Sequence record: ON529852.1
DNA length: 64,000 nucleotides
Strand: one strand, 5' to 3'
Shown here: in pieces, positions 1 through 64,000 of the stretch
Layout of the letters: every line of letters begins with the position of its first letter
Numbering within the stretch: position 1 is the first letter of the stretch
The notes under the pieces: generated by a model
Told to the model about the DNA's origin: nothing
The model's database searches: none
Seen by the model: the letters and a program-made list of their open reading frames with translations, nothing else
Translations under genes and position numbers: made by a program

Positions 1-115
1 GACGAAACCAGCGCTGGAACCAGGCCCAGTCGAACGTCACGGTTTTGCGGAAAGCTTCGTTGCGCGTGATCCAGGGGCCGAAACGTCGGGCGTTCCAGGG
101 GTCGGGCAGGTGCAT
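1..115 (-). CDS. hypothetical protein, runs off window edge (MHLPDPWNARRFGPW...)
   Basis: ATG at 115 after GAGG; open to window end; read manually. Confidence 0.55.
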   Translation of the reverse strand, partial: MHLPDPWNARRFGPWITRNEAFRKTVTFDWAWFQRWFR

Positions 116-180
116 GACGGGCCTCGTAAACGACTAAGGCCGTCCACCTTAGTCCAGCGGACGGCCTCGTCTAGCCTCGA

Positions 181-669
181 TCACGCAAACTCGAACCGAT
201 CATGACAGGAACCCTGGCAATCCATCGGGGCCAGGTCCGCCAGGACGTCATAGACGGCGCGCACCCTGGGATCGCCTTCGGGTTCCAGCTTGACCCCATA
301 CTTGGCCGCGACGGTGTAGGTGTCGTCGCCGACATCAATCTCCACCGACAGCGCCAGCTTGGTGTAGCGGCCGACGTATTCGCCGCGCGCCTTCTTGGCC
401 TTGTCCCAACGGTCCAGATCAGCGATGACCCGGAACGCCTTGGCCTTCGCCAGGGCCATGCCCATCTGCGCCCAGTCCTCGTCGTCGAACAGGTCCGCCT
501 CGGGCGGCACGAAGGCCTTGAACATCGCCTTGTATTGGTCGAACCGCTTGCGCGCACCGGGGTGGCCGCACATCATGGCGGTCGCCGCCGCCAGACCCAT
601 CGCCTGCATCAGCATCGGCGCGTCGGTGACGTCGAACTCGATCGTTCGCTTGTTGCGGCTGTTGCTCAT
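181..669 (-). CDS. hypothetical protein
   Basis: ORF with GAGGA RBS before ATG 669; phage-like codon usage. Confidence 0.75.
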   Translation of the reverse strand: MSNSRNKRTIEFDVTDAPMLMQAMGLAAATAMMCGHPGARKRFDQYKAMFKAFVPPEADLFDDEDWAQMGMALAKAKAFRVIADLDRWDKAKKARGEYVGRYTKLALSVEIDVGDDTYTVAAKYGVKLEPEGDPRVRAVYDVLADLAPMDCQGSCHDRFEFA

Positions 670-732
670 CGGGTCCTCCTCAAGGTCGTCGCCGAGCATA
701 AAGCACAGCCGACGACCTTTGTAAAGGAATGA

Positions 733-1410
733 TCAGCGACGAAACGCCGGCAGTTGGACATAGCCCGGCGACGAGAACCCGGTTCCGGCCTGCGCCTCCA
801 GCCACTGACGCGCGATCAACTGGTGCGTCGGCCAGCACAGTTCGAAATCGCTGTCGCGGTGCAGCACGGTCCAGTCGTACATCTCGCTGGTGTCTTGCAG
901 CTTGTCGAAATCCTGCTGCGCCAGGGCGGTGTTGTTCTGCACGAAGACGAGCGACTGCGTGCCGCTGGTCGAGGGCAGGTCCCCCAGGGTGATGCAGGAG
1001 CGCGATTTCACTACGGCCAGGTCGACGCCGGTTTCTTCACGGAACTCGCGGCACGCGCCTTCCAGCGAGGTCTCGCCGATTTCCTGGAAACCGCCAGGGA
1101 GGGCGTAGCCGTGCTTGGCGGGCTCGATGCCCCGCTTGGCGACCGCCAGGCCCAGGCCGCCCGAAACGAGGACCGGTTGCAGCAGTAGAAGGACCGGACG
1201 CGGATTTTGCCAGTCGGTGGTGTTGCAGGCGTGGCAGTGAGGATGGGGCTGGGCGCGCTCGACCGCCAGGAAGGCGGCGCCGCAGGAGGAGCAGTGAGGA
1301 GGGTTCATTTGAGCCTTGGCGATGGAGGTGAGGCGGGCGCGCTCGCGGTTGGAGTAGGCGTCGGCGACTTCAATGATCTCGGCGACGATCGCCGCGCTGA
1401 GCAAGGTCAT
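733..1410 (-). CDS. Nudix hydrolase with N-terminal zinc ribbon
   Basis: CSSC..CHAC ribbon; Nudix box GGFQEIGETSLEGACREFREETG. Confidence 0.9.
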   Translation of the reverse strand: MTLLSAAIVAEIIEVADAYSNRERARLTSIAKAQMNPPHCSSCGAAFLAVERAQPHPHCHACNTTDWQNPRPVLLLLQPVLVSGGLGLAVAKRGIEPAKHGYALPGGFQEIGETSLEGACREFREETGVDLAVVKSRSCITLGDLPSTSGTQSLVFVQNNTALAQQDFDKLQDTSEMYDWTVLHRDSDFELCWPTHQLIARQWLEAQAGTGFSSPGYVQLPAFRR

Positions 1411-1721
1411 GGCAGCAGCTTGTAGTCGGAACCGCCGTTGGTGCTGCGGTTGCGGGGCGAGCAGACGGCGCCGCGCACGGGAACGCCGGCGCGCTTGGCG
1501 GTGAAGAAGAATCCTTCACGCTGGGGCGACCAGATGCTTTGCGCCGGGCGCGGCTCGCCCTCCGTGGCGCAGTCGAAGCCGCGCGGCTCCAGACGCACCT
1601 CCGTGAACCCCGCCAGACGGAGGGTCGCCGAGGCGCGGTTGCCGGCGAAGCCGCTTTCAGGCGGCAGGGTGCAGGAGGCCGCCAGCATCAGCAAGGTGGC
1701 GGCGAGGGTCAGTCGAAACAT
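1407..1721 (-). CDS. putative lipoprotein
   Basis: signal peptide ending in lipobox LAASC. Confidence 0.65.
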   Translation of the reverse strand: MFRLTLAATLLMLAASCTLPPESGFAGNRASATLRLAGFTEVRLEPRGFDCATEGEPRPAQSIWSPQREGFFFTAKRAGVPVRGAVCSPRNRSTNGGSDYKLLP

Positions 1722-2446
1722 CAGTCGTCCTTGTTGTTTTTCAGCGCGGCGATGACCCGGTGGGTGATCTTGCGCCGCTCGCCGGCCGTTTCACTCAGGG
1801 CCTCCAGTTCGGCGATCGTTCGCCGTTCCGGCGTGGACAGCCAGTCGTTCAGGTCGACCGGGGCCGGGCTCATGTTGACGAAGGTCGGCGAGGCGCGCAG
1901 GCCCTGGATCAGGCCGTGAACCAGGGGTCGGTTGTGGCTGACCACGACCACGCCGTGGCAGGCGTCGTTCATGCCCCCGTCGGCTTCAGCCGTGCGGGCC
2001 TTGACGCCGATCAGTTCGCCCAGGGCGCGGGCGTAACCGTCCGACAACCCCATCTCGGGCTCATCCAGCATCAGCACGCCGGCGTCGCCCTCGCGCCCGG
2101 CGTTCTTGAAGCCGCTGCGAACCACCCGCGCCGAGGTGGCGCCGGTGGACTGCTCTTCCTCGTCCCCATAGATGAAGGCGCGGCGCATGCGCGCCATTTC
2201 GAAAGACCCGCCTCCGGTCCGCTCGCGGATCGACAGGGTCACGGCCGTGATCTTCTCCTGTTGGAGCGTCCCTGCCAGGATGCGGAAGACCAGGCTCTTG
2301 CCCGAGGCGTTCTCGCCGGTGATCACCACCACGCGGGGGTCGCCGTCATGGAAGCTGCCCTTGAACGGGCAGTCAGGATGTTCGAAGAAGGGCGACTGCT
2401 CGAACAGGTCGCGCGTCATGCGCGGCAGGAGGAAACGATCGCTCAT
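1721..2446 (-). CDS. stand-alone ABC-type ATPase
   Basis: Walker A GENASGKS, Walker B MLDEPE, D-loop-like MGLSD, H-loop SHN. Confidence 0.8.
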   Translation of the reverse strand: MSDRFLLPRMTRDLFEQSPFFEHPDCPFKGSFHDGDPRVVVITGENASGKSLVFRILAGTLQQEKITAVTLSIRERTGGGSFEMARMRRAFIYGDEEEQSTGATSARVVRSGFKNAGREGDAGVLMLDEPEMGLSDGYARALGELIGVKARTAEADGGMNDACHGVVVVSHNRPLVHGLIQGLRASPTFVNMSPAPVDLNDWLSTPERRTIAELEALSETAGERRKITHRVIAALKNNKDD

Positions 2447-2447
2447 G

Positions 2448-2699
2448 TCAGGCCTCGAACTGCGCCGTGCCGAGGTCGATCACGCCCTTGTCGGGGAAGT
2501 CGTCGCGGGCGTAGATCGGCAGGAAGACCGGCGCGCCCTCCATGACGAAGAGCACCGACCCCTTGGACCCTGAGTGGGCCGAAAACACCGTGCGGGCGTG
2601 CGCCAGCGCCAGGCCGGCGTCGGGCGCCCGCACCCGATAGGCCTTGGGGTTCGCCGCCTCGTAGGCTTCGGTCACGATGACGGTAAACAGTTTCAGCAT
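2448..2699 (-). CDS. hypothetical protein
   Basis: GGAGG RBS and promoter upstream. Confidence 0.75.
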   Translation of the reverse strand: MLKLFTVIVTEAYEAANPKAYRVRAPDAGLALAHARTVFSAHSGSKGSVLFVMEGAPVFLPIYARDDFPDKGVIDLGTAQFEA

Positions 2700-2727
2700 G
2701 GGGTCCTCCTTCGTCGTCAGGGGACGC

Positions 2728-2754
2728 TGTAAAGGAATGTTCTGAGGCTGTCAA
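2728..2754 (-). promoter_or_regulatory. class A promoter TTGACA-N11-TTCCTTTACA
   Basis: motif repeated at 10284, 13026, 14070 (and without -35 at 720); 17 bp between -35 and TACA. Confidence 0.8.
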
Positions 2755-3119
2755 TCGGCATTCGCGATCTCGCACAGCCAGTCGCCGTGACAGCGCAGAG
2801 GCGCGCAGGCGCACATCAGGTGACGCCCTTTGAGCCGCTTCTTGACCAGGGCGATGAATTCGGGGTCCTGACTCTTGGCCGCGATGAACTTGTCGATCAC
2901 CGTGTCGCGGTCGCCGTCACGTCCCCGGATGAAGGGATTGCCGAACGGGGTGCCGCGCATGATCGCCGTGGTGCCGGGCGGCCAGTTATGGCGGTCGAAA
3001 TCACGGGCGTTCAGAACCTCTGGCGGTCGCGGATGCGCCGCCTTCAGGTGGGCGCGCAGGTGCGACTTGCCCAGGAACCACTCGTCGCAGTCCGGGCACT
3101 TGTAGGAGGCGCCGCCCAT
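2751..3119 (-). CDS. C2H2 zinc finger fused to DUF4326-like domain
   Basis: YKCPDCDEWFLGKSHLRAHLKAAH; RGTPFGNPF...LMCACAPLRCHGDWL. Confidence 0.8.
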   Translation of the reverse strand: MGGASYKCPDCDEWFLGKSHLRAHLKAAHPRPPEVLNARDFDRHNWPPGTTAIMRGTPFGNPFIRGRDGDRDTVIDKFIAAKSQDPEFIALVKKRLKGRHLMCACAPLRCHGDWLCEIANAD

Positions 3120-3634
3120 CAGCGCTCGGCCTTCGGGTGCGTGTTGGTCAAGGCCCAGCCCTGCTGGAAGGTGGTCAGCCCTTCCAGTTCGGCCTCGGTG
3201 AGCGCCTTGGCCCGGCCGCCGTTGCCCCAGCCGAACCAGGTCTGGAACGGCGCCGCCGGCAGGGCGTGAGCCGCCGCCATGCGGGCGACGGCGGCGCATT
3301 GCTCTGCGTCCGCGCCCCAGGTGGCGAGGTCGATCACGCCGTCATCGCGCGCGCCAAGAAGGATGGCGCCGTGCAACGCGCGTTGATCCGGCGCCAGGGC
3401 GCCATGCCAGCCGCGCATGTAGTCCGCCAGCACGGCGGCGTCTTCCTCATCCAACCCCCGCGCCCGCCAGCCGGTGAAGCCGTCCAGCAGGAGCAGCAGG
3501 CCGATCGCTTTCAAGCGGTGGCGCACCATCAGCGCGTCCATCCGCTCATGGTGCTGCTCTCGCGCTTCCGCCGTGAAGAGGTCGCGGGCGTCGGCCGCTT
3601 TCAGCCGGCTGTCGGGATCGTCTTTGATCGCCAT
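3119..3634 (-). CDS. hypothetical protein
   Basis: ATGA-coupled ORF in operon. Confidence 0.7.
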   Translation of the reverse strand: MAIKDDPDSRLKAADARDLFTAEAREQHHERMDALMVRHRLKAIGLLLLLDGFTGWRARGLDEEDAAVLADYMRGWHGALAPDQRALHGAILLGARDDGVIDLATWGADAEQCAAVARMAAAHALPAAPFQTWFGWGNGGRAKALTEAELEGLTTFQQGWALTNTHPKAER

Positions 3635-4068
3635 CAGGTCTTGTCCAGATCGTAACGCTCGCGATCGGCGGGCGTCAGGATGCGTTCCAGGTCATTCAGC
3701 GGCTTGACCAGGGACTGGGGGCCGCCCTTGACGGCGTCTTCGAACCGCACCGTCGCTTCCTTCGTGTCCTTATCGATGAAGGCGATGCGTCCCTTGCAGT
3801 CGGGATAGACGTGGTGCTGAAACTGGACGCGATCGCCCACCCGCAGGGGGCGCCACTTGACGGCGTGCACCAGATTAGTGCCGATCCGGAGCGGCTCCAA
3901 CGGCTTTTCCCGTTGCTCCGAAAACAGACGCGTGTCGAAGAACGGTCCCACCACGGACAAGGACACGCCGTTGGAATCGAAGTGATTGTTGCTGCGAACG
4001 ACCCGCATGGGCACGAGGATGACGTCGTCTTCTCGCAGATTGTGGGCGTCTTCTTTAGAGAGCGGCAT
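3634..4068 (-). CDS. hypothetical protein, possible KOW/SH3-like folds
   Basis: LRVGDRVQF...KGRIAFID...ATVRF pattern. Confidence 0.65.
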   Translation of the reverse strand: MPLSKEDAHNLREDDVILVPMRVVRSNNHFDSNGVSLSVVGPFFDTRLFSEQREKPLEPLRIGTNLVHAVKWRPLRVGDRVQFQHHVYPDCKGRIAFIDKDTKEATVRFEDAVKGGPQSLVKPLNDLERILTPADRERYDLDKT

Positions 4069-4444
4069 CGGCGCTTCTTTCGGCGATCAGGCGGTAGAGG
4101 GACTGGGGACTGGCGCGCTGAAGCCGTCGGCGGACGTCCCGGTCGGGGTGGGTGCAGGGCGGCCACACGACCAGGAGGTCGCGCCGCAGGGCGAGATAGT
4201 CGGCGGTGGGAAGGCCGTTGGGGCGGCTGACGTTGCACGCCACGCACGCCCCTCGGGTGTTGTGCTCGGCGTAGGTCCCGCCGTCCGACCGCTGCGTCAG
4301 GTGCTCCAGCGTGATCATGTCGGGCGGCTGATAGCCGCCTTCCACGGCGATCAGCCGCATGGGTCCCACGCAGTAGTGGCACCGGCCGTCCTGGGCGTCG
4401 AACATGGCGCGCCGGCGCTTCTGCCGGGCGGACGACCGGCTCAC
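4055..4444 (-). CDS. HNH endonuclease
   Basis: QDGRCHYC, TLEHL..RSDGG, CVACN. Confidence 0.85.
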   Translation of the reverse strand: MSRSSARQKRRRAMFDAQDGRCHYCVGPMRLIAVEGGYQPPDMITLEHLTQRSDGGTYAEHNTRGACVACNVSRPNGLPTADYLALRRDLLVVWPPCTHPDRDVRRRLQRASPQSLYRLIAERSADAAL

Positions 4445-4447
4445 AGG

Positions 4448-5197
4448 CTAGGCCTCCTGGTTGCTCAGGGCGATGACCCGATCAAGACCGATGGCGACCT
4501 CGAACACCGTCAGGCTGTTCTTGGGCGTCGTGCCCAGATAGGGGTCGAACACCGGGAAGTCCGTGCGGCGCGAGGTCGAGGCGACCTCCTTCCACTCGGA
4601 CTGACCGCCGCCGCGCCAGACGCCCTCGATGTCGATCGTCTCGGTGGCGTAGCTGGGCAGGCGATCCGAAGGCACCAGGCGGGTGCGCTCGTTGATGATC
4701 GCCGCGATCTCCTCCTCCAACGCCTCGCGCAGCGCCGTGGCGTAGTCCGCATGGCTGTCGGCGCGGTAGATGCACTGGAATTCCAGTTGATAGAAGGCGT
4801 TGAAGCGCAGTTTCGCCGCCGTGGCGCCGTCGGCGGCCTCGGTGCGGAACGACAGACCGGCCTGCCACACGCACAGCGGCGGCTTGACGCCGGTCGCCTG
4901 GAGCAGGTGTTGCGCATAGAGGTAGGACCCCGGCGTGGTTTCGGCCCGCAGCGCCCAGGTTTCGGCGTTCATCTCGCGGCGCAGCGAGAAGACGTCGTCG
5001 GCGTCATAGGCGTCCGAGAAGCCGGCGAGCGGCATGATGACCGGCGCCTCGACCCGTTCCAGGCGCCAGGACTGGTTCAGGTCCAGCAAGGTGCGTTCGA
5101 CGCATCCCTTCAGTCGACCGATCGCCTGTTCGCGCTGCTGAATTTCCTTTTCGCTCCAGAATCGCAGACCTGCGATCGGATATAGCGCGCGACTCAT
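4448..5197 (-). CDS. minimal class II aminoacyl-tRNA synthetase-like protein (catalytic core only)
   Basis: LRAETT, motif 2 FRTE...RFNAFYQLEFQ, motif 3 EVAIGLDR; no anticodon-binding domain. Confidence 0.8.
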   Translation of the reverse strand: MSRALYPIAGLRFWSEKEIQQREQAIGRLKGCVERTLLDLNQSWRLERVEAPVIMPLAGFSDAYDADDVFSLRREMNAETWALRAETTPGSYLYAQHLLQATGVKPPLCVWQAGLSFRTEAADGATAAKLRFNAFYQLEFQCIYRADSHADYATALREALEEEIAAIINERTRLVPSDRLPSYATETIDIEGVWRGGGQSEWKEVASTSRRTDFPVFDPYLGTTPKNSLTVFEVAIGLDRVIALSNQEA

Positions 5198-5227
5198 GTC
5201 GGGCTCCTTCGTTTGACGTTGGCGGTG

Positions 5228-5257
5228 ACAGTAGCCGTCAGGATTGTTGACTGTCAA
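5228..5257 (-). promoter_or_regulatory. promoter with TCCTGAC spacer motif
   Basis: TTGACA-N18-TACTGT containing ATCCTGAC; similar at 34389 and 35970. Confidence 0.65.
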
Positions 5258-5277
5258 GGCTTAGAGGGCGCCTGGCC

Positions 5278-5823
5278 CTACGACCAACGGGTCACCCGCA
5301 CGTATTCGCGGGCCTGCGCGGGATCGCGTCCGGCCTTCAACCAGTCCTTCAGGATAAAGTCGGGCCGCAGCATCGGCCACTCCCGCGCCAGCCCCGCGAC
5401 GGCGCCGTCGTCGAACGCCGCCTGATCCATGGCGATGTAGCTGACGGGCAGGTGAAGGGATCGCGCCAGGTCGATCTCGCCGCGCACGCCCTCCGAGGCC
5501 AGGACCCCTGGCATGTCGATGACGCAGATCGCATCGCACCGGGCCAGCAGCCGGCGGGAATAGTGCTGCCAGAACTCCCAGTTGCCGGGGATTTTATGCT
5601 TGCCGAGGATGGCGTGGTTCATCAGAGGCGACACCGGGAAGGTGTCGCCGGCCGTCAGCATGTCGGCGATCGTCTTGTCGAAGGCGCTCATCCGCGCGGC
5701 GATAATCACCGGGTCGGGGTCGCTGTAGGGCGCCGCGACATAGACGAGGGAGGCGCTTGGCGACGGCTTGGCGAAGTAGGGGTCGGCGATCTCTTCAGGC
5801 GTGGGGTATTGGATGTCGGTCAT
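5278..5823 (-). CDS. DUF1937-like protein (nucleoside deoxyribosyltransferase-like fold)
   Basis: VYVAAPYSD, SPLMNH, LLARCD, SEGVRGEI. Confidence 0.75.
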   Translation of the reverse strand: MTDIQYPTPEEIADPYFAKPSPSASLVYVAAPYSDPDPVIIAARMSAFDKTIADMLTAGDTFPVSPLMNHAILGKHKIPGNWEFWQHYSRRLLARCDAICVIDMPGVLASEGVRGEIDLARSLHLPVSYIAMDQAAFDDGAVAGLAREWPMLRPDFILKDWLKAGRDPAQAREYVRVTRWS

Positions 5824-6371
5824 GCTTCTTCAGGCTCCGGCCATACGATTTCATTGTGCATGACCTTGTCAAATTCATCCCAGGCCGCCTCGGGCGAGGC
5901 GTGCAGGGTGGGCGACCAATCGCCGCCGGCGTGGACCCGGTATCCCCCGTCTTCCGCCAGAACGGCCCAGCCGGTCCGGTTCAGAGCCGGCATCGCCTGG
6001 GAGCGATCCACCAGCCGCGAGTGCACGATCCCCTCGGGATTGAGGGCGGGGTCGTAATAGTTCCCGGCGAGGATGGCGCGGATGCGGTCGTCCGGTTTCA
6101 GCGGCTCACCGCGATCCAGCCGGCGCAGGACGGCGCTGTCATGCTGCTGTTGCGAGAGCGGCGGCAGGGGCGTTTGTGTGATGGCGCCGATGCGTGCGAT
6201 CCGCGCCTTTCCGATCGGGCGATCCAAGATCGTCTTTTCACAAAAATCATCCGCCAGGACCTGGGCGCGATAGGCGTCGGCGCTGGCGCAGTCGATCTCG
6301 ACGATGTGTTCGGTGGTGACGAAAATACGGGCCTTGAAGGACCGAGGTCTGTCGAGAATGTCGTCGTACAT
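5820..6371 (-). CDS. hypothetical protein
   Basis: ORF with own promoter and GGAGG. Confidence 0.7.
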   Translation of the reverse strand: MYDDILDRPRSFKARIFVTTEHIVEIDCASADAYRAQVLADDFCEKTILDRPIGKARIARIGAITQTPLPPLSQQQHDSAVLRRLDRGEPLKPDDRIRAILAGNYYDPALNPEGIVHSRLVDRSQAMPALNRTGWAVLAEDGGYRVHAGGDWSPTLHASPEAAWDEFDKVMHNEIVWPEPEEA

Positions 6372-6403
6372 GAAAAAGGCCGCCTCCCTTGCAGGAGGCG
6401 ACC
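6372..6403 (-). terminator. intrinsic terminator-like hairpin containing the RBS of the next gene
   Basis: GGTCGCCTCC/GGAGGCGGCC stem, TTTTT, then CATG; promoter TTGACA 6431-6426. Confidence 0.6.
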
Positions 6404-6445
6404 TCTATCAAGCCGCATTGACGTCTGTCAACGCTCGAAAGCTGA

Positions 6446-6685
6446 TTACGTCTGCGACGCCGTCGTGGTTTCGGCGCCCTGTTGCGCGGCGCCGAAGGTG
6501 ACGCGGTCGCCGTCCTGGACCATGGAGATGCCCTCGACGCCGATGGCCTGTTCCTGCTGCTCGCCGACCGGTTCCGCCTGCCCGATCTGACCCAGCGACA
6601 GCTTCGTGTCGTCCGGGAGGGCCTGAAGGCCCTGCTTGAGGTCGCCCACCGTCTTGAAAGTCGTCATGCCTTGGTCTTGCGCCAT
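6446..6685 (-). CDS. hypothetical protein (MAQDQGMTTFKTV...)
   Basis: C-terminal part of listed ORF 6446..7441; AAGGA RBS before ATG 6685. Confidence 0.7.
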   Translation of the reverse strand: MAQDQGMTTFKTVGDLKQGLQALPDDTKLSLGQIGQAEPVGEQQEQAIGVEGISMVQDGDRVTFGAAQQGAETTTASQT

Positions 6686-6708
6686 GGTGTGGTCCTTACG
6701 TCTAGGGG

Positions 6709-7956
6709 TTAGGCCGCGACCTGCTCCTCGGAGAGGCCCAGCAACCTGTTTTGGACCTCGGCGGGCGACAGAGGCAACTCGCTTTCGATGCTGCTCACGA
6801 AGGTGTGAGCGCAGCCCTCGGGGAAGAAGGTCTCGTACATCGTCGTCACCTCTTCGGCGCCGATGTGATCCAGGACGTAGCGACGGTCGATGCGGCCAGG
6901 CCGCATCAGGGCGGCGTCCAGGGTATCGGCGTGGTTGGAGGTGATGAAGAGCACCCGGCCGTCGCGCGCGCCGATGCCGTCGATCGCGTTCAGGATGCCT
7001 GACAGAGTGATGCCGCTCTTGGCCGCCTCGCCGCCGCTGTGCAGTTGGATCGGCGCTTCCTCGCTCGTTTGGCTGGAGGAACGCTCGCCGGCGGCCTTGA
7101 CCGCATCGAAGTCCTCGACGACGACGAAGTTGGAGCCCGCCTGATTGATGGCCCGCTGTAGCTGGTTGTCGTTGTCCAGGGTCGCGGGATTGATGATGTA
7201 GACGGGCTTGGAGAAGTAGGAGGCCAGGGCGAAGATGAAGGTGGTCTTGCCGGTGCCGGGCGGCCCCTCGAACGAAAACCCGCGACGATAGGGAATGCCG
7301 CGCAGGGCGTACCACATACGACGCGCCAGGAAACGGGCGATGTCGGCGATGACGGCGGACTTGATCGCGGGGTCGAGGTAGACGGTGTCCATCGACCGTT
7401 TCGGGCGACGTTCGATCAGGCTGTAGTCGTGGCCCGCCCACAGATAGACCGGAATGGTGTTCTTGTCCTCTTCGACGGACTTGATCGACTCCAGCAGAAG
7501 ACGCAGGACGTCATGGTTTCGACCTGGCGTGGTGATGGTGATCGACTGCTTGCGCCGCTTGGCCGCCGAGTAGGCGTCGGCCTCATCACCCTTGTCTTCG
7601 ATATGGCGGTGCACGAACCAGAACCGCATGCCGTTGCGCAGCAGATGGAATCCGGCGCCGGGCGACAGGTTGAAGTCTTCCTTGTCGTTGGCCCGGTCGT
7701 ACCAGGCCGCGACGCCGAAACGACGCGAATGCTTGGCGTCGGGGTGCTTGGACAGCCACAGGTCGACGAAGCGGAAAACGGTGTCTTCGGAATAGACCGT
7801 CAGGGTGGTGGTGAACTGGGCCTTGATGAAGCCCAGAAGCTTCAGCGGCACCGACTTGGCCTGCATCAGGACCCAGCCGGTGATCGCCAGGGTCAATCCG
7901 CCGCCCACCAGCGGATTGCTGCTCAAAAACGTCGTGATAGACTCGAACATGGGCAC
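6709..7956 (-). CDS. BCS1-like AAA+ ATPase with N-terminal membrane anchor
   Basis: TM LVGGGLTLAITGWVLM; GPPGTGKT; VVEDFD; TSNH; ALMRPGRID. Confidence 0.85.
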   Translation of the reverse strand: MPMFESITTFLSSNPLVGGGLTLAITGWVLMQAKSVPLKLLGFIKAQFTTTLTVYSEDTVFRFVDLWLSKHPDAKHSRRFGVAAWYDRANDKEDFNLSPGAGFHLLRNGMRFWFVHRHIEDKGDEADAYSAAKRRKQSITITTPGRNHDVLRLLLESIKSVEEDKNTIPVYLWAGHDYSLIERRPKRSMDTVYLDPAIKSAVIADIARFLARRMWYALRGIPYRRGFSFEGPPGTGKTTFIFALASYFSKPVYIINPATLDNDNQLQRAINQAGSNFVVVEDFDAVKAAGERSSSQTSEEAPIQLHSGGEAAKSGITLSGILNAIDGIGARDGRVLFITSNHADTLDAALMRPGRIDRRYVLDHIGAEEVTTMYETFFPEGCAHTFVSSIESELPLSPAEVQNRLLGLSEEQVAA

Positions 7957-7983
7957 TCGGGGAAGATGAGGGATCGTCCGCGA

Positions 7984-8023
7984 GTGTTAATGTGACTGGC
8001 ACAGAGTGTCAAGTTTTACGGCA
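7984..8023 (-). promoter_or_regulatory. class B promoter TGCCGT-N5-TTGACA-N17-TAACAC
   Basis: one of five copies of TGCCGTMAWWMTTGACR. Confidence 0.75.
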
Positions 8024-8024
8024 C

Positions 8025-8495
8025 TCATTCGGCCTTGTTGATGCCCCAACGTTCGATGCGCGAGTTCAGCCCCGACACCGTCAGCCCCAGTTTTTTCGCC
8101 GCCTCCTTCTTGTTTGGCGCGGCGTCCAGGGCCGTCACGGTCTCCGAATAGAGGCGCTCATCCCGATCGCTACGGGTCAGGGTGTCCTCGATCCCGTAGC
8201 GGCGCAGGCGCGAGTTCAGGCCGGACACGGTCAACTTGAGCGCGCGCGCGGCTTCGACCCGCGTTCGGGCGCTCGCCAGGGCCGCCTCGGTCTTCTTGAT
8301 CATCTCCTGCTGGTCAGGCGTCGGGGTGAAGGCGATAGGCTGGGCGGCGTGCGACAGGTCCGGAGCCCGTTCGGCGATAATCTGACTGACCCGCATGCGT
8401 GAAATGCCGAAATGCCGCGCGGCATCCGCCGGGATGAACCCCTGACGCACATAGGCGACGACGGCGTCGCTGTCGACGGTGGAGGGACGGGCCAT
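8025..8495 (-). CDS. triple helix-turn-helix DNA-binding protein
   Basis: AARHFGISRMRVSQI plus two Fis-like repeats EAA..L.LTVSGLNSR..R.GI. Confidence 0.8.
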   Translation of the reverse strand: MARPSTVDSDAVVAYVRQGFIPADAARHFGISRMRVSQIIAERAPDLSHAAQPIAFTPTPDQQEMIKKTEAALASARTRVEAARALKLTVSGLNSRLRRYGIEDTLTRSDRDERLYSETVTALDAAPNKKEAAKKLGLTVSGLNSRIERWGINKAE

Positions 8496-8496
8496 A

Positions 8497-8835
8497 TTAG
8501 GTCTCCTGGAGCAGACGGCGGGCGTAGGCGCGCGCGTCTTCGTTAGTCGCCGGCAAGCCGGCGTATTCTTCGGCCGAGATCGGCGCGATGGTGATGATGG
8601 AGTCGGCGAACCCCGCCATGGTCTTGGGGGACCATTCGCGGTAGAGCCCGTCGGGGCTGTTGGCGACAGGTTGATAGCGCTCGGACGGCCGCGCATCGAT
8701 TGAGGCGTAACCGGCCTTGGACACCCTGGTCACCTGGGCGCGGCGCACCAGCATGACCTTGCCCCGGTTGCCGCCCCAGGCCCGGACCGAGGTCAACTTG
8801 ACGAAATCACCCTTCTTCAGCATGTGCGCGTCCAT
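8497..8835 (-). CDS. hypothetical protein
   Basis: ORF coupled to neighbours; GGAG RBS for downstream gene. Confidence 0.65.
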   Translation of the reverse strand: MDAHMLKKGDFVKLTSVRAWGGNRGKVMLVRRAQVTRVSKAGYASIDARPSERYQPVANSPDGLYREWSPKTMAGFADSIITIAPISAEEYAGLPATNEDARAYARRLLQET

Positions 8836-10256
8836 CAGATGAGGCTGCCCGGTTGGAACTCGTCGTAGACGGCGCGGGTGAGCACGGTTTCAGGTTTGCC
8901 GTCCATCTTGGACAGGGTGTGTTTTTTGATCGTCGCCTTGATCCGGTAATGCTTGCCGGCCTGCGGTCGTTGCTCGCCGGTCGCGAAATGGACGCAGCGG
9001 CTGCCGTCGTCGCCCAGGATCGCCACGACGGTCTTGGGTCCGAACTGGCTGGGGATCACGATGCAGCGCTCGATCCGTCCGGTGAAGGCGTAGCGGCCGC
9101 CTTCATCGCCCTTCAGATGCTTCGGCTCAGGGCGGGCCTGGGCGATCGCGGCGTCTTCCAGACGTTTCAGAGAGCGGCCGACAAACATGGCGACGCCGGC
9201 CAGGATGATGTTGTAGCGCTTGTTGCGCGCGTATTCGCATGACAGCGCGATGCGCAGGTTATCGCCGAAATCCCCAGACGCCTTCTCGACATAGTCGACC
9301 AGCGCCAGCAGATCGAGCGGCTCCTTGAGCGGATTCGCCTTGTGCCAATCGCGCGCCTCCTTGAAGCGACGGTCGTAGCGGGGGTTCGGATCGATCGCAC
9401 CGCGCAGGGCGAGGACGTCGTCGCGCAGGGCTTCACGAATGTCGCGACCATAGCCGCCGTAGCGGACGGCCGCCTGATAGACGTCGCGCACCAGGCCCTC
9501 CACCCAGAAATGGGTGGCGTGGGCGCCGCCCCAGGCGTCGCTGTCGTCCCGATCGCCGACGAGGGACGAGCGCACGGCTTCGCGCGCCAGGATGTCGTTG
9601 GCCTCCAGCCCCAGGAAGTCGCGCGAGCACTGGCGGCCGATCACCAGGCGCCGCCCGTCGGTGGTCTCCACCAGGAAGGAGGCGCGACGGTCGCGTTTGT
9701 GCCCGCAATGGTCGCAATCGCGCCAACGCGGCAGAAAGGGCTCAAGATCGGCAGGGTCAGCGCCGTTGAACGCGTGCCGGTAAACCTGGACGTTGTCCTC
9801 GGCCATTTCGAAGGCGCCGATCAACTTCGCGTTCTCGCCGGCGACGGCGGGCGCCTCGATGGTGATCAGGACCTGACGGATCATCAGGGGACGCCCCAGG
9901 CGATCGCGTCGGAAGCGGTTCTCGACGAAGGTTTCTTCGGTATGGACGATGTCGACCGTCTGGTTGTAGCGCTTCATGCGCTTATCCAGCTTGGCGACCG
10001 CCTTGACCACATCGGCCTCGGCGCCGTCGTCGCACGTCAGGACAAACCGCTGACGTCCGTCAGGGGCGCCCTCGACCAGGCAGACGCGGTGATGCCGAGC
10101 GGGTTCCGGCGGGTTCGCCCGGCGCTCGTCCTCGATCCAGGCGTCGACATAGGCCGGATCGTCGAACGGGTCCGCGCCGGCGGATTCGAACGCGGCCGCG
10201 ACGGTCTCGCCCTCGCGGTGCTCCAGTTCGGCTCTCCAGTCCTCGGCGTCGTACAT
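8835..10256 (-). CDS. conserved phage protein with CxxC motif and probable C-terminal OB fold
   Basis: CDHCGH..R...GRQC; C-terminal beta-rich GKHYRIKATIKKH; GAGGA RBS at ATG 10256. Confidence 0.75.
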   Translation of the reverse strand: MYDAEDWRAELEHREGETVAAAFESAGADPFDDPAYVDAWIEDERRANPPEPARHHRVCLVEGAPDGRQRFVLTCDDGAEADVVKAVAKLDKRMKRYNQTVDIVHTEETFVENRFRRDRLGRPLMIRQVLITIEAPAVAGENAKLIGAFEMAEDNVQVYRHAFNGADPADLEPFLPRWRDCDHCGHKRDRRASFLVETTDGRRLVIGRQCSRDFLGLEANDILAREAVRSSLVGDRDDSDAWGGAHATHFWVEGLVRDVYQAAVRYGGYGRDIREALRDDVLALRGAIDPNPRYDRRFKEARDWHKANPLKEPLDLLALVDYVEKASGDFGDNLRIALSCEYARNKRYNIILAGVAMFVGRSLKRLEDAAIAQARPEPKHLKGDEGGRYAFTGRIERCIVIPSQFGPKTVVAILGDDGSRCVHFATGEQRPQAGKHYRIKATIKKHTLSKMDGKPETVLTRAVYDEFQPGSLI

Positions 10257-10283
10257 GGCGTCCTCCTCGTGTCTGGGGAGGTG

Positions 10284-10310
10284 TGTAAAGGAACTAAATG
10301 CGGAAGTCAA
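10284..10310 (-). promoter_or_regulatory. class A promoter TTGACT-N11-TTCCTTTACA
   Basis: repeated motif. Confidence 0.8.
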
Positions 10311-10312
10311 CA

Positions 10313-11059
10313 CTAGCGGAGCACGCGATCCGCGTAGAGGCATTTGGCGTTGAACATCGACGCTGGCGCGCGCAAGGCTGACCCGCCGCGACTGTCGAAC
10401 ACGAACAGACCCGCTGAAGGGGCCTCCCCCGCGCCGCTGTAGAAACCGTAGCCGCAGGCGATGAAGTTAACGCCATCGACGGCCACCAGATACAGACGAG
10501 CGAACTCTACCTCTCGACCCGTTGCGCGGGTCACGGCGCGCGCCACCTGTTCCATCCGTTCCTCAGGCGATACGGACGATAGCGGCCCCCAGGAGAGACG
10601 TTGGCGCGTCGCGCCTTCGTTCGCATAGACAGAGGTGATGCGCGGGTTGGTCATGGAAGCGCCCCACCCGCCGACATCGGACGGCAGGGCGAACCATGGC
10701 GTATCCACGCCCCGACCGACCCGGACCAGAGTCTCGCGCACGCGCTCGTCGAGGAGGCAGGCGCGCGCCAAGTCCCGGTCCAGAAAGCGACAGCCGGCCT
10801 GCCCTTCTTGGATCAGTCGTATGACCCTAGCCTCTTCGCCAGGAAGCCAACCCCGCACCACGGGCGGGATGTCGACCAGACGTTCTACCATCAGATTGCG
10901 CGGCTCCAGCAAATAGGCGCGCACGTCAGGATCAGCGCGACAGGCGTCGGACAGGGCCGGCTCGGCGTACTCGCAGGTTTCGGGGTCGCCGGCGCGGGCG
11001 TCGGACGCCAGCAGACTGGCCCACAACCAGGCCAAGGCGATCGCGATGATGAGGCGCAT
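10313..11059 (-). CDS. secreted hypothetical protein, atypical codon usage
   Basis: signal peptide MRLIIAIALAWLWASLLA; several A/T-ending codons. Confidence 0.65.
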   Translation of the reverse strand: MRLIIAIALAWLWASLLASDARAGDPETCEYAEPALSDACRADPDVRAYLLEPRNLMVERLVDIPPVVRGWLPGEEARVIRLIQEGQAGCRFLDRDLARACLLDERVRETLVRVGRGVDTPWFALPSDVGGWGASMTNPRITSVYANEGATRQRLSWGPLSSVSPEERMEQVARAVTRATGREVEFARLYLVAVDGVNFIACGYGFYSGAGEAPSAGLFVFDSRGGSALRAPASMFNAKCLYADRVLR

Positions 11060-11068
11060 CCTGATCTC

Positions 11069-11296
11069 CTACAGCCGCGTGTGCTCGACGTCGCCGTTGG
11101 CGTGGAAGGTCCAGGCGTTGAGCCCGAACCATTCCGGATTGTCCGCGTCCTGTTTCTGATGCTCCACGGTGATCTCAGGCGCGCAGTTCACCGGCAGCTT
11201 GCGCTTGGCGTAGGCGAAGGCCAGACCCTTGCGCTGGAAGGGGTGGTCAGTATACCGCCCTTCCTCAGGACAGACGGTGACGACAAAACGCTCCAT
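11069..11296 (-). CDS. hypothetical protein
   Basis: coupled to alkB-like gene. Confidence 0.65.
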   Translation of the reverse strand: MERFVVTVCPEEGRYTDHPFQRKGLAFAYAKRKLPVNCAPEITVEHQKQDADNPEWFGLNAWTFHANGDVEHTRL

Positions 11297-11856
11297 CAGG
11301 CCGGCACCAGGCCCCGGAAGGTCAAGGAGATTCGCGGGCCGATGTCACGGCCTTCCACCTTGGGGATCGCGTGCAGATGGGTCTGCTGCATGCCGGGGCG
11401 CATGATCAGCAAAGAGCCCGATTCCAGGAACATGCGCTCGGGATGCGCGCCCTTCACGTTGCGCTTGAAGGCGATGTCGCGTCCTTCACCCAGGGTGATC
11501 ACGGCGATCGGGCGGTTATGATCGATCTTGGGATCGTCGTCGGCGTGCCAGCCCAGGCCGTCAGACCCGTTGTGGTAGAGGTTCAGGAAGCACCCCTCCA
11601 GACGCACGCCGGCCTCGACCTCGATCTGGTCGCGGCAGACGTCGATGAAGGGGTGGCTGGGGCGCGCCTCATAGGTCCGGCGCCCAGGCCCTTCACCATA
11701 GGTGTAATCGCGCTCGAAGGTGTTGGTCCAGTATTCCGAACGCGGCGCGGTCTCCCGGCGCTCCCAGGCCAGACCGTCGCGCAGCATGAGGAAGGCGGCG
11801 TCCCGGATGGGCTCGCTGATGAAATCATCGAAATACACCACGGGGGCGTCAGACAT
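11296..11856 (-). CDS. alkB: AlkB-family 2OG-Fe(II) dioxygenase
   Basis: NLYHNGSDGLGWHADD, HAIPK, RISLTFR. Confidence 0.88.
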   Translation of the reverse strand: MSDAPVVYFDDFISEPIRDAAFLMLRDGLAWERRETAPRSEYWTNTFERDYTYGEGPGRRTYEARPSHPFIDVCRDQIEVEAGVRLEGCFLNLYHNGSDGLGWHADDDPKIDHNRPIAVITLGEGRDIAFKRNVKGAHPERMFLESGSLLIMRPGMQQTHLHAIPKVEGRDIGPRISLTFRGLVPA

Positions 11857-11885
11857 GGGGACCTCCTAATGCAACTGAAGCGGGT

Positions 11886-11920
11886 GTCGTAGCGGGCGAG
11901 AGTTCCGTTTGTCAACACTC
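11886..11920 (-). promoter_or_regulatory. sigma70-like promoter GAGTGTTGACA-N18-TACGAC
   Basis: extended -35 shared with 18000, 18793, 48102. Confidence 0.7.
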
Positions 11921-11940
11921 TCGCGCCAGAGGGAAACTAC

Positions 11941-12993
11941 TTAGTCCGGCGCGTCATTGCCCGTAACGACGTCAGACCGGGGAGGGTTCAACGCCATCAG
12001 GACCGTTTTACCGATGCTCAAGGGGTCGACGCCGGACGCCAGGGCGTCGTGCAGGCGGGCGCCCAGGGCGCGCTCGCCCAGACGTTGCATGGCGAAGTCG
12101 ACATGGGCGTCGATCTCGCTCTTGGCGTTCTCGCTCATTTCGGTGATCGCCTCGTGGGCCTGTTCGGCCACATAGGGCATGTTGGCGGTGAACTCGCGCT
12201 CGGCCTTGCTCAACTTCTCCAGCACCTCGTTGAGGTCGCCCTTGCGCACGGGTCCGGCGCCCAGCAGAACTTCAAGCGCCTGCCGGGCCTGGGTGAGGCC
12301 CTCGGCCGCCGAGGACGCCTTCTTGGTGATGGCGGCCCGGAAGGTTTCCTCGTCGTGCTTGTGGCGCTCGGGAACGCGGGGCGTCATGAAGTCTCCGGTC
12401 TGGGGGTCGCGGTAGCGTCGCAGGGTGCAGGGCACGCTGCCGGTGTTGAACGACGACATCAGCCGCGCCCACTGGACCTCGCTCATCTCGATACGCACGA
12501 CGTTGCGGTTTTCAAGCACCCGGTCGCCGGCGTCGCGTTTGATCAGTTGGGCGGTGTTGATCTCCAGGGCGATCGCATGTCCCTGGGGGTAGTCGACCAT
12601 GAACAGGTCCGTATCGCCCGACACCCGGCCCACCGAGACCGCGCCGAAGGAGGCGTGTTCGATTTCGTAGCCGTGCAGGTCCGGATCGCGCACGTCGATC
12701 TCAATGATCTTGGAGGGATCGTCGATTTCGTCCCAACGCGACAGCAGACTGCCGCTATTGTTGCGCGCGACGAAGACCACGCGCGGCTCGGCGCCGATGA
12801 GGGCGTTGAGTTTGTCGTTGGCTGAAACCCCGCCGTAGTTCTGGAAGTCGTGGGGCTTGATGCCCAGGAGGCCACAGGCCTCCTTCTGGGTCGGGGCCGC
12901 GACGTAGCAGTGCGCCTGGTTGTGGTGCGGCGACACCGCTTTCAGACGCGGATCGGTCTTCATATACCAGTAGACGTGCAGGCGTTCGGTCAT
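11941..12993 (-). CDS. hypothetical protein
   Basis: GGAGGA RBS before ATG 12993, class A promoter upstream. Confidence 0.8.
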   Translation of the reverse strand: MTERLHVYWYMKTDPRLKAVSPHHNQAHCYVAAPTQKEACGLLGIKPHDFQNYGGVSANDKLNALIGAEPRVVFVARNNSGSLLSRWDEIDDPSKIIEIDVRDPDLHGYEIEHASFGAVSVGRVSGDTDLFMVDYPQGHAIALEINTAQLIKRDAGDRVLENRNVVRIEMSEVQWARLMSSFNTGSVPCTLRRYRDPQTGDFMTPRVPERHKHDEETFRAAITKKASSAAEGLTQARQALEVLLGAGPVRKGDLNEVLEKLSKAEREFTANMPYVAEQAHEAITEMSENAKSEIDAHVDFAMQRLGERALGARLHDALASGVDPLSIGKTVLMALNPPRSDVVTGNDAPD

Positions 12994-13025
12994 CGGGTCC
13001 TCCGGGGTGTCGTCGTCGTGATTTT

Positions 13026-13052
13026 TGTAAAGGAATGTTTTGCCGAGGTCAA
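13026..13052 (-). promoter_or_regulatory. class A promoter TTGACC-N11-TTCCTTTACA
   Basis: repeated motif. Confidence 0.8.
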
Positions 13053-14038
13053 GCGTCCAGCTTGACCCAGGCCCCGTCGCGACGCTCGTGCGTCTGACGC
13101 CAGCCGTCATAGCGCGGCTGATGATAGGCGATTTCGCCCGTCAGGGTTTCGATCTCATGGCGAATGCGGTGCAGCTTGGAGGCTTTGAGGCGGTCGTAGG
13201 TCACCTCGGGGTGCTGGGCGCGCCGGATCGCCTTCGTCGCTTCAAAGACGGCGTCGAAGGTCTCGCGGGTGACCTGATGCCGGGCCGTCTGGGCCTTGGA
13301 CCAGGCGTTGGGCCGCGTCGTCTCGTCCGCGAAGGCCCAGGTCAGCGCATATTTTTCGGCCTCCGTGTCTTCCAGCGACTTCTCCGCCACGGCCTTGCTC
13401 GTCCGCAGCATCTTCAGCATCGAGCCGAGGCGCTCGCGCGACACTTCCCAGGGCAACGCCTTCGCCCCGTAGCAGGAAGCGGTCTGCCAGCCGGAACCGG
13501 GCCGCTGATAGCCGTGGTGGGCGATCTCGCCCGTCTCCGCCAGAATGCCGCGTGCGCAGCATTGGCAGGTCATGGCCTTGGCGTCGCGTTCTTCGCGGGC
13601 GATCGAGGTCTTGGAGGGACGCGGCGCCCGCTTGCCGATCAGGGGTTTGAGGTTGTCGAGCGCCTGGGACAGGGGAACCATCTCCTCCAGCAGGGCGACC
13701 ATGGCGTCGCGCATGGCGCTTTCGCCCTTGAAGGCCTTCGCCCGCTTGAGATAGCCCGGAACCAGGTGAGGATAGGGGTGGCCCAGTGACCAGGCCAGGT
13801 CCTGCTCCTTCTCTGACAGGGGAGAGGTTCCGCCGCCCCAGCGGTAACCTTCGCCGATGACCTTCTTCCAGGCGGCGTCCATGGCGTTGGAGATGTGGTA
13901 TTTGACGTCGGCGAACTCCGCCTTGATCAGAACGCCTTCCGCGTGGAAACCGGCGATCTTGCCCAGGGTGTCTTCGAGGTTCCGGGCGTAACGGTCCGAG
14001 ACATTGGCGAAAATCGAGGGGAAATCGGTCGGCGTCAT
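13049..14038 (-). CDS. conserved phage protein with Cys/His cluster
   Basis: CQCCARG...AHHGYQRPGSGWQTASCYG. Confidence 0.75.
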   Translation of the reverse strand: MTPTDFPSIFANVSDRYARNLEDTLGKIAGFHAEGVLIKAEFADVKYHISNAMDAAWKKVIGEGYRWGGGTSPLSEKEQDLAWSLGHPYPHLVPGYLKRAKAFKGESAMRDAMVALLEEMVPLSQALDNLKPLIGKRAPRPSKTSIAREERDAKAMTCQCCARGILAETGEIAHHGYQRPGSGWQTASCYGAKALPWEVSRERLGSMLKMLRTSKAVAEKSLEDTEAEKYALTWAFADETTRPNAWSKAQTARHQVTRETFDAVFEATKAIRRAQHPEVTYDRLKASKLHRIRHEIETLTGEIAYHQPRYDGWRQTHERRDGAWVKLDA

Positions 14039-14069
14039 GAAAGGGCTCCTTCCTGAATGGTGGGACGGC

Positions 14070-14096
14070 TGTAAAGGAACGATATTAGGTTGTCAA
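14070..14096 (-). promoter_or_regulatory. class A promoter TTGACA-N11-TTCCTTTACA
   Basis: repeated motif; divergent from cadherin-gene promoter. Confidence 0.8.
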
Positions 14097-14112
14097 TCAC
14101 AGGCGAACTGAT

Positions 14113-14152
14113 TGCCGTAATTATTGACACTGAGCATGGTTAACGCTATAAG
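14113..14152 (+). promoter_or_regulatory. class B promoter TGCCGTAATTATTGACA-N17-TATAAG
   Basis: one of five copies. Confidence 0.8.
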
Positions 14153-14213
14153 GAATGCCTCAAAATGCCGCGTTTTTGTCGTGGCTGACAGCCCTCCCAC
14201 CGGTACAAAAAAC

Positions 14214-17200
14214 ATGGCACCTGTCCGCACGAAGCGCATCGCGCTCGTCTCTACGCGCATCCCTAACTATCCGCATCGCAAGAAGGATGGAGGGGGATCA
14301 GGCGGCGGTTCGGGTTCCGGGCCTCAGGTCCATGACATCGTCTTTGACGGTCCCGCCCTGATCACCGAGGGCGCCGCCGCCGGCACCGTCGTGGCCGGCG
14401 TGTCCTCGCTGCCGCCGGAAGCCGAACTGACCCTGGTCAACGACGCCGGCGGGCGCTTCGCCCTGGAAGACGGCGTTCTGATCGCCGGTGCGATCCCGAC
14501 CGACTACGAGGCCGCGACCCAGCACACGGTGGTCATTCGCGGCGCGCTCGGCGCCAGCGCCCTGGACAAGCCCCTGGTCGTCTCGGTGGTCAATCTGGTG
14601 GAACTGGTCGACTTTGACCTGACCGGACTGACGGTGCGCGAAGACGCCGCTCAAGGCGCGGTCGTCGGCGTCCTGTCGTCTGATCCGACGGGCGCCGCCT
14701 TCACCCTCACCAATACCGCTGGCGGACGCTTCGCCCTGTCGGGTTCGAACGTGGTGCGCGGCGCGACCGCGCTCGATTATGAAGCCGCGACCAGCCACGA
14801 CATCACCATCAGCGCCGCCCTGGGCGGCGAGGTCATCAACAAGACCTTCACCATCCAGGTCACCGACGTCGACGAACTGACCAGCTTCGCCCTGTCGGCC
14901 AACACCATCGCCGAGAACTCTCCGGCCGGCACCGCCGTGGGCACGCTGTCGTCGGTCCCCGCCGGCGCCACGTTCACCCTGGTGAACAACGCCGGAAACC
15001 GGTTCGCGCTGACGGGCGGTTCCCAGATCGTCGCCGGGGCGGTCGCCACGGACTATGAGAGCGCCACCAGCCACCAGATTACGGCGCGCGCGACGCGGCT
15101 GGGCGAAACGATCGAGCAGAACTTCACGATCAACGTCACCAACGTCAACGAACTGACCAACATCACCCTGAGCGCGGCGACGGTGGTCGAAAACACCGGA
15201 CCGGGCGTCACGGTCGGCGCCCTGGCCTCGGTTCCGCCCGGCGCAACCTTCGCCCTGACGAACACCGCCGGCAACCGCTTCGCCGTCTCGGGCTCCAACC
15301 TGGTGACGGGCGCGGTCAGCACCAACTACGAAGCCGCGACCAGCCATAATGTGACGGTCGAGGCGACGCGCGGCGCCGACGTCATCACCCGCACCTTCCC
15401 CATCAGCGTGACCGACGTCGTCGAGCCGCTGTCCATCGACCTCGCCCCCGCCGCCATCGCCGAGAACTCGCCCCAGGGCGCCCTGGTCGGTACGCTGACT
15501 TCCGAGCCTGCCGGCGCGACCTACACGCTGACGGATTCGGCCGGCAGCCGCTTCGCCCTGTCGGGCGACACCGTCGTCGTCGGGACGGTCCTGACGGACT
15601 TCGAGACGGCGGCGAGCCATACGATCACGGTGGATGCGGAACTGGACGGCGTGGAAACCTCCCGCACCTTCACCATCACGGTGACGGATGTGGCGGAACT
15701 CACCAACATCGCCCTGTCGAACACCACTGTGGCCGAAAACATCGCCAGCGGCGCGGTGGTCGGCGCCTTGACGTCGACGCCGGGCGGCGCGACCTGGACC
15801 ATGGTGGACGGCGCTGGCGGCCGTTTCGCGATCACCGGCGGCAATGTCGTGCGCGGCGCGACGGCGCTGGATTACGAGGCGGCGACCAGCCACGACATCA
15901 TCGTGCGCGGCACGCGCGGCGGCGAGACCCTGGAGAAGACCTTCACGATCTCCGTCACCAACGTCGTCGAGATCAGCGACATCACCCTGTCGGCCAACAC
16001 GACCCCGGAAAACTCCGTGGCCCCTGCCGTGGTGGGAGCGCTGACGTCGACGCCGACGGGCGCTTCCTTCATCATGACCAACACCGCCGGAAACCGCTTC
16101 GCCCTGTCGGGGTCGAACGTGGTGCGCGGCGCGACGGCCCTGGACTACGAGAACGCCACTTCGCACGACGTGACCATCCGGGGCACCCGCCAGGGCGAGA
16201 CCTTCGACAAGACGTTCACGATCAACGTCACCAACGTCAACGAGATCACCGACATCACCCTGTCGCCGTCCAGCGCGGCGGAAAGCATCGCCCAGGGCGC
16301 GACCATCGGCGCCCTGGCCTCGGTCCCGGCCGGCGCCGCCTTCGCCCTGCTGGACACGGTCGGCGGGCGCTTCGACATCGTCGGCACCAACCTGGTGCGC
16401 GGCGCGACGGCGCTCAACTACGAAGACGCCACCTCGCACCCCGTTCAGGTCCAGGCGACCCTGGGACCGGACACCTTCAACAAGACGTTGACGGTGACGG
16501 TGACCAATGTCGCCGAACTGACGGCGATCAACCTGTCGGCGAACACGATCGCTGAGAACTCCGTGGCGGGCACCGTCGTGGGCGGCCTGACGTCGACCCC
16601 TGCCGGAGCGACCTTCACGATGACCGGCAACGCCGGCAACCGCTTCGCCCTGTCCGGCAACAACGTCGTCGCCGGATCGGTCTCGACCGATTATGAGGCC
16701 GCAACCAGCCACGAGGTGACGATCCAGGGCGCACGCGGCGGCGAGACCCTCAACCAGACCTTCACGATCAACGTGACCGACGTGGTGGAGACCGTGCCGC
16801 AGCCGGAAGAAAGCCGTCCGGCCCAGACCGACATCATGATCACCCAGGAATACGCCTACTCGGGAGCGCCCGACGGCGACCTCATCGGCGTCCTGCTGGC
16901 GATTCCGAAGACGAAGGCGGAGTATTCCGCCTATGTGTCCGGCGTGACCTACACCCTGCTCGACGACGCCGGCGGCCGCTTCAAGCTGGCGACGGGATCG
17001 TCCCATTCGCGTCAACTGCTGGCGGGACCGACGGCGACCAACGACGCCGTCGCCACCGAGCACTCCATCACCGTGCGCGCCGAATGGGGCGCCGGGGCCT
17101 ATACGCGCGATCAGACCTTCGTCATGACGGTCCGTCCCGCCGGATCGATGCGCGGCGGCACCAACCAGGTGCTGGCGGCGGGCACCGCCAACCCCACGGC

Positions 17201-17423
17201 CACGGCGAACGGGTCGTCGGGTACGGCCCCCTATACCCACGAGTGGTCGATGGAGGCCTCCGAAAACTACGCCATCCAGGCGGGCGCCTCCACCGCCGTC
17301 GTCACGTTGGGCTACACCGGCCCGACCCCCGGCTTCGGTTGGGGCGTCACGCGGGCGGTCACCTACGACAGCGCCGGAAAGCACGCCTGGTCGCGCTTCC
17401 TGGTCATCTTCTCGCCCAGCTAA
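14214..17423 (+). CDS. cadherin-like repeat protein (9 repeats + 1 degenerate, PKD-like C-terminus)
   Basis: ~91 aa repeats E.T.I.LS....EN...G..VG.L...GGRF......DYE.ATSH...TFTINVT; ATG at 14214 (listed TTG start is the -35 box). Confidence 0.9.
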   Translation: MAPVRTKRIALVSTRIPNYPHRKKDGGGSGGGSGSGPQVHDIVFDGPALITEGAAAGTVVAGVSSLPPEAELTLVNDAGGRFALEDGVLIAGAIPTDYEAATQHTVVIRGALGASALDKPLVVSVVNLVELVDFDLTGLTVREDAAQGAVVGVLSSDPTGAAFTLTNTAGGRFALSGSNVVRGATALDYEAATSHDITISAALGGEVINKTFTIQVTDVDELTSFALSANTIAENSPAGTAVGTLSSVPAGATFTLVNNAGNRFALTGGSQIVAGAVATDYESATSHQITARATRLGETIEQNFTINVTNVNELTNITLSAATVVENTGPGVTVGALASVPPGATFALTNTAGNRFAVSGSNLVTGAVSTNYEAATSHNVTVEATRGADVITRTFPISVTDVVEPLSIDLAPAAIAENSPQGALVGTLTSEPAGATYTLTDSAGSRFALSGDTVVVGTVLTDFETAASHTITVDAELDGVETSRTFTITVTDVAELTNIALSNTTVAENIASGAVVGALTSTPGGATWTMVDGAGGRFAITGGNVVRGATALDYEAATSHDIIVRGTRGGETLEKTFTISVTNVVEISDITLSANTTPENSVAPAVVGALTSTPTGASFIMTNTAGNRFALSGSNVVRGATALDYENATSHDVTIRGTRQGETFDKTFTINVTNVNEITDITLSPSSAAESIAQGATIGALASVPAGAAFALLDTVGGRFDIVGTNLVRGATALNYEDATSHPVQVQATLGPDTFNKTLTVTVTNVAELTAINLSANTIAENSVAGTVVGGLTSTPAGATFTMTGNAGNRFALSGNNVVAGSVSTDYEAATSHEVTIQGARGGETLNQTFTINVTDVVETVPQPEESRPAQTDIMITQEYAYSGAPDGDLIGVLLAIPKTKAEYSAYVSGVTYTLLDDAGGRFKLATGSSHSRQLLAGPTATNDAVATEHSITVRAEWGAGAYTRDQTFVMTVRPAGSMRGGTNQVLAAGTANPTATANGSSGTAPYTHEWSMEASENYAIQAGASTAVVTLGYTGPTPGFGWGVTRAVTYDSAGKHAWSRFLVIFSPS

Positions 17424-17425
17424 TC

Positions 17426-17455
17426 AAAAAGGCCCGGAGCAATCCGGGCCTTTTT
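17426..17455. terminator. bidirectional intrinsic terminator
   Basis: AAAAAGGCCCGGA-GCAA-TCCGGGCCTTTTT between convergent genes. Confidence 0.9.
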
Positions 17456-17657
17456 ACTGTCCGGCGTCGAACTCGGCCGCTTCGATCTTGTCGCGGATCG
17501 GACGGATGGCGGCGGCGTGCTGTTTGAACCAGGCGTCGATCTCGGCCTGGGTCAGGAGATCACCGTCGGTGACCGCCAGGAGACGCCGCTTGTCCATGGC
17601 GTCGATCATCAACGCCAGCTTGCGCTCCTCGAACGTAAAGTCCGTCGGGATGATCAT
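17454..17657 (-). CDS. hypothetical protein
   Basis: ATGA-coupled ORF. Confidence 0.7.
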   Translation of the reverse strand: MIIPTDFTFEERKLALMIDAMDKRRLLAVTDGDLLTQAEIDAWFKQHAAAIRPIRDKIEAAEFDAGQ

Positions 17658-17947
17658 CCGAAGTGATGGGCCGGCAAGGGCGGCGGTTCACGCCCCGGCG
17701 GATACCGATCGTAGAAGACCTCTTCCGTCTTGACCCCGCTGGAGCGGTCGTAGGCGTAGACCCGGTTGATCATCACACGCGGGGACGCGTCCAGACCATA
17801 CTTCTTGCGCACGAAATCGGACGCCTCCATCCAGTTGCGGGCGAAGGTCGCGGTGTGGCGCGGGCCGATCGGGTGGTGATCCACAGGTTCAAGGACCTGG
17901 TAATCCACCTGGAACAGGGTATCGTCGTCTAAGGGGTGCGTGCGCAT
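17654..17947 (-). CDS. hypothetical protein
   Basis: GGAGG RBS; promoter TTGACA 18005-18000. Confidence 0.75.
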   Translation of the reverse strand: MRTHPLDDDTLFQVDYQVLEPVDHHPIGPRHTATFARNWMEASDFVRKKYGLDASPRVMINRVYAYDRSSGVKTEEVFYDRYPPGREPPPLPAHHFG

Positions 17948-18087
17948 GCGTCCTCCTGCCGTTCGTCGTCCCCGCCCCTTAGACCTCTCCCCCCCTGTCT
18001 GTCAACACTCTCGTTCCAGACGAATGCTGCTTGCAACAGCACTCGCCCCGCTTTAGTGTCAGTATCTCTGACATGCGGAGTATTTGA

Positions 18088-18270
18088 GTGAGTGAGAAGT
18101 CAAGGCTGACCGTGAGCGGCCGCTGGGCGCGTAGCGAGCCCGTCATCCAGAACTTGCCCGGCTCGTTCGCGGACGCCCTGAGTTGGGCCTTCGAGCGTCA
18201 AGACTTCTCCGAAGTCCGGCGGCGTCTGAAGGCGGGCGACCTGGAGCCCCGGAACACGTCTCATGACTGA
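18088..18270 (+). CDS. hypothetical protein
   Basis: GGAG RBS; promoter TTGCAA-N17-TAGTGT 18031-18059. Confidence 0.55.
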   Translation: MSEKSRLTVSGRWARSEPVIQNLPGSFADALSWAFERQDFSEVRRRLKAGDLEPRNTSHD

Positions 18271-18763
18271 CGGCGTGGAATCGCCCCTGGAGCATCGCCA
18301 GCCGCGTCGTGGCGACAAGGTCGTGTCCGCCCGGTTCGGCGACGTGGCGGTCGAAGGCGTGGTCGTCTCGTTCGCCTCCGGGCGACTGACCCTGCAAAGC
18401 CCCAAGGACGGCAGGCTGACCTTGCCCATTCAGCGCTTCACCTGGAAGCCCCGTGCGAAGCACTGGGTATGCTGGCCCGCCGACATGCTGCGCCATATGA
18501 AGACGGTGCTTCAGGCCGAAGAGGCGCATGCGCGCGCCCGCTATGGTCTGGAGCCTCGCGTAGGCGACTTCTGCCTGATCTCCGGCCGCGCCGGATGGAT
18601 CAGCCACTACTACGCCAAGCCGGTCCGGGCCGATCCGAGAGCCGGCGCCATATTCAACGCCCTTGCCGGCTACGAGATCACGACCGCCGCAGGACCTGTG
18701 CGCATCGAGTGCGGCCAGATCACCTACGACGCCGAGGAACGCCGCTGGATCGCCACGCCCTGA
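18263..18763 (+). CDS. hypothetical protein
   Basis: overlaps upstream ORF, GGAG RBS. Confidence 0.7.
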   Translation: MTDGVESPLEHRQPRRGDKVVSARFGDVAVEGVVVSFASGRLTLQSPKDGRLTLPIQRFTWKPRAKHWVCWPADMLRHMKTVLQAEEAHARARYGLEPRVGDFCLISGRAGWISHYYAKPVRADPRAGAIFNALAGYEITTAAGPVRIECGQITYDAEERRWIATP

Positions 18764-18787
18764 AAAATCCACAGTCGACTGGCTTTC

Positions 18788-18822
18788 GAGTGTTGACAGA
18801 CGGCAGACAGCCCTGCTACCAC
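18788..18822 (+). promoter_or_regulatory. promoter of tel/ter island GAGTGTTGACA-N18-TACCAC
   Basis: sigma70-like boxes; ACGGCA directly after -35. Confidence 0.7.
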
Positions 18823-18862
18823 CGCCATCGACGACAAAGACACCCTACGGAGGACCCCCTGA

Positions 18863-19138
18863 ATGACCAAGACCGCCGCTGTTACGCCGCTCGCCCTTGT
18901 GCCCGCTGAGCCCGCCGCGCCGATGAGCGCCTCCGAACGCGCTCGCGCTTCCGCCGCCGTCGCCAAGGCTGACGCGCAGGCTGCGCTGGAAAACCTTCAG
19001 GCCAAGATTGAGGCCTGTATCGCCGAAGCCCGCGACCTGTCCACGGTGGATACGATCCCGGAGGCCGTGCGCACCGAGATCAACAAGTTCGCCGGCAACA
19101 GCGCCGGGTCGCTCGACGCCATTTCGCGCGCCCGCTGA
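18863..19138 (+). CDS. hypothetical helical protein
   Basis: GGAGG RBS; first gene of island. Confidence 0.8.
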   Translation: MTKTAAVTPLALVPAEPAAPMSASERARASAAVAKADAQAALENLQAKIEACIAEARDLSTVDTIPEAVRTEINKFAGNSAGSLDAISRAR

Positions 19139-19175
19139 TCCTCTCACACGACCAGGCTTGAAGGAGCCCCTCTCG

Positions 19176-20303
19176 ATGACTGCATCCAAAGGCTTCGACA
19201 AGCCTGTCGCCCAACCCGTGCCCCAGGCCGTCAAAGACGCGGCCGCAGCGACGGGTTGGCACGCCGCCGACACCTATGAGCCCCGCGCGACGGGTCTCAA
19301 TGTGGCGCAGGGACAACCCCCCGCGACACGCCCCTCTGGCGTCCCCTCGGGGCGCGCCCTGACCCCGTTCACCCTGCAAGAGGTGGTGGACTACGGCAAG
19401 CCGCAGGCGACCGCCGCCGCCACGGTGGCGTCGAAGATCACCGGCTCGGCGCGGGCCGGGGACATCGACGAGGTCGGCAAGGCGCTGACCGCCCTGCTGA
19501 CCGGCGCCCAACAGTATGATCCGTCCAAGCTGGGCAAGGGCGGGTTCCTGGGCTTCTTCAAGCGCAAGAAGCGCGAACTGGAAGCCCACTACAAGTCGGT
19601 GGACGCCCAGGTGAACACCCTGGCGGCGGACGTCCAGAAACACATCGGTCATTTCCAGGGCCGCATCGGCGATCTGGAAGCCCTGAAGAAAGAAAACGCC
19701 GCGCGTCACGGCGAACTCGGCGCGGCGATGGAGCGCGCCAACGAGCGCATCGCCTGGATGAAGGCCAACCCGCCGGAAGTCGACGCCACCGACCCGATGT
19801 CGGCGACCAATCTCCAGACCTGGAACAATGTCATCGCCTACGCCGAAAAGCGTGTGGACGACCTGCGTCGCGCCCAGATTCTCTGCGAGATGCAGGCGCC
19901 CCAGATCGACATGATGCAGCAGAACGCCGGCATGCTGGTGATGAAGTTCGGAGAGGTTCAGACCACGACCCTGCCGCAACTCCAGATGGGCTTCTCGCTC
20001 TACATCGCCAATATGGAGGCCCAGAAGGGCGCCGACTTCTCCAAGGCGATCGACGACATGAACAACGACCTGATCACCCGGAACTCGGCCCAGTTGGGCG
20101 CCACGACGGTGGCGGTGCGCCAGCAGATGGCGCGCTCGTCGGTCGACCTGACTACCCTTCAGACGGTCAAGGACAATCTGTTCAACACCATGGATGAGTG
20201 TAAGCGCATTCAGTCCGAACTCTCCACCCGCCTGCAAAACGAGCGCCCCGCTCTGGAACAGGCCAGTCAGGACCTCGCCGCCCGTCTCGCGACCGGCGCC
20301 TGA
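19176..20303 (+). CDS. telA: TelA/KlaA toxic anion resistance family protein
   Basis: KGGFLGFFKRKK...HYKSVDAQV, long coiled coil, TTLPQL..., SSVDLTTL. Confidence 0.8.
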   Translation: MTASKGFDKPVAQPVPQAVKDAAAATGWHAADTYEPRATGLNVAQGQPPATRPSGVPSGRALTPFTLQEVVDYGKPQATAAATVASKITGSARAGDIDEVGKALTALLTGAQQYDPSKLGKGGFLGFFKRKKRELEAHYKSVDAQVNTLAADVQKHIGHFQGRIGDLEALKKENAARHGELGAAMERANERIAWMKANPPEVDATDPMSATNLQTWNNVIAYAEKRVDDLRRAQILCEMQAPQIDMMQQNAGMLVMKFGEVQTTTLPQLQMGFSLYIANMEAQKGADFSKAIDDMNNDLITRNSAQLGATTVAVRQQMARSSVDLTTLQTVKDNLFNTMDECKRIQSELSTRLQNERPALEQASQDLAARLATGA

Positions 20304-20345
20304 TCCTTCTCCCGCCTTCCTCCTACAGAACAAGGATAATCCCGC

Positions 20346-21113
20346 ATGGCTGTCATCGACCTGGAAAAGAAAGTCGAGAACGTCACGATCTCGCTGGCGA
20401 AGGCCGGCATCACCAAGGTGCCGCCGCTGCGCGTCGCCGCCGTCTATGACGACTCCTACTCGATGCAGCCGCTCTACGCGAACGGCGCCGTCCAGAAAGC
20501 CGCCGACCAGGTTCTGGCGGTCGGCATGAAGTTCGACGACGACGGCCAAGTGGACAGCTTCAAGTTCCACAACGAGGCCTTCTACGTCGGCACCCAGGAC
20601 GAGAACCAGTTCGGCACCTTCGTCAAGGAAGCCATCCTGACGCGCAAGGACCTGTGGGGCGGCACCAGCTACGGCGCCGGACTGAAGGCGGTCATGGACT
20701 TCTTCTTCGGCGCGGGCATCCGCTCGACCGCCTTCGTCCCCGGCGCCAAGAAGAAGGGCCTGTTCGGCTTCGGCGGCGGCCAGTCCAAGGGCACCTACGA
20801 GACCAAGACCTTCAAGAGCGAGGGCACGGACCCGGTCATGGTGATGTTCTTCACCGACGGCGAACAGACCGACGGCATGGCCGCCTCCAAGATCATCGCG
20901 GCGGCCGAGAAGGCCAACCAACCGATCTACTTCAACCTGATCGGCGTCGGCAGCGCGACCAACTTCAGCTATCTGAAGAAGCTGGCGGACGACTATGACA
21001 ACTGCGGCTTCGTCCACCTGAAGGGCTTCGAACTGACCGACGCCCAAATCTACGACGCCCTGCTGGGCACGGAAGAGGTCGTCGCCTTCCTGCGCAAGCA
21101 CGGCGCCTCCTGA
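20346..21113 (+). CDS. von Willebrand A domain protein of ter-cluster type
   Basis: MIDAS-like DDSYSM, WGGTSY, FFTDG, FNLIGVG, LADDYDNCGF. Confidence 0.85.
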   Translation: MAVIDLEKKVENVTISLAKAGITKVPPLRVAAVYDDSYSMQPLYANGAVQKAADQVLAVGMKFDDDGQVDSFKFHNEAFYVGTQDENQFGTFVKEAILTRKDLWGGTSYGAGLKAVMDFFFGAGIRSTAFVPGAKKKGLFGFGGGQSKGTYETKTFKSEGTDPVMVMFFTDGEQTDGMAASKIIAAAEKANQPIYFNLIGVGSATNFSYLKKLADDYDNCGFVHLKGFELTDAQIYDALLGTEEVVAFLRKHGAS

Positions 21114-21180
21114 TCGACCCTTTTGGCCCGGCGGCGGAGATCGCCGGGCCGCATCATCAACGACATAAGGACCACACCAT

Positions 21181-22176
21181 ATGGACATCGGGCTCGGCTA
21201 CGTAGCCTTGGCGGTCATCGCCCTGGGGCTGCTCGCCTTCGATCTTTACAACCACCGCAAGCCCGAAGAGGTGTCGATCAAGAGCGCAGCGCTCTGGTCG
21301 GGCTTCTACGTCCTGGCGGCCCTGGGCTTCGCCCTCTACATCAACTTCCAGTATTCGACCGAGTGGGCGCAACTGTTCCTGACCGGCTACGCGCTGGAGA
21401 AGGTCCTGGCGGTGGACAACCTGTTCGCCTTCATGATTATCTTCTCCTACTTCGGCGTCGCGTCGAAGTTCCAGCACAACATCCTCTACTGGGGCATCCT
21501 GGGCGCCATCGTCTTCCGGGGCGTGTTCGTGGTGCTGGGCACGTCGTTCACGGCCCTGTTCGGCCCCTGGGCGCTGCTGATCTTCGCGGCCATCATCGGC
21601 TACACCGCCATCAAGATGCTCCAGGGCGGCGGCGATGACGGCGACGAGGCGGTCGACTACGCCGACAAGTGGTATATCAAGGGCGTCAAACGCTTCCTGC
21701 CGGTCACCGAGAAGACCGACGGCGGCAAGTTCTTCCTGAAGCTGCCGACCAACGCCGGCAAGACGGCTCTGTTCGCCACCCCGATGTTCCTGTGCCTGAT
21801 CGCCATCGAAGTCACCGACGTGGTCTTCGCCTTCGACAGCGTCCCGGCCGTGATCGCGGTCACCAAGGAGCCCTTCCTGGTCTATTCGGCCATGATCTTC
21901 GCCATCCTCGGCCTGCGTTCGCTCTACTTCGTGCTGGAAGCGCTGCGCCGCGTCCTGTCGCGCCTGGAGACGGCGGTCATCTTCATCCTGCTCTTCATCG
22001 CCGGCAAGCTGACGGTGCAGGCAGGCTCCACCCTGGTCCACGACTTCACCGGCGCCATGCAGCCCGTGCATATCGATCCGCTGCTCAGCCTCGGCATCGT
22101 CATGACCCTGCTGGTCGGCGGCGTGATCTGGTCGCTGGTCAGCCCCGTCAAGGACGACGAAGCCGAAGCGGCCTAA
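21181..22176 (+). CDS. terC: TerC family integral membrane protein
   Basis: GYALEKVLAVDNLF, EVTDVVFAFDSVPA, AILGLRSLYF. Confidence 0.93.
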   Translation: MDIGLGYVALAVIALGLLAFDLYNHRKPEEVSIKSAALWSGFYVLAALGFALYINFQYSTEWAQLFLTGYALEKVLAVDNLFAFMIIFSYFGVASKFQHNILYWGILGAIVFRGVFVVLGTSFTALFGPWALLIFAAIIGYTAIKMLQGGGDDGDEAVDYADKWYIKGVKRFLPVTEKTDGGKFFLKLPTNAGKTALFATPMFLCLIAIEVTDVVFAFDSVPAVIAVTKEPFLVYSAMIFAILGLRSLYFVLEALRRVLSRLETAVIFILLFIAGKLTVQAGSTLVHDFTGAMQPVHIDPLLSLGIVMTLLVGGVIWSLVSPVKDDEAEAA

Positions 22177-22251
22177 GTCGACCTCCCCTACAGGGTCGGC
22201 GGCGCGGGCGAACCGCCGACCCTCTACCTCGCCCACCACAAAGGAAACTCC

Positions 22252-22899
22252 ATGAGCGTTATCGACCTCTCCAAGGGCGCCAACATCAACCTGGCGAAAG
22301 ACGCCCCCGGCGTCACCCGCTTCGTCATCGGCCTGGGCTGGAACGCCAACCCGCAGAGCCCGCCGGACCTGGACGCCTCGGTCCTGCCCTGCACCAAGGT
22401 CGGCGGCAACCCGGTCCTGCCCGACGACAAGTCGTTCGTCTTCTACGGCAATCTGAAGTCCACGGACGGCGCCATCATCCACTCGGGCGACAACCTGACC
22501 GGCGACGGCGACGGCGATGATGAGCGTATCGCCATCGACACCGCCAAGCTGAACCCGGCGATCGACGACATCCTGATCGTCGTGACGATCCACCAGGGCA
22601 AGGAGCGCGGTCAGAACTTCGGCCTGGTCCGCAACGCCTACGCGCGCATCTACGACGCCGACAAGCTGGCGGCGGCGGAAGCGGCCAATCCGAACCTGTC
22701 GGACAAGGAACTGCACGACCTCGCCCTGGCGCAGTATGACCTCGAAGAAGACGCCGGCGGCTACACCGCCCTGGTCTTCGGCGAACTCTACTCGAAGGAC
22801 GGCGACTGGCGCTTCAAGGCGCGCGGCGAAGGCCGCAACGAGTCGCTGGGCGAACTGGTCACCAGCTACCTGCCGGCCGGCGTGTCGGTCTCGGGCTAA
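22252..22899 (+). CDS. terD: TerD family protein
   Basis: GLGW, DLDAS, VFYGN, HSGDNLTGDGDGDDE, NFGLVRNAY, GELY...WRFKA. Confidence 0.95.
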   Translation: MSVIDLSKGANINLAKDAPGVTRFVIGLGWNANPQSPPDLDASVLPCTKVGGNPVLPDDKSFVFYGNLKSTDGAIIHSGDNLTGDGDGDDERIAIDTAKLNPAIDDILIVVTIHQGKERGQNFGLVRNAYARIYDADKLAAAEAANPNLSDKELHDLALAQYDLEEDAGGYTALVFGELYSKDGDWRFKARGEGRNESLGELVTSYLPAGVSVSG

Positions 22900-22911
22900 G
22901 CCTTCCGATGA

Positions 22912-22941
22912 GGCCGGGGGACGTTCGCGTCCCCCGGTTTT
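22912..22941 (+). terminator. intrinsic terminator
   Basis: GGCCGGGGGACG-TTCG-CGTCCCCCGGTT followed by T run. Confidence 0.85.
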
Positions 22942-22996
22942 CGACTACCTTGTGAGACGACCGGCCCGCGCGGCCGAAGACCTGGAGGACGTTTCC

Positions 22997-24328
22997 GTGC
23001 CCAAGCCCGCCCCGCCCCCGATTGATATGGAAGCGCTGGTGCGTCGGCCGAAGAAGGCACAACCGAACGTCCCGCCGCCGATCGACATGGAGGCGCTGGT
23101 GCGGCCCCGCAAGCCGTCGGCCCCAGAGACGCGCGCCCATCCTGTCGACGTCGACATGGAAGCGCTGGTGCGTCGCCCGAAGAAGGCTCCCGCCAAGGTC
23201 GAGCCTGTCGAAGACCCCAGAATTGAAGTCTACATTCAAAACCGCGTCAACGGATGGAAGCCCGTCATGGCCGCCGGCGCCGCTGGATATAACGGAAATC
23301 AGGGCCATTCCCTGGAGAACGATCCGGACATCCAGGCGAGGATCGCCCAGCGCCTGGCGACGCGGCCGGGGGCGGTCCCCCAGAGCACGGGCGGCGGTTT
23401 CTACGGCAAATCCGCGCCGGCTCCGGCGACCGATATGGAGGCTCTCGTGCGCCGCGCGGGGCCGCCTAGCCCCGCCGAGGCATCCCTGACGGAATACACC
23501 CTGTACGCCATGGCGCGCAACGACGGGTATAAGGGCACGCTTGTGGAGTATGTCACCCAACACCGCGCCAAGGTCGCCGCCGGTCCCGACATGGCGGCGC
23601 TGGTCGCCCGCCGGAATGCCCCGTCGCGTTCCGCCCCTGACATGACGGACTTGATCCGCCGCCCCGCTCAGGCCGCCGCTCCGGCGAACGCCAACGCCCG
23701 ACGCAACCAGCAGGTCAATGCGCTGATCGAGCGCGCGCGTCAGGTGGAGCCCAGCGTCGTTGACGGCATGCGCTTCAACACCCGGCTTCACCGCTTCCTG
23801 GACTTGCGGCCGACCGCCTGGACGACCTGGGGCGAGGACGAAGCCCGCGTCGTGGTGCAGTCCGCTTCGGGGCAGGCGGAGGCGTCGCGCCAGCTTTCCC
23901 TCGCCAACGCCGTCAAGTGGGCCGCTGAATGCGAGCAGGCCTACGCCAAACCGCCGGGGTTCATGGACCGCTTCTCCCAGCAGACGCGCCCGGAATTCTA
24001 TCGGGTCCGGCTGGAGCAGTCCCGCGACATGCTGATCAAGGTCCAGGACGACCTTCAGCAGGTGCAGGACCGGGTGCGCGAGAACCTGGACCGGCTGCGG
24101 ATCGACGTGGTCGTGCTTCAAGTCGCCACCGAGCAGGTCACCGACGCCTCGGATTCGATCATCGCCACGCGTCGCCTCCAGACCCTGGTCCAGGTGCAGG
24201 CGACCGCCGCCATGATTCTCCAGGGCTGCGAGAGCCTGGCCCAGACCGCCGCCGCCCAGGCGGCCACGGTGTCGTCGTTGCTGACGGTGACGATCCCCAA
24301 CTGGATCATCGCCCAGCAAAATCGCTGA
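22997..24328 (+). CDS. TelA-like coiled-coil protein with N-terminal DMEALVRR repeats
   Basis: GTG start after GGAGG; six D-M-x-x-L-V/I-x-R motifs; C-terminal VTIPNW resembles TelA end. Confidence 0.75.
   Translation: MPKPAPPPIDMEALVRRPKKAQPNVPPPIDMEALVRPRKPSAPETRAHPVDVDMEALVRRPKKAPAKVEPVEDPRIEVYIQNRVNGWKPVMAAGAAGYNGNQGHSLENDPDIQARIAQRLATRPGAVPQSTGGGFYGKSAPAPATDMEALVRRAGPPSPAEASLTEYTLYAMARNDGYKGTLVEYVTQHRAKVAAGPDMAALVARRNAPSRSAPDMTDLIRRPAQAAAPANANARRNQQVNALIERARQVEPSVVDGMRFNTRLHRFLDLRPTAWTTWGEDEARVVVQSASGQAEASRQLSLANAVKWAAECEQAYAKPPGFMDRFSQQTRPEFYRVRLEQSRDMLIKVQDDLQQVQDRVRENLDRLRIDVVVLQVATEQVTDASDSIIATRRLQTLVQVQATAAMILQGCESLAQTAAAQAATVSSLLTVTIPNWIIAQQNR
23024..23662 (+). repeat. six coding repeats of DMEALVRR motif
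   Basis: copies start at 23024, 23084, 23153, 23432, 23588, 23639. Confidence 0.9.
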
Positions 24329-24340
24329 GGCGCTTGGCGC

Positions 24341-24378
24341 TTAATAGTTGACGGCTGCCGTCGAAACTGGTTAATAGT
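24341..24378 (+). promoter_or_regulatory. rtcB promoter bracketed by TTAATAGT direct repeat
   Basis: TTGACG 24348; TTAATAGT at 24341 and 24371; GACGGC-T-GCCGTC palindrome over -35. Confidence 0.65.
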
Positions 24379-24406
24379 GCCAATATAACTGGCAGAGGAG
24401 TCCGCC

Positions 24407-25645
<1,239 letters not shown>

Positions 25646-25646
25646 G

Positions 25647-26264
25647 ATGAACGCCCACGTCAACTCCATCTACGCCTACGAGGTTCACGACCACAAGGGC
25701 ACCAAGGCGGCTGTCTTGGGAGCCCTATCGGCGGCGGGGTCACGCGGGCTTTGCTGCGAAGAACTCGAAGATCGCCTGGGTGACGCCCATAACACGATCT
25801 CGGCCGCCTGCACCCATCTGCGCAAAGGTTATGCGGGCGCCCCCTTGATCTGCTGGACGGGGCAGAAGGTGCGGACTCGGAGTGGACGCAGCGCCGGACG
25901 CATGCGCCTGGTTCTCGCCGGTGAAATCGTCGCCGCCGAGCCGGTGAAAAAGAGGCTGCCCCGGTCCGCCAGCAGTTCCAGCGTCTTCACCAACGGAAAC
26001 GCCAACTCTGCGGCGGCTGCTCGATCCATGACTGGGGCGGCGCAGGCGCAGGAGGTCAAGGTGTTGGACGCCTTGTTGATCAACCGCACCGCCGACCAGA
26101 TCGCCATGGTGACGGGACTTCGCCCGCAGTCCGTGACGGCGAGGCTGAGGGCTCTTAAGGCCAGGGGACTGGTGCGCGAGACCGGCGCCACCCGCATGAC
26201 GCGGAAGAATCGCCCGGCCGCCGTGCTGGAACGGGTGACGCCTATGCTGGGACTGACACACTGA
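25647..26264 (+). CDS. tandem winged-helix DNA-binding protein
   Basis: two wHTH-like units ending TGQKVRTRSGR and TGATRMTRKNR. Confidence 0.7.
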   Translation: MNAHVNSIYAYEVHDHKGTKAAVLGALSAAGSRGLCCEELEDRLGDAHNTISAACTHLRKGYAGAPLICWTGQKVRTRSGRSAGRMRLVLAGEIVAAEPVKKRLPRSASSSSVFTNGNANSAAAARSMTGAAQAQEVKVLDALLINRTADQIAMVTGLRPQSVTARLRALKARGLVRETGATRMTRKNRPAAVLERVTPMLGLTH

Positions 26265-26503
26265 TGTGCCCGGAGAACGAGCACGACTACGCCTATACCG
26301 GCGTGCGGTTCAAGGACGACCCCTTCAACCGCCCCGGCGGCAGCGCCCACGACCGCTACTACGCCCACGTCTTCCACTGCCGCAAATGCCTGGACATCAA
26401 GTCCGAGCAGATCGGTCGTGACGGCACGAACTGGGACGGGGCGAAATACGACGCCACCCCGGCGACCGGGGATGAAGTTCAGGCTCCAAAGGGACGGTAC
26501 TAA
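26264..26503 (+). CDS. small hypothetical protein with CxxC
   Basis: HVFHCRKC. Confidence 0.7.
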   Translation: MCPENEHDYAYTGVRFKDDPFNRPGGSAHDRYYAHVFHCRKCLDIKSEQIGRDGTNWDGAKYDATPATGDEVQAPKGRY

Positions 26504-26508
26504 CTGAC

Positions 26509-26814
26509 ATGACCTCCATCATCGACGCGATCTACCCCGAGACCCTGCCGTGGGAACTCGATCACACCGTCACCGACGAGCACAACAACTCGGCGGTGGT
26601 GGACGAGCACCGCGTCGTGATCTGCTTCATGAGCGACGACGGCCTGACGGACGACGAGCGCGACGACATCATCGACGCGCGCGGCCGCATGATCGCGGCC
26701 GCGCCCGAGATGGCGATGGCCTTGCTGGCGATCGTTGCTTCCGGCGTCGCCCTGCCGGTCGCCGTGACCGAGGCGGTCGAGAAGGCGCTGGACAAGGTTC
26801 GCGGCGATGACTGA
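26509..26814 (+). CDS. hypothetical phage protein
   Basis: ARGRMIAAAPEM motif typical of small phage ORFs. Confidence 0.75.
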   Translation: MTSIIDAIYPETLPWELDHTVTDEHNNSAVVDEHRVVICFMSDDGLTDDERDDIIDARGRMIAAAPEMAMALLAIVASGVALPVAVTEAVEKALDKVRGDD

Positions 26815-27202
26815 TTGCCATCCTGCGGAGATGACCCACGAGCGCCTCGCGGCGCGGCAGGTCAAGGCCTATGACTGGGCGGTCGCCACCTATGGCGCCG
26901 CCCGCGTCACCCAGCGCCGCTATCAGGCCTTCCGCCTGCTGGAGGAGGTCATGGAGTTGTGTCAGGCCCAGGGGCTGGGGCTGGAGGACTTCGAGCGCAC
27001 CGCAAAATACGTGGCGGCGCGAAAGGTCGGCGACACCCGTGAGGAGATGGGCGACGTCCAGATTTGCCTCGACATCATGGCTGAAAACCTCGGGCTGTCC
27101 CTGGACGCCTGCCACACCACCGCGCTGAACCGCATCCAGGGTCTGGACCCGGTCAAGTGCAAGTTGAAGGACGACGGCAAGATCGCCGCCGGTTTGATCT
27201 GA
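26807..27202 (+). CDS. MazG-like nucleotide pyrophosphohydrolase
   Basis: LLEEVMEL...EEMGDV acidic metal-binding pattern. Confidence 0.75.
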   Translation: MTDCHPAEMTHERLAARQVKAYDWAVATYGAARVTQRRYQAFRLLEEVMELCQAQGLGLEDFERTAKYVAARKVGDTREEMGDVQICLDIMAENLGLSLDACHTTALNRIQGLDPVKCKLKDDGKIAAGLI

Positions 27203-27408
27203 TGAACGCCACTGACGCCCGCGAGCCCGAAGACTTCTCGGCCCTGATCGGCCTGACGATCCTGGAAGCCGAAGCCCTGACCGGCGGCAAGGTGCGCGCC
27301 ACCCTGCGCGACGGCCGGCCTCAGATCGGAACCTGCGACTATCGTCTGGACCGCATCAACGTCTCGACGGTGGACGGTCTGATCACCGCCGTGGGCGGAC
27401 GCGGCTGA
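27202..27408 (+). CDS. peptidase inhibitor I78 / potato inhibitor I-like protein
   Basis: LIGLT..EAE...VR...DG....TCDYRLDRINV. Confidence 0.75.
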   Translation: MNATDAREPEDFSALIGLTILEAEALTGGKVRATLRDGRPQIGTCDYRLDRINVSTVDGLITAVGGRG

Positions 27409-27548
27409 TGGTGTGGCTGTGGGTGATCACCATCGCCCTGGTGGTCTGTGCGATCGTGGCGCTGTTCATGGTCGTGGGGTCCGCCATGCGCGATCCCCGC
27501 GATCCCGGCGCGGGCGGCGGCTTCGAACTGTGGGACGGTGACGACTGA
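27408..27548 (+). CDS. 46 aa membrane microprotein (not in ORF track)
   Basis: MVWLWVITIALVVCAIVALFMVVG...; TGATG overlaps at both ends. Confidence 0.7.
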   Translation: MVWLWVITIALVVCAIVALFMVVGSAMRDPRDPGAGGGFELWDGDD

Positions 27549-28228
27549 TGTCGGACTGGATTTCCAACCTGCCGAGCGCGCTGCATCCACGTCACAAGAC
27601 CGCCTACGCCGAACCGTCGACCCCGGCGACCCGCGCCTGGTTGACGAACCTGCGGACCCGCGTCGAAGATGCGGAGAAGGCGATCTTCGGGCTGGCGGAG
27701 CAGCAGGGGTTCAAGGGCTTCATCGCCCCGGATCGCGGCGGCTGGCCGACGACCTTCGTCTTCGACGAGGCCCCCGAGAACCCTGCCTTCAAGCGGCTGC
27801 GGCGCAAGGGGCGACCTATGGCGACCATCGCCAAGTCGATCGAAGGGCAGGTGTTCGAGACCCTGCTGAAGGCGGGTCCGGCGCATCCCTACGTCGACGA
27901 GGAATTGCGTCAGGCCCTGAACCTGCCGTCGTCGGTTCGCTATCACTCGGACCGGGTGAGCGGGATGGCGTCTATCGCCGGGCTTCTGGACTGCTCGATC
28001 AACTGGACGCCGAAGCGGCAGTTCATCTTTTTCGTCAACCCGTTCCACACCTATGCGCGCCTGCGCGAGCAGAACCCCGACGCGGACATCACCTTCACCG
28101 GCGAAGACCGCTCATACCCGACACCGACCGCGTGGCGCCCGGCGCCCGGTTGGGACCTGCTGACGTCGGCCAAGGTCGACGTGATCTTCGCCCAGGCGCG
28201 GGTCGAACAAGAAGAGGAGGCCGCCTGA
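27548..28228 (+). CDS. hypothetical protein
   Basis: coupled ORF. Confidence 0.75.
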   Translation: MSDWISNLPSALHPRHKTAYAEPSTPATRAWLTNLRTRVEDAEKAIFGLAEQQGFKGFIAPDRGGWPTTFVFDEAPENPAFKRLRRKGRPMATIAKSIEGQVFETLLKAGPAHPYVDEELRQALNLPSSVRYHSDRVSGMASIAGLLDCSINWTPKRQFIFFVNPFHTYARLREQNPDADITFTGEDRSYPTPTAWRPAPGWDLLTSAKVDVIFAQARVEQEEEAA

Positions 28229-28229
28229 C

Positions 28230-28787
28230 ATGGCGAAAGACATCTGGTTCGCATCGGACCATCACTTCGGCCACGAAAAGTGCTGCACCACCTTCCTGCG
28301 TGATGACGGCACGCCGCTGCGACCCTTCTCGGGCGCCGAGGAGATGAACGCGGCGCTGATCGACCGCCACAACGAGGTCGTCAAGCCGCAGGACAAGGTC
28401 TACTTCCTGGGCGACGTCGCCATCACCCAGAAGAATCTGCCCCTGGTCGGGAAGATGCACGGCTCCAAGCGCCTGATCCGGGGCAACCACGACATCTTCC
28501 CCACGAAGAAGTACCTGGAGTTCTTCAAGGAGGTCTACGGCGTCCGCGTGTTGACCGAGTTCGGCGGCATCGTGCTGACGCACGTTCCCATCCACTCCAG
28601 TCAGTTGCGCCGGTTCAAGGTCAACATCCACGGGCACCTGCACGACAAGGTGCTGGAGGAGCCCGGCTACATCAACGTCTCGGTCGAGCAGATCGACTAT
28701 CGCCCGATCCACATCGACGAAATCCTGGCCCAGGCCAGCCGTTTCAACCCCGGATACGACTTCACCCAAGACGTCCACCCCGGATAA
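28230..28787 (+). CDS. calcineurin-like metallophosphoesterase
   Basis: SDHHFGH, LGD, RGNHD, THVP, HGHLH. Confidence 0.92.
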   Translation: MAKDIWFASDHHFGHEKCCTTFLRDDGTPLRPFSGAEEMNAALIDRHNEVVKPQDKVYFLGDVAITQKNLPLVGKMHGSKRLIRGNHDIFPTKKYLEFFKEVYGVRVLTEFGGIVLTHVPIHSSQLRRFKVNIHGHLHDKVLEEPGYINVSVEQIDYRPIHIDEILAQASRFNPGYDFTQDVHPG

Positions 28788-28794
28788 GGACCCC

Positions 28795-29148
28795 ATGCTG
28801 ACCGCCCTCTATATCCTCGTCGGATACTTCTTCGCCGCCGGGTTCATCATCGCGCCGCTCGTCTTCCGCGAGCAACTGGCCTCCACCCGCTGGGCCGCCT
28901 ACAGCATCATCAACGCCAAGTTCTTCTGGACGATGCTTCCGGTGGCCTTGGTGGTCTGGATGCTGTGGCTGCCGCTGCTGGCCTTCGCCGTCTTCGCCGG
29001 CGCCTGGATCGGCATCTTCAACCAGATCAAGACGCGCATCCGTATCCGCTCGAACGCGGAAGTCGCGGCCGACCGGTCGGTGCTGGACGTCGACTTCATG
29101 GCCCCGACGCCCGGCGACCCGGACATCGGGCGGGACCGCCGCGCATGA
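28795..29148 (+). CDS. membrane protein
   Basis: two long hydrophobic segments. Confidence 0.75.
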   Translation: MLTALYILVGYFFAAGFIIAPLVFREQLASTRWAAYSIINAKFFWTMLPVALVVWMLWLPLLAFAVFAGAWIGIFNQIKTRIRIRSNAEVAADRSVLDVDFMAPTPGDPDIGRDRRA

Positions 29149-29345
29149 CCGGCGACGCCCCTGAGATCGATCTGACCGAGATCGTCGGCATGACGCCGGC
29201 CCTGGCGGCGCTGAAGACCCGCATGACCATCCGCGAACTCTACCGCAACGGCGCCAAGCAGGTGATCGCCCATGATCACGACGCCAACCGGATCAACGTC
29301 ACCACCGACGCCGGCTACATCACCCACGTTTCTGGAATCGGCTAA
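29145..29345 (+). CDS. hypothetical protein
   Basis: ATGA-coupled; C-terminal part of listed ORF 28965..29345. Confidence 0.65.
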   Translation: MTGDAPEIDLTEIVGMTPALAALKTRMTIRELYRNGAKQVIAHDHDANRINVTTDAGYITHVSGIG

Positions 29346-30185
29346 ATGGCGGACCCCATCCCCTTCTGCGGCGATAATACCCGGCTCAACCCCGCCAAGG
29401 GCGACGAAGGCCGGGTGCGCGTCATGCACGCTCACAAGACCGATGACGGCAGGATGATCTCCTGCTGGAAGCTGACCCCGGAGGAGATCACCAAGGTCGC
29501 CGAGACCGGCGAGGTCTGGCTGTCGCTGTCCTGCGGTGAGAACATCCCGCCGTCCTATGTCTCCGGCACGCCCCTGATGCAGGCTTTCGACCAGGATACG
29601 GGCGAGGCGATCAGCAGCTATCGCTCCGACGGCGAACATGAGGTGCAGGACATGCGACGGTTCGCGCTCTTGCATCACGGGGACCAGAAATACGGCCAGC
29701 GGCCCTACGCCTACCACCTGGACGGCGTCGTCGCCATCCTGCGGCGCTGGGGCGCGGATTCAACCTACCTCAAGGCCGGCTACGGCCACGATCTCGAAGA
29801 AGACACGATGCAGGACCTGCCCCTGGTCGATCGCCGCGCCACGGTGCGTGCGCGGTCTGGCGAGGAGGCCGAGGCCTTCATCTGGGCCTGCACCGGCACC
29901 CAGGCGACCCGCGAAGCCTGCCTGGAGGAGCAGATCGCCAAGATCACCGCGCGCCCTGGCGCGGCGCCGGTCAAATGCGCGGATCGTCTGTTCAACATGG
30001 CGTCCTGCCTGGAAGAGGTCCAGGAGACGCCCACCGAACATCTGCTGAAGCTGTCGCATACCTACGACGGCGAAGCGGATCGCTTCATCTCGGCGATGGA
30101 ACCCCTGGTTCCCGCCCAGATCATTGAGGAACTGCGTGACGTCGCTGGTCGACTGCGCGCCTTCCTCGCCACTCAGGCTAACTAA
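29346..30185 (+). CDS. fusion: small phage domain + RelA/SpoT-type HD hydrolase
   Basis: HHGDQKYGQRPYAYHL, GHDLEEDT, KCADRLFNM. Confidence 0.8.
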   Translation: MADPIPFCGDNTRLNPAKGDEGRVRVMHAHKTDDGRMISCWKLTPEEITKVAETGEVWLSLSCGENIPPSYVSGTPLMQAFDQDTGEAISSYRSDGEHEVQDMRRFALLHHGDQKYGQRPYAYHLDGVVAILRRWGADSTYLKAGYGHDLEEDTMQDLPLVDRRATVRARSGEEAEAFIWACTGTQATREACLEEQIAKITARPGAAPVKCADRLFNMASCLEEVQETPTEHLLKLSHTYDGEADRFISAMEPLVPAQIIEELRDVAGRLRAFLATQAN

Positions 30186-30193
30186 GGACAGCC

Positions 30194-30715
30194 ATGACCA
30201 AATACATCCGCCAGCCGAACCTCGTCGAGGCTTTCCAATACAATCGTCAACCCAAGGCGGAATGGCCGCAGTGGCTTCAGGACTACCAGATCGCCACCCC
30301 GATGGGCTTCCAGGGCGTGGGCGCCGGCGCCGGCGTGCTTCTGGTCCCGGCCAAGAACGGACCGACCATCAACGTCACCGTCGGCGAGTGGGTCGTCTAC
30401 GAGAATGACGTCCTGCTCGTCTTCCGCAACGACCTGTTCGAGGCCGCCTTCCAGGAAGAAGGCTATGACGAATGGCTGGCTGAGAAGGTCGCCAAGTCCC
30501 AGGCGCAGTCGGACGCCGGCGAGACCATCACCGGCGAAGAAGCCAACGCCCGCGCCGCCGCCCAACTGGCGGCGATGAGCGACAAGGAACCGGCGGCTGA
30601 AGCGCCCGTCGTCGGCGCCGACCCGGTGACGCCCGAACCCGCCGCCGACGTCAAGGGCGGCAAGAAGAAACCGGCCGGCGACAAGCCGACCGAAGACGCC
30701 CCGGCCGCCGAGTAA
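30194..30715 (+). CDS. hypothetical protein with acidic low-complexity tail
   Basis: KYIRQPNLVEAFQY N-terminus; AAGGA RBS. Confidence 0.8.
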   Translation: MTKYIRQPNLVEAFQYNRQPKAEWPQWLQDYQIATPMGFQGVGAGAGVLLVPAKNGPTINVTVGEWVVYENDVLLVFRNDLFEAAFQEEGYDEWLAEKVAKSQAQSDAGETITGEEANARAAAQLAAMSDKEPAAEAPVVGADPVTPEPAADVKGGKKKPAGDKPTEDAPAAE

Positions 30716-30724
30716 AGGCCTGGC

Positions 30725-31159
30725 GTGATGGGACTGACGCTCCTGCGGGGATACCTACACCGTAAGGCGTGGCCGCAGGGCGTCGGTTTCGAGGCGTTCG
30801 GCGTTCCCGCGTCGAGGCCTCCGTGGCGGGTGAGATGGGCGCGTGGGCTCTACACGGCCGCGCACTTCTCACCCTCTACGTGGCTCCATGATCTAGCCTG
30901 GCCGCCCTATGACTGTGACGACTGCATCGGCATGCGCGACCATGGTTGCTACTGCGCCGCCGTCGGCGCGGTGGCGCCGGGCGCCATGATCGACCCCTCC
31001 CGACACGGCTGGCGCCTGCTGCACGGCCTGATTTTCATCTGGACCTCGCCCTTCTGGGATGAGGTCGAACGCTCCTGGGAAGACACTGATGTCTGCATAT
31101 CTCCAAGCCCCAGCCCACATTGCGGCGGAAGCCGCCGGCCTGACGCCCGCCGATTTTGA
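30725..31159 (+). CDS. hypothetical Trp/Cys-rich protein
   Basis: CDDC..HGCYC; overlaps next ORF by ~70 nt. Confidence 0.5.
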   Translation: MMGLTLLRGYLHRKAWPQGVGFEAFGVPASRPPWRVRWARGLYTAAHFSPSTWLHDLAWPPYDCDDCIGMRDHGCYCAAVGAVAPGAMIDPSRHGWRLLHGLIFIWTSPFWDEVERSWEDTDVCISPSPSPHCGGSRRPDARRF

Positions 31160-31400
31160 GGGTGTCGACGGGGTCCTGCTCGGCGCCTGGCTCATGGACC
31201 GAGACTCGGTGTCGCTGGGGCGCACGGTTCAGATCGGCTGGGGCTATATCTACGGGGATCGCAAGGGCCGGTTCGAGGACGGCGCCTACATCCACACCTC
31301 CTACTTCACTGCGGAGCCTGTCGACGGGGTCTATAAGACCCTGAACTCGACCTATCGCCTACGTCTGCGCCCGGAGACCGCTGATGACGCTGACGCCTGA
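31089..31400 (+). CDS. conserved small phage protein
   Basis: GYIYGDRKGRFEDG..IHTS...KTLNSTY pattern. Confidence 0.75.
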   Translation: MSAYLQAPAHIAAEAAGLTPADFEGVDGVLLGAWLMDRDSVSLGRTVQIGWGYIYGDRKGRFEDGAYIHTSYFTAEPVDGVYKTLNSTYRLRLRPETADDADA

Positions 31401-31650
31401 AGACCTGGAGGCGCAACACCGCGCTATTCTGGAGTCGATGACCCAGGACCAGATGCTGGTCATGGCGCGTGAGATGGTGGCGTCGCGGGCGCGCCTGGAA
31501 TCGGCCCGCGTGGGCCAGTTCGTGACCCGAAAGGACAGTCTCGACGCGGTGTTCGCCGCCGAAGCCGCCGCTCGTGACCTGGGGGCCGAACCGAAAATCG
31601 ACTTCTTCCTCCCGCTCGACAACGACTTCCCCGAGGCGCGTCTGCCGTGA
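31384..31650 (+). CDS. hypothetical protein
   Basis: GGAG RBS. Confidence 0.7.
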   Translation: MTLTPEDLEAQHRAILESMTQDQMLVMAREMVASRARLESARVGQFVTRKDSLDAVFAAEAAARDLGAEPKIDFFLPLDNDFPEARLP

Positions 31651-32387
31651 CGCTTACGGTCAGCCCGACGTTGCGTGCGGCGCTCGGCGCTTCTCTGGAC
31701 GCGTTCAAGGCGTCGAACGCCCGGCGTCCGGTGGGTCGGAATGTGCGACCTTCCTCGGACGCGGCCGATGCGATGCTCTTGGCTTTAGGAGGCCCTATGA
31801 CCGCCTCCGCCGTCCGACACGCCTTGCAGGCGGAGAAGGGTCACCACGTCACGATAGCGCAGCTATCGGGCGACCACCGACATGTGCCGATCGCGCTGCT
31901 GGAACAGGTCGGGCGCAGCCTGGTGGTCACGCTTATCGAGCGCGCCGCTCGGCCGCAGGCGTCTTCACCGACCGCCGCGACGGTCCGCCTATTGGCGGAC
32001 GCCGCCCTCCTGACGGCCCGTTTGGATCGCGTGTCGGACGCCGCCTATGACTTCGGCGCCCACGAATGTTCGAGCCGTGGGGAGGGCGAGGCCACCGTGG
32101 ATCGTCTGACCCGGCGCTTCAACGAGGAATGCCGAGGGCGGCCGCTCTCCGGCGTCTCGGTGGTCAAGCGGCTCTTCGAGCGTTTTGACGAGAACGTCTA
32201 TGGCCTGCAAGCGCTCGTCCTGGAGACCGCAAAGACCCAGAAGGTCTGGGATTTCAACGCTTGTCATGACTTCTATGGTCGGTATGAGCCTATCGTCGAG
32301 GCGGCGATGGACGCGGCGCTGATCCTGGAATCCCATTTTGAGGACCGCATCTTCGGTCCTCAGGAAGGCGGCGCCGATGCCAAGTGA
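31647..32387 (+). CDS. hypothetical protein, atypical codon usage
   Basis: GTGA-coupled; many T/A-ending codons. Confidence 0.6.
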   Translation: MTLTVSPTLRAALGASLDAFKASNARRPVGRNVRPSSDAADAMLLALGGPMTASAVRHALQAEKGHHVTIAQLSGDHRHVPIALLEQVGRSLVVTLIERAARPQASSPTAATVRLLADAALLTARLDRVSDAAYDFGAHECSSRGEGEATVDRLTRRFNEECRGRPLSGVSVVKRLFERFDENVYGLQALVLETAKTQKVWDFNACHDFYGRYEPIVEAAMDAALILESHFEDRIFGPQEGGADAK

Positions 32388-32733
32388 CGCCGAAACCCTG
32401 ACCCCGGAGGACCTGGCCGACATCGCCGCGTTCGAGACCTTGCCGCTGGACGCCCAGCTTCTGTTCGGCATCTGGTTCGGCGCGGGTCGCAAGGACAGCT
32501 TCACCCTGCGCCACGGCCTGAAGGAATGGAAGCCGACGACGCGCACTCAGGCCGCGCTCGACGTCCTGCTGTCCGCCGGGTTCATCTCGGTCGAACAGGA
32601 GCCCTGCGGCGCCAAGGTCTACCGGATGCTCAAGGACGCCCACGCCGCCCTGTTGTGGGCCATGGCCTATATCGAGGCGAACGACGCCCAGCGCGCCGCC
32701 GCCAAGTGGCGGCTGATGGAGCCGGTCGCTTGA
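32377..32733 (+). CDS. hypothetical protein, possible winged helix
   Basis: ALDVLLSAGFISVEQ...KVYR. Confidence 0.7.
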   Translation: MPSDAETLTPEDLADIAAFETLPLDAQLLFGIWFGAGRKDSFTLRHGLKEWKPTTRTQAALDVLLSAGFISVEQEPCGAKVYRMLKDAHAALLWAMAYIEANDAQRAAAKWRLMEPVA

Positions 32734-32791
32734 TCACTCGTGGGCTGCGCCCCCTCGTGACTGGCTGCGCCAGCCGACCTTCGGTCCGCCC

Positions 32792-32968
32792 ATGAGCGAT
32801 CTGTGGGGCTGGCTGCTGCTCGGCTCGGCCGTCTGGGCGCTGGCGATGACGTTGTGGGGGCATGGCGGCGTCTTCCACTCCTCCCCGCGTCGGCGTGACG
32901 CCGGCCTTTCACTGACGGTCCGCAACGGCCGTTTGCACACCGGGCGTCGCCCCACGGAATCAACATGA
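32792..32968 (+). CDS. 58 aa single-TM microprotein (not in ORF track)
   Basis: MSDLWGWLLLGSAVWALAMTLWG...; ATGA overlap with next ORF. Confidence 0.55.
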   Translation: MSDLWGWLLLGSAVWALAMTLWGHGGVFHSSPRRRDAGLSLTVRNGRLHTGRRPTEST

Positions 32969-33225
32969 CCGACATCCCCCACAGAGACGACACGTCCAAC
33001 ATGGACGACACGCCTGACATTCTCCCCGGTTACCAGGAGATGCTTCAGGCCATGGCGAAGCCGGGCGGAACGTTGCGGTGCACGGCGGGCCGCGTTCCGC
33101 AAGGCGTGCTGGAGATGGAGGGTTACGGCCTGCTGGAGGTGATCGATTTTTCGCCTGAAGCGGGCGATCCGACCTATGCGCTCACCAAGCGGGGGAAGGC
33201 CTATGTCCAACTCCGCCTCGGCTGA
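32965..33225 (+). CDS. hypothetical protein, possible winged helix
   Basis: LEMEGYGLLEV....YALTKRGKAY. Confidence 0.7.
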   Translation: MTDIPHRDDTSNMDDTPDILPGYQEMLQAMAKPGGTLRCTAGRVPQGVLEMEGYGLLEVIDFSPEAGDPTYALTKRGKAYVQLRLG

Positions 33226-33586
33226 TCCGGCCCAGACGATCGAAACGCTCAAGACGCTGCTTCACGCGCAGCGCGCCATCAGCAACGAGGTCATGACCTA
33301 CCTGCTGGAGCCTGCTGGGCGCGACCGCCTGATCCTGTGTGACAAGGTCCACCGGGCCGACGCGGAACTGCGCGTGGCGCTGAACGGCGGCGGATACGTC
33401 CGCAACCCCTGGCCCGAGGGCGGCTTCACCGCCGAGATGACGCGCGACCGGCGCGCCCTGATCGACAAGATGCGCAAGCGCGCGGACGCGCTGCGCAGCC
33501 TGTTCCTGCGCGACGACGCCGACCTGATGGACCAGGCGGCGCGCGAGATGGAGTATGACCTGCTGGCCTGGGCGGCGCCGCGATGA
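33203..33586 (+). CDS. hypothetical protein
   Basis: GAAGG RBS before ATG 33203. Confidence 0.7.
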   Translation: MSNSASADPAQTIETLKTLLHAQRAISNEVMTYLLEPAGRDRLILCDKVHRADAELRVALNGGGYVRNPWPEGGFTAEMTRDRRALIDKMRKRADALRSLFLRDDADLMDQAAREMEYDLLAWAAPR

Positions 33587-33717
33587 ACGGACCGCCAGAG
33601 CCGCCGCCGATGCAGGTCGTGGAGCGCGGCCTGATCGAGCCCTGGGCGATCTGGCCCCTGATGATTCTGATCAGCCTGTCGATCGCCCTGATCCTGTTCG
33701 GGCTCGTCCTGGGTTAG
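33583..33717 (+). CDS. 44 aa membrane microprotein (not in ORF track)
   Basis: ...WAIWPLMILISLSIALILFGLVLG; ATGA overlap. Confidence 0.6.
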   Translation: MNGPPEPPPMQVVERGLIEPWAIWPLMILISLSIALILFGLVLG

Positions 33718-33905
33718 GGTGGGGCCACGCGATCCAGACCGGCGTCGAGGTGGGCGAGCGCGCGTTGCACCCGGTTGGACAGGGCGCGGACCGGAGCGCG
33801 CTCGCCCGACGGGGTCTGCTGCCGCAGCGCGCCCAGATCATGCAGCAGGGCGTCGAGACGATCCGCAATGGCGTCGGCTTCGCCGATAAGGTCTTCGAGG
33901 GTCAT
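33714..33905 (-). CDS. small helical protein with structured 5' UTR
   Basis: own promoter TTGACG-N17-TAGGTC 34008-33980. Confidence 0.65.
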   Translation of the reverse strand: MTLEDLIGEADAIADRLDALLHDLGALRQQTPSGERAPVRALSNRVQRALAHLDAGLDRVAPP

Positions 33906-33979
33906 GGACAGGGTTCCTGGGTTGGAGCCTGTCCAGGCGCCGGGATGAAGACCCCTGTCCAGGGGCCGCGCGAGCCCCA

Positions 33980-34055
33980 GACCTAGCGCGACGGGCGCGC
34001 GCCGTCAAGGCTTTGGCGCGAGATCGTTGACAGACTGCACCGACTCGGCTACGAC
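33980..34055. promoter_or_regulatory. back-to-back divergent sigma70-like promoters
   Basis: minus TTGACG 34008-34003; plus GAGATCGTTGACA-N17-TACGAC 34020-34055. Confidence 0.75.
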
Positions 34056-34084
34056 GGTTCCTGACGAAGACGAAAGGAGGCCGC

Positions 34085-34387
34085 ATGTACGCCATCATCA
34101 TGTCCGACGCCCGATCGATTGGTAAGAAGCCGGCGCTGAAACTGGGCTGGGTGACCAAGCGCCTGCCCGACGGCAGCTTGCGCGCCAACGTCGCGCCCCT
34201 CTCCACCTTGGGCAATCCGAAATGGTCCAAGACCGCGCGCTACGTGCGGGGCAACCAGGTCGCCCAGATGTTCGGCCCGAACGTCAAGCCGACCTTGGCC
34301 GACATCAAGGCCATCCGGGACCGGATGAAGCCCTACCAGCCTCGCGCCGGCGGATTCGACGAAATGGGGCACTACGGCGGCGTTTAA
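34085..34387 (+). CDS. basic hypothetical protein
   Basis: GGAGG RBS. Confidence 0.8.
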   Translation: MYAIIMSDARSIGKKPALKLGWVTKRLPDGSLRANVAPLSTLGNPKWSKTARYVRGNQVAQMFGPNVKPTLADIKAIRDRMKPYQPRAGGFDEMGHYGGV

Positions 34388-34469
34388 CTTGACGCCGTGA
34401 ATCCTGACAGTTAATGACGCTGATAACGGCAATCACGCCGTCTTCGTCATGCGCCGTTAACCATATTTG

Positions 34470-34485
34470 TTAACCGGTGGTTAAC
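34470..34485 (+). promoter_or_regulatory. CtrA-binding site TTAA-N7-TTAAC
   Basis: TTAACCGGTGGTTAAC; four more TTAA within 34384-34490. Confidence 0.75.
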
Positions 34486-34517
34486 CTTAATGGTCCGGCG
34501 CCCTCCAAGGATTCACT

Positions 34518-35906
34518 ATGCCTTTCGTCTTGATCGGAGGCGCCGTCTTTGGCGTCATTCTGGTGCTCGCCCTTCTGGTCGCGCTCATGCTGCGCCGCGT
34601 CGTTCCCACCAACATGGTCCACATCGTCCAGCGCGGTAAGACGACCATCTCCTACGGCAAGGGCAAGGAAGCCGGCAACGTCTACTACGAGTGGCCCCAG
34701 TCGGTGCCGGCGCTGGGCGTGACCGTGACCCGCTTCCCCGAGAGCGTCTTCGACGTCAGCCTGGCGAACTACGAGGCCTACGACATCGGCCGCCTGCCGT
34801 TCGTGGTCGACATCGTCGCCTTCTACCGCGTCGAGAACTCCGAGACCGCCGCCCAGCGCGTCGCCTCGTTCGACGAACTCCAGCAGCAACTGAAGTCGGT
34901 CCTCCAGGGCGCGGTGCGCACCATCCTGTCGACCAACAAGCTGGAAGAGATCATGCAGGACCGGGCCAAGCTGGGCACCGAGTTCACCGCCGAGGTCAAC
35001 CACCAGCTTCAGGAATGGGGCGTGACCACCGTCAAGTCCATCGAGTTCATGGACATTCGCGACAGCAGCGGTTCGAAGGTCATCGCCAATATGATGGCGA
35101 AGGAGCAGTCGCGCATCGAGAAGGAAAGCCGCATCACCGTCGCGGAAAACCTGCGCGAAGCCGAACTGAAGGAAATCGACGCCGACCGCGTCGTCGAGGT
35201 CCAGAAGCAGGACGCCCAGCAGCAACTCGGCATCCGGACCGCCGAGAAGGAACGCGCCGTCGGCATCGCCGATGAGCAGACGCGCCAGGAAGTCCTGCTG
35301 GAAAGCAAGCTGACCGCCGAGCGCCAGATGGACGTTCAGAAGATCAACGACGTGAAGACGGCCGAGATCGCCAAGGACGTCGCCATCGTCAAGGCCGAGC
35401 AGGACCGCGAGGTTCTGGTGGTTAAGTCGGAAGCCGAGAAGCGCCAGACGGTCATCGCGGCCGAGGCGCAGAAGGAGCGCACCGAGGTCGTCGCCAAGGG
35501 CGATCTCGCAGCGGCCCAGAACGAGGCCCTGGGCCTGCAAGCGATCGGCGAGGCGAAGGCCAAGGCGGAAGAAGCCATCCTGATGGCGCCGGTCACCGCC
35601 CAGATCACCCTCGCCAAGGAGATCGGCGAAAACCAGCCCTACCAGCAGTATCTGATCACGGTCGAGCAGATCAAGGCGGGCCAGGCGGTCGGCACCGAAA
35701 TGGCTCAGGCCCTGAAGAGCGCCGATCTGAAGGTCATCGCCAACTCGGGCGACGTCCAGTCGGGCGTGGGCGCGCTGGGCGGCATCCTGTCGCCGGCCGG
35801 CGGCACCGCGATCGCCGGCGCCCTGTCGGCCCTGTCGCAACTGCCCGAAGGCAAGGCCCTGGTGGACCGGCTCACCGGCGCGGACAAGGCGGCGACCACC
35901 GCCTGA
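34518..35906 (+). CDS. SPFH/band 7 (flotillin-like) membrane protein
   Basis: N-terminal TM, SPFH core, long EA-rich coiled coil, DLKVIANSG. Confidence 0.9.
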   Translation: MPFVLIGGAVFGVILVLALLVALMLRRVVPTNMVHIVQRGKTTISYGKGKEAGNVYYEWPQSVPALGVTVTRFPESVFDVSLANYEAYDIGRLPFVVDIVAFYRVENSETAAQRVASFDELQQQLKSVLQGAVRTILSTNKLEEIMQDRAKLGTEFTAEVNHQLQEWGVTTVKSIEFMDIRDSSGSKVIANMMAKEQSRIEKESRITVAENLREAELKEIDADRVVEVQKQDAQQQLGIRTAEKERAVGIADEQTRQEVLLESKLTAERQMDVQKINDVKTAEIAKDVAIVKAEQDREVLVVKSEAEKRQTVIAAEAQKERTEVVAKGDLAAAQNEALGLQAIGEAKAKAEEAILMAPVTAQITLAKEIGENQPYQQYLITVEQIKAGQAVGTEMAQALKSADLKVIANSGDVQSGVGALGGILSPAGGTAIAGALSALSQLPEGKALVDRLTGADKAATTA

Positions 35907-35928
35907 CGCCTCGGGTTGAGCACGACGG

Positions 35929-35958
35929 AAACGGCCGGTCATTTGACCGGCCGTTTTT
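35929..35958 (+). terminator. intrinsic terminator
   Basis: AAACGGCCGGTC-ATTT-GACCGGCCGTTTTT. Confidence 0.9.
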
Positions 35959-35969
35959 GTGTGTGAGGG

Positions 35970-35999
35970 TTGACAGACAGCATTCCTGACAGGTAGTGA
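35970..35999 (+). promoter_or_regulatory. promoter of NAD operon, TCCTGAC spacer class
   Basis: TTGACA-N18-TAGTGA containing TTCCTGAC. Confidence 0.7.
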
Positions 36000-36007
36000 C
36001 AATCGCG

Positions 36008-36418
36008 ATGACATTCGTTGCTGACCCTCTTGAACCGGCGATCAACTCCGTGACCAACGGCCAGATTCTGTGCGAGACCCTGCCGCCGTGCTTCCGGCTG
36101 ACGTGGCTGGATCATTCGTTCCACGACGCGCCTAAAGGCGCTGAGGCCGCGCCCTACCACCGGGCGCGCGACTTCAAGCATCTTGGCGGCGCGATCGCCT
36201 GGGCGCGCCGGAGGATTTTCCACGGAGAAGCGTTCGGCGACGTGATCGAACTGGTCCGCGTGGACCGCCGGCGCCTGAACGGCGTCTACGCCGAGGAGCC
36301 TTACGAGGCGCGCGACATCACCCTGGCGGGCTTCCTGCCCTGGGATCGGAAAAACTGGAGCGGAAGCCCCACCGAGGTGGTCCTTTCGCGCCCCCACAAG
36401 AGGTGTAACTGGGAATGA
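36008..36418 (+). CDS. hypothetical protein
   Basis: first gene of NAD operon, ATGA-coupled to nadM-like gene. Confidence 0.7.
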   Translation: MTFVADPLEPAINSVTNGQILCETLPPCFRLTWLDHSFHDAPKGAEAAPYHRARDFKHLGGAIAWARRRIFHGEAFGDVIELVRVDRRRLNGVYAEEPYEARDITLAGFLPWDRKNWSGSPTEVVLSRPHKRCNWE

Positions 36419-37527
36419 CCCTTCGAGGCCCGAAGAAGAAACCCGACGTGATGGTCTTCATCGGTCGTTTCCAGCCGCTCCATAACGGGCACCTGGACGT
36501 GATCGCCCAAGCCCTCGCCGCCGCCGAACGGCTGATTATCCTGGTGGGCTCGGCCAACCTGGCGCGCGACACCCGCAACCCTTTCACCTACGAAGAGCGC
36601 GCGGCCCTGATCCGCACCGCGATCGAGCAGAAGTTTGGCGCTGAAACCGCCGCCCGCGTGGTGGTCTGCCCTGTGCCCGACAGCCCCTACGAACTTCAGG
36701 AGTGGATCGAGACCGTCCAGATGACGGTCAAGATGAACACCGTACCGTTCGTGCGGCCGACCATCAACCTGACCGGACACGATCGCGACGAGACCTCCTT
36801 CTATCTGAAGCTGTTCCCGCAGTGGCCCTACGCCGGAGCCGAAGGCGCCACCGATCTCAACGCCTCGGCGTTGCGCGCCGACTACTTCGACGGGGGCGTC
36901 GACCTTTTCAAGAACGCCTGGCGCGACAGCGGGCCGGTCTGGCCGGCGGTGGCGCCGCCTGCGACCCTCGCCTTCCTCCAGGCCTTCCGCGATCGCCCTG
37001 AGTATGCGCGGCTGATGCGCGAACTGAAGGCCGAGCGCGCCTACAAGGCCAAGTATGGTCCAGGCCCTCACGTCACCCTCGACGCGGTGGTGATCCAGTC
37101 GGGCCACGTCCTGGTCGGACGGCGCAAGGGCGAATACGGCCACGGCATGCTGGCCCTGCCGGGCGGCTTCTTGGAGGTCGCGCGTAACGAAACCCTGCTG
37201 GAGGGGGCCGAGCGCGAGTGCTTCGAGGAGACCGGGCTGTTCAACCACTTCGGCCCGGACAATCTGATCACCGACGAACGCCGGCGCATGCTGCACACCC
37301 ACCTGCGCGGGACCCACGTCTTCGGGGACCCGAACCGCTCGCGGCGCGGCCGCCTGATCACCCACGCCCACCTGTTCAAGCTGCCCGACGACTACACCCT
37401 GCCGCCGGTCGAGCCCTGGGACGATCTGGAGGACGTGCACTGGATGCCGATCTCGGACGTCCGCGCCGACGAGTTCTTCGAGGACCACGCCTTCATCATC
37501 GAAAAGATGATCCGGCAGTTCCTGTAA
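36415..37527 (+). CDS. nadM: bifunctional NMN adenylyltransferase / ADP-ribose pyrophosphatase (NadM-Nudix)
   Basis: GRFQPLHNGH, RNPFTYEER, Nudix PGGF...AERECFEETG. Confidence 0.93.
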   Translation: MTLRGPKKKPDVMVFIGRFQPLHNGHLDVIAQALAAAERLIILVGSANLARDTRNPFTYEERAALIRTAIEQKFGAETAARVVVCPVPDSPYELQEWIETVQMTVKMNTVPFVRPTINLTGHDRDETSFYLKLFPQWPYAGAEGATDLNASALRADYFDGGVDLFKNAWRDSGPVWPAVAPPATLAFLQAFRDRPEYARLMRELKAERAYKAKYGPGPHVTLDAVVIQSGHVLVGRRKGEYGHGMLALPGGFLEVARNETLLEGAERECFEETGLFNHFGPDNLITDERRRMLHTHLRGTHVFGDPNRSRRGRLITHAHLFKLPDDYTLPPVEPWDDLEDVHWMPISDVRADEFFEDHAFIIEKMIRQFL

Positions 37528-37561
37528 AACCCAACCACATTCACACGAGGGGGAAATCTCC

Positions 37562-38989
37562 ATGGTCATTCGCGATACTGACGATCTGCCAAACCATCTG
37601 GCGCCGCTGCCCTATAACCTGATCGCCGACACCGACAGCTACAAGCTGGGTCACTGGACGCTCTATCGGAAGGGCACGACCACCGTCTACAGCTACATCG
37701 AGCCGCGCGGCGGGCGTTACCCGGTGGTGATGTTCGCCGGACTTCAGAAGCTGCTCTACGAGAAGCTGGGCCAGCCGATCACCCGCGACCAGGTCGAGGA
37801 GATGGCGAAGTTCGTGCCCGCGCACGGCTTCGAGTTCAACCGCGAGGGCTGGGAGATCATCCTGAACGAGTACGGCGGCCGCCTGCCGCTGCTGATCAAG
37901 GCCGTGCCCGAGGGCCTGGTCCTGCCGGTTCGCAACGCCCTGTTCACCATCGAAAACCTCGATCCGCGTCTGCCCTGGCTGACCTCCTACCTGGAGACGA
38001 TGATCCTGCGCGACCTGTGGACGTCGTGCACCATCGCCACGCGCATCTTCCTGATGACGCAGCGCATCAAGGGCCACTGGGAGCAGCACTCGGACAATCC
38101 CATGAGCCCCTTCGCCCTGCTCGACTTCTCGTCGCGCGGCACCATGGGCTACGACCACTCGGTCATGGGCGGCATCGCCTACCTGTTCCACTTCATGGGC
38201 TCGGACAACGTGCCGGCCGTGCGTGAAGCCAACTACTACTACTTCGAGGAAATGTCGGCCTATTCGGTGCTGGCCGCCGAGCACTCGATCTCCTGCTCCT
38301 TCGGCCGCGACAACGACGACGACTACATCCGCAACTCGCTGGAAGTCGCCAAGCCGAACTCGCCGCTGTCGCTGGTCGGCGACACCTGGAACATCTTCAA
38401 GTTCGCCGAGAAGGTGGTCGCCAACCACAAGGACCTGATCATCAACAAGGGGATCAAGTTCGTCGCCCGCCCGGATTCCGGCGAGATCGCAGACGTCCTG
38501 CCGCCGGTCTTCACCACTCTGGCGCAAGGCTTTGGCACCGACCGCAACTCCAAGGGCAAGGACGTCATCCGCTACGGCGCCGCCGTCCTGCAAGGCGACG
38601 GCATGAACGAGCACTCCCACATGGTGCCGTTCCAGGTCGCCGACGCCCTGGGTCTGGCCCCGGACAGCGTGATCACGGCGGCCGGCGGCGGCCTGATGAC
38701 CGCCGACCTCGACCGCGACACCATGAAGTGGGCGATGAAGGCCTCCGAGATGGTGATCGACGGCGAGCGCGTCGACATCTTCAAGGACCCGATCACCGAT
38801 CCGGGCAAGCAGTCCAAGCGCGGCCGCTTCGCCCTGGTGCGCGATGAAGACGGCGAATTCGCCACCATCAATCGCATCAACGACGCCGAGGACCGCGCCG
38901 ACCTGCTGGAGCCGCGCTTCCACAAGGGCGACGTGATCAACGCCACCACCCTGGCCCAGGTGCGCGAACGCGTCTCGGCCCAACTCTAA
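37562..38989 (+). CDS. nadV: nicotinamide phosphoribosyltransferase (NAMPT)
   Basis: TDSYKLGH, DFSSRG, AAEHS, RPDSG, QGDG, FKDPITDPGKQSKRG. Confidence 0.95.
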   Translation: MVIRDTDDLPNHLAPLPYNLIADTDSYKLGHWTLYRKGTTTVYSYIEPRGGRYPVVMFAGLQKLLYEKLGQPITRDQVEEMAKFVPAHGFEFNREGWEIILNEYGGRLPLLIKAVPEGLVLPVRNALFTIENLDPRLPWLTSYLETMILRDLWTSCTIATRIFLMTQRIKGHWEQHSDNPMSPFALLDFSSRGTMGYDHSVMGGIAYLFHFMGSDNVPAVREANYYYFEEMSAYSVLAAEHSISCSFGRDNDDDYIRNSLEVAKPNSPLSLVGDTWNIFKFAEKVVANHKDLIINKGIKFVARPDSGEIADVLPPVFTTLAQGFGTDRNSKGKDVIRYGAAVLQGDGMNEHSHMVPFQVADALGLAPDSVITAAGGGLMTADLDRDTMKWAMKASEMVIDGERVDIFKDPITDPGKQSKRGRFALVRDEDGEFATINRINDAEDRADLLEPRFHKGDVINATTLAQVRERVSAQL

Positions 38990-39001
38990 GGACCCCCTCC
39001 C

Positions 39002-39367
39002 TTGACCCAGATGATCCTCGAAGGCTCGGCCTCCACCCATCAGACCCCGCTGGCGCCCAACCGCGCCGTCTGGGTCGTGGACGCCGAGGCCAAGACCGCC
39101 ACCGCCGAACTCCTCGGCGGTCAGGCGGTCATCACCCGCCGCGCCAAGGACAACACCCTGCGCGGCGTCTTCACCCTGCCGGTGGCGCTGGGCGGTCTGG
39201 AGCAGTCCTTCTCCCTGGCGGACTGCGCCACCGTCTATCTGGCGCAGCAGCGCGCCGAGACGCTGATCCGCGAGACGATGAACAAGACCCATCCGGTCAT
39301 GTACGCCGACCTCGCCAGGGCCGAGATCGAAAAGGCCAACGCCGAAGCCGGTCCGGACCCGTTCTGA
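39002..39367 (+). CDS. hypothetical protein
   Basis: AAGGA RBS. Confidence 0.7.
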   Translation: MTQMILEGSASTHQTPLAPNRAVWVVDAEAKTATAELLGGQAVITRRAKDNTLRGVFTLPVALGGLEQSFSLADCATVYLAQQRAETLIRETMNKTHPVMYADLARAEIEKANAEAGPDPF

Positions 39368-39666
39368 TGGCGAACCTGGACGCCGAGGTCGCACGCCTGC
39401 CGCCTCGGCTCCAGGCGGCGCACGCCCAGGGTTACATGGTGACCGATGACCTGGAAGGATTCCCGATCGACAACGCGATGCGCTTCCGGGTCCAGGTCTT
39501 CTCCCCGCGTTACGGCTGGGTCAACGCCTGGAGCACGAAGGGCGAGTTGCACGCCGATACGCCCGAGCGCCTGATCAGCATCTGCAACACCCTGGCCGCC
39601 CACGGCGACCGGGTCCGAATCATCGAACTTGTTCCCTCTCTTTACAGGACTTTCGAGCCAGAATGA
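39367..39666 (+). CDS. hypothetical protein
   Basis: TGATG coupled. Confidence 0.7.
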   Translation: MANLDAEVARLPPRLQAAHAQGYMVTDDLEGFPIDNAMRFRVQVFSPRYGWVNAWSTKGELHADTPERLISICNTLAAHGDRVRIIELVPSLYRTFEPE

Positions 39667-39953
39667 CCCGTTTTACCGCCCGGATCGACGCCGAGTTCGA
39701 CGTCGAGATTGATGAGAGCAAGGTCACGGCCGAGGTGCTGGAAGAGTTCAGCGCCTACATCACCTATGTCGGCAACGTCGAGGACCTGGTCGAGTACCTG
39801 GCGAACCTCTACGCGCGCGGCGTCATCGACGGCTCAGACCGGATGATCGAGGGCCTGGGTCTTCCGTCCGCCTTCGGCCTGAAGTTCATCGGGGCGCACG
39901 GCGCCACGGATTTCGGCATGGTCAACGTCAATGTCGACATCGAGCGGGCCTGA
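39663..39953 (+). CDS. acidic hypothetical protein
   Basis: coupled ORF. Confidence 0.75.
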   Translation: MTRFTARIDAEFDVEIDESKVTAEVLEEFSAYITYVGNVEDLVEYLANLYARGVIDGSDRMIEGLGLPSAFGLKFIGAHGATDFGMVNVNVDIERA

Positions 39954-39954
39954 C

Positions 39955-40149
39955 GTGGTCTCGATCCGAGAACGCTACGCCCGCATCACCAAACGCGGCA
40001 AGGCCGACATCGCCGCCTGGAAGGCGTCGCTGGAGAAGGCGGTCGCCCTGGGCGTGGCCGGAGCGGCGGAAGAACTGCGTCTGCTGAACCACTACGAAGC
40101 CCGCGCCCGACGCGACTATCGCGCGGCGCCCAAGCGCAAGGCCTCCTGA
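39955..40149 (+). CDS. basic hypothetical protein
   Basis: GTG start likely; coupled ORF. Confidence 0.6.
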   Translation: MVSIRERYARITKRGKADIAAWKASLEKAVALGVAGAAEELRLLNHYEARARRDYRAAPKRKAS

Positions 40150-40622
40150 TGTTCCAGCCCATCTACACCGACGAAGCCCAGATCGCCCACTACCCCGAGG
40201 ACGTGCAGACGCTCATTCGCGGAATCCAGGCCAAGCTGGATGAGCGCTGGCGCTTCATCATGGAGCAGTATTCTCACAGCGAGACGCTCGACAGCGGGGC
40301 GGTGGTCCATCTGTCCAAAGACGGCGCCTATATGCAGGAACAGGTCGGCTACTTCTTCAACCTGTCCTACGCCGCCTGGCTCTGCCTGCCGCGCCTGGCG
40401 CTTCAGGAGATGCCGCTGGACTGGCAGGCGCGCTTCGTCGCCCTGATGGAAGAGGGTTATGAGCGCGGACTGACGGGACCGAGCAATGTGTCGGTGGTGC
40501 GTAAGAAGGGCGGCAAGTTCGTCAACAACGACCACTGGAACAACTATCGACGCGGCACGGTGCGCCACGCCAAGGCCCGCGACGTCGAACTCGGTATTGA
40601 GGACTGGTCGGACGATGTCTGA
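40149..40622 (+). CDS. hypothetical protein
   Basis: TGATG coupled; [20 protein letters not shown] motif. Confidence 0.75.
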
Positions 40623-41043
40623 CCGCGACGCCGAAACAGTCGCCATCGCCATGCTGTCGCATCAAGGCTACGGCTATTACACCGATCCGATGGAGGGCGG
40701 GCAGGACGCCTATGATCTCTCCATGCAGATGCTGGACCTGGCGGAGGCGGCGGTCAACGCCCTGCGCCGCACTGGAAGACTGGCCTTGAACAACGACGCA
40801 CCCGCCAATCAATTGCTGTCGGACGAACGCAGCGACAACGCGCCGCCGGCGATCCGCGCCCTGTTCCGGGAGTACGATCAGGGGTGGGTCTTCAGCGCCC
40901 TGTCAGCGGCCGGCATCAACGGCAACCCGGCGCTCTACACCGAGCGCCAGTTGACGCAAGGCGTGGCTCTCGCCACGGCGCTGCTGGAGGCCCAACGCCG
41001 CCGCGACACCGAGGCGCTTTTTCGGACCCCGCCCGGCGGTTGA
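40615..41043 (+). CDS. hypothetical protein
   Basis: overlapping start, GAGGA RBS. Confidence 0.65.
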
Positions 41044-41081
41044 GCGTTGACGGCCAAGATTGCTGGTAGTAAGTGTCAGGC

Positions 41082-41606
41082 ATGTCGGCAATCACCTCAC
41101 ACGCGATCCTCTCCGAGGAAAATCCGCCCCTCTACCGCTACTGGCTGGAGCGGGTCTGGGATGAGGCTCTGCCGGTCATGGTCTGGGTGATGCTGAACCC
41201 GTCGGCGGCCGACCACACCGTCAACGACCCCACCATCCTGGCCTGTATGGACTTCGCGCGCCGGAACGGCTGCGGATCGATCGCGGTGGTCAATCTCTAC
41301 GGCTTCCGCTCGCCGCACCCCAAGGTGATGAAGGCGGCGAAGGACCCGGTCGGCGACCTGACCTACGACTACCTGCAACGGGCGATGCGGATGGTGAGGG
41401 ATCGTCCGGGGTCGTTGGCGATCTGCGGCTGGGGCAACGGCGACTTCAACTATATGGCGCTGGGGCTGCGCCGGCATGCCCAGGACGCCGGCGTGACGCT
41501 GCATTGCTTCGGCGTCACCAAGGACGGTTCGCCCAAGCACCCGCTGGCGCGAGGGCTGCACCGCATCCCGCGCGACACCCCGCCCCTGCCCTACGCGATC
41601 GTCTGA
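41082..41606 (+). CDS. DUF1643 family protein
   Basis: YRYWLER.W, MLNPS.AD, DPT, VVNLY, WGN, PKHPL; promoter 41047-41075. Confidence 0.85.
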   Translation: MSAITSHAILSEENPPLYRYWLERVWDEALPVMVWVMLNPSAADHTVNDPTILACMDFARRNGCGSIAVVNLYGFRSPHPKVMKAAKDPVGDLTYDYLQRAMRMVRDRPGSLAICGWGNGDFNYMALGLRRHAQDAGVTLHCFGVTKDGSPKHPLARGLHRIPRDTPPLPYAIV

Positions 41607-42412
41607 TGAGCAAGCCGCCGTCGACGCTTCAGAACCTGTGTCTGGACATACCGCAGTCACCGTCTCCCGCGCCCTACATCATCAGCGTCGATCCGGCGTC
41701 AAAGGACTCCAAGTCCTGTGGCATGGCGATCCTGCCGCGCAATCGGGTGCCCGCGCCGCCGACTTCGCCTCCGGTCGTGTCCGCGACGCAGCAAACGATC
41801 GACTGGAAGTCGGTTTCCGTTGGCGTCGACTGGGCGGATACGGCGGCCGCCATGGCGAAGTACCGTGATGCGATCGCCTCCATTTCTCAGGCTCAAATGA
41901 ATTCTCTGTTTCAGTCGCACATTCTCGGCTCCCACTCCCCCTTCAAAGACCTCAACGAGACGCGGTTTGCACCGACGCGGGCGGAAGACCTGGGCTGCGT
42001 CACCGCCATGGTGCAGGCCGTGCGGGATCATGTCGGCCGTGACGGCCTGAGCATGGACTACCGCGTGGAGTGCTGGCAGGACGAGAACCCCTACTACCTC
42101 AATGCCTGGCTTTTCGGCCCGCGCGGTGAATTCACCGGATACGCGCGCGTCGACGCGCTCAAGGACGAGTTCAAGCATCACGCGCGCACCGCCCGACGCG
42201 GCGACGTCGTGACGGCGAAGCTGAGAGGCGTTCCGATCCCGGTGACTTTCCGGGTCACGATGCTGGCGGGCCTCGATGACGCCATGCGGGGCAGCCGCCT
42301 TTACGGCCGGCGCGACGAACCCCAGGCCTATTACCAGTTCGCCTCCTACGAAGACTACGCCGCCTGGGAATCCCTGGCGGCCTACGACCGGACCAGCCTC
42401 CATGACCTCTAA
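41606..42412 (+). CDS. hypothetical protein
   Basis: TGATG coupled. Confidence 0.65.
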   Translation: MSKPPSTLQNLCLDIPQSPSPAPYIISVDPASKDSKSCGMAILPRNRVPAPPTSPPVVSATQQTIDWKSVSVGVDWADTAAAMAKYRDAIASISQAQMNSLFQSHILGSHSPFKDLNETRFAPTRAEDLGCVTAMVQAVRDHVGRDGLSMDYRVECWQDENPYYLNAWLFGPRGEFTGYARVDALKDEFKHHARTARRGDVVTAKLRGVPIPVTFRVTMLAGLDDAMRGSRLYGRRDEPQAYYQFASYEDYAAWESLAAYDRTSLHDL

Positions 42413-42935
42413 ACCCGATCGCGCCCTGGTGCTGGAATTCTCCTCGGCCTTGCAGTTTCTCAAGCCGGATGAGGAGGCGTTCACCCTGTGGCTCAACACC
42501 ATGGCGGGCGGCGACTACGCCTTCGGCTACGGCCTGCTGCGCTCCTATGAAGACGAGTACGACCCGTGCGGCATTCTGGTGGCGATCAACGGGGGAGACT
42601 GGCGGTGGGACGCGCAGGACGAATCCTGGGCCTACGCGGACTCCGCCACCACCCTGAACCCCATGACCGTGGCGAAATGGCTCGGGATGGCGCGGGACTG
42701 GCATTGGCTGAACATCTTCCTGGACTCCCTCACGCGCCTGAGCGACCAGAGCACCGCCTTTGCGCCGATCGTCGCTGTGTTGCGCGAGGCGCTGTCGACG
42801 ATGCAGACCACGCGTGAGCGCTTCCATGACGGCGTTCACCTGGCGCACACCTCGGGGCGAATGCTTGGTCCCAACTCGGACCTGCGGTCCGAGAACCTCA
42901 TGCGCCGTGACCTCAAGCCCTTCTACGTCCGATGA
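42402..42935 (+). CDS. hypothetical protein
   Basis: overlapping start; phage-like codons. Confidence 0.7.
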   Translation: MTSKPDRALVLEFSSALQFLKPDEEAFTLWLNTMAGGDYAFGYGLLRSYEDEYDPCGILVAINGGDWRWDAQDESWAYADSATTLNPMTVAKWLGMARDWHWLNIFLDSLTRLSDQSTAFAPIVAVLREALSTMQTTRERFHDGVHLAHTSGRMLGPNSDLRSENLMRRDLKPFYVR

Positions 42936-43348
42936 GCGCGATCGCCAATATCATCGTCTGCGGCGGCCGGGTCGGGCGAAACCTGACCCAGCAGCGGGTC
43001 TGGAAGGTCATGGATACGCTGGCGCCCAACTGGCCGCGCCCGTTCCGCATCGTCCAGGGCCAGGCGCAGTTCGCCGACAAGTGGAGCGGGCAGTGGGCGC
43101 TGAACCGGGGTCACCCGATGCAGCCGGTTCCGATCGACCCGCGCTTCGATGGCGACGACCTGGACGCGCCCTATCAGCGCAACCAGCGGATGGCGGATCA
43201 CTTCCCGCCTTACGCCTGCGTCGGCTTCCCCGGCGGCAACGGCACCCTGAACATGATGACCATCTGCCACGATCTCGGCGTGCCCGTCGCCGACGTCGAA
43301 CTCAACCATGACGGGACGTTTGCAATCCATTGGTGGCCTCAGAAATGA
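42932..43348 (+). CDS. YspA/SLOG-like (DUF2493-type) protein
   Basis: IIVCGGR, IVQG.A..AD, RNQRM, VGFPGGNGT..M. Confidence 0.8.
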   Translation: MSAIANIIVCGGRVGRNLTQQRVWKVMDTLAPNWPRPFRIVQGQAQFADKWSGQWALNRGHPMQPVPIDPRFDGDDLDAPYQRNQRMADHFPPYACVGFPGGNGTLNMMTICHDLGVPVADVELNHDGTFAIHWWPQK

Positions 43349-44604
43349 CCGACTTCATCCACGCCTACGACCCGGAAGACGCCGCGACCGACGTCGGGCC
43401 TGTGCTGCGCCACCGGCCGATCTACAAGGTCGACGCCCTGGGCAAGATGCGCGTCTGGTTTATGGAGCGTCAGGACGAGAAGCACCGCGTCGTCGCCGGC
43501 TTCGACGGCGGGTCGCTGGTGGAAAACGCCTGGACCGTGTGCAAGTCCAAGGGCAAGGGCAAGGCCCAGACCACGCCGCTGCAACAATGCGCCAAGGAGG
43601 TCGAGGCCCTCTACAAGAAGGCTCTGGAGCGCGACTATTACGAGACCCACGCCGAGGCCAAGGGTCCGCCGCGCAACTACCTGCCCATGCTGGCCGAAAG
43701 CTGGAAGGACACCACCTGGGACAAGTGGGTCGCCCGCCTGAAGAAGGCGGGCTCCACGCCGCTGCCGGGCACGTCCGGGGTCTACTTCCAGCCCAAGCTG
43801 GATGGCTACTGCTGCATTTCCTACGACCGCAAGATGCAGTCTCGTGAAGGCCTGCCGATCCTGACGGCGCCCCACGTCGTCGCCGCGCTGGAATCCTTCT
43901 ATGCGATGTTCCCCGGCCGACCGCTCCACGGCGAACTCTACAACCACGACCTCAAGGAAGAGTTCGAGGCCCTGGGTTCGCTTCTGAAAAAGCAAAAGGA
44001 CATCACTCAGGACCACATCGACGAGGTCGTCGCCAAGGTCCAGTTCCACATCTACGACTATCCGGGCGCCGGCGAACACCTGCCGTTCGGCGAGCGGATC
44101 GCGGCGCTGAAGCGCGACCTGATCGCGGCCGGCGTCGACCTCGACAGCGGCGTCATCCAGATCGTGGAAACGACCGAGGTCCAGGACGAGGCGCACCTGG
44201 AGACCCTGTGCGGGCTCGCCCTGGAAGCCGGTTATGAAGGCGGCATCGGCCGCCTGCACCTGGCTTACGAAAAGGCCAAGCGCTCCTGGAGCGTCATCAA
44301 GATCAAGATTTTCGACGACGCCGAGTTCGAGGTGGTGCTGGTCCTGGAGGGCGAAGGCAACTACGCCGGCTACGCCAAGGCGGTGGTCTGCTGGCTACCT
44401 GGCGCGGACCAGTCCGAGGGGCCGACCAAGGACACCACCTTCAAGGCCGGCATCAAGGGCCAGAAGAACCAGCGCCTCAAGGACCTGCTGACCGAGGAGA
44501 ACCGGATCGTGACGATCCGCTACTTCGGCTACACCTACGGCGGCACGGGCAAGCCCCGATTCGCGGTCGCCACCAAATGGCACGGCCTGGAACGGGTGCT
44601 CTGA
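43345..44604 (+). CDS. lig: ATP-dependent DNA ligase
   Basis: QPKLDG, HGELY, FHIYD, GYEG, IKIK; N-terminal extension. Confidence 0.92.
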   Translation: MTDFIHAYDPEDAATDVGPVLRHRPIYKVDALGKMRVWFMERQDEKHRVVAGFDGGSLVENAWTVCKSKGKGKAQTTPLQQCAKEVEALYKKALERDYYETHAEAKGPPRNYLPMLAESWKDTTWDKWVARLKKAGSTPLPGTSGVYFQPKLDGYCCISYDRKMQSREGLPILTAPHVVAALESFYAMFPGRPLHGELYNHDLKEEFEALGSLLKKQKDITQDHIDEVVAKVQFHIYDYPGAGEHLPFGERIAALKRDLIAAGVDLDSGVIQIVETTEVQDEAHLETLCGLALEAGYEGGIGRLHLAYEKAKRSWSVIKIKIFDDAEFEVVLVLEGEGNYAGYAKAVVCWLPGADQSEGPTKDTTFKAGIKGQKNQRLKDLLTEENRIVTIRYFGYTYGGTGKPRFAVATKWHGLERVL

Positions 44605-44900
44605 TGGAAACCTTCAATCGCGGCCTTGAACTGATCGGCACCGGCGCCGCCGGCCTGTTAGCACTGGTGTGCCTCATCTTCGGCGCCTGCTGGTGCGGGA
44701 TGAAGGTCGGCGGCGTCCTGGAACCGCTCGTCACCTGCGCCCGCGCCCGCCAGAACGCCTGGACCGCCACGAAGGCCCTGACCCAGGTCCTGTTCTGGAT
44801 CGTCGTGATCCTGGGCGCGCTGGCGGCCCTGGGCTGTCTGGTTGAACTCTTCCTCGGCGCGCCCCTGGCGGAGGCCGTCAACACTCTCGCGAGGTCCTGA
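44604..44900 (+). CDS. membrane protein
   Basis: two hydrophobic helices. Confidence 0.7.
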   Translation: METFNRGLELIGTGAAGLLALVCLIFGACWCGMKVGGVLEPLVTCARARQNAWTATKALTQVLFWIVVILGALAALGCLVELFLGAPLAEAVNTLARS

Positions 44901-44901
44901 C

Positions 44902-45165
44902 ATGGAACCTGACCCCACCTTCATCGACGTCGGCATCCTCTACCTGTTCGGCCTGGGGGCTGCGACGGCTCTGATCGTCATGGGCGTCAACCTGGTGCGG
45001 CGTTTCTCAACGACCGGGTTCGCAGGCGTCTGGCGCAGCCTGCGCTATACCGCCATTGGACTTTCCCTGACCATCGCCGCCGGCGGGATCGCCATCGGCG
45101 TCCTGTTGGTCCTCGCCTACGCGATCGGCTGGATCGTCCACCTCCTGGGTTGGTGGCCCTATTGA
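44902..45165 (+). CDS. membrane protein
   Basis: two hydrophobic helices. Confidence 0.7.
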   Translation: MEPDPTFIDVGILYLFGLGAATALIVMGVNLVRRFSTTGFAGVWRSLRYTAIGLSLTIAAGGIAIGVLLVLAYAIGWIVHLLGWWPY

Positions 45166-45446
45166 CGGCGGACCTGGAGCGCTACTTCGGAGCCGGGGGC
45201 AGCGTCCTGATGGTCCTGTTCCTGATGGGGTTCGGTCTGTGGTGCGCTTGGCGCGTCTACGTCATCACCCGGACGCGGCGCTGGGGAACAATCCTCCGCA
45301 TCGTGCATGAGTACGCCGCACCCATCTACCCCATGTTTGTCATGCTGGCGTTGTTCGCGGTTCTCGCCGTTCTCAGCGTCGCCATCGGCTGGACCCTGGA
45401 ACACCTCAACCTCTGGCCTTTTTGGCTGGCCCCTGCTACAAGCTGA
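45162..45446 (+). CDS. membrane protein
   Basis: two hydrophobic helices; TTG start overlapping upstream stop. Confidence 0.6.
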   Translation: MTADLERYFGAGGSVLMVLFLMGFGLWCAWRVYVITRTRRWGTILRIVHEYAAPIYPMFVMLALFAVLAVLSVAIGWTLEHLNLWPFWLAPATS

Positions 45447-45468
45447 GCCGTTAGAAGAAAGTAAGCCG

Positions 45469-45945
45469 ATGAGCACTCTGAAAGACCTCCAAGACCTCGC
45501 CCTCCAGCAGCGCAAGGCCGCCGCCCAGGGCGACGGCGGCGAGCACGCCGTCTTCCTCGCCATGATTCTGTCCGACGCCGCCGGCCTCGCCAAGAGCCAG
45601 CAGCGGTCGATGACGGACGAAGACGCCGAGACCGCCATCCGATCGACCGTCAAGGCGTTCGACAAGACCCTGGCCGGCGACGAGGCCAAGGGGCTCAAGG
45701 CGGTCGATCCCGACAGCGACTACGGGCGCAAGATGATCTCCCAGCGCGACGTCATCGCCGCCCTGGTGCCGGCGCCTCTGGACGGCCACCTGCTCGCGAT
45801 GGCGATCCGCGACGCCGCCCAGGCGACCGAGAGCGAGATCAGCGCCAAGGGCATGGGCAAGATCATGGGCTGGCTGAACGCGCAATACCCTGGCCGGGTT
45901 GACGGCGCCAAGGTCAAGGCCGTCCTGGTCTCGGGTGCCGCCTGA
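45469..45945 (+). CDS. GatB/YqeY domain protein
   Basis: TDEDA..AIR, KGMGKIMG.L...YPGRVDG..V. Confidence 0.85.
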   Translation: MSTLKDLQDLALQQRKAAAQGDGGEHAVFLAMILSDAAGLAKSQQRSMTDEDAETAIRSTVKAFDKTLAGDEAKGLKAVDPDSDYGRKMISQRDVIAALVPAPLDGHLLAMAIRDAAQATESEISAKGMGKIMGWLNAQYPGRVDGAKVKAVLVSGAA

Positions 45946-46166
45946 TGAGCGAGGCACAGACGCGAATCGTCTACGGTGAACCCGGTGTCGGCAAGACCAC
46001 GAACGCCGAACGCCTGCGGCTTAAGTTCGACTGCACGTCGATCGTCGATGATTGGAACGGGCGAGACCCCTTGGCTGCTGGAGCCCTGGCACTGACCACC
46101 TGTCCCGGCCCTTATCGTGATGCGCCGGATGTCGAGGTGCTGACCTACGAACAGGCGATGGCCTGA
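45945..46166 (+). CDS. 73 aa P-loop microprotein
   Basis: IVYGEPGVGKTT, SIVDD. Confidence 0.7.
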   Translation: MSEAQTRIVYGEPGVGKTTNAERLRLKFDCTSIVDDWNGRDPLAAGALALTTCPGPYRDAPDVEVLTYEQAMA

Positions 46167-46169
46167 AAC

Positions 46170-46204
46170 AAAAGGCCCGCTGGATCACTCCAGCGGGCCT
46201 TTTT
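46170..46204. terminator. bidirectional intrinsic terminator
   Basis: AAAAGGCCCGCTGGA-TCAC-TCCAGCGGGCCTTTT between convergent genes. Confidence 0.92.
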
Positions 46205-46205
46205 C

Positions 46206-46457
46206 TTATCGCCGTTTCTTGAACGACCGGGTCTTGGGCTTGAACCCCTTCACCATCGGGGCGCCGACGTGCCAATGATCGCCGTGGCGGCAGGGATAGG
46301 GCTCGACCGGCGTGGCGCCCGGAAGCGTCATCAGGTAGGCGGCGTGACGCTCGGCGTCTGTCCGTGACCGCGCGATCTTACCCCGACACTCATTCGGGGG
46401 CGCGGGGTCAACCGTTGGTGTCGGTAGGTCTCGCAAAGAGCGCAGCAGACTACCCAC
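46206..46457 (-). CDS. small protein with Cys/His cluster
   Basis: PYPCRHGDHWHVG. Confidence 0.65.
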   Translation of the reverse strand: MGSLLRSLRDLPTPTVDPAPPNECRGKIARSRTDAERHAAYLMTLPGATPVEPYPCRHGDHWHVGAPMVKGFKPKTRSFKKRR

Positions 46458-46962
46458 GCGACACCTTGCCCAGTCCCAGCGAGACGTTCTCCATCCGCAT
46501 GTTCAGGTCGTTGAGCGCGGCGCGGAGTCCGCCGTAAACCGGGATGCCGTAGCGTTCGCCCATGATGTCGATATTGCCCTTGCGCCAGAACCCGTCGGGA
46601 CAACATACGATCGTCTGTTGAGGTTTGAGGGCGCAGCACAGGCCGAACTCGGCCATGGTTACAGGGCTCTTGGAGCCCGGCAGGAAGTTGAACAGGACAA
46701 AGTCGGCGCGCTCGATCATGTCGAGTTCCCAGTGGGCCTGGTTGTTGAAGGCCTCGCTGTCGATCGACTGCGCCCAGGTCGAGTCCCAGGCGGCCCGGCG
46801 CGGATTGTAGATGAATTCCGCCCGCCGGCCGATGTCCTCCGCCGCCTCGGCCTGCCAGTCCTGGGACTCGCCCATGTCGATGGTGCCCGCAAGAAAGACA
46901 GTGGCTTTGCGCGAGAGCGCCCCTTTATAGCGGATCAGGGGCGGGTAGACGACGTTGGACAT
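46450..46962 (-). CDS. nucleoside 2-deoxyribosyltransferase-like protein
   Basis: VFLAGTID, DWQ, YNPRR..WD, WEL..IERAD, SPVT..EFG. Confidence 0.85.
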   Translation of the reverse strand: MSNVVYPPLIRYKGALSRKATVFLAGTIDMGESQDWQAEAAEDIGRRAEFIYNPRRAAWDSTWAQSIDSEAFNNQAHWELDMIERADFVLFNFLPGSKSPVTMAEFGLCCALKPQQTIVCCPDGFWRKGNIDIMGERYGIPVYGGLRAALNDLNMRMENVSLGLGKVSRG

Positions 46963-47402
46963 TAGACCTCGCGAGGCGGCTGCTGGCCCGGCAGGGGCTC
47001 CAGCGCGGTGGTGATGGCGTCAACCGCCTCGTCGACCTGGGACAGACCGGCGTAGGGCATGCCATGCAGGTTCATCAGCTTGGCGAGCGCGACGATGCGC
47101 TCGGTGAGGATGAACTGGAGGTGACGGGCGACAGGAGGGTTCAGGTCGCGAGACTTGTTGAGGTAACGCGTGACCTGGGACTTGGAGCAGCCGATCGCCT
47201 TGGCGATGTCGGCCTGCCAGTGATCCCCGTTGAGCGTAGAGCCGATCAGGCGAAAATCCTCAGGGCTCAGAATTGGCGGCGTGGGGGCCACGGCAGCCGT
47301 CTTAGCAGGGCGAGCGCTCGCTGCTCGCGCAGGCCGTCCAGGGGACTTGGCGGGGGCAGTCGCACGGCGGGCGGGGGGCGTAAGGGTGGGGGCGTCCGGC
47401 AT
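46962..47402 (-). CDS. Xre/Cro-type HTH protein
   Basis: WQADIAKAIGCSKSQVTRYL. Confidence 0.8.
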   Translation of the reverse strand: MPDAPTLTPPARRATAPAKSPGRPARAASARPAKTAAVAPTPPILSPEDFRLIGSTLNGDHWQADIAKAIGCSKSQVTRYLNKSRDLNPPVARHLQFILTERIVALAKLMNLHGMPYAGLSQVDEAVDAITTALEPLPGQQPPREV

Positions 47403-47403
47403 G

Positions 47404-48015
47404 TCATGCAGTCTCCGGGAGGGCGCCGCCGCCTTTGAGCAAGGCGGCGTATTCAAACAGGGTCATGGGGGCGTCAGCGGCGCGATTGGCCCAGGCGGCG
47501 GCGGTCCCGCCGACCTGAACGGACGCGCCGGCGCCGAGGGTTTCCGCCAGAGCGAAGGCCTGAACCCCGACGTCCGTGGGATAGTAGCGGGTTCGGCGCA
47601 CCTGGAAGCCGACATGCTGATCCGTGGTGCGCAGCGCGCCGCCCTTCACCAGGCCGCGCACCGCTCCAGGCACGGAGCCGCACAGCGCGGACTGTCCGGT
47701 CTGTTCCAGATAGGCTTGGATGTCCTTGACCGCCACCCCCGGATCGTCCGCGCCCTGCACCCGCAGGGCGGACCAGGCGCTCCAGACGGCCTTGAATATC
47801 GGCAGATGGCTCAGGGTCAGTCTCAGGGCGGGCTGGTCAGCCTTGCGCAGCACGACGGCGTCGCGTCGCGCCCCCGGCGGACTGCCGCTGATTCGACCTC
47901 CGGGGCGCACCGACGCGATCGCCGCCATCTCAGCCGGGCGGACGATCTTGCGGCGCGGTCGGGCGCCCACCACTTCGGTGGCGCCGTCGTCGTCGATGTC
48001 GTCGAAACCCTGCAT
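47404..48015 (-). CDS. putative winged-helix protein
   Basis: VRGLVKGGAL...YYPTDVG; promoter TTGACA 48074-48069 places start at 48015. Confidence 0.65.
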   Translation of the reverse strand: MQGFDDIDDDGATEVVGARPRRKIVRPAEMAAIASVRPGGRISGSPPGARRDAVVLRKADQPALRLTLSHLPIFKAVWSAWSALRVQGADDPGVAVKDIQAYLEQTGQSALCGSVPGAVRGLVKGGALRTTDQHVGFQVRRTRYYPTDVGVQAFALAETLGAGASVQVGGTAAAWANRAADAPMTLFEYAALLKGGGALPETA

Positions 48016-48162
48016 ATGCACTCCACGCCCCAGATGGGGATCAAGGGGCTTAACCGTATTGGAGACGCCTGTCAACGATCTCGGTCAAAAGACGTCGAGT
48101 GTTGACTGACAGCAGAGTTATGTCATACTTACGCTTCCCCCGCAACGAAGGAGTATCCCTGC

Positions 48163-48474
48163 ATGCAGATCAACACCCGAGGCGTGCTCCTGATCGCCGC
48201 CGTCGCCCTAATCGTGCTCAAGCTGGCCGGCGTCATCGCCTGGCCCTGGCTTGCGGTTCTCGTCCCCGCCCTGGTCTATCTGGCGCCCTTCATCTGGTCG
48301 CTCGCCTGCGCCATCGGCGCGGTCGCCGTGGGCCTGATCTTCCTGATCGGCATCCTGATCGTGGGCGCCTGCGCCAGCCTGGTTGAGGCGGTGCAGACGC
48401 AGCGCTGGAAGGCGGCGCGCCAGGCCCAGTTGAAGGCCGGCGCCCTGAAAGGCCCCTGGGACCTGCGCGCCTGA
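48163..48474 (+). CDS. membrane protein
   Basis: LKLAGVIAWPW..V motif, hydrophobic; AAGGAG RBS; promoter 48102. Confidence 0.8.
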   Translation: MQINTRGVLLIAAVALIVLKLAGVIAWPWLAVLVPALVYLAPFIWSLACAIGAVAVGLIFLIGILIVGACASLVEAVQTQRWKAARQAQLKAGALKGPWDLRA

Positions 48475-48716
48475 TGGGCATGGCGACCGGATCGTCCGGC
48501 TCCAACACCATGCCGGACTGGGTCCATGTCTACGACACCGCCGTCAGCCACAATCAGCCCGTCGGCGACGACAAGCCCGCGCCCCCGCCGAAGCGGCGCA
48601 AGCGCGCCAAGGCCCGCCAGAAGACGGTGGAGCACCTCTACGCCGATCTGATCAAGGCGGGGATCGTGCGGATCGAACGCAAGAAGGGGCAGCCACCCCG
48701 GATCATCTGGCTCTGA
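48474..48716 (+). CDS. basic hypothetical protein
   Basis: TGATG coupled. Confidence 0.65.
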   Translation: MGMATGSSGSNTMPDWVHVYDTAVSHNQPVGDDKPAPPPKRRKRAKARQKTVEHLYADLIKAGIVRIERKKGQPPRIIWL

Positions 48717-48719
48717 TAG

Positions 48720-48757
48720 AAAAACCCCGTAGGCGTCAGCCCACGGGGTTTCTTTTT
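48720..48757. terminator. bidirectional intrinsic terminator
   Basis: AAAAACCCCGT...ACGGGGTTTCTTTTT. Confidence 0.85.
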
Positions 48758-48912
48758 GCGCCGACCTCCGACGTCGCGAACGCCTGGAGGCCGCCGAGGC
48801 CTGACTTTTCGACCGACTTTCACGGTCGGGTTGGTCAATCACGCCGGCCCACCTAACCCGATGGCCCCTGTTCATGAGGCGCGGCCTTGGCCCGTCGACT
48901 GACTGTACCGCA
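48720..48912 (-). ncRNA. candidate structured ncRNA (~190 nt)
   Basis: own promoter 48957-48918 and terminator; several GC-rich stems; no RBS-led ORF. Confidence 0.55.
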
Positions 48913-48917
48913 CGCCC

Positions 48918-48957
48918 ACCCTAGAGCGTGACCCGGTCAACGTCAAGATTTACGGCA
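48918..48957 (-). promoter_or_regulatory. class B promoter TGCCGTAAATCTTGACG-N17-TAGGGT
   Basis: one of five copies. Confidence 0.8.
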
Positions 48958-48969
48958 CTGTGAAACGCC

Positions 48970-49001
48970 AAAGGCCCCGGCGACGAGCGCCGGGGCCTTT
49001 T
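48970..49001. terminator. terminator hairpin downstream of primase gene
   Basis: AAAGGCCCCGGCG-ACGAG-CGCCGGGGCCTTT. Confidence 0.8.
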
Positions 49002-49047
49002 CTGATCCTGCCGTATTCCCACCCGGCAGGACCGCCCGCCGGTCCCC

Positions 49048-52000
49048 TTAGGCAGCGAGGGGATCGGGCTGAGGCTGTTCTTCGAGGTACTGATCCACCC
49101 GTTGCAGGAAGAACATCGGATCGCCTTCCTCCGACAGGCCCGAACGGACCAGATAGTCGAGGTTGTCGATGCGGAAGGCGCGGCCGTCCAGGTTGTGCAT
49201 CTTCTTCTGGAACATGCGCTTCTTCTGGTCGTCGTTGTTGCCTTCGATGATGTCCATCTCCATGCCGTAGGCGTGGTTGAACAGGTCGCCGGTGAGCACC
49301 TTGTTGAAGCCGTACTTCTTGATCCACTCCTTCACGAAGGCGCGGATCGCCGTCTCGTCCATATCGGCGATGGCGCTGGCGCGGTTGTCCAGGAAGCCTT
49401 CGATGCCGCAGGCCTGGAGCACGCCGCCGACCTTGCGCGACCAGTCCTCGAACGAGGCCCGCTTGCGCTCTTCGAACATCGGCTTCTCCAGGTCGATCCA
49501 ATACTGGATCATCGTCAGGATGTAGCCGACGATCTTGGAGCGGTTCGAGTTCAGGAAGTCGGTGAAGTCCTTGTGGCGGAACACCCGCGTCTGGATGTCG
49601 ACCGTCTTGCCGTTCAGACGCACCCAGACGATTCGGCGCTCCATTTCCGACAGCACGATCGGGTTGTTGCCGGTGCCGATCCAGTTGAACAGGTTCGGCC
49701 GGCTGACATTGGCCGTCTTGCCCAGCATGCGCCCGCCGATTTCCTGCGCCGTGATCGACTGGAGCAGGGCGCGGTTATTGAACTCCTTGACGTCGTCGAA
49801 GAACAGGTGAGAACGAGTCTCAATAATCGCCGACAGCAGCGACTTCTGCATCTCCTCCTCGTTCTGCGTATAACGCATCGGGGCGCTCTCCTGGCCGTCG
49901 AACAACAGCATCGGCAGCTTGCCCAACAGGGTGCCGCCGGTGCCGGGGGTCGGTTTGGAGACGAAGAAGACCGGCGTACAGCCGTTGATCATCCGCCGCA
50001 TGAACGGGGTGATGATCATCGCCAGGGCGTTGGCCTCGGACGGCTCGCGCCGCTCGTTGCCGTTCGTATCGTAGTCCAGGAAGGGGAAGTCGATCAGGAC
50101 CTCTTCACGCAGGAAGGCGACCGCCTCCTCCACCTCATCCCAGGTCGGCGACTGCGGCACCGCAACGGTGAAGTTGATGTTCGCCATCAGGATGTTGAGA
50201 TCGGGCTTGTAGCCCGGCGTCATCACCAGATCGCCGTCGGCGGTGAACAGGGGCGTGTAGATGATCTCCGGCGACTGCGGCAGTTCATTATAGCACTGCT
50301 GGTAGACGTATTCGCCGACCTCCTTGGGGATGGCCTCGCGCGTGCCGTCACCCTTCTCGGAGCGCCGCATGAAGGTCATGCGCTTGTTCATCTCCGAGCG
50401 CATCGCCGCCTCGTTCAGGACGTCGAAGGAAATGCGTCCCGTCTTGGCGTTGCGGTTCAGGCGCACGGGATCGGTCTGGACGCAGGAGAAGGTGGGCTCC
50501 TTGTCCTTCTTGTTGGTCATGGTCAGCGTGCGGAAGCAGGCGTCGAAAGCCTCGTCGAAGTTGTAGCTGCTCTCGTACTCGAACACCTCGCGGCCCTTCG
50601 GGTCCTTGATCGAGCCCTTTTCGTTCTTCGCGCGCGAAATCTCCGCGCGCGCCGACTTCAGCAGCTTGGTGACGTTGGGCTGAGAGAGTTTCAGCGCCTT
50701 CCTGATCTTGGCCTCGATCTGGATGCTGCGGCGCGTCGGCAGGTTGGCCTCGATCACCGCGCGCAGGCAGTCGTCGACATCTTCTTCCGAAGAATCCTCC
50801 GTCAGGCCGTCGACCAGCTTTTCGTAGACCTCGCGCGCGTCGTCCTCGGCCTTGATCTTCTCGCCTTCTTCCGACAGCCCTTCAGCGCCTTCCTCCAGGA
50901 GGGCGTTGTAGGTCGGGTCGTCGATGGTGTCGCGATCGAACCAGTCGTCCTTGAGCATCTTGCCCAGGAAATCGAGATTGGTGCGCTGCGAGCAGCTATC
51001 GTGCTGGCACTTGATCGTGAAGATTTCGCTCGGTCCGTCGCCGGCGTTGACCGCGAAACAGCCCTTGTCTTCAGGATTGCCCGGATCGGAGTGATCCTCG
51101 TCGAAGGGGCACTCGATGTCGATCTTGTGGGCGCCGTTGGTGCGGATGCGGTCCTCGGCGTGGTCCTTGATCAGGTCGACGATCTGGAAGCCGCCGGCCG
51201 CCTTGATCGACCAGCGCCCGAGATCACGCCCTTCCTCGGTCGTGGACTTGGACTTCGGCTTGGACTTGTCGGTGGCCTTGACCTCGTTCAGCACCAGGTC
51301 GAGCAGGGCGTCCCCGGTCGGAGCGTCGTCCGCGCCGCCCGAGGTCAGTTCCAGCGATTTCCAGTCCAGCAGGTCGCCGCCGACGATGCGGGCCTCGAAC
51401 GGCCGGTTGGCGACGTGGCGCGGGAAGTAGAACAGACGCGACGGGTCAACCGCCGACCGGTCGAGCGGCAGGTCGCCCAAGGCCTTCGCCAGCGCATGGC
51501 AGACCTCGCCCCACATCTTCATGCCTTCGTCGTGGGTCTTCGCCACGGCGGTGGGCACGAAGGGCTCCGTCAACGGCAGCACGATGCGGTGCTTGGGCAT
51601 CGGGATGTGGTCAAGCTGGACCATGAACCCTTCCGGGTCATGGACGTCGTCGACGTATTCGACCGTCTTGATGATCGATTCGTCCCAACGCATGGTGGGT
51701 TCTTCACGCAGGAAGCGCTCGATCGTCTGCTGGTTCACGCCCTCGTCGATGTCGTGCTTCTTGCACCACTTGGCGATGCGGTCCTTCAGCATCTTGGTCG
51801 AGGTCTTGGCGTGGCTGTGGGTGGTGTAGCGCACCGCCAGCTTGCCCAGCTTGCTCAGGGCCTCGTCGATCACGGCGCCCGAGACGCCCACGTCGATGTC
51901 GAGGCCGACGCCGTAGCAGGCCTTGACGGCGGCCTTGCGCCGCTGATTGCCGACGATCTCGGCCAGGACGAAGGCCAGGCCGTCCTTGTTCTTGTCTTCG

Positions 52001-52704
52001 CGGTGACGCGAGAGCATGTCGACGAAGGTCCACACCGGCATGGCCTTGGGCGTCCACTTGACGGATTCGCGGTTGGCGCCGATGGAGATGATCATCTCGG
52101 GGGCGTAACGCGGATCGTCAAGCTGGAACGGGCTCAGCAGCTTGGCGTCGTTGAGCGCGCCGAAGTCTTCCTCTTCCCACGGCAGGGCGTAGCCTTCCGT
52201 CTGCACCGCCGGGGCGTCGATCAGGCCTTCCGGCGCCGGAGGCGCATCCTCGGCGTAGACCTCGGCCAGTTGCGCGAAGGTGACATAGTGTTCGGGGTCG
52301 AGGTGGACCAGGTCCCAGCCGTTGGCGCCGGGCGTCGGCACCGGGTCGGTCAGGAAGCCCGCCATCGCCTCGGCGATCGCCGTCACTTCCGGCGTCGCTT
52401 GAACCGCCGCATCCAGGGCGTAGGCGCAGATCAGCAGGCCGTCCTTGAACAGGACCGCCGTGGGCTTGACGACGTCATCCTGCCACTGGTCGGGCTGGGC
52501 GTTTTCGGTAAAGGCGTAGAGGAACGGCACATCGCCGTTGGCGGTCACCGGGTCCAGATAGAGGGCCTCGGCTCCAGCGGCGGCGGCGGCCGCCTCCAGG
52601 GATTCAGGGGTGGTGATTTCTGCGGTGACGTCACCGTAGATCAGGCGAAACGCGTCTTCGGTTGCGCTGACCAGCGCCGACAGGAATTCGTTCAGGGCTG
52701 CCAT
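49048..52704 (-). CDS. archaeo-eukaryotic-type primase fused to Zn-binding and helicase-like domains
   Basis: LDID, YTTHSH, KHRIVLP, SRLFYFP; CPFDEDH..CQHDSC; KPTPGTGGT, FFDDV, GTGNN. Confidence 0.8.
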   Translation of the reverse strand: MAALNEFLSALVSATEDAFRLIYGDVTAEITTPESLEAAAAAAGAEALYLDPVTANGDVPFLYAFTENAQPDQWQDDVVKPTAVLFKDGLLICAYALDAAVQATPEVTAIAEAMAGFLTDPVPTPGANGWDLVHLDPEHYVTFAQLAEVYAEDAPPAPEGLIDAPAVQTEGYALPWEEEDFGALNDAKLLSPFQLDDPRYAPEMIISIGANRESVKWTPKAMPVWTFVDMLSRHREDKNKDGLAFVLAEIVGNQRRKAAVKACYGVGLDIDVGVSGAVIDEALSKLGKLAVRYTTHSHAKTSTKMLKDRIAKWCKKHDIDEGVNQQTIERFLREEPTMRWDESIIKTVEYVDDVHDPEGFMVQLDHIPMPKHRIVLPLTEPFVPTAVAKTHDEGMKMWGEVCHALAKALGDLPLDRSAVDPSRLFYFPRHVANRPFEARIVGGDLLDWKSLELTSGGADDAPTGDALLDLVLNEVKATDKSKPKSKSTTEEGRDLGRWSIKAAGGFQIVDLIKDHAEDRIRTNGAHKIDIECPFDEDHSDPGNPEDKGCFAVNAGDGPSEIFTIKCQHDSCSQRTNLDFLGKMLKDDWFDRDTIDDPTYNALLEEGAEGLSEEGEKIKAEDDAREVYEKLVDGLTEDSSEEDVDDCLRAVIEANLPTRRSIQIEAKIRKALKLSQPNVTKLLKSARAEISRAKNEKGSIKDPKGREVFEYESSYNFDEAFDACFRTLTMTNKKDKEPTFSCVQTDPVRLNRNAKTGRISFDVLNEAAMRSEMNKRMTFMRRSEKGDGTREAIPKEVGEYVYQQCYNELPQSPEIIYTPLFTADGDLVMTPGYKPDLNILMANINFTVAVPQSPTWDEVEEAVAFLREEVLIDFPFLDYDTNGNERREPSEANALAMIITPFMRRMINGCTPVFFVSKPTPGTGGTLLGKLPMLLFDGQESAPMRYTQNEEEMQKSLLSAIIETRSHLFFDDVKEFNNRALLQSITAQEIGGRMLGKTANVSRPNLFNWIGTGNNPIVLSEMERRIVWVRLNGKTVDIQTRVFRHKDFTDFLNSNRSKIVGYILTMIQYWIDLEKPMFEERKRASFEDWSRKVGGVLQACGIEGFLDNRASAIADMDETAIRAFVKEWIKKYGFNKVLTGDLFNHAYGMEMDIIEGNNDDQKKRMFQKKMHNLDGRAFRIDNLDYLVRSGLSEEGDPMFFLQRVDQYLEEQPQPDPLAA

Positions 52705-52780
52705 TCAAACTTCGGGGGCGGGGGTGAGCCGAGGGTGGGGCCTCGTGATGAAGCCGCACCCTCGTCTATCCCGCCTCGAT

Positions 52781-52812
52781 TGTCAAGATTGACGGCAGTG
52801 ATTGCCGTGAAT
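52781..52812 (-). promoter_or_regulatory. class B element upstream of primase, extended into an inverted repeat
   Basis: TGCCGTCAATCTTGACA; ATTGACGGCA-GTGAT-TGCCGTGAAT 52788-52812. Confidence 0.7.
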
Positions 52813-52814
52813 TC

Positions 52815-53489
52815 TCACCAGTTTGCGACGTTGACCAGATCGCGCTGATAGTCGCTGGGCTCGATGTAGGCAGCGGTGGTTTCCAGCCGCTTGTGCCCCA
52901 TCAGTTTCTGGACGTCCAGGATGGAGCACTTCTTCTGGTTCGCCATGCGGGCGCGCACGGTGCCGAAGGTGCGGCGGCCGCTGTGCGAGGTCGCCCCGTC
53001 CAGCGAGGCCTTGGCGTAGAGGCGGCGGAACCACTGCACCACGGCGTTCGGGGTCACCGAACCGGGCACGTAGTCGTTGGCGATGGTGGAGACACGCTTC
53101 TTGGCGCGGGTCAGTTTCACCGTGCCGTCAGCGGCCTTGGCCTTGGGCGGCATATAGTTGTGCAGGGCGTAAAAGACATATTCGTCTTCGGGGCGAGCCT
53201 TGCGCAGGCGTTGCAGCACCGAGGCCAGTTCCGGCTCGATCGGGATCAGACGCTCGACCGAACGCTTGCCGACGTCGCCCGTGATCGCCAGGGTCGAACG
53301 GACCTTGCCGCTGGCGTCGAGCACGTTGGTGCGCCAGCGCAGCTTGGCGATCTCCGAGGCGCGCAGGCCGGCGAAGAAGGACAGGCGCAGCGCCGCTTCG
53401 TCGCGCAGCGGGCTGTCGCTGGCGCGCGTGATCTTCAGGGCCGCCTTGAACTGTTGTCCGGTCAGGGTCTGGGCGCGCTTGGTAGCCAT
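52815..53489 (-). CDS. tyrosine recombinase, catalytic domain only
   Basis: GLRASEI, SHSGRR, MGH, TAAY. Confidence 0.9.
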   Translation of the reverse strand: MATKRAQTLTGQQFKAALKITRASDSPLRDEAALRLSFFAGLRASEIAKLRWRTNVLDASGKVRSTLAITGDVGKRSVERLIPIEPELASVLQRLRKARPEDEYVFYALHNYMPPKAKAADGTVKLTRAKKRVSTIANDYVPGSVTPNAVVQWFRRLYAKASLDGATSHSGRRTFGTVRARMANQKKCSILDVQKLMGHKRLETTAAYIEPSDYQRDLVNVANW

Positions 53490-53581
53490 GGGAAAGTTCC
53501 TCCGTTGATGTCGTCACGGAGTCACATAAAGAAGGTCGACGTGACTGTCAAGCGTCTGTCAACGATCTCACGCCAAAATCG

Positions 53582-53737
53582 TTAGATCGGCTTCTTGGCG
53601 CGGTTTTTGCCGGCGCGCGCGCCGCAGTGGCCGCACTTGGCCCCGGCGCGGACGAGCCGGGCGTCGCAGCGACACCAGAAGCTGCGTCCGCGCGGCTGCC
53701 GCGAGGCCTCGCGGTTGGTCAGCGGCGGGTCTTGCAC
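53582..53737 (-). CDS. 51 aa zinc-ribbon microprotein (not in ORF track)
   Basis: MQDPPLTNREASRQPRGRSFWCRCDARLVRAGAKCGHCG... Confidence 0.65.
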   Translation of the reverse strand: MQDPPLTNREASRQPRGRSFWCRCDARLVRAGAKCGHCGARAGKNRAKKPI

Positions 53738-53738
53738 A

Positions 53739-54122
53739 TCAGGCGGGATAGCGGCGGCCGGCGTGGACGCCGTCCTGCGTGGTGGTCGGCGCCGGCTCCA
53801 CGCCGGTCTTGCCGTCCATGAACCGCGCGCGATGCGACGCCTTGGCGCCGGCCAAGGCCTTCGCCAGCAGGTCGCGGTCTTCGCCGATCGCCGTCTTGAA
53901 CGCCGCCTCGAAGCGGTCCATGGCGACGTCCAGGTCGACGTCCATCTTCACCTGGTAGATCGGCACGTCCTCATGGACGAACTGGGTCCAGCGCGTTTGG
54001 CGTCGGCCCTGGCTGTCGTAGCCCGGCTTGATGATGTGGAAGGTCTCTCCGCCCATGACGAAGGCGCCGATCTTGTTGGCCTTGAGCGCCCCGGCGTAGA
54101 GGGCGTGCGTTTGACGGCTCAA
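53739..54122 (-). CDS. hypothetical protein
   Basis: coupled ORF, phage-like codons. Confidence 0.7.
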   Translation of the reverse strand: MSRQTHALYAGALKANKIGAFVMGGETFHIIKPGYDSQGRRQTRWTQFVHEDVPIYQVKMDVDLDVAMDRFEAAFKTAIGEDRDLLAKALAGAKASHRARFMDGKTGVEPAPTTTQDGVHAGRRYPA

Positions 54123-54562
54123 TGGACCGCTCGGCTGTCCGGCAGGAGCACGCCGTGCACGCGCTTGCCGTATTCGCGATTGAAGGTGCGGTTCCAGTAT
54201 TCCGCCGCCGCGTGATTCGACCAGGCTTCCGTGGTCGTCAGTTCGGGGTTCTCATCCAGCAGGCGGGCGAAGAACAGCGTGCGCAGGTAGGAGAAGTAGA
54301 GCCCCGCGCTGATCAGGCTCAGGTCGTCGGACAGTTGCCAGTCGTCGAGCGGCAGGGGCAGGTCGAGATGGAAGTGATCCGGGTGCAGCCGCAGGGCCTC
54401 GGCGATGTAGGCCACCTTGTCCTTGTTGCTGATGCGGGACTGGAAGGCCTCGTCGGGAGAATCATCGCTCAGGACGGCGGCGTGGAGTTTGTCGTACTTG
54501 TGCCCGTAGCTGGGGACTCGCTGGGGTCCGTCACCGTCACCGTGATTCCGTGGATTTCGCAT
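54119..54562 (-). CDS. hypothetical protein
   Basis: GAGGA RBS. Confidence 0.75.
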   Translation of the reverse strand: MRNPRNHGDGDGPQRVPSYGHKYDKLHAAVLSDDSPDEAFQSRISNKDKVAYIAEALRLHPDHFHLDLPLPLDDWQLSDDLSLISAGLYFSYLRTLFFARLLDENPELTTTEAWSNHAAAEYWNRTFNREYGKRVHGVLLPDSRAVH

Positions 54563-54744
54563 GACTTCCTCGCGTACCAGACAGGCCGCGACGCATCGTC
54601 GGGGCCGAAGATTTCGACAAACTCATTCCGGGCTGCGCGCTCTTGGCAGATGCAGCCTTCCACACCACGCTGGGGGAGTTCGGGATGATGAGGAAAACGC
54701 CCGCGCACCTTGGCGGGGGTAGTTTCCTGCGTGATGTTTCGCAT
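54469..54744 (-). CDS. hypothetical protein, possibly leaderless
   Basis: ATG sits 7 nt after -10 CAGAAT; overlaps next ORF by 94 nt. Confidence 0.45.
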   Translation of the reverse strand: MRNITQETTPAKVRGRFPHHPELPQRGVEGCICQERAARNEFVEIFGPDDASRPVWYARKSCEIHGITVTVTDPSESPATGTSTTNSTPPS

Positions 54745-54750
54745 TCAGTA

Positions 54751-54790
54751 ATTCTGACTGAAATCGTCCCGATCGTCAAGAATTACGGCA
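54751..54790 (-). promoter_or_regulatory. class B promoter TGCCGTAATTCTTGACG-N17-CAGAAT
   Basis: one of five copies; divergent from rIIA promoter TTGACA 54820. Confidence 0.75.
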
Positions 54791-54910
54791 TAGTTCGGTG
54801 CTCAGGTGGCGTTTATGCGTTGACAGTCGGCGTCCACAAGGCCTATGCCGTTAATACCGTCATCGCCTACCGGAGTTCCCGCCTTGCGCTACGCCTACAA
54901 GCCCGACCAC

Positions 54911-57034
54911 ATGGAGGCCTCGGGCGTCCTGGCTGTCCGGAAATCGTCCACGCACACCTCGCGCAAGACGATTCGCATGCAGATCAACGATCTCTATTCC
55001 GACAAGGTCGGCGCGATCGTGCGCGAGATCACCGCCAACGCCGATGATTCGCACCGTCGCGCCGGTCAGGAGCGACCCTTCTACGTTCACGTCCCCACGG
55101 CCCTGGAGCCGGAGTTCTTCGTGCGCGATTTCGGCTGCGGCATGACCGACCAGGTCATGGAAGAGGTCTACATCGTCATCGGACTGAGCGACAAGGACGA
55201 GAGCGACGCCGAGACCGGCATGTGGGGCCTGGGCTCGAAGACGCCCTTCTCCTACGCGGACCAATACACCATCACCTGCTTCGACGGAGAGACCGCGCGC
55301 CACTACGGCTACGGCATCGCCGATGACGGCATCCCCAATCTCTACACTCTGGCGATCGAGCCTTCCGACGAGCCCTGCGGCGTGCGCATCGGCCTGGCGG
55401 TCGAGGCCCAGGACTTCCACCTGTTCGAGACGGCGGTCAAGCACAGCGCCGTCGCCCATGAAGGTCGGTTCGAGCACAATCTGGGCGAGATCAAAACCGG
55501 ATCGGTGGCCTACCAGGGCGCCGGATGGACCGCGCTCTCCGAGGCCCCCTTGACCGGCGCCAGCACCTACAACGACACCTGGTGGGTGCGACAGGGCTGC
55601 GTCGTCTATCCGCTCAAGGACTCGCAGATCACCCTGCCGCAGAGTTCGCGGATGGACGGGCGGCTCGCCTACATCCTGGACTGCCCGATCGGTTCGGTGC
55701 GCATGACCCCGTCGCGTGAAGCCCTCCAGTATGACGCGGAAGGGGTTGAATACCTCAAGGCGCGCATCGAGAGCGTCAAGGCGGAGATCGGCGACGCCGT
55801 GCATGAGGCGACCAAGGACATCGTTTCGGTCGTCGACTATTTCGAGAAGGTGGCGAAACTCAAGCCCTCCTTCCTCCAGCGCAACTTCACCCACCCGCTC
55901 ACCGGCTTGACGACCAGCGCGCTCCACCTGGGCTGGCCCTCCCTGCTCTACAGCGCCGAACGCCGGGCCTCCGGGGAGTGGGCGTTCGACATGCCGGGCG
56001 CCCTCGACCTGCGCTTCACCCGAACCGATCATCGCCGGGTGTTCATTCTGGACGACATCCAGCCCCTGCTCGATCCGTCGCGAGGGGAAAAGGACGCCAA
56101 GACGGGCGACACCAAATGGCTGACGCGCAGCGAACTGCGCCGGGTGAGCCGTTTCGTGCGTCACTTCCTGGAATCGAAGCGCATCAACAACGCCTACCTG
56201 GTGTGCAACGTCGATTGGAGCGACGAGTTCATCCAGGCCTTTAGCCACCAGAAAGGACATCCGGTCGCCGCCTTCGAGCGACTGTCGTTCGAAGACCTGC
56301 GGGCGGCGGTCCCCCGTCGCGTGGCGCCGCCCACGCCGGCGGCCGCCACGCCTCCTATCCGGGGCCTCGCCCTCGCCAAGGCCGCCGGCGAGCAGAAGCC
56401 GGTGTTCTCGGTGCATGAGGCGAATGAGAAATACGCCTGGGTCGCGTCTGATGAATACCGCAAGCAGGCGGGCGCGCTGTTCAAACTGGCGCGCAAGGCG
56501 GGGGTCGAGGCCCTCTATATCGCCGCCGAAGGCGACGCCCAAAAGCAGGTGATCGACGCGGGGCACCCCCACTTGTCGGTCTTCCTGGAGAAGATGTTCA
56601 CCCGCGCTGGCTGGACCATGGCGACCCATGAGTTCGTGCGCCTGACCTTCCCGTCGGACTACTCGAACAAGACGTCGGAGTTCCTGCGCATGCTGAAGCA
56701 GGTCAACCCCGAACAGTACGACCGCCTCGCCAAGGGCGACGGCGTCTATTCCGAACTGGCGACGGCCTTGAGCAAGGTCATCGCCAAGCCGCTGGTCCCT
56801 TTGACGGACGATGAGCGCCGGGTGATGGAAACCCTGCTGCCCAAGCCCGAGATCAAGGTGACCAAGAAGCTTCAGGCGGCCAAGGTGCTCTACAATTCCC
56901 TGGAGTCCCACTACTACAACCCGACGAGCAAGTTCGTCAGCGAACTGAAACTCACCAAGGACCGGGCCGAGGACTACGTCAGCGCCATTCTGGCGCTCCA
57001 GTCCATCATCCCGCCCACCGCCCGCCACTCCTGA
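54911..57034 (+). CDS. rIIA: rIIA-like protein (GHKL/HSP90-like ATPase domain)
   Basis: DLYSDKVGAIVREITANADDSH, RDFGCGM, GMWGLGSKTPFSYAD. Confidence 0.9.
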   Translation: MEASGVLAVRKSSTHTSRKTIRMQINDLYSDKVGAIVREITANADDSHRRAGQERPFYVHVPTALEPEFFVRDFGCGMTDQVMEEVYIVIGLSDKDESDAETGMWGLGSKTPFSYADQYTITCFDGETARHYGYGIADDGIPNLYTLAIEPSDEPCGVRIGLAVEAQDFHLFETAVKHSAVAHEGRFEHNLGEIKTGSVAYQGAGWTALSEAPLTGASTYNDTWWVRQGCVVYPLKDSQITLPQSSRMDGRLAYILDCPIGSVRMTPSREALQYDAEGVEYLKARIESVKAEIGDAVHEATKDIVSVVDYFEKVAKLKPSFLQRNFTHPLTGLTTSALHLGWPSLLYSAERRASGEWAFDMPGALDLRFTRTDHRRVFILDDIQPLLDPSRGEKDAKTGDTKWLTRSELRRVSRFVRHFLESKRINNAYLVCNVDWSDEFIQAFSHQKGHPVAAFERLSFEDLRAAVPRRVAPPTPAAATPPIRGLALAKAAGEQKPVFSVHEANEKYAWVASDEYRKQAGALFKLARKAGVEALYIAAEGDAQKQVIDAGHPHLSVFLEKMFTRAGWTMATHEFVRLTFPSDYSNKTSEFLRMLKQVNPEQYDRLAKGDGVYSELATALSKVIAKPLVPLTDDERRVMETLLPKPEIKVTKKLQAAKVLYNSLESHYYNPTSKFVSELKLTKDRAEDYVSAILALQSIIPPTARHS

Positions 57035-57047
57035 TCGGACCCCTCTG

Positions 57048-58622
57048 ATGACCGACACCACCGCCACGCCGCCGGCGCCTGCCGCCATGCCGATCGCCTT
57101 CATGATCGGCAAGGAACGCGTCAGCTTCGTGCTGAACTCCCGCCACCGGTCCTACCACCTGAAGTCGCAACAAGGTCAGGACCTCGTTGCCCTGCTGCGC
57201 GCCGAGCCGCAAGACGTCGAACGCATCGGTGAACTGGCCGACATCATCACCTATATCGCCAAGCAGTCGAACGGCCGCGTGACGGTGGATGATTGCGATC
57301 GTCTGCGCCTGGACGGCAAGCTGATCGACTACGGCCTGTCGGGGCGGATGGCCCAGGTCGTTGAGGCGGGCGTACCGTTCGACGCACTCAGCCGCTTCAT
57401 CGAGAAGGTCTCCGAGAACCCCGACAAGACGGTGGCGGAAGACCTTTATCGCTTTATGGAGAAGGGCGGCATCCCGCTGACTCCCGACGGCAACATCCTG
57501 GTCTTCAAGAAGGTCGATCCGAACTACTACTCCTATGCCTCGGGCACCACGATGGCGCGCGCCACCCTGGCCGACGGCACCGTCAAGGAGATGACCGGCA
57601 AGGTTCTCTATCCGTTGGGCGGCTATGTCGAGATGGACCGCGAAGACTGCGATCCGAACCGCCAGCGCACCTGTTCCAAGGGCCTGCACGGCTGCTCGCC
57701 GGAATACCTGAACTTCTGGTACAAGCAGGCCGGCATCGTCCTGATCGGCGAGGTCGACCCCAAGGACGTCACCGCCATCCCGGCGGATCACAACGACCAG
57801 AAGCTGCGCTGCTGCCGCATGAAGATCGTCGGGGAAATCCCCGAGGACGACGCCAAGACCCACTTCCCCTCGGTGGTCGAGCGCCGCTATGAGACGACCT
57901 ACCCGACCTGGGACCTGTCGGACGACGGCCGCCGCGCCGGCGGTCCGGCGCTGGACGCCGAAGGCCGAACGCAGGCCTGGATCAAACGCGACGACGCCAT
58001 GGTTTGGGACGTGGAAGGGGAGGCGGACGACGAGGGCGCCGAGCCCACGGCGCCGGCGGACGCCGTCAACGACCGCATTCCCGCCGAGCCCGATGCGCTG
58101 GAGGGACATACGCCGCTCCAGTTCGTCGCCACGGACGAGGACGACAATGAGTTCGACGCCTGGGGCTGCGGCGAGGGCGAGGGGCTCACCGCCGGCCGTC
58201 AGGACAAGGCGAACGGCTATCCGGCCGACGACACTATCCTCAGCGAACCGCGCAACCTCGACGCCGACGACCTGAAATATTATCGTGAGGGCTATGCCGA
58301 CGGCTACGCCAGGGGTTACGCGGAGCCCGCCGACGAGACCCTGGCCGACGCCGACGGCGAAGGTCGCTGGACCCTGGCGCGCGTGCTCCAGGAGGCCCGC
58401 AAGGCGGGGTCGGACGAGGCCAAGAACAATGCGGTCGCGGACCTGGACTACACCAACGACCCCTGGGACGCCAACGCCCTGGCGACGTTGTCCGAGTGGC
58501 TGAACGACGTCCTGCCGGACGACGCCAATACGGAAGACCACGCCTTCATCAAGGCGTTCGAGCGGGCCTACCGCGACGCCTACCATACGGCCTGGAACGC
58601 GCATGAGGACGCGGCCGCCTGA
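57048..58622 (+). CDS. rIIB: rIIB-like protein with acidic C-terminal extension
   Basis: EDLYRFME, LTPDG..L.FKKV, CSKGLH, VDPKDV..IPAD, KLRCCR. Confidence 0.9.
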   Translation: MTDTTATPPAPAAMPIAFMIGKERVSFVLNSRHRSYHLKSQQGQDLVALLRAEPQDVERIGELADIITYIAKQSNGRVTVDDCDRLRLDGKLIDYGLSGRMAQVVEAGVPFDALSRFIEKVSENPDKTVAEDLYRFMEKGGIPLTPDGNILVFKKVDPNYYSYASGTTMARATLADGTVKEMTGKVLYPLGGYVEMDREDCDPNRQRTCSKGLHGCSPEYLNFWYKQAGIVLIGEVDPKDVTAIPADHNDQKLRCCRMKIVGEIPEDDAKTHFPSVVERRYETTYPTWDLSDDGRRAGGPALDAEGRTQAWIKRDDAMVWDVEGEADDEGAEPTAPADAVNDRIPAEPDALEGHTPLQFVATDEDDNEFDAWGCGEGEGLTAGRQDKANGYPADDTILSEPRNLDADDLKYYREGYADGYARGYAEPADETLADADGEGRWTLARVLQEARKAGSDEAKNNAVADLDYTNDPWDANALATLSEWLNDVLPDDANTEDHAFIKAFERAYRDAYHTAWNAHEDAAA

Positions 58623-59026
58623 TGCCGGTCCTGTTCCAGAAGATCGTCAAACGCGAGGACCTGCGGCGTAATCCGCAGGTGCTCTACGTGTTCGGCGACA
58701 ACGTCCAGCGCGTGGGTCTGGGCGGCCAGGCGGGCGAGATGCGGCGCGAGGTCAACGCGGTCGGCGTGGCGACGAAATACTCGCCCGCCGACTACTTCGG
58801 CGAGGACCCCGCCGAGGTCGCGGCGCAGAACCGGATCATCGACCAGGACATGCGACCCTTGTTCGAGAAGGTGAACCAGGGCGGCATCGTCGTCTGGCCC
58901 GCCGACGGCATCGGCACCGGCCTGGCGGACCTGCCGCGCGTGGCGCCTTCGACCTTCGCCTACCTCAACCAGAAACTGGCGGCCCTGCTGAAGGCGGCCG
59001 ACCTGTTCGACAAGGAGACGGCATGA
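58622..59026 (+). CDS. conserved phage protein, possibly macro-domain-like
   Basis: YVFGDN..RVGLGGQA, WPADGIGTGLA. Confidence 0.7.
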   Translation: MPVLFQKIVKREDLRRNPQVLYVFGDNVQRVGLGGQAGEMRREVNAVGVATKYSPADYFGEDPAEVAAQNRIIDQDMRPLFEKVNQGGIVVWPADGIGTGLADLPRVAPSTFAYLNQKLAALLKAADLFDKETA

Positions 59027-59295
59027 GCCTGCCCGCCCTGACCGTGGACCACTACGGCCGCGCCGCCGAGCGCGCCAAGCCGGTGCTGAAGCGAGGCGAC
59101 AAGGTCTACATGATCGCCCACGGCGCCGACGGCAACGGCTTCGCCACCTACACCTTCGACCACTGGGACGAGCACTCGCCCGGCGGCGACTTCTTCGTCT
59201 CGAAGTCGGGGATCGACGAACTGCACCCCTTCAACATCGCACGCCTCAACGGCGCGACGATCAGCTTCCGGGACGAGGATCATGTCGAGGCCTGA
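59023..59295 (+). CDS. hypothetical protein
   Basis: GGAG RBS. Confidence 0.75.
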   Translation: MSLPALTVDHYGRAAERAKPVLKRGDKVYMIAHGADGNGFATYTFDHWDEHSPGGDFFVSKSGIDELHPFNIARLNGATISFRDEDHVEA

Positions 59296-59515
59296 GCCTG
59301 AAGAAAATCCGTTTGATTCCATCCACGCCTGCATCGCCTTCTCGCCGCGCGACTGGTCGGAAAATCACCGCATGGCGTGGATTTACGGCATCGTGTGTGG
59401 CTGGGACGCCGAGTCGATGAAGGAGGTGGCGGCCAAGCACCGCTGGGGACCGGATGAAGTCGCGCGTCTGAAGCGGCTGCACATCCGCTACCAGGCGCAG
59501 AAGAAGGACGCCTGA
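59282..59515 (+). CDS. conserved small phage protein
   Basis: DWSENHRMAWIYGIVCGWD. Confidence 0.75.
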   Translation: MSRPEPEENPFDSIHACIAFSPRDWSENHRMAWIYGIVCGWDAESMKEVAAKHRWGPDEVARLKRLHIRYQAQKKDA

Positions 59516-59516
59516 C

Positions 59517-60119
59517 ATGGCGAACTACTGGAGCCCGCTCTTCTACACCAAGGCGGACTACGACGGGTTCATGGTCCCGGCGGCCGAGGGCGGCCGAGGC
59601 CCCGACAACGCGCGCCACGAACTGGGGCTGGAGATCGACCACCACGCCGGCATGAAGACGGTGGTGCTGCTGCCGGGCGAGAGCGTCGAGCAGGCCGCCT
59701 ATCGCGCCATGCGTGAGAGCCACGCCTTCCTGACCGACGACAACCACGCCTGGGAGGTCGTTCCGGGCCAGGAGGCGCACTGGATGTCGCGCCTGCGGGT
59801 CATCAAGAACGAGAAGTCCGGCTACTTCACCCGCATCCCCGGCCTGTCGTGGATGATCCTGGAGGACGGCCCCGGCGCCCACTGGTTCGACATGCACTTC
59901 CGCCTCGCCACCGTCGGCATGATCGCCGCCGAGATCGAGGCCGACCGGGTGAAGGCCTTGGAGTATGACGCCGAGGCGGACGCCTGCAACGATTCCATCC
60001 GGGGCCGCAAGCGCGCCCGGACGGCGCGCAACTGCGCCCATTCGGCCCGGTTTCGCGGCGAGATCGCGCCGGGGCGGCGCTGGCCGAACCACTTCACCCG
60101 CGAGGCGGAGGCGGCGTGA
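59517..60119 (+). CDS. hypothetical protein
   Basis: AAGGA RBS. Confidence 0.75.
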   Translation: MANYWSPLFYTKADYDGFMVPAAEGGRGPDNARHELGLEIDHHAGMKTVVLLPGESVEQAAYRAMRESHAFLTDDNHAWEVVPGQEAHWMSRLRVIKNEKSGYFTRIPGLSWMILEDGPGAHWFDMHFRLATVGMIAAEIEADRVKALEYDAEADACNDSIRGRKRARTARNCAHSARFRGEIAPGRRWPNHFTREAEAA

Positions 60120-60670
60120 TGAAGGTCGTCTTGCTGGACGCTGCGGGATCGGTCGTCGGGTATACGGCGGTGGGCGTCTTGCCGGACGAAGTCGCGCAGC
60201 AAATTCCCGATCTTCTGGAGCATCGCGGCGTCTACTACGCCCTGCAACCGCGAGAGGCCTACCCGGAGGCCTTGGGCAACTGCGAGGCGGTCTTCAAGCA
60301 AGCCATCCTGGGCGACATCACGACCCCGGTCTATGCCGACAAGGTCGACGGCCTGGCGCTGAGGACGCTGCAAGACTTGAAGTGGTTTCTGTCGCAACCG
60401 CGCAGCATCGTCCTGATCGATGATCCGCAGACGGAGGCCGTAGTTGCTCGGGGTGAAGCCCTCCTGGCGGCGACGACGCCTCTGCGCCCACACAACGCTC
60501 AGGTCCTTCAGGACCTCCGCGTCGCAGTCGCCGAGGCCCGCTACTGGATGAAACCCGACCCCGGCACTGCCTGGGCCGTGGTTCAGGCGCGTAATCGCCA
60601 TCACATTGCGTCGTCCAAGACCGAATTCGCCCAGGCGATGCTCCACCCGCAAAACGAGGGACACGGATGA
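60116..60670 (+). CDS. hypothetical protein
   Basis: GTGA-coupled. Confidence 0.65.
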   Translation: MMKVVLLDAAGSVVGYTAVGVLPDEVAQQIPDLLEHRGVYYALQPREAYPEALGNCEAVFKQAILGDITTPVYADKVDGLALRTLQDLKWFLSQPRSIVLIDDPQTEAVVARGEALLAATTPLRPHNAQVLQDLRVAVAEARYWMKPDPGTAWAVVQARNRHHIASSKTEFAQAMLHPQNEGHG

Positions 60671-60981
60671 ACTGGATTTTCTACGGGCAGGACCCTGACG
60701 CCCCTCGCGGACCGTGTCGCCGTCGATACCTGCCGATCGCCCTGGCGGCGGCGGCCGCCTTGTCAGGCTGCAAGGGCGTGGCCGAGGAAATCCACGCCGT
60801 CGGCATGCAGGCCCGCGACGATCTGATCGCGGGGAACACCTACCACTACGACCCCCGCGTGAACCTCTGTTTCGCGGTCGGGGCCTACGCCCGCACCGGC
60901 AATTTCACCGACAATCTGACCCAGACCTATGTGCCCTGCACCGACGAGGTCATGGCCCAAGCCCTGAAAGACGCTCCGTGA
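60667..60981 (+). CDS. hypothetical protein, lipobox-like ALSGC
   Basis: LAAAAALSGC. Confidence 0.65.
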   Translation: MNWIFYGQDPDAPRGPCRRRYLPIALAAAAALSGCKGVAEEIHAVGMQARDDLIAGNTYHYDPRVNLCFAVGAYARTGNFTDNLTQTYVPCTDEVMAQALKDAP

Positions 60982-61835
60982 GTTACATCGCCCCCGTCCT
61001 GCCGCACGACGTCTACGGCGAGGCCAATGTGCGCCTCGGCCGCGTCGAGGCTGAAGAGAACGTCACCATCCTGTTCGCGGTGGAGTCTGGATCGCGCGCC
61101 TGGGGCTTCCCTTCACCCGACAGCGACAACGACGTGCGCTTCTTCTACGTGCGTCCGATCAGTCACTACCTGGGCCTGGAGTCTCCGCGCGACGTGATCG
61201 AACGTCCGATCGAGGACCCGTGGGACCTGAACGGCTGGGACCTGCGCAAGGCGCTGCAACTGCTGGTCAAGGGCAACGCCACCGCCATGGAATGGCTGTC
61301 GAGCCCGCTGATCTACCGTGAGCACGGCCCGCTGCCGGCGCGCCTGCGCGACCTGATCAAGCGGCACGCCTCGCCGGAATCCAGCGCGCGACACTACTTC
61401 GGCCTGACCCGGCAATGCTACGCCGGCGAAATCAGCAACCGGCCGACCGCCGCCCAGAACGCCCAGAACGAGGCTGACGGGGTCATCGTCAAGGGCCTGA
61501 CCCAGGTCAACCTGAAGAAGTACCTCTATGCGGTGCGCGGCGCCATGTCGATCGCCTGGATCGCCCGCTACAAGGAGGTGCCGCCGATGACGATGCCGGC
61601 GCTGATGAGCCACGCCGTGGCCTCCGAAGCCGTCGCGGCCGAGATCACCACCCTGCTGCGGCGCAAGTCGACCATGGGCGAGTTCGGTCACGGCGACCGC
61701 ATCGCGGTGCTGGATGAGTTCATCGAAGCCCAGATGGAATGGGTCAAGGCCCAGGGCTTCGACCGGCTGCCGATGAGCGAGGCCTTCGCCGCCGAGGCCG
61801 AACAGCTTCTGCTCGACGCCCTGGGGATCGGCTGA
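60978..61835 (+). CDS. predicted nucleotidyltransferase (Pol beta superfamily, YcgL-like)
   Basis: VESGSRAWGFPSPDSDNDVRF, WDLRKAL, NAT..EWL.SP, KKYLY. Confidence 0.88.
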   Translation: MSYIAPVLPHDVYGEANVRLGRVEAEENVTILFAVESGSRAWGFPSPDSDNDVRFFYVRPISHYLGLESPRDVIERPIEDPWDLNGWDLRKALQLLVKGNATAMEWLSSPLIYREHGPLPARLRDLIKRHASPESSARHYFGLTRQCYAGEISNRPTAAQNAQNEADGVIVKGLTQVNLKKYLYAVRGAMSIAWIARYKEVPPMTMPALMSHAVASEAVAAEITTLLRRKSTMGEFGHGDRIAVLDEFIEAQMEWVKAQGFDRLPMSEAFAAEAEQLLLDALGIG

Positions 61836-62050
61836 TGGGGATGCTTCGTCTGCGCATCGTCGAGGTCGGCGCCGAAGGCGGCTTCCTGATCGAGCGGCGC
61901 CGGTGGTGGGGATGGGACGCCGTCGCCGTGCATGATTCTGTGTCCGAAGCCCATGACGACGCGATCGCCATGGGCGTGATGTGGAGGCGGGTCCGAGGCT
62001 ACGTGGATGCGGCCCGCGTGCGCGTCGTTGCGAACCACGCCTACGCATGA
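61835..62050 (+). CDS. hypothetical protein
   Basis: TGATG coupled; FLIERRRWWGW. Confidence 0.65.
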   Translation: MGMLRLRIVEVGAEGGFLIERRRWWGWDAVAVHDSVSEAHDDAIAMGVMWRRVRGYVDAARVRVVANHAYA

Positions 62051-62298
62051 GCGCCCAGGCCATTCATCTGCTGGCGTTGATCGTGCTGTTTCCGGCCACG
62101 ATCGCGTCGTTCGTCTGGTTCCTCATGGCGTGGGGATTCCGGGGCGGCTTCGGCGTCACCTGGCGCTCGGTCGCCCTGTCCGGCGGCGTCTTCCTGACGC
62201 TGTTCATCGCCCTGGGCGTGGTCCTCTACCATCCCTACGCCCTGCCGACCCTCCTGTCCGGCATCGTCCTGCCGCCCAACCCTTTCAAGGTGACCTAA
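62047..62298 (+). CDS. membrane protein
   Basis: two hydrophobic helices. Confidence 0.7.
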   Translation: MSAQAIHLLALIVLFPATIASFVWFLMAWGFRGGFGVTWRSVALSGGVFLTLFIALGVVLYHPYALPTLLSGIVLPPNPFKVT

Positions 62299-62299
62299 T

Positions 62300-62641
62300 A
62301 TGTTGACCCAGGTCTACTGTGCTCAGAAGACAATCGACGAACGCGGGACGCGCGGCGCCGTCGTCGGTTACTATCGCTCCGAAATCGCCGCAAAGGTGGC
62401 GGCGGAGAAACAAGGCTGGTACGGCGGCGACGGGCAAGTCTCGCGTTGTTGGGTCATTACCGTGGCTGGCCGCTTCTATCCGATTGAGCAGTATCAGGAA
62501 AAGGGCGTGCCGGTCGACCTGCTCGACAAGAATATCCCATTGGAACTCAAACGGCGGCGCGAGGTGGCCTGGGTCAAGGTCACCGAGGCGCTCAGCCCCG
62601 ATGAACGGGACCTCCTCGGCATTACGGAGCCGCAGGCATGA
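62300..62641 (+). CDS. hypothetical protein, atypical codon usage
   Basis: AAEKQGWYGGDG motif. Confidence 0.7.
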   Translation: MLTQVYCAQKTIDERGTRGAVVGYYRSEIAAKVAAEKQGWYGGDGQVSRCWVITVAGRFYPIEQYQEKGVPVDLLDKNIPLELKRRREVAWVKVTEALSPDERDLLGITEPQA

Positions 62642-63003
62642 GCAATCCCGTCGTCCTGATCGTCGAGGAGACGATCCAGCGCGCCTATAAGCTGGACCTT
62701 GACGATCCCGCCCACGTCGAATTGGTGGACCGGGTGCTGAACAACCCACTGGAACGCCCGGCGGTGTTCGCCTTCGAGCGCCACACCCCGCCGGCGCTGC
62801 TGGACAAGCGCGCCCTCAAGGGCAACCGCACGCCCTGGATCAGCGCGACGAACACCAAGGGCCACCAGGTGCGTCTGGACCCTGTCGCCGAACACGCCGT
62901 CAACTCGATGATGACGTTGCTGCACGTCGACGAGAAGGGCAAGGCCTATCACCAGGTCAAGGTGAAGCGCACCACGGTGGAACGCGGGCCGGTGAAGTCG
63001 TGA
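62638..63003 (+). CDS. hypothetical protein
   Basis: ATGA-coupled. Confidence 0.75.
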   Translation: MSNPVVLIVEETIQRAYKLDLDDPAHVELVDRVLNNPLERPAVFAFERHTPPALLDKRALKGNRTPWISATNTKGHQVRLDPVAEHAVNSMMTLLHVDEKGKAYHQVKVKRTTVERGPVKS

Positions 63004-63317
63004 GTTCGGCGATGCTGTGTCCTGAAAACGCCATGACGGTGGTCGGCGCGCCGCGCGACAAGAGCGGCCCGATCATCCTGCGCCTGCACGCCAGTCACTA
63101 CGCCCAGGCGGTGCAGGCGCTCCTGGAAGAGACGGCCGCCGACCTGCGCGACGACCTGAGCCCCGAGGAGGAGGCGGACCCGCAGGCCCAGGCGGACGCG
63201 GACCACCAGGCCTGGAACGACGCCTGCGATCACTTCACCTCGGTGAAGGTCTATCGCGGACACCCGCTTGAAGGGTCGGACGTCGTGACGCCGCTCCAAC
63301 TGATCCACGAGGAATAG
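63000..63317 (+). CDS. acidic hypothetical protein
   Basis: GTGA-coupled. Confidence 0.7.
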   Translation: MSSAMLCPENAMTVVGAPRDKSGPIILRLHASHYAQAVQALLEETAADLRDDLSPEEEADPQAQADADHQAWNDACDHFTSVKVYRGHPLEGSDVVTPLQLIHEE

Positions 63318-63560
63318 ATGCACCCTGGATTCTATGTCGTGCGGATGCCGAAGAACGGCGCCGGCAGCCGCTTGATTGTGGAGAGCCGACCGTTCCGAAA
63401 GATCGCCTGGATCGAGGCGGAAGAGCCCGGCTACGCGCGCCGCCAGGCCGAAAGCTGGCGTGACTTCGTCCAGGACGAGCATCCCAAGGACGACGTCTTC
63501 GTCATCGAGCGTGAAGGCCCGATGGACGAATCCCCGCGTCCTCCTCGGCGGACGGACTGA
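63318..63560 (+). CDS. hypothetical protein
   Basis: GAGGA RBS. Confidence 0.7.
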   Translation: MHPGFYVVRMPKNGAGSRLIVESRPFRKIAWIEAEEPGYARRQAESWRDFVQDEHPKDDVFVIEREGPMDESPRPPRRTD

Positions 63561-64000
63561 TGAAACCGCCCTGCAAGAAACGCTTCCTGGCGAAGTCCAT
63601 CCAGGACTTGGGGGAGTTCACGCGCCATTACGGCCTGACGCCGCCCGAGGGCCATGACCTTAGCCTGAAGGCTCTGGAGCAGAAATCCTGGGCGTGGTTC
63701 GCCAAATCGCTTCACGACGTCAGTGGCGAGATTTACAGCGCCAGCATCGACGCCTACCTGCGCCCGATGGATCGTCAGTGGGGCACGGCCATGGCGATCG
63801 CCTACGAGCCTGTGCGCGTCGGCGGGCTGGTCTTCATTTGGGACGCGCGTCCCTGTGGAAATCTGGAGCGCTACTTGGACGCCGTCGGCGTCCTGGTGGA
63901 GATCGATCGGGAGAAGAACCCCAACCGCCTCTACGAGGATGACGGCGGACCCGCCCGTTGCGGTCAGCGCTACCACCTCCAGAAACTGGACGGGTCAACC
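63560..64000 (+). CDS. hypothetical protein, truncated by window end (MKPPCKKRFLAKS...)
   Basis: TGATG coupled; open to window end; read manually. Confidence 0.6.
   Translation, partial: MKPPCKKRFLAKSIQDLGEFTRHYGLTPPEGHDLSLKALEQKSWAWFAKSLHDVSGEIYSASIDAYLRPMDRQWGTAMAIAYEPVRVGGLVFIWDARPCGNLERYLDAVGVLVEIDREKNPNRLYEDDGGPARCGQRYHLQKLDGST

Follow-up and report, generated by a model that had tools for sequence, protein, structure and literature searches.

The window analysed here (64,000 nucleotides, bases 124001-188000 of Brevundimonas phage vB_BpoS-Kabachok, ON529852.1, a 356-kb phiCbK-like jumbo phage) carries several intergenic copies of the word TGCCGT-N5-TTGAC, which raises the question of what this word marks and what may read it. 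A first-pass annotation had taken it for the signature of a small regulon of four window genes. To our knowledge, nothing has been published on gene timing in phiCbK-like phages past RNA-seq clusters, and a literature search found no paper naming this motif.

Results

A promoter word in the window and in the whole genome

The window holds exactly five copies of TGCCGT-N5-TTGAC, all where they had been annotated, against a shuffle expectation of 0.04, and 0 of 100 shuffles reached five (Table 1). The 17-mer TGCCGTMAWWMTTGACR retrieved the identical five sites even with up to two mismatches. All five are intergenic, flanked and never overlapped by annotated genes, and each is aimed at a gene or RNA on the same strand. 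At every site the -35 element is TTGACA or TTGACG, at or near the sigma-70 hexamer TTGACA, and the -10 hexamers, at 17-nt spacing, all have A as their second base. The TTAA-N7-TTAA arrangement of CtrA-dependent promoters is absent from the -35 region of all five, and no gene for sigma-70 region 2 was detectable in the phage. The five sites are predicted to be promoters for the host main sigma factor (sigma-73/RpoD).

Beyond the window, the idea of a small regulon had to be abandoned: the word is the mark of the main non-early promoter class of the phage, comprising about 16 strict members and 6 relaxed ones genome-wide. At one mismatch or fewer, the genome contained 51 copies, versus 9 for the reversed control, and for 48 promoter-like sites located in DNA predicted to be non-coding, the box matches were bimodal, with ten at 6/6. 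The layout comprises TGCCGT at -46 to -41, AAWTC at -40 to -36, TTGACR at -35, a 17-nt spacer and a weak -10. The distance from box to -35 is exactly 5 bp in every copy, in line with the earlier description of a fixed box next to the -35; the constant offset is one helical turn, and the promoters are of sigma-70 type with a consensus -35. The 16 or so strict copies can be aligned only along the 17-mer and one A 18 nt downstream, the second base of the -10, which is invariant. Genes served by the class include terminase, portal, tail, lysis, replication, nucleotide (among them ribonucleotide reductase), DNA methylase, tRNA (including arrays) and small-RNA units, so that the annotated link with replication and late-type genes holds genome-wide. 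The early region (40 kb) has CtrA-box promoters in place of this class, and CtrA-type boxes occur only between 317 and 356 kb of the record, apart from a single one at ~34470 of the window.

Table 1. Predicted class B promoters and associated features (window coordinates).
Feature	Position	Strand	Elements	Predicted target
Promoter 1	7984..8023	-	word 8023-8008; box TGCCGT 8023-8018, AAAAC, -35 TTGACA 8012-8007, -10 TAACAC 7989-7984; start ~7977	KABACHOK_02580 (-), BCS1_N + AAA ATPase (BCS1-like AAA+), 6709-7950, start 7950
Promoter 2	14113..14152	+	word 14113-14128; box 14113-14118, AATTA, -35 TTGACA 14124-14129, -10 TATAAG 14147-14152	KABACHOK_02670 (+), 1069-aa cadherin-like protein, 14214-17423
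Class-B-like flotillin promoter and palindrome	34378..34442	+	CGGCGT-TTAAC-TTGACG, -10 TAATGA	flotillin
Promoter 3	48918..48957	-	word 48957-48942; box 48957-48952, AAATC, -35 TTGACG 48946-48941, -10 TAGGGT 48923-48918	stand-alone sRNA
Stand-alone structured sRNA	48722..48911	-	~185 nt, product of promoter 3	
Promoter 4	52758..52808	-	word 52797-52782; ACGGCA (52808-52803)-ATCAC-TGCCGT (52797-52792), CAATC, -35 TTGACA 52786-52781, -10 GAGGGT 52763-52758	KABACHOK_03250 (-), 1218-aa primase/helicase-like, 49048-52704
Promoter 5	54751..54790	-	word 54790-54775; box 54790-54785, AATTC, -35 TTGACG 54779-54774, -10 CAGAAT 54756-54751	KABACHOK_03280 (start 54562), 03270 and tyrosine recombinase (-), after ~180-nt leader

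Promoter 1 is unchanged in sequence in phage Bambus. Promoter 3 lies immediately 3' of the KABACHOK_03250 terminator and is predicted to make a small RNA whose 3' end is a 13-bp hairpin followed by a U run, with a structure z of -3.9. The minus-strand frame over it is non-coding (GC3 0.73 vs 0.92 in the adjoining plus-strand genes), and Rfam and tRNA searches with 48722-48911 returned zero matches. Promoter 5 stands back to back with the rIIA promoter, which has no box.

Further box copies fall into several kinds. The three ACGGCAATCA(C) copies that had been grouped as one extended box are all present; they are, however, three unlike things: the one at 14118-14109 is the box of site 2 read on the opposite strand, the one at 52808-52798 is indeed an inverted half-site, lying 5 bp 5' of site 4, and the one at 34426-34442 is part of a palindrome of its own, ACGGCA-ATCA-CGCCGT, located where the flotillin transcript is predicted to start. 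Outside the five promoters, intergenic TGCCGT/ACGGCA numbered 7 against ~3 expected, a weak excess. The hexamers at rtcB (24356), rIIA (54846) and the tel/ter island (18800) do exist, but the evidence for repression there, and with it for the suggested flip away from accessory genes, consists of single hexamers of weak significance.

Box conservation and turnover between lineages

Kabachok and Bambus are 87% identical overall. Over 20 promoters compared, identity was 120/120 for the -35, 120/120 for the -10, 113/120 (94%) for the box and 96/100 for the AT spacer, versus 0.82 for the 17-nt spacer and 0.86 for upstream DNA, which shows the box to be under selection. Between Kabachok and Kikimora, which share one host, identity remained at 0.94 for the -35 and 0.83 for the -10 and was 0.52 for the box, the level of the neutral spacer; promoters at orthologous positions had switched box in concert.

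The layout is common to all Dolichocephalovirinae examined, with a box that is uniform within a lineage and different between lineages. Among phages of strain CB15, phiCbK, Rogue and BL10 have TGTCGT-GAATC, Colossus and PW TGCCAG-GAATC, and CcrSC TGACGC-AWTTC, giving three boxes on this strain, and two were found on LVF1. All lineages have A/T-rich sequence from -40 to -37. The phiCbK word, TGTCGTGAATCTTGACA, occurs in ~20 copies. As related phages including phiCbK thus keep the same layout with a box of their own, an undescribed phage-made regulator is suggested.

A sample of 301 genomes, drawn from the class to which an alphaproteobacterial MAG belongs, included 299 without the strict motif and two with a single copy each. 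Genome contigs gave scattered chance matches, none in Brevundimonas among ~80 of 120 matches listed, and IMG/VR gave single chance matches only. One MAG contig with four motif copies was rejected, the copies being a coding repeat. RNA-labelled metavirome runs yielded scattered low-depth contigs only.

Inverted half-sites

An inverted half-site (ACGNCN-N5-box) at a distance of exactly N5 accompanies 12/28 Bajun, 3/19 phiCbK and 3/17 Kabachok promoters, the last including window site 4, which has a full operator-like palindrome. Reversed, direct and complement controls gave 0-2 at any one spacing. The majority of Kabachok promoters have a lone 6-bp half-site.

Candidate readers of the box

Three window proteins had been put forward as the regulator. 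The tandem wHTH protein KABACHOK_02790 (25647-26264) is excluded because it is absent from Bambus, which yet keeps the box. The triple-HTH protein KABACHOK_02590 (8025-8495), whose stop codon (8025-8027) does adjoin site 1 as annotated, is unlikely, since it is absent from CcrSC and phiCbK, where the layout is present, and since Kikimora has it with unchanged recognition helices. The sole Xre-type match in the window, KABACHOK_03210, is weak, and a better candidate lies outside it. KABACHOK_03220 is labelled "middle transcription regulatory protein" in GenBank; it gave no Pfam and no PDB match, its sole PHROG is of function unknown, and its single-sequence fold had a pLDDT of 48. Pfam scanning of eight window proteins listed no Mor-family domain (PF08765). 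Host GcrA was likewise rejected, as the spacers of Kabachok do not have the form GANTC; in phiCbK the context reads TGAATCT (opposite strand, AGATTCA), which corresponds to the GcrA site of lowest rank (PMC4647560).

From the sequence comparisons, the best candidate reader appears to be KABACHOK_03580, a core cI/C2-like protein encoded outside the window. Homologues were found in 11/11 phages compared, its profile matches the DNA-binding domains of P22 C2 and the 434 repressor (E = 8e-6) as well as Pfam HTH_3, and most box lineages differ from one another in its recognition helix. The helix SRSAYCMYE is nevertheless the same in Kabachok (TGCCGT) and Colossus (TGCCAG), whose boxes differ at positions 5-6, and it is one residue apart between Kabachok and Kikimora, whose boxes are different. 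The C-terminal domain looks S24-like by eye in alignments, with no detection by Pfam, and on the same reading it is missing the usual Ser of the GDSM motif.

Discussion

The reading that we favour, with a probability of about one half, is that of host-sigma promoters in which a phage dimeric helix-turn-helix regulator, in contact with RNA polymerase, recognises the box as a half-site. TGCCGT would be the promoter-proximal half-site of an operator whose full form is ACGGCA-N5-TGCCGT, and a phage-encoded protein, co-evolving with its sites, would bind it one helical turn upstream of the -35, beside sigma region 4, and alter the activity of the polymerase. Initiation would probably be helped, in the manner of lambda cI at PRM or of Mu Mor/C at sites centred near -43; activation is favoured because the -10 elements are weak and the core elements are left uncovered by the box. 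Binding by a protein, its phage origin, activation and the identity of the reader as KABACHOK_03580 are each inferred. The class II activator geometry first proposed is reasonable to this extent, since the box adjoins the -35 in fixed phase and the comparison of lineages speaks for a DNA-binding factor of phage origin beside RNA polymerase. Classic activator-dependent promoters, however, have poor -35 elements, whereas here the -35 is the consensus TTGACR and the weak element is the -10.

Known phage systems offer partial models. Lambda cI at PRM, like P22 C2 and 434 cI, acts positively through an operator whose centre is near -42, and the system proposed here resembles it in a dimeric HTH protein adjoining the -35 and aiding a sigma-70 promoter via sigma region 4, and in the C2/434-type HTH and S24-like domain of KABACHOK_03580. 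It differs in the lytic lifestyle and jumbo size of Kabachok, in having ~20 target promoters instead of a single one, and in its mostly single 6-bp half-sites, consensus -35 and S24-like domain without the GDSM Ser. Mu Mor and C are phage dimers acting at middle and late, host-sigma-70 promoters of non-early genes from sites near -43.5; the Kabachok box is also centred at -43.5, adjoining the -35 of non-early promoters, but Mu targets are without a good -35, and Mor and C bind full dyads. As with T4 MotA/AsiA, which the GenBank name of KABACHOK_03220 recalls, a phage-specific box defines a temporal class and the host sigma-70 -10 is retained; the MotA box, however, substitutes for the -35 at -30, while Kabachok promoters keep an intact -35 and have their box at -46 to -41. 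The early promoters of T4 and T5 likewise conserve elements 5' of the -35 in addition to the host consensus, but theirs are A/T-rich and host-determined, while the Kabachok box is G+C-rich and varies between phages on one host.

The same factor could act with the opposite sign, the 17-mer being a phage repressor operator at which a dimer shuts the promoters and so delays or ends expression. This is possible but doubtful. KABACHOK_03580 does belong to the cI/C2 repressor family, a palindrome sits at the predicted flotillin transcript start, and a consensus -35 suggests that polymerase binds without help. Moreover, the dyad symmetry of the 17-mer extends into the -35 in phiCbK and Bajun, and since TGTCGTGAATCTTGACA is an imperfect palindrome (TGTC..GA-A-TC..GACA, 6/8 pairs), a dimer could cover box and -35 together. 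In Kabachok (4/8 pairs) and CcrSC (3/8), however, symmetry with the -35 half is poor, the second half-site, where present, is upstream of the box and away from the core promoter, and the weakness of the -10 elements is compatible with promoters that require stimulation. No extra factor would be needed if box and AAWTC were an upstream element contacted directly by the alpha C-terminal domain or sigma of the host RNA polymerase, as the constant distance to the -35, its consensus sequence and the A/T-rich -40 to -37 stretch of all lineages might suggest, the transcription factor reading the box being a candidate only. We regard this as unlikely: an UP element is A/T-rich from -40 to -60 and the same within a host, whereas the box is G+C-rich, with AAWTC alone A/T-rich, phages of the same strain have different, internally uniform boxes, and box identity between Kabachok and Kikimora is at neutral level on one host. 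An inverted copy at exactly N5 would also have no role in such an element.

It is improbable that the box is a host transcription factor site exploited by the phages. The CtrA-box promoters of the early region provide a precedent in the same genome, and host XRE factors influence phiCbK yield (PMC10688885), but the three boxes on CB15 and two on LVF1, and the near absence of the strict motif from the sampled genomes, argue against it. Very improbable, finally, is a functionless box hitchhiking with promoters spread by duplication or gene conversion. Promoter cassettes have spread in T4-type phages, and the early region of Kabachok looks cassette-like; yet paralogous promoters are alike only in the 17-mer and the -10 A, Kabachok and Kikimora switched boxes in concert, and conservation of the box within a clade exceeds that of its flanks.

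Under the favoured phage-regulator reading, class B and the host-CtrA-dependent early promoters would form a two-tier programme. In phiCbK, replication genes are early and structural genes middle or late (PMC10688885). The box alone is unable to set this timing, because the class heads both replication and structural genes. phiCbK, Bajun and Colossus have GAATC, a CcrM methylation site, as their 5-bp spacer; on a more speculative view, promoter output might thereby also depend on how far the phage DNA is methylated or replicated.

This work provides an exact 17-base promoter word per lineage, such as TGTCGTGAATCTTGACA in phiCbK, a set of natural specificity swaps within one host strain (TGTCGT, TGCCAG, TGACGC) and a few candidates for the reader protein, which together make the regulatory logic of the model phage phiCbK testable with existing genetics and the public time course GSE241057. 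It also offers new perspectives for portable, phage-specific promoters in high-GC Alphaproteobacteria. More speculatively, all Dolichocephalovirinae might express their non-early genes from this one promoter type, through a core, non-cleavable cI-like reader and ~20 co-evolved sites per genome, which with the host-CtrA early promoters would constitute a complete, as yet undescribed temporal circuit.

Class B Promoters in the Kabachok Genome

A 12-kb piece of the window was 100% identical to vB_BpoS-Kabachok (ON529852.1), a Brevundimonas phage of the Dolichocephalovirinae with B. pondensis LVF1 as host and a circularly permuted genome of 356 kb, of which the window represents record positions 124001-188000. 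Identity to close relatives was 97% for Papperlapapp and Domovoi and 86-87% for Bambus and Marchewka; Kikimora and Gurke share its host, with ~72-76% identity over short alignable parts of the query only.

The five copies of TGCCGT-N5-TTGAC that the first-pass annotation had placed in the window were indeed found at exactly those positions, where shuffled sequences would lead one to expect 0.04. A search for the 17-mer, composed of the box (TGCCGT), a pentamer (AAWTC) and the -35 element (TTGACR), with up to two mismatches returned the same five sites, all intergenic and each facing a downstream unit on the same strand. For site 3 no coding target exists: with a GC3 of 0.92 the adjoining plus-strand genes are real, and the overlapping frame on the minus strand is noncoding. 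Since this site precedes a stand-alone RNA of ~185 nt, which folds well (z = -3.9) and terminates in a 13-bp hairpin with a U run, the "ncRNA" proposed there is a reasonable label; Rfam and tRNA searches returned no match to it. Promoter 5 is separated from the KABACHOK_03280 start by a leader of 180 nt, in which a short G+C hairpin with TTTT after it may act as an attenuator.

Alignment of all genome-wide copies confined conservation to the 17-mer and, 18 nt further on, a single invariant A; when a 17-nt spacer is read, this A falls on position 2 of the -10 hexamer. At 20 promoters compared between Kabachok and Bambus, the -35 and -10 elements were each identical at 120 of 120 positions, the box at 113 of 120 and the A/T pentamer at 96 of 100, while the 17-nt spacer (0.82) and the 30 nt upstream (0.86) were less conserved. 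This pattern argues that class B sites are real sigma-70-type promoters, in which the box has a constraint of its own. No sigma-70 region 2 gene was detectable in the phage, so that host RpoD is likely the sigma factor.

With up to one mismatch, the genome contained 51 copies of the motif, against 9 for the reversed control. Strict copies numbered ~16, each heading a transcription unit; beside those listed in the Table (the primase/helicase-like label of site 4 stems from PHROG matches), they head ribonucleotide reductase, RNA ligase and helicase, the portal gene, two tail units, one tRNA array, the replication module at its DNA-methylase start and, directly after the DNA polymerase gene, an exonuclease unit. 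Boxes relaxed to TGCC(N)(N) or TGCT(N)(N) precede the tail tube, the lysis cassette and units in the head/structural-gene region. Over 48 promoter-like sites of predicted non-coding DNA, box matches were bimodal, ten being perfect, and the box was absent from the other TTGAC promoters of the window, those of rtcB, tel/ter, rIIA and KABACHOK_03220.

A distinct promoter class, GTTAAC-N5-GTTAAC (a TTAA-N7-TTAA box of the CtrA type) together with a -10 resembling GCTAGAAC, characterizes a 40-kb region of small genes at record 317-356 kb, where nearly all of its 132 hits over both strands (~65 palindromic boxes) are located. TTAAC-N6-TTAAC gave 82-85 hits in Kabachok and Bambus and only 4 in Kikimora. 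Palindromes of GTTAAGGTTAAC and SciP-like catGGTTAAC words were also seen upstream of early-region promoters. In view of its genome-wide spread and of this separate early-region class, the box marks non-early, core-gene promoters; it is not the link among four genes of the window that was previously proposed.

At lysis and late structural promoters, TGCCGT is replaced by TGCCAG, the Colossus-lineage box, or by TGCCTG, TGCCAA or TGCTGG; these may constitute a second subclass or depend on a second reader protein. At the predicted flotillin transcript start, a near-palindrome, ACGGCA-ATCA-CGCCGT (4-bp spacer), lies downstream of a class-B-like promoter, CGGCGT-TTAAC-TTGACG, in a repressor-type position. 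The tape-measure gene carries at its 3' end a 10-bp hairpin, GGGTGCCGTG-ATT-CACGGCGCCC, which Kikimora keeps as GGGCGTCGTC-AAT-GACGACGCCC with changes in both arms; this hairpin may serve as an element for RNA ends or stability, or its sequence may follow the box of the phage concerned.

Table. Coordinates of promoters, genes and sequence elements (-10 hexamers read at 17-nt spacing)
Feature	Reference	Position	Strand	Remark
Site 1, BCS1-like ATPase	window	8023	-	-10 TAACAC
Site 2, cadherin-like gene	window	14113	+	-10 TATAAG
Site 3, small RNA	window	48957	-	-10 TAGGGT
Site 4, primase/helicase-like gene	window	52797	-	-10 GAGGGT
Site 5, 03280-recombinase unit	window	54790	-	-10 CAGAAT
Structured RNA, ~185 nt	window	48722-48911	-	between class B promoter and strong two-way terminator
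Leader hairpin and TTTT	window	~54690-54715	-
Flotillin near-palindrome	window	34426-34442	+
CtrA-type box	window	~34465-34490		one copy in window
Triple-HTH protein	window	8025-8495
KABACHOK_02790	window	25647-26264	+	tandem winged-helix
Strict copy, terminase operon	record	7019
Non-TGCCGT box promoters	record	225722-225750, 260504, 264715, 292394, 297161, 307249		outside window
Tape-measure hairpin	record	250113-250135
KABACHOK_03580	record	199459-200238		outside window
GcrA-domain protein, Kabachok	record	114022-114237
GAATC-spacer examples	phiCbK JX100813	30464, 78365, 94018

The Box in Related Phages

The same layout was found in every lineage compared, each with its own uniform box: TGTCGT-GAATC-TTGACA in phiCbK, CcrRogue and CcrBL10 (~15-20 copies each), TGCCAG-GAATC in CcrColossus and CcrPW, TGACGC/T-AWTTC in CcrSC, CGTCGT-GAATC in Bajun, a looser TGTTGT-AAWTC in Kikimora and Gurke, and TGCCGT-AAATC, together with three TGCCAG, in Kabachok and Bambus. 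At orthologous promoters, Kikimora keeps 0.94 of the Kabachok -35 and 0.83 of the -10; box identity is 0.52, the level of the neutral spacer, despite the same host. Were the box an element for the host polymerase or the site of a host factor, a single box per host should be seen, yet phages of one strain, C. vibrioides CB15, have three different boxes and those of B. pondensis LVF1 have two. The strict motif is not general among Alphaproteobacteria: of 301 genomes sampled from the class of an alphaproteobacterial MAG, two had it, with one hit each.

The 5-bp spacer is GAATC, a CcrM (GANTC) methylation site, in phiCbK, Bajun, CcrColossus, CcrPW, CcrRogue and CcrBL10, and mostly non-GANTC (AAATC or AWTTC) in Kabachok, Bambus, Kikimora, Gurke and CcrSC, with three GATTC in Gurke. 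Among the sites of host GcrA, AGATTCA, the context found in phiCbK, has the lowest rank (PMC4647560). GcrA-domain proteins are encoded by these phages.

Candidate Readers and Possible Mode of Action

An inverted copy of the box, exactly 5 bp upstream, was present in 12 of 28 Bajun, 3 of 19 phiCbK and 3 of 17 Kabachok promoters, where reversed, direct and complement controls gave 0-2 at any one spacing. The three in Kabachok include site 4 (ACGGCA-ATCAC-TGCCGT), and this accounts for the ACGGCAATCAC of the first-pass annotation. Such a 6-N5-6 inverted repeat is the usual operator form for a dimeric helix-turn-helix protein.

Regarding the regulators suggested earlier, the tandem winged-helix protein KABACHOK_02790 cannot be the box reader, because Bambus has no homologue and yet retains the box; as homologues were found neither there nor in Kikimora or phiCbK, it is a recent accessory gene. 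The triple-HTH protein is also disfavoured: its Kikimora counterpart (50% identity) has identical recognition helices, and no convincing homologue was found in CcrSC, phiCbK or Bajun. A further candidate, KABACHOK_03220, belongs to the core genes.

KABACHOK_03580 has homologues in 11 of 11 phages compared, matches Pfam HTH_3 and, by profile, the DNA-binding domains of P22 C2 and 434 repressor/Cro (E = 8e-6); its C-terminal part, read by eye from the alignment and not detected by Pfam, is S24-like without the catalytic serine. Kabachok, Bambus, Colossus and PW, whose boxes start with TGCC, share the recognition helix SRSAYCMYE; Kikimora and Gurke have SRSGYCMYE, the phiCbK group ARTAYIMYE, Bajun SRPAYNMYE and CcrSC ARAAYSQYE. 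Such a distribution would fit 03580 as the box reader, although it is confounded by relatedness and leaves box positions 5-6 unexplained, and we consider this assignment rather unlikely.

Our literature search for the box motif or the promoters of these phages found no paper mentioning either. From a mechanistic point of view, the reading we favour is a phage-encoded dimeric regulator, the proximal subunit of which would lie one turn from the -35, over -46 to -41, and which would assist host polymerase where the -10 elements are weak. Comparable systems are lambda cI at PRM and Mu Mor/C, which as dimers adjoin the -35 and assist host polymerase. The main rival is a protein of the same kind that represses, a reading favoured to some extent by the phiCbK 17-mer, which is symmetrical with its own -35, and by the repressor family to which the candidate 03580 belongs. 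In phiCbK, the replication genes belong to the early set and the structural genes to the middle to late one (PMC10688885); as the 17-mer is present in both, timing cannot be set by the box alone. As for the phage-encoded regulator, the uniformity of the box within each genome, combined with its difference between lineages, is what would be expected from co-evolution with a phage-encoded reader.

Follow-up and report, generated by a model that had tools for sequence, protein, structure and literature searches.

A phage gene annotated only as 'hypothetical protein' lies directly after four genes of a Ter module and encodes a protein in which one octapeptide recurs six times. What is this protein, does it belong to the module, and what might its repeated peptide do? 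These questions arise in a 64-kb window (the whole stretch of DNA analysed here, to which positions refer unless a contig is named) whose sequence matches, at 100% identity, Brevundimonas phage vB_BpoS-Kabachok (ON529852.1), a 356-kb record of the Dolichocephalovirinae with the host B. pondensis LVF1. Ter/TelA systems have been connected with resistance to tellurite, colicins and phages, their mechanism has been unclear for decades, and we know of no physical model of the Ter/TelA assembly.

Gene X and the phage Ter module

We refer to the product of the gene as protein X; its GTG start codon at 22997 matches the GenBank coding sequence. The elements of the locus are as follows.

19176..20303, + strand: genuine TelA (PF05816, E 4.8e-49)
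20346..21113, + strand: vWA (TerF-like) protein (PF10138, E 1.2e-27)
21181..22176, + strand: TerC-type membrane protein, canonical TerC and not DUF475 (Pfam match)
22252..22899, + strand: TerD, directly upstream of X (PF02342, E 3e-56)
22911..22944, + strand: 13-bp G+C-rich hairpin followed by UUUU in the TerD-X gap of 97 nt (RNA fold), a possible terminator or attenuator
22984..22989, + strand: ribosome-binding site GGAGGA, 7 nt before the GTG start of X (read from the sequence)
22997..24328, + strand: coding sequence of protein X (KABACHOK_02770, 443 aa), GenBank label 'hypothetical protein'
24407..25645: RtcB RNA ligase, downstream of X

An abbreviated Ter operon of four genes (TerD, TerC, TerF and TelA) has been described in Caulobacter jumbo phages (Iyer et al. 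2021, PMC7824862). The module in the window is one instance of the same gene cluster; however, that description leaves out the gene found after TerD in all complete modules that we examined. The order TelA, vWA, TerC-family protein, TerD, X was found in phages Marchewka, Kikimora, CcrColossus, CcrPW and CcrSC, and also in the metagenomic contigs that reach far enough upstream, including T4-like contigs that carry gp13 and gp15. At 13 loci, drawn from giant phages of the siphovirus type and from T4-like contigs, X comes directly after TerD, and fewer than 25 nt often separate the two genes. Shorter contigs reveal the TerD-X pair alone, and two contigs start at or just before X, without upstream context. 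Protein X is an unnamed and previously unrecognised fifth component of the phage-borne Ter module. In the vWA protein of the window, the MIDAS residues look intact (D-D-S-Y-S, G-G-T-S and T-D-G, read in the translation).

The sole exception to the TerD-X order is contig L094, where TelA is followed after 4 nt by an X-like gene and TerD, vWA and TerC are all missing; the X-like protein has a folded-looking N-terminus in place of the motif tail. The occurrence of a TelA-X pair without these three genes points to TelA as the putative partner of the X C-terminal domain. This X-like gene (L094 6001-7305, P0082) and a second protein (P0092) represent a variant in which the N-terminal domain is folded and the C-terminus carries additional residues. 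The L094 pair lies near NAD-salvage genes (NAMPT and NMNAT-NUDIX), which also flank the module of contig L095.

Marchewka retains the hairpin between TerD and X, as does Kikimora, where the stem sequence differs; loci with a short gap (L007 and CcrColossus) lack it. As a terminator or attenuator, the hairpin may set the ratio of TerD to X.

Several other features of the modules were recorded. The membrane protein, compared across the window (21181-22176) and contigs L003, L007, L009, L004, L006, L061, L062, L095 and L096, comes in two types: canonical TerC (PF03741 only) in Kabachok, Kikimora and L095, and DUF475 (PF04332) in the other examined modules. The Kabachok TerC is 88% identical to that of Kikimora and about 30% identical to the DUF475 type, suggesting that this gene has been swapped within an otherwise syntenic module. 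Two small ORFs without a Pfam match (18263-18763, 166 aa, and 18863-19138, 91 aa) precede TelA; ORFs of matching size are found before TelA in Marchewka, Kikimora, L007 and L009 as well, and both may thus be part of the giant-phage module. RtcB follows X in Dolichocephalovirinae-type contigs and not in the T4-like contigs L061, L062 and L096, which suggests that its link to the Ter module is lineage-specific. The 205-aa protein encoded after RtcB (25647-26264) gave two separate winged-helix/HTH matches (residues 18-52 and 143-189), and Marchewka has a short ORF in its place. In one phage contig, a PRTase_3 gene (L096 1142-2017) lies directly upstream of TelA, reminiscent of the nucleotide-derivative biosynthesis arm in full bacterial Ter systems.

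A family profile of X searched against 1.8 billion representatives recovered 91 clusters at 50% identity, 80 of them with E<=1e-10, in which the C-terminal domain is conserved and the tail is variable. Apart from one marginal match, the family was missing from the 401 Pseudomonadota genomes that were sampled, TelA being present in 28 of 201, and a scan of IMG/VR for relatives found none. A search of sequencing runs returned only wastewater and virome samples, each matched at a small share. As far as seen, the X family is phage-borne.

Relationship of the C-terminal domain to TelA

The preliminary description of this locus had called the C-terminus of X 'TelA-like'. Two features of this part of the protein are relevant.

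23687..24325, + strand: conserved C-terminal helical domain, residues 231-443 (model, family profile and HHalign)
24290..24304, + strand: T-I-P-N-W signature near the X C-terminus, common to the T-x-P motif of TelA

Protein X gave no Pfam family at E<=1, and at the same threshold the Pfam TelA family (PF05816) matched none of 74 X-family members. A search of X against PDB sequence profiles found no match, and PDB fold searches with its model returned generic helical bundles only. The C-terminal domain itself is a confident helical bundle in AlphaFold2 (residues 231-443, pLDDT >90).

The relationship to TelA emerged from profile-profile comparison. When the X C-domain profile (a 74-sequence alignment) was compared with 8 phage and 28 bacterial TelA proteins, HHalign gave a probability of 96.8% and an E-value of 2e-10 over 173 collinear columns, with X residues about 262-442 aligned on TelA 57-275 of 375, the first two-thirds of TelA. 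The score was 75.3 for the real TelA profile vs 18.5 for reversed TelA and 20-34 in twelve block-shuffled TelA controls. With small profiles the comparison was not significant in two runs and borderline in a third, and the enlarged profiles alone were decisive for the homology. P434 and W436 of the signature are conserved in at least 90% of the 74 sequences; the T-I-P-x-W block alone was still recovered in the block-shuffled controls. In addition, the protein-language-model neighbours of X are TelA clusters, and Foldseek gave weak matches of X to phage TelA proteins.

Protein X resembles TelA/KlaB (PF05816) in the collinear alignment with TelA 57-275 and in the T-x-P-x-W signature, and both are encoded in one module in all complete contexts. 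The differences are also clear. The model of X ends after the second long helix, whereas that of a bacterial TelA has a further helix at 347-402; the long hairpin is shortened in X, which also lacks TelA's last long helix. Thus X falls short of the full TelA architecture (about 330 residues, with the last long helix after T-x-P). Where bacterial TelA has a single N-terminal peptide, X-family tails carry an array of 2-6 copies, which in the window's protein are of a new sequence type. On the strength of the HHalign comparison with its controls, the language-model neighbours and the Foldseek matches, we conclude that the X C-domain is a divergent paralogue of TelA that stops short of the last long helix. 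The 'TelA-like' label therefore holds in the sense of remote homology, but X has no Pfam TelA match and the genuine TelA of the module is a separate gene (19176-20303). We conclude further that gene X defines an undescribed phage-borne family of TelA paralogues, which forms the fifth gene in phage Ter modules.

Motif arrays in the N-terminal tail

The six copies of the octapeptide (motif A) and two small structural elements are distributed along the N-terminal half of X as follows; the copies were located by translation.

23024..23047, + strand: motif copy 1, DMEALVRR, starting at residue 10
23084..23107, + strand: motif copy 2, DMEALVRP, starting at residue 30
23153..23176, + strand: motif copy 3, DMEALVRR, starting at residue 53
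23216..23362, + strand: candidate HTH insert of terminase-small-subunit type, residues 74-122, containing MAAGAAGY (profile match and model)
23432..23455, + strand: motif copy 4, DMEALVRR, starting at residue 146
23474..23584, + strand: small two-helix element, residues 160-196, also present in orthologues P0010 and P0011 (alignment)
23588..23611, + strand: motif copy 5, DMAALVAR, starting at residue 198
23639..23662, + strand: motif copy 6, DMTDLIRR, starting at residue 215

The sequences and places of all six copies agree with those listed in the preliminary description, and their general form is DM(E/A/T)(A/D)L(V/I)xR. The N-terminal half is disordered and Pro/Ala-rich: the linkers between motifs consist of 29% Pro and 19% Ala, and in the AlphaFold2 monomer, built from a 22-sequence alignment, the tail including the motif regions has a pLDDT of 43-54. 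Short helices were modelled at two motif copies, and none of the motifs docked onto the protein's own C-domain in this monomer.

The two structured elements within the tail differ in confidence and distribution. The insert was modelled as four short helices with a pLDDT of about 78, and its residues 75-119 match a terminase-small-subunit HTH profile (phrog_11494, E 2e-5). Its two best PDB matches, 4zc3 and 2cmp, are DNA-binding domains of terminase small subunits and are weak (E 0.4-0.5), and the Pfam search of X at E<=1 assigned it to no family. In the alignment, the insert is confined to Kabachok and Marchewka-type orthologues. The two-helix element consists of helices 164-175 and 182-193, with a pLDDT of about 90.

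The array is far from a chance product of tail composition, as 20,000 shuffles of the 230-residue tail yielded none with two or more motif matches. A degenerate DNA pattern for motif A has five matches in the whole 356-kb phage record, all within gene X. Across 12 orthologues we collected 50 instances, with D kept in 43, M in 41, L in 47 and the second R in 48 of the 50; their consensus is [AP]-P-P-[PA]-[PIV]-D-M-E-A-L-V-R-R-P. Between Kabachok and Marchewka, identity is 90% at the motif residues vs 66% in the linkers. The copies within X differ from each other by synonymous codons (GAT/GAC, GAA/GAG, GCG/GCT, CTG/CTC and CGT/CGG/CGC). Together, the synonymous differences, the instances in orthologues and the uneven identity support the earlier suggestion that selection acts on the peptide. 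Motif A thus has the hallmarks of a short linear motif, in that it lies in a disordered region of biased composition and is more conserved than its flanks across orthologues.

Exact scans for the octapeptide returned 44 bacterial and 6 viral matches, all of them single copies without Pro flanks and none from Caulobacterales, the genome-collection scan having returned no Brevundimonas or Caulobacter record. As DMEALVRR occurs elsewhere in these scans only as scattered single copies in folded proteins, an origin by copying from a host protein was rejected. The six viral matches represent one conserved phage/prophage protein (...KQSS-DMEALVRR-DLA..., IMG/VR contigs L055-L060), which also occurs in a Sulfitobacter genome (L039); its context is folded and unrelated to the X array.

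Conservation of the motif in homologues, on which the preliminary description had in part staked its reading, proved to be partial. Motif A is kept in the Brevundimonas-phage clade and is absent from the homologues of Caulobacter phages, which carry arrays of another peptide (motif B, [KR]-x-L-x-[FIL]-[PG]). Two to six copies of motif B are found in most X-family tails (for example, KPKPLNIPE, PRALSIPDA and EPKGLDFG, as well as ARRLSFPEPE three times in one protein). In 9,423 tail residues we counted 64 matches to the strict pattern vs 1.4 +/- 1.2 in shuffles, an excess that is somewhat inflated because these data also served to define the pattern; the C-domains, with 21,587 residues, contain no match. 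Tails are between 0 and about 290 residues long, and the existence of members without any tail indicates that the tail is not essential to the core role of the family.

In the tree of C-domains, the deep branches have motif B only, three proteins have both motifs, and a crown clade that includes the Brevundimonas phages has motif A only (3-6 copies). Judged from this tree, motif A is the derived form, which arose once, coexisted with motif B and later took its place in the clade of Brevundimonas phages. The CcrPW peptide PRPLDLSKLQRAR aligns with PPPIDMEALVRRP of Kabachok and bridges the two motifs, which suggests that motif A may be an extended derivative of motif B. We also considered whether the motif type tracks the membrane protein of the module (TerC vs DUF475). 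This was rejected, as one DUF475 module has an X without motif B; the Kabachok clade has canonical TerC and most other modules have DUF475, and the motif type follows no single module protein cleanly.

A single B-like peptide is also present in bacterial TelA, in an N-terminal extension about 60 residues before the Pfam domain (loci L081-L091). Examples are RRLSLPPVDEI, SPLSLPAVEEI, LELTPPDPVP and AVILPEPM, and we found no description of this peptide. In the AlphaFold2 model of a bacterial TelA, it is undocked, with a pLDDT of 47-59. The checked neighbours of these bacterial TelA genes include no TerD and no vWA. Given the single peptide in bacterial TelA, the motif looks like an old feature of the TelA family that may have been multiplied in X.

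Possible roles of the array

The most plausible reading of the array would be multivalent docking or a decoy, as the preliminary description had proposed. In its fuller form, which we hold with evenly balanced confidence, protein X would be a multivalent tether that links a TelA-like sub-membrane assembly to a partner through the motif arrays of its tail. The C-domain would co-assemble with TelA under the membrane, and the Pro/Ala-rich disordered tail would act as the carrier of short-linear-motif arrays across the X family. The ancestral motif B, an extended peptide, was replaced in the clade of Brevundimonas giant phages by the short amphipathic (I/V/P)-D-M-E-A-L-V-R-R-P. With six copies, one X molecule could bind the same partner several times over or join a lattice by cross-links. 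Candidate partners are TelA or X itself, TerD, the vWA protein, the TerC-type membrane protein and a host protein. The array and its conservation, the disordered tail, the homology to TelA, the constant order of genes and the succession of the two motifs were observed; binding by the motifs, the identity of the partner and the location under the membrane are what we infer. A comparable layout is known from disordered scaffolds with multivalent short linear motifs, such as PopZ of Caulobacter; X, too, has a helical domain of oligomerisation type and a Pro-rich disordered region with short putative interaction helices. The comparison concerns layout only, as the two proteins have no sequence relationship.

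Alternatively, each copy could be a two-turn amphipathic helix that binds the membrane weakly on its own, six of them together holding X and the TelA-like assembly on the inner membrane. The Asp cap, the Met/Leu/Val face and the Arg-Arg end of the peptide, its hydrophobic i, i+3, i+4 pattern and its flanking prolines are compatible with this, as are the short helices modelled at two copies. The Ter module is membrane-associated via TerC, and sub-membrane structures have been proposed for TelA and the vWA protein (PMC7824862). However, such a helix would offer only three or four hydrophobic residues, accompanied by Asp and Glu, and the invariance of Asp and Met exceeds what lipid binding needs. 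Known membrane-targeting helices are longer and stronger. Moreover, the Pro of motif B rules out a helix, which means that the two types of motif would have to act differently, and we regard membrane binding by the copies as rather unlikely.

Another explanation comes from the likeness of motif A to the C-terminal peptide of FtsZ, which the six copies would mimic in order to titrate or hijack the membrane anchors and regulators of host FtsZ (FtsA, FzlC and MinC-type), either blocking division or placing the Ter assembly there. Phages commonly block the division of their hosts, Kil of phage lambda (PMC3961180) being one example. In two alphaproteobacteria, neither of them Brevundimonas, the FtsZ tail reads (L/I)EIPAFLRRQAN and follows a long Pro/Ala/Gln-rich linker, as motif A in X follows a Pro/Ala-rich one. 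Over ten residues, this tail and (I/V)DMEALVRRP share 3 identities and 5 conservative pairs with a BLOSUM62 score of 18, a score reached or exceeded by a fraction of 5.5e-4 of 298,335 ten-residue windows from bacterial ORFs. The likeness was nevertheless noticed post hoc, among about 10-15 motifs considered, and motif A departs from the FtsZ core pattern acidic-(I/V)-P-x-F-L-(R/K) in having Glu for Pro and Leu for Phe, the Pro being almost invariant in FtsZ. The motif A copies are internal and repeated, whereas the FtsZ peptide is C-terminal. Motif A also has a different evolutionary origin, having grown out of motif B, which does not resemble FtsZ. Finally, the Caulobacter-phage orthologues lack motif A, although the FtsZ tail of their hosts is expected to be much the same. 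FtsZ mimicry is thus unlikely. The same holds for a bolder version of the tether, in which X would be a programmable hub: its TelA-like domain would polymerise with TelA, the motif arrays would set the client and its copy number, and the switch to DMEALVRR would reflect a newly captured client, perhaps the host receptors of the FtsZ tail, tying Ter to host division control. We consider this doubtful.

The repeats could also be neutral, left by tandem duplication in a spacer that needs only length and flexibility, as the tail lengths of 0 to about 290 residues and the fast-evolving linkers would allow. The synonymous differences, the irregular spacing and the unrepeated flanks argue against neutral expansion, as do the retention of the peptide in 12 orthologues despite linker divergence and the existence of two distinct motif types, each strongly enriched in tails only; we regard it as improbable. 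Least credible of all is a multi-copy precursor from which a protease cutting at or between the repeats would release identical peptides: repeated identical peptides with spacers do recall multi-core precursors, in which identical peptides recur regularly between spacers, but no conserved protease or modification enzyme adjoins gene X in the loci compared, the tail forms one protein with a conserved structural domain, and the number and spacing of the motifs vary.

Returning to protein X as a component of the module, these results mean that the phage Ter operon comprises five genes and not four. The turnover from motif B to motif A clearly illustrates how, within a phage lineage, one short motif can take the place of another. 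For Ter/TelA systems, a conserved fifth component provides a direct experimental handle, and the copy number of its motifs hints at stoichiometry.

Follow-up and report, generated by a model that had tools for sequence, protein, structure and literature searches.

What does a CtrA-type box do when it lies in front of a phage gene for a membrane scaffold protein, and with which sign would it act? This question is raised by a 64,000-nucleotide stretch of DNA (the window) from the giant Brevundimonas phage vB_BpoS-Kabachok (record ON529852.1), whose genome comprises 356 kb. In public sequencing runs, at most 10% of the sampled words of this phage were matched.

A single CtrA dyad outside the terminal block precedes an SPFH gene

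A preliminary description of the sequence had reported a TTAA-N7-TTAAC box upstream of a phage flotillin gene. This box was recovered as the 16-mer TTAACCGGTGGTTAAC at 34470-34485. It fits the consensus on both strands, because the site is a GTTAAC-N5-GTTAAC dyad (GTTAAC-CGGTG-GTTAAC, 34469-34485, without strand assignment). It is located in a non-coding, promoter-proximal intergenic region of 130 bp directly ahead of the gene, with 33 nt between the end of the dyad and the start codon. TTAA-N7-TTAAC was found once in the window, where 0.04 copies are expected, and two matches were reached in 1 of 100 shuffles.

The six TTAA in about 110 bp that had been noted earlier are all present (34384, 34411, 34457, 34470, 34481 and 34487) and make up 6 of the 17 in the window, but the first two are probably unrelated to CtrA. 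The TTAA at 34384 contains the stop codon of KABACHOK_02990, the gene upstream (34085-34387, plus strand, 100 aa; 54% identical to its ortholog in phage Gurke), and this stop codon varies among sister phages (TAA, TAG or TGA). The TTAA at 34411 belongs to GTTAAT, the -10 hexamer of a predicted separate promoter, termed P1. What remains is a core of four TTAA in 34 bp (Poisson probability about 2e-6 from the window's own TTAA density), which includes three direct GTTAACC heptamers at 34456, 34469 and 34480. That TTAA is rare in the window overall reflects composition (17 observed against a Markov-2 expectation of 11.7), and a specific avoidance of TTAA in the genome was rejected, since other TA-containing AT tetramers are just as rare.

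Further motifs adjoin or overlap the dyad. The 10-mer GTTAACCATA (34456-34465, plus strand), 13 bp upstream, fits the SciP consensus (G/A)TTAACCAT(A/G) exactly and at the same time provides an extra CtrA half-site; motifs of this type occur 14 times in the genome, six of them outside the terminal block described below. The doublet TTAACCTTAA (34481-34490, plus strand) overlaps the proximal half of the dyad. Its copy at the SPFH gene is one of only two that lie outside the terminal block, the other 54 of the 56 genomic copies being within it.

A pattern search of the phage record yielded 72 copies of TTAA-N7-TTAA, of which 71 are accounted for by a terminal block (318.7-354.8 kb) together with position 63 across the record junction. 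The dyad in front of the SPFH gene, 160 kb away from this block, is thus the sole copy in the roughly 320 kb outside it. With its approximately 70 dyads, the block shows the promoter architecture of phiCbK gp005, gp018 and gp020, and the phiCbK and Kabachok boxes (gp005 and gp018) are of the same sequence type. For the gp005 and gp018 boxes, binding of CtrA~P was demonstrated by EMSA and CtrA dependence by reporter assays (PMC9437464). This bears out the earlier statement that CtrA sites are known in Caulobacter phages, and they are documented in Brevundimonas phages as well. By analogy, the terminal block is a phiCbK-type array of about 50 CtrA-bound and CtrA-activated early promoters and as such of an already known kind.

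The downstream gene forms a self-contained cassette

The gene behind the dyad (34518-35906, plus strand) encodes a protein of 462 aa that is annotated as 'flotillin protein' in ON529852.1. Membership in the SPFH/Band_7 family was upheld (PF01145, E 5.8e-19, 69.2 bits against a gathering cut-off of 23.6), but the narrower assignment as flotillin was not: the protein reached 35 bits with the FloT equivalog NF058507, for which the cut-off is 700, and a Flot-domain search gave no match even at E 10. QmcA and stomatin are its nearest solved relatives. An N-terminal hydrophobic helix is followed by the SPFH domain (residues 30-211) and a long Ala/Glu/Lys-rich region, which in our reading of the sequence would be helical or coiled-coil. 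Homologs with 50-65% identity were found in Ralstonia, Xanthomonas and Vibrio phages and in bacterial chromosomes. According to a word search the chromosomal ones, about 60-63% identical in Herbaspirillum and Burkholderia, belong to a large bacterial family, and SPFH scaffolds are widespread in large phages of Vibrio, Xanthomonas and Ralstonia. Defence-system and PHROG models did not match the protein, and a literature search on the function of phage SPFH or flotillin proteins returned nothing specific. Its role for the phage is presumed to be membrane scaffolding; a link of the CtrA box to lysis timing or membrane organisation, as suggested previously, is pure inference.

An intrinsic terminator (35931-35958, plus strand) with a 10-bp GC stem, an ATTT loop and a T5 tract closes this single-gene cassette; its fold has -33.1 kcal/mol (z -7.3), and the terminator is conserved in the metagenomic relative L010. 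In Gurke, the same slot is occupied by an unrelated gene of 329 aa. The cassette is moron-like in having its own terminator, its own regulatory region and a variable occupancy of its slot among relatives.

Conservation of the region argues against a stray sequence

The dyad does not vary among five isolates, and its 17 positions are all identical in L010, in which the flanks have diverged. A SciP motif of the GTTAACCATA type is lost in L010, while GTTAACCAT is present in the relative L013. In a further relative, L014, the SPFH gene is preceded by GCCGTTAACCTTAACGGC, a perfect 8+2+8 palindrome. In L010 and L014 no TTAA of the locus falls outside the intergenic region that precedes the SPFH gene, and L013 also carries GTTAAC there. 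GTTAAC elements were kept at this place in more distant relatives, in a different arrangement. The flanking half-sites are not kept in L010, and L013 and L014 show another layout; hence, no strict constraint acts on the exact architecture. Among 27 IMG/VR loci with SPFH homologs, the dyad was absent except in L046 and L047 (40-42% GC), which is near chance level.

These comparisons bear on the possibility that the dyad is a chance occurrence or a relic, a stray piece of block sequence that was carried in with the cassette and has lost its function. A mononucleotide estimate gives about 0.3 TTAA-N7-TTAA per 320 kb, so that the dyad alone is not overwhelming, and the turnover of the flanking half-sites among relatives would fit this view. 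However, with the real TTAA frequency the expectation falls to about 0.01-0.02, and three GTTAACC in 31 bp have a chance of about 2e-5 by our estimate. Moreover, the site is intergenic and invariant in six genomes, in one of which the flanks have changed, and in L013 and L014 TTAA elements again precede the SPFH gene. We therefore regard this explanation as most improbable.

The dyad lies downstream of a predicted promoter and out of register for activation

Upstream of the dyad, a promoter-like element (P1, 34389-34418, plus strand) consists of TTGACG (34389-34394), a spacer of 15 nt that contains TCCTGACAG, and GTTAAT (34410-34415) followed by GAC. We infer that P1 is a promoter with a weak -10 hexamer, and its transcript is predicted to start near 34422-34424. 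The pattern TTGAC-N18/19-TANNGAC is present in only two copies in the window, with 0.03 expected. The second P1-type element (35970-36000, plus strand) is located directly before KABACHOK_03010 (ATG at 36008), the mRNA of which is probably leaderless or has a very short leader. P1 as a widespread promoter was rejected, as exact copies of the strict motif CCTGACRGKTARTGAC in the genome number two, one on each side of the SPFH cassette, and two further matches with two mismatches lie elsewhere; a similar promoter, TTGACG-16-GTTAAT, was found at 24349-24376. A standard sigma-70 scan of 33900-36500 detected no promoter, a consensus which Caulobacter-type promoters fit poorly. L010, L013 and L014 have kept P1 ahead of the SPFH gene. 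Just after the predicted start, folding yielded a leader hairpin (ACGGC-AAUCAC-GCCGU, 34426-34441, plus strand), which has the same place in these three relatives despite sequence change, and the combination of P1 and hairpin upstream is conserved in four lineages. A Shine-Dalgarno sequence, AAGGA (34507-34511, plus strand), is positioned 6 nt before the ATG.

The preliminary description had implied a simple CtrA-driven promoter, in which CtrA~P at 34470-34485 would recruit RNA polymerase and the SPFH gene would be turned on along with the early genes in cells rich in CtrA. Indeed, the GTTAAC-N5-GTTAAC form is common to the block promoters and the CtrA-activated phiCbK boxes, and the distance from the half-site at 34470 to the ATG, 44 nt, equals the modal distance of the block promoters. 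In addition, with TTGTTAAC (34467-34474) as -35 and TAATGG (34488-34493) as -10, Caulobacter spacing is obtained by our calculation. The comparison with 51 promoters of the array nevertheless speaks against this proposal. There, the distance from the dyad end to the start codon ranges from 40 to 74 nt, a range that excludes the 33 nt of the SPFH gene, and the consensus GCTAG -10 lies at +10, where the SPFH gene has TCCGG (TCCGGCG in the canonical register) and hence no -10 in register; a start in this register would land on the Shine-Dalgarno sequence. In the alternative register the centre of the dyad would fall near -23, between -35 and -10, and the upstream half-site would be 13 bp off rather than 11. 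The site also lacks further traits of the class I block promoters, in which the dyad ends 40-56 nt ahead of the start codon: it is not part of the terminal block, its spacer is not the T-rich CTCTT, and there is no GAAAAA tract upstream of it. In L014, the end of the TTAA doublet is only 20 nt from the ATG, too near for a -35 role, and no space is left for a promoter. The implied promoter could thus not be substantiated, and we consider activation unlikely. Since P1 lies upstream, the dyad, about 50 nt further downstream, would be part of the leader, an arrangement that favours repression or delay over activation.

The leader could also act as RNA

An element placed within the leader that is predicted to be transcribed, right ahead of the Shine-Dalgarno sequence, could equally well function as RNA. 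An imperfect palindrome of 51 nt (GCGCCG...CCAT...GTTAACC GGT GGTTAAC...ATGG...CGGCGC, 34451-34501, plus strand) is centred on the dyad and could form a hairpin in the leader RNA, which would stabilise the mRNA or tune its translation, with the likeness to a CtrA site being incidental. The predicted fold (-32.7 kcal/mol) is better than that of shuffled sequences, with z -3.2 in Kabachok and z -2.2 for the same shape in L010, and the element of L014 likewise is a perfect palindrome. These z-scores are modest, however, and GTTAAC-N5-GTTAAC is always self-complementary, so hairpin potential is built into any such site. Furthermore, the change of TTAATGG to TTAACGG in the isolate Papperlapapp breaks the middle stem without compensation, and an RNA element leaves unexplained why the stem consists of exactly the motifs of the CtrA block. 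An RNA function in place of an operator therefore appears quite improbable.

Host CtrA, possibly with SciP, is the candidate binder

A protein with a Trans_reg_C domain (PF00486, CtrA-like or OmpR-type) or a DUF1153 domain (PF06627) was not found in the phage; a control search with PF06627, which we take to be the SciP family, did match Caulobacter. With no OmpR-type regulator encoded by the phage itself, CtrA of the host is the obvious candidate for binding. This argument relies on the published conservation of CtrA and its motif: the CtrA proteins of B. subvibrioides and C. crescentus share 87% identity, and the motif has been retained throughout the Alphaproteobacteria (PMC9437464). We consider it quite likely, judging from the motif, that CtrA binds in front of the SPFH gene. 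The spacer of the dyad is GC-rich (CGGTG) compared to CTCTT in the block promoters, which could entail a difference in affinity. The 10-mer adjoining the CtrA box is of the SciP type by sequence and as such a predicted target only; the SciP motif itself stems from a MEME prediction (Fumeaux et al., 2014; PMC4083442).

A model for delayed expression of the SPFH cassette

Taken together, we propose that 34456-34490 would serve as an operator for host CtrA~P, possibly with SciP as a partner, within the leader of an SPFH cassette that is self-contained and of horizontal origin. The box would lie at about +46 to +62 from P1, or at about -23 if a weak local promoter were used instead. Given this position in the leader and only 33 nt from the start codon, a negative effect is most likely. 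When CtrA~P is abundant, as in swarmer or predivisional hosts early in infection, the SPFH gene would be held down, and it would be released once CtrA activity falls. By this arrangement a single host signal would turn on the early genes and at the same time hold up the SPFH gene. We give roughly an even chance to this reading, in which an operator for host CtrA, possibly joined by SciP, delays or represses the moron-like cassette. A regulator that binds 50 nt beyond a start site does not in every case block transcription effectively. Provided that CtrA binds, repression or delay would be the rather probable outcome from the geometry of the site, activation would be doubtful and the lack of any effect would be very improbable.

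In its full form the proposal would make CtrA a two-way timer, with CtrA~P firing about 50 early promoters and blocking the SPFH gene from its leader, SciP adding a G1-specific layer, and the scaffold being made only once CtrA activity is lost in the infected swarmer cell. This extended version is tentative and seems fairly unlikely as a whole. If true, the SPFH gene would be the first one wired to CtrA in a phage whose biochemical role can be recognised, and a single host regulator would act both positively and negatively within the genome of one virulent phage. The CtrA-linked genes of phiCbK-like phages are so far of unknown function and all located in terminal repeats, whereas the box at the SPFH gene is single, clean, conserved and off the block, with a geometry from which control of the opposite sign would be expected. 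It would offer a one-site test of whether CtrA only launches early genes or also delays later ones, and a handle on the role of phage-borne SPFH scaffolds.

Comparison with known systems

The closest parallel is given by the phiCbK-like phages, in which CtrA sites are clustered in the terminal repeats and were connected to 'lytic deferment' (Mascolo 2022, PMC9437464). Kabachok, published in 2023, was outside the data set of that study. It shares with these arrays the TTAAC-N5-GTTAAC motif, the affiliation to the Dolichocephalovirinae and the same presumed host regulator. The site at the SPFH gene differs in its position outside the block, in its GC-rich spacer and in not occupying the -35 register of a recognisable promoter. 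Moreover, it precedes a gene with a recognisable domain, while for none of the CtrA-associated phage genes could a function be named (PMC9437464).

With bacterial SPFH scaffolds (QmcA, stomatin, HflK/C, FloT/YqiK) the Kabachok protein has the N-terminal membrane helix, the Band_7 domain and the Ala/Glu/Lys-rich region in common; it differs from them as the product of a phage-borne single-gene cassette and in scoring far below the FloT equivalog cut-off. The cassette resembles phage morons in its own regulatory region, its strong terminator and the occurrence of its nearest homologs in unrelated phages and bacteria. Unlike these, it resides in a phage of the virulent type and not in a prophage, and it is flanked by two promoter-like elements of the same kind.

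In the extended CtrA/SciP boxes of Caulobacter late-S-phase promoters (PMC4083442), an exact (G/A)TTAACCAT(A/G) 10-mer adjoins the CtrA box, as is the case here. There, the two motifs usually overlap at the -35 of an activated promoter, whereas the putative SciP motif of Kabachok lies 13 bp upstream of the dyad and within the leader. A precedent for negative control is found in Brevundimonas phage Delta, where clustered CtrA sites are located just upstream of DELTA_120 and CtrA represses 4.5- to 6-fold (PMC9437464). Phage and gene are unrelated to those described here, and Delta has three full sites compared to one full site and two half-sites in Kabachok, but in both cases CtrA sites or half-sites are crowded into the last 80 bp or so ahead of the start codon.

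Identity of the locus and of the dyad upstream of the SPFH gene

Window positions 33000-38000 match Brevundimonas phage vB_BpoS-Kabachok at 100% identity (ON529852.1; 356,285 bp, subfamily Dolichocephalovirinae, host B. pondensis LVF1), record position 124001 being window position 1. The SPFH locus is common to four sister isolates (Domovoi, Papperlapapp, Marchewka and Bambus; 92.7-98% identity). Both CtrA and flotillin are absent from the text of the paper describing the Kabachok-group phages (PMC10070969).

Positions 34470-34485 read TTAACCGGTGGTTAAC. Since a G directly precedes this sequence, giving GTTAAC-CGGTG-GTTAAC, TTAA-N7-TTAAC is matched on both strands, and this is the single such site within the window (0.04 expected). 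The CtrA-consensus match of the preliminary description is therefore present, as are its six TTAA (34384, 34411, 34457, 34470, 34481 and 34487), which make up 6 of the 17 TTAA of the whole window. A specific avoidance of TTAA was rejected, its overall rarity being compositional. TTAA 34384 coincides with the upstream gene's stop codon and is not constant among the sister phages, and 34411 is part of a GTTAAT hexamer in a separate promoter-like element. The core of the cluster consists of three direct GTTAACC heptamers (34456, 34469 and 34480) and the extra TTAA at 34487. The box is real and non-random, and it is most probably a functional CtrA operator. The surrounding imperfect palindrome (34451-34501) would also fold as RNA (predicted z -3.2; same shape in the metagenomic relative L010, z -2.2), but a role as RNA only is ranked low, because self-complementarity is inherent in any GTTAAC-N5-GTTAAC site and one sister phage carries a stem change without compensation.

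The dyad is the single outlier of a known CtrA system

In the Kabachok record TTAA-N7-TTAA occurs 72 times, 70 of these within a terminal block (318,777-354,815) that is continued across the circular junction by a dyad at record position 63; the dyad before the SPFH gene is the sole one outside the block. Block dyads precede small minus-strand genes with a uniform architecture on the gene strand: (GAAAAA...)CG-TTAAC-CTCTT-GTTAAC, ~9 nt, GCTAG(GGT), a short leader with GGAGA and the start codon. About 51 of the ~70 dyads (locus L006) are such uniform promoters, and many have a distal palindrome, GTTAACCTTAAC-N5-GTTAAGGTTAAC, 45-70 bp farther upstream. The same design is found in the three terminal-repeat dyads of phiCbK (before gp005, gp018 and gp020). 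CtrA~P bound both the gp005 and the gp018 site in EMSA, lacZ fusions in a ctrA-ts strain showed that both promoters require CtrA, and CtrA sites clustered in terminal repeats are a general signature of phiCbK-like phages (Mascolo et al., PMC9437464). The CtrA sites in Caulobacter phages invoked by the preliminary description are thus documented, and the class of the Kabachok block is already known. The SPFH box is part of this phenomenon, yet its single outlier in the Kabachok genome.

Since no OmpR-type (PF00486) or DUF1153 protein was found in Kabachok, host CtrA is presumed to bind the dyads. A GcrA-like domain (PF07750, E 2.7e-11; locus L009, record 114022-114237 on the minus strand) lies outside the window, inside a 555-aa open frame, so that Kabachok encodes a relative of another cell-cycle regulator of its host.

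GTTAACCATA (34456-34465) exactly matches (G/A)TTAACCAT(A/G), a motif derived from SciP ChIP-seq targets (PMC4083442), which has 14 genome copies, six of them outside the block. The other five outside copies (record 189131, 215098, 218797(-), 307193(-) and 138135(-); ~0.5 expected by composition) are possible isolated SciP/CtrA half-site targets. TTAACCTTAA (34481-34490) has 56 genome copies, only two outside the block. In the divergent intergenic region 14039-14215, the spacer of a good Caulobacter-type promoter (TTGACAC, 14 nt, GCTATAAG) contains a minus-strand GTTAAC/GTTAACCATG half-site. Two GANTC (CcrM methylation) sites lie upstream of the SPFH gene, in the P1 spacer (34399-34403) and between Shine-Dalgarno and ATG (34510-34514), and are not significant alone (~0.4 expected).

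The SPFH gene is a moron-like cassette

The SPFH ORF (34518-35906, 462 aa) encodes a hydrophobic N-terminal helix and a Band_7/SPFH domain (Pfam E 5.8e-19), followed by a long Ala/Glu/Lys-rich region, which we read as a putative coiled coil. Of the 'phage flotillin' proposed earlier, SPFH/Band_7 membership stood and FloT identity did not: the protein scores 35 bits against a FloT equivalog cut-off of 700, the Pfam search gave no match besides Band_7, and by sequence the nearest solved relatives are QmcA and stomatin, so that 'SPFH scaffold with flotillin-like architecture' is the safe name. Ralstonia phage RP13, Xanthomonas phages X1 and BUDD and ~37 Vibrio phages carry homologs with 50-57% identity; the homolog search found none in any other phage of Caulobacter or Brevundimonas. 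Metagenomes and bacteria yielded more than 2,800 relatives, among them a gene standing alone on a Herbaspirillum chromosome and another within a phage-like island of Burkholderia.

A strong intrinsic terminator (35931-35958, z -7.3) lies at the 3' end of the gene. The window holds two copies of a promoter-like element, TTGAC-N18/19-TANNGAC with inner TCCTGACAG (0.03 expected), one before the SPFH leader (P1, 34389-34418) and one past the terminator, upstream of KABACHOK_03010 (35970-36000); these two contain the only exact genome copies of the inner motif CCTGACRGKTARTGAC, which has two 2-mismatch matches elsewhere. In the related phage Gurke the flanking-gene orthologs are kept and the slot is occupied by an unrelated 329-aa gene. 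The SPFH gene is a cassette with moron-like behaviour.

P1 itself reads TTGACG, 15 nt, GTTAAT, and both P1 and a small hairpin just after it (34426-34441) are kept in all four lineages examined. A P1-like TTGACG-16-GTTAAT precedes another gene at 24349-24376. The intergenic region there (24341-24420, after a TelA-like gene) contains the promoter-like TTGACGG, 15 nt, GTTAATAG, and this P1-type element explains its small TTAA cluster, which is not CtrA-like. Within 35970-36010, the second P1-type copy stops 7 nt short of the KABACHOK_03010 ATG with no visible Shine-Dalgarno between them, which suggests a leaderless or near-leaderless mRNA.

Conservation beyond the isolates

Metagenomic contigs with closer SPFH relatives were compared. 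In L010 (SPFH 91% identity, same synteny) the 17-nt dyad is unchanged amid divergence of the two half-sites beside it and of a large part of the surrounding leader. L013 (86%) lacks the dyad, and its P1 -35 is flanked by GTTAAC and GTTAACCAT; in L014 (82%) a palindrome, GCCGTTAACCTTAACGGC, reaches to 20 nt upstream of the ATG. All TTAA of the fetched L010 and L014 loci are confined to the SPFH upstream intergenic region. Because all three keep TTAA-type elements in different arrangements, these are maintained before the SPFH gene while their arrangement turns over, as likewise reported for terminal-repeat CtrA sites of phiCbK-like phages (PMC9437464). SPFH homologs in 27 viral contigs of other hosts had no such sites, save for near-chance matches in two AT-rich contigs. 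In these two IMG/VR contigs of 40-42% GC, TTAA-N7-TTAA(C) lies 30-75 nt before the SPFH homologs (L047:524-539, TTAAGTTCAATTTAAC followed by AAGAGG; L046:571-585), probably by chance.

Predicted sign of control

The 51 promoter-proximal dyads of the block end 40-74 nt (mode 41-44) before the start codon, and a GCTAG-type -10 starts ~10 nt past the dyad. The SPFH site (34469-34485), in contrast, lies 33 nt from its start codon, has TCCGG at the -10 position and a GC-rich CGGTG spacer instead of CTCTT, and lacks the upstream A-tract. P1 is ~50 nt upstream of the dyad and, if it is the promoter, the dyad would occupy roughly transcript positions +46 to +62. Alternatively, a weak local promoter (-35 TTGTTAAC, 34467-74; -10 TAATGG, 34488-93) would place the dyad centre near -23, between -35 and -10; a box at -35 is normal for CtrA-activated promoters (PMC11264516). 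With either promoter, these positions suggest that CtrA would obstruct RNA polymerase rather than assist it. Given CtrA binding, delay or repression of the SPFH cassette is rather likely and activation doubtful. With this geometry, a CtrA operator at the site would be predicted to delay or repress an acquired SPFH cassette. That lysis timing or membrane organisation might be tuned to the cell cycle, as envisaged in the preliminary description, is conceivable. The closest known parallel comes from Brevundimonas phage Delta, whose DELTA_120 is repressed 4.5- to 6-fold by CtrA through sites clustered immediately upstream of its start codon (PMC9437464).

Follow-up and report, generated by a model that had tools for sequence, protein, structure and literature searches.

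A 331-nt unannotated gap in the genome of Brevundimonas phage vB_BpoS-Kabachok (ON529852.1, 356,285 bp, Dolichocephalovirinae) most likely holds a real, stand-alone small RNA gene that belongs to a family absent from Rfam. The candidate lies on the minus strand between KABACHOK_03240 and KABACHOK_03250, and the whole unit spans positions 48720-48946 of the 64,000-nucleotide stretch that we analyzed (the window; record coordinates are window coordinates plus 124,000). An initial annotation of this stretch had proposed a self-contained minus-strand non-coding unit between two terminators, and the corresponding promoter-body-terminator anatomy is indeed present in the sequence. From its layout and its pattern of conservation, the RNA probably acts in trans. 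The published genome paper of these phages annotates only protein genes and tRNAs (PMC10070969).

Anatomy of the locus

On one side of the gap, KABACHOK_03240 (48474-48716, plus strand) encodes a basic protein of 80 aa. This gene follows KABACHOK_03230, which encodes a small hydrophobic membrane protein of 103 aa, and the resulting 03230-03240 operon on the plus strand converges on the minus-strand RNA unit. A terminator (T2) is common to both. On the other side, KABACHOK_03250 (49048-52704, minus strand) encodes a protein of 1218 aa. The initial annotation had called this neighbor a primase. This assignment is not confirmed: the protein has weak PHROG matches to a DNA polymerase/primase (4e-12), a DNA primase (1.5e-7) and a DNA helicase (4e-6), whereas searches against Pfam, NCBIfam and PDB sequences returned nothing useful.

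Downstream of the stop codon of KABACHOK_03250, the minus strand holds in this order a 10-bp hairpin, a first terminator (T1), the promoter, the RNA body, an A-rich linker and T2. The hairpin (49004-49033, minus strand; -20.8 kcal/mol, z -2.05) occupies the 3′ UTR of the 1218-aa gene between its stop codon and T1. It is invariant in all five phages that carry the unit, falls within the clade-specific inserted segment, and is possibly a 3′ UTR stability or processing element. T1 (48961-49000, both strands) consists of a GC-rich 13-bp stem with U-rich tails on both strands. Its arms (48970-48982 and 48988-49000) are perfectly complementary (-27.4 kcal/mol, z -3.7) and invariant in the five phages; the flanking linkers vary. 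T1 terminates the 1218-aa gene and insulates the promoter of the RNA from transcription that arrives from upstream. At the 3′ end of the unit, T2 (48720-48753, both strands) is the bidirectional terminator that had been described there. It is followed by a U-tract in both directions and is strong on the minus strand (-26.2 kcal/mol, z -5.2, UUUUU tail) as well as on the plus strand (-20.9 kcal/mol, z -5.0). One of its pairs has undergone a compensatory change from U-A to G-C.

The predicted sigma-70-type promoter (48918-48946, minus strand) combines a -35 hexamer TTGACG (48946-48941) with a 17-nt spacer and a -10 hexamer TAGGGT (48923-48918), so that hexamers and spacing are found as first reported. 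Transcription would start near 48911. The promoter had also been assigned to a "class B", a label that we could not confirm because the exact motif has no second copy in the window: 48918-48946 is the sole zero-mismatch match. By itself, this pattern is not significant and amounts to no more than chance. The string TTGAC-N18-TANNNT has one occurrence in the window, where 0.21 would be expected, and 18 of 100 shuffled controls contain it at least once. A sigma-70 consensus scan makes no call at 48918-48946, because the -10 hexamer matches the consensus at just three of six positions (T, A and the final T). The promoters of neighboring genes have a TTGAC -35 and a TAnnnn -10 element in common, with a spacing of about 17 nt and often with tandem TTGAC copies. 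It is the comparative evidence that lifts this candidate unit above chance. Between the Kabachok and the Marchewka/Bambus lineages, the promoter hexamers are invariant and the spacer differs at 7 of 17 positions; a 4-nt indel upstream of the -35 hexamer distinguishes Kabachok from Marchewka.

The body of the RNA (48911-48757, minus strand) is about 155 nt long and leads through the A-rich linker into T2. RNAalifold, applied to the three distinct sequences of the unit, predicts a consensus fold that begins with a small 5′ hairpin and a four-way junction and continues with a 3′ hairpin of about 16 pairs and T2. The predicted junction is closed by pairing of AGGCCGC with G(U/C)..GGCCU and encloses three hairpins with an AUGAACA loop, a 15-nt loop and a UGAAAGU loop, respectively. 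All four stems listed in the initial annotation are present in the sequence; RNAalifold recovers three of them and a variant of the long-range helix, and GCGGCCU, an alternative partner for AGGCCGC, is present as well. An invariant 5′ domain (48846-48911, minus strand) comprises the small hairpin and the AUGAACA hairpin, together with the 5′ strands of the long-range helix and of the hairpin that comes next. In all three sequence variants, the AUGAACA loop is predicted to be unpaired. The hairpin UCGGGUU-A-GGU / ACC-AACCCGA (48828-48859, minus strand), which is chosen by RNAalifold, carries the 15-nt variable loop. Four of its five variable positions are in this loop, and the fifth is the loop-closing pair, which is broken only in Marchewka. 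The hairpin GACCG / CGGUC (48811-48827, minus strand) with its 7-nt loop UGAAAGU is invariant in the five phages. The long 3′ hairpin (48759-48796, minus strand; about 15-16 pairs) is located just upstream of the A-rich linker and T2.

In the thermodynamic sense, the body does not deserve the term "structured" under which it had been introduced, since its folding energy falls within that of shuffled controls: relative to dinucleotide shuffles, the body without T2 has z scores of -1.22 and -1.63 in Kabachok and of -0.22 in Marchewka. The full unit including T2 reaches a folding z of about -3.8, and this value is due to T2. The predicted fold of the minus-strand body is more stable by 13.5 kcal/mol than that of the plus strand.

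The unit had been described as free of an RBS-led ORF, and no frame within it behaves as coding. The only long frame starts with the ATG at 48875 and has no stop before T2; the differences between Kabachok and Marchewka along this frame are almost all amino-acid changing. A 66-codon TTG frame also crosses T2 and shows 2 synonymous versus 7 non-synonymous changes, and a plus-strand frame contains a stop codon in Marchewka and Bambus. Substitutions between Kabachok and Marchewka have no three-base periodicity. A 13-codon frame from the GTG at 48913 sits in invariant sequence, so that substitutions are uninformative on it. The 199-codon ORF at 48276-48875 (minus strand) starts inside the RNA, crosses T2 and runs antisense to KABACHOK_03240 and KABACHOK_03230. 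Since its substitutions are nearly all non-synonymous, we regard it as a spurious high-GC antisense frame.

Distribution, insertion and constraint

A blastn search with a 205-nt query across 50,697 phage records recovered the unit in exactly five phages, all of which infect Brevundimonas. It is identical in Kabachok, Domovoi and Papperlapapp; the copies of Marchewka and Bambus are about 90% identical to these three. The corresponding junction is a gap of 78 nt in Kikimora and Gurke and of 39 nt in CcrColossus. One bidirectional terminator only is present at this junction in Kikimora, Gurke, CcrColossus, CcrPW, Karma, Rogue and CcrBL10. In CcrPW, Karma, Rogue and CcrBL10, the junction lies between a convergent small gene, whose product has a similar C-terminus (IIWL in Karma), and the homologue of the 1218-aa gene. 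Among the six loci retrieved via the C-terminus of the 1218-aa protein, none contains the RNA unit. Since seven relatives have one terminator at this junction, we interpret the unit as an insertion. Because the position and the sequence of T2 are similar to those of the one terminator that CcrColossus and CcrPW have here, the inserted segment would consist of the hairpin, T1, the promoter and the body.

Judged by these comparisons, the unit is a clade-specific, moron-like and apparently non-coding insertion. In the concept of Hendrix and colleagues, a moron is a promoter-gene-terminator unit that has entered between two genes which are direct neighbors in related phages. Classical morons have a protein gene as cargo and often a deviant base composition. 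Like a phage moron, the unit described here has its own predicted promoter and terminator and lies between genes that are separated by one terminator in seven relatives. Unlike in a classical moron, the cargo is non-coding, and the GC content (0.62-0.68 across the element, about 0.64 overall) is that of the genome.

Comparison of Kabachok with Marchewka shows that the unit is under nucleotide-level constraint. As a yardstick we used four-fold degenerate sites of neighboring genes, which differ at 147 of 794 positions (18.5%); the value for the adjacent 1218-aa gene is 16.7%. The first 66 transcribed nucleotides, counted from the predicted start, contain no difference (0/66; P about 1.4e-6 at 18.5%), a figure that derives from one pairwise comparison of mosaic genomes (gene identity 80% to 94.5%), so that a locally recent exchange could account for the invariant stretch. 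The body as a whole differs at 12 of 155 positions (P about 1e-4 at 18.5%). Changes in the gap concentrate in the linkers, and the hairpin, the T1 stem, the promoter hexamers and the RNA are conserved. Three of the 12 body differences fall into the loop of the long hairpin, one into the loop-closing pair, one into a linker, one into the long-range helix, where it turns G-U into G-C, and six into the 3′ hairpin. Despite these six differences, the 3′ hairpin keeps about 15 pairs through a compensatory change from U-A to G-C, changes from G-U to G-C and from G-G to G-C, and a register shift. All substitutions in the body are located in a loop or linker, are compatible with pairing, or lie at the end of a helix. 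In a covariation test, 61 of 500 shuffles reached the observed score; with three distinct sequences that represent effectively two lineages, this test is powerless.

Searches for relatives beyond these phages returned no known RNA family. Rfam covariance models gave no match at gathering score anywhere in the window. With the limit relaxed to E <= 10 on 48600-49100, the only matches were weak ones on the two terminators, such as NsiR1 with 24 bits, where the threshold is 39. ARAGORN found neither tRNA nor tmRNA in the window. The initial annotation had compared the RNA to 6S RNA, with which it shares a length of about 180-190 nt, a stand-alone gene and a sigma-70-type promoter. This likeness does not extend further: no 6S model matched at gathering score in the window or at E <= 10 on 48600-49100, and where 6S RNA forms a long hairpin with a central bubble, the predicted fold here is a multibranch domain with separate hairpins and terminal pairing of at most 4-5 bp. 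Searched with a covariance model of the body, the window yielded only the body itself, and ten loci from phages without the unit yielded nothing. No relative was present in a plasmid collection, four exact or gapped patterns had no match in IMG/VR, and two patterns had none in 185,579 genomes. A metagenome scan returned one contig (Ga0335075_10193901, 1768-1789) with a 22-nt exact match to the 5′ end of the RNA. This 22-mer lies at the end of an unrelated ORF with no further similarity around it, and we judge the match to be due to chance (roughly 0.1-0.5 matches expected, based on a rough estimate of the size of the collection). The literature that we searched contained no description of this RNA family.

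Two known RNA types were considered and rejected. The four-way junction, with its 7-bp closing helix and a 5-bp hairpin with a 7-nt U...A loop, has a tRNA-like appearance, but the junction linkers do not fit, and neither ARAGORN nor a tRNA model supports this reading; no Rfam tRNA or tmRNA model matched at E <= 10. A bacterial Y RNA of the YrlA type was prompted by an RtcB gene 23 kb from the unit. There was no Rfam match to such an RNA, and no rsr (Ro60) gene is annotated among the neighbors.

Possible modes of action

Our preferred, still tentative, reading is that of an independently transcribed non-coding RNA of about 190 nt, delivered by a moron-like insertion, that serves as a trans-acting riboregulator of host or phage transcripts. 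An ancestor shared by the Kabachok and Marchewka lineages would have received the segment at the junction of the 1218-aa primase/helicase-like gene with the bidirectional terminator that was already there. The host sigma-70-type RNA polymerase would start near 48911, stop at T2, and make the RNA early. The invariant 66-nt 5′ domain with its exposed AUGAACA and UGAAAGU loops may provide the recognition surface for an RNA or protein partner in trans. The 3′ hairpin and the terminator would be constrained for structure only, in the service of stability and possibly of chaperone binding. We prefer a riboregulator because a sequence-constrained 5′ domain followed by a structure-constrained 3′ hairpin and terminator is the usual layout of trans-acting sRNAs; a promoter of its own and an intrinsic terminator with a U tail, both expected of this type of RNA, are predicted here. 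A blastn-short search for an antisense target in the 64-kb window gave exact matches of 12 nt at most. The best duplex energy of the 5′ domain within the same window (-63.3) is close to the mean best value of mononucleotide-shuffled queries (-63.6).

For the jumbo phage PA5oct, four ncRNAs have been reported by RNA-seq (PMC7318152). The stand-alone ncRNAs of PA5oct resemble the present unit in that an intergenic promoter-to-terminator unit in a giant phage has no assigned family or function. They differ in that there is no sequence or Rfam relationship, and in that the present unit is known from comparative sequence alone.

A protein-binding decoy or sponge RNA that sequesters a host factor (RNA polymerase, an RNA chaperone, an RNase or a defence sensor) fits the data almost as well as a riboregulator, and we rate it as fairly unlikely. 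The 5′ domain is invariant in sequence and not just in structure, which suits a protein-recognition surface as well as a seed, and the lack of an antisense target in the window points in the same direction. In phages, accessory insertions confined to one clade often have to do with host takeover or counter-defence, and the unit is an insertion of this type. Against a decoy speak the lack of a 6S model at E <= 10 and of a long hairpin with a central bubble, together with the absence of a tRNA-like call and of an adjacent partner gene. A bolder proposal, which we consider quite unlikely, is a new class of structured phage RNA in which the invariant 66-nt 5′ domain would fold into a specific four-way junction that binds and neutralizes a protein of the host, for example RNA polymerase, a defence sensor, or a factor of RNA repair or RNA decay; the unit would then be an RNA-only counter-defence or takeover moron of giant alphaproteobacterial phages. 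It is also unlikely that the unit has no function in trans and represents regulatory DNA, a relic promoter and leader of a gene that has since been lost, or a source of transcriptional interference or terminator-overlap antisense on the 03230-03240 operon. This idea gains from the convergence of the unit on KABACHOK_03240 with T2 in common, by which the 3′ ends of the two transcripts are complementary over about 35 nt, from a body that is not thermodynamically special, and from the confinement of the unit to a very young clade. A relic, however, would be expected to drift, yet 0/66 and 12/155 differences stand against 18.5% at four-fold degenerate sites and against 7/17 in the adjacent non-functional spacer, and compensating changes maintain the 3′ hairpin. 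T2 is strong in both directions and restricts read-through, and relatives have the same convergent operon without the unit. Convergent antisense RNAs with overlapping 3′ ends are familiar from the prophage type I toxin-antitoxin pairs RatA/txpA and SR4/bsrG. As in these pairs, an RNA of about 190 nt runs toward the 3′ end of an operon with a gene for a small hydrophobic membrane protein, and the 3′ ends are complementary. Unlike in these pairs, the overlap is restricted to the terminator (about 35 nt), the membrane protein has 103 aa, a second gene comes after that of the membrane protein, and relatives carry the same operon without any such RNA.

Two further readings have little weight. That the unit encodes a small peptide, either from the near-leaderless 13-codon GTG frame at 48913 or by translation from the exposed AUG at 48875, appears very unlikely. 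This AUG lies in a loop that is predicted to be unpaired, Caulobacterales often translate without a Shine-Dalgarno sequence, and the 13-codon frame in the invariant region is beyond the reach of substitution tests; the AUG frame, however, has no stop before T2 and accumulates almost exclusively amino-acid-changing differences between the lineages, and the other frames are broken by stops or show the 2 synonymous versus 7 non-synonymous changes mentioned above, with no three-base periodicity. The initial annotation had also raised an origin of replication or a primer RNA, in which the transcript would form an R-loop or a primer used by the adjacent primase/helicase-like protein. The unit does adjoin a gene with weak primase/helicase PHROG matches, and local gene orientation switches in this region. 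We nevertheless consider this idea highly improbable: the element has no iterons or direct repeats and no AT-rich unwinding stretch (GC 0.62-0.68 throughout), the cumulative GC skew, suggested at the outset as a test, makes no sharp turn at the site, and the element is absent from seven relatives that keep the same neighboring replication genes. Origins of the T4 ori or ColE1 RNA II kind have repeats or an unwinding element and are conserved with the replication genes, and none of these features is found here.

Phage small RNAs are badly under-annotated, and the present locus shows cleanly how sequence comparison by itself can point to a non-coding unit that is constrained and was recently acquired, here in a 356-kb alphaproteobacterial phage. 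As it stands, the unit is a good but ordinary sRNA candidate; phage small RNAs and moron-like insertions are already known kinds. A confirmed transcript would make the unit an example of a moron with an RNA cargo, and also the first candidate riboregulator in Dolichocephalovirinae that we know of. Should the RNA prove to be a protein decoy, it would join the few RNA-based counter-measures known from phages. Kikimora and Gurke, as isogenic-like relatives without the unit, offer a natural comparison.

Other features of the window

Four sigma-70-like promoters with TTGAC and TAnnnn elements were noted, at 53520-53565 (minus strand), 48060-48100 (minus strand), 48102-48129 (plus strand) and 48918-48946 (minus strand). 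In three of them, that is, in all except the 03230 promoter at 48102-48129, TTGAC occurs in tandem, with the starts of the two copies 6 to 13 nt apart. The second TTGAC may serve as an alternative -35 element or as a regulator site.

Several gaps in the annotation contain open reading frames. An 83-codon ORF with Cys/His motifs (46206-46457, minus strand) lies in a 284-nt convergent gap that is annotated as empty in Kabachok, beside a strong bidirectional terminator at about 46172-46205; in the corresponding gap of Marchewka, a 41-aa gene is annotated. A 51-codon ORF with a zinc-ribbon-like CxC...CxxC pattern (53582-53737, minus strand) is also unannotated. It takes up most of the 250-nt "gap" between an integrase-like gene and KABACHOK_03270, and the integrase promoter follows directly after it. 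A 144-codon GTG ORF rich in Cys, His and Trp (30725-31159, plus strand) spans the 374-nt annotated gap between KABACHOK_02900 and KABACHOK_02910 and may be a missed gene. The regions 19176-25645 and 36415-38989 contain annotated TelA/TerC/TerD-like genes, the RtcB RNA ligase and an NAD salvage pair, which consists of an NMN adenylyltransferase/Nudix protein and a nicotinamide phosphoribosyltransferase.
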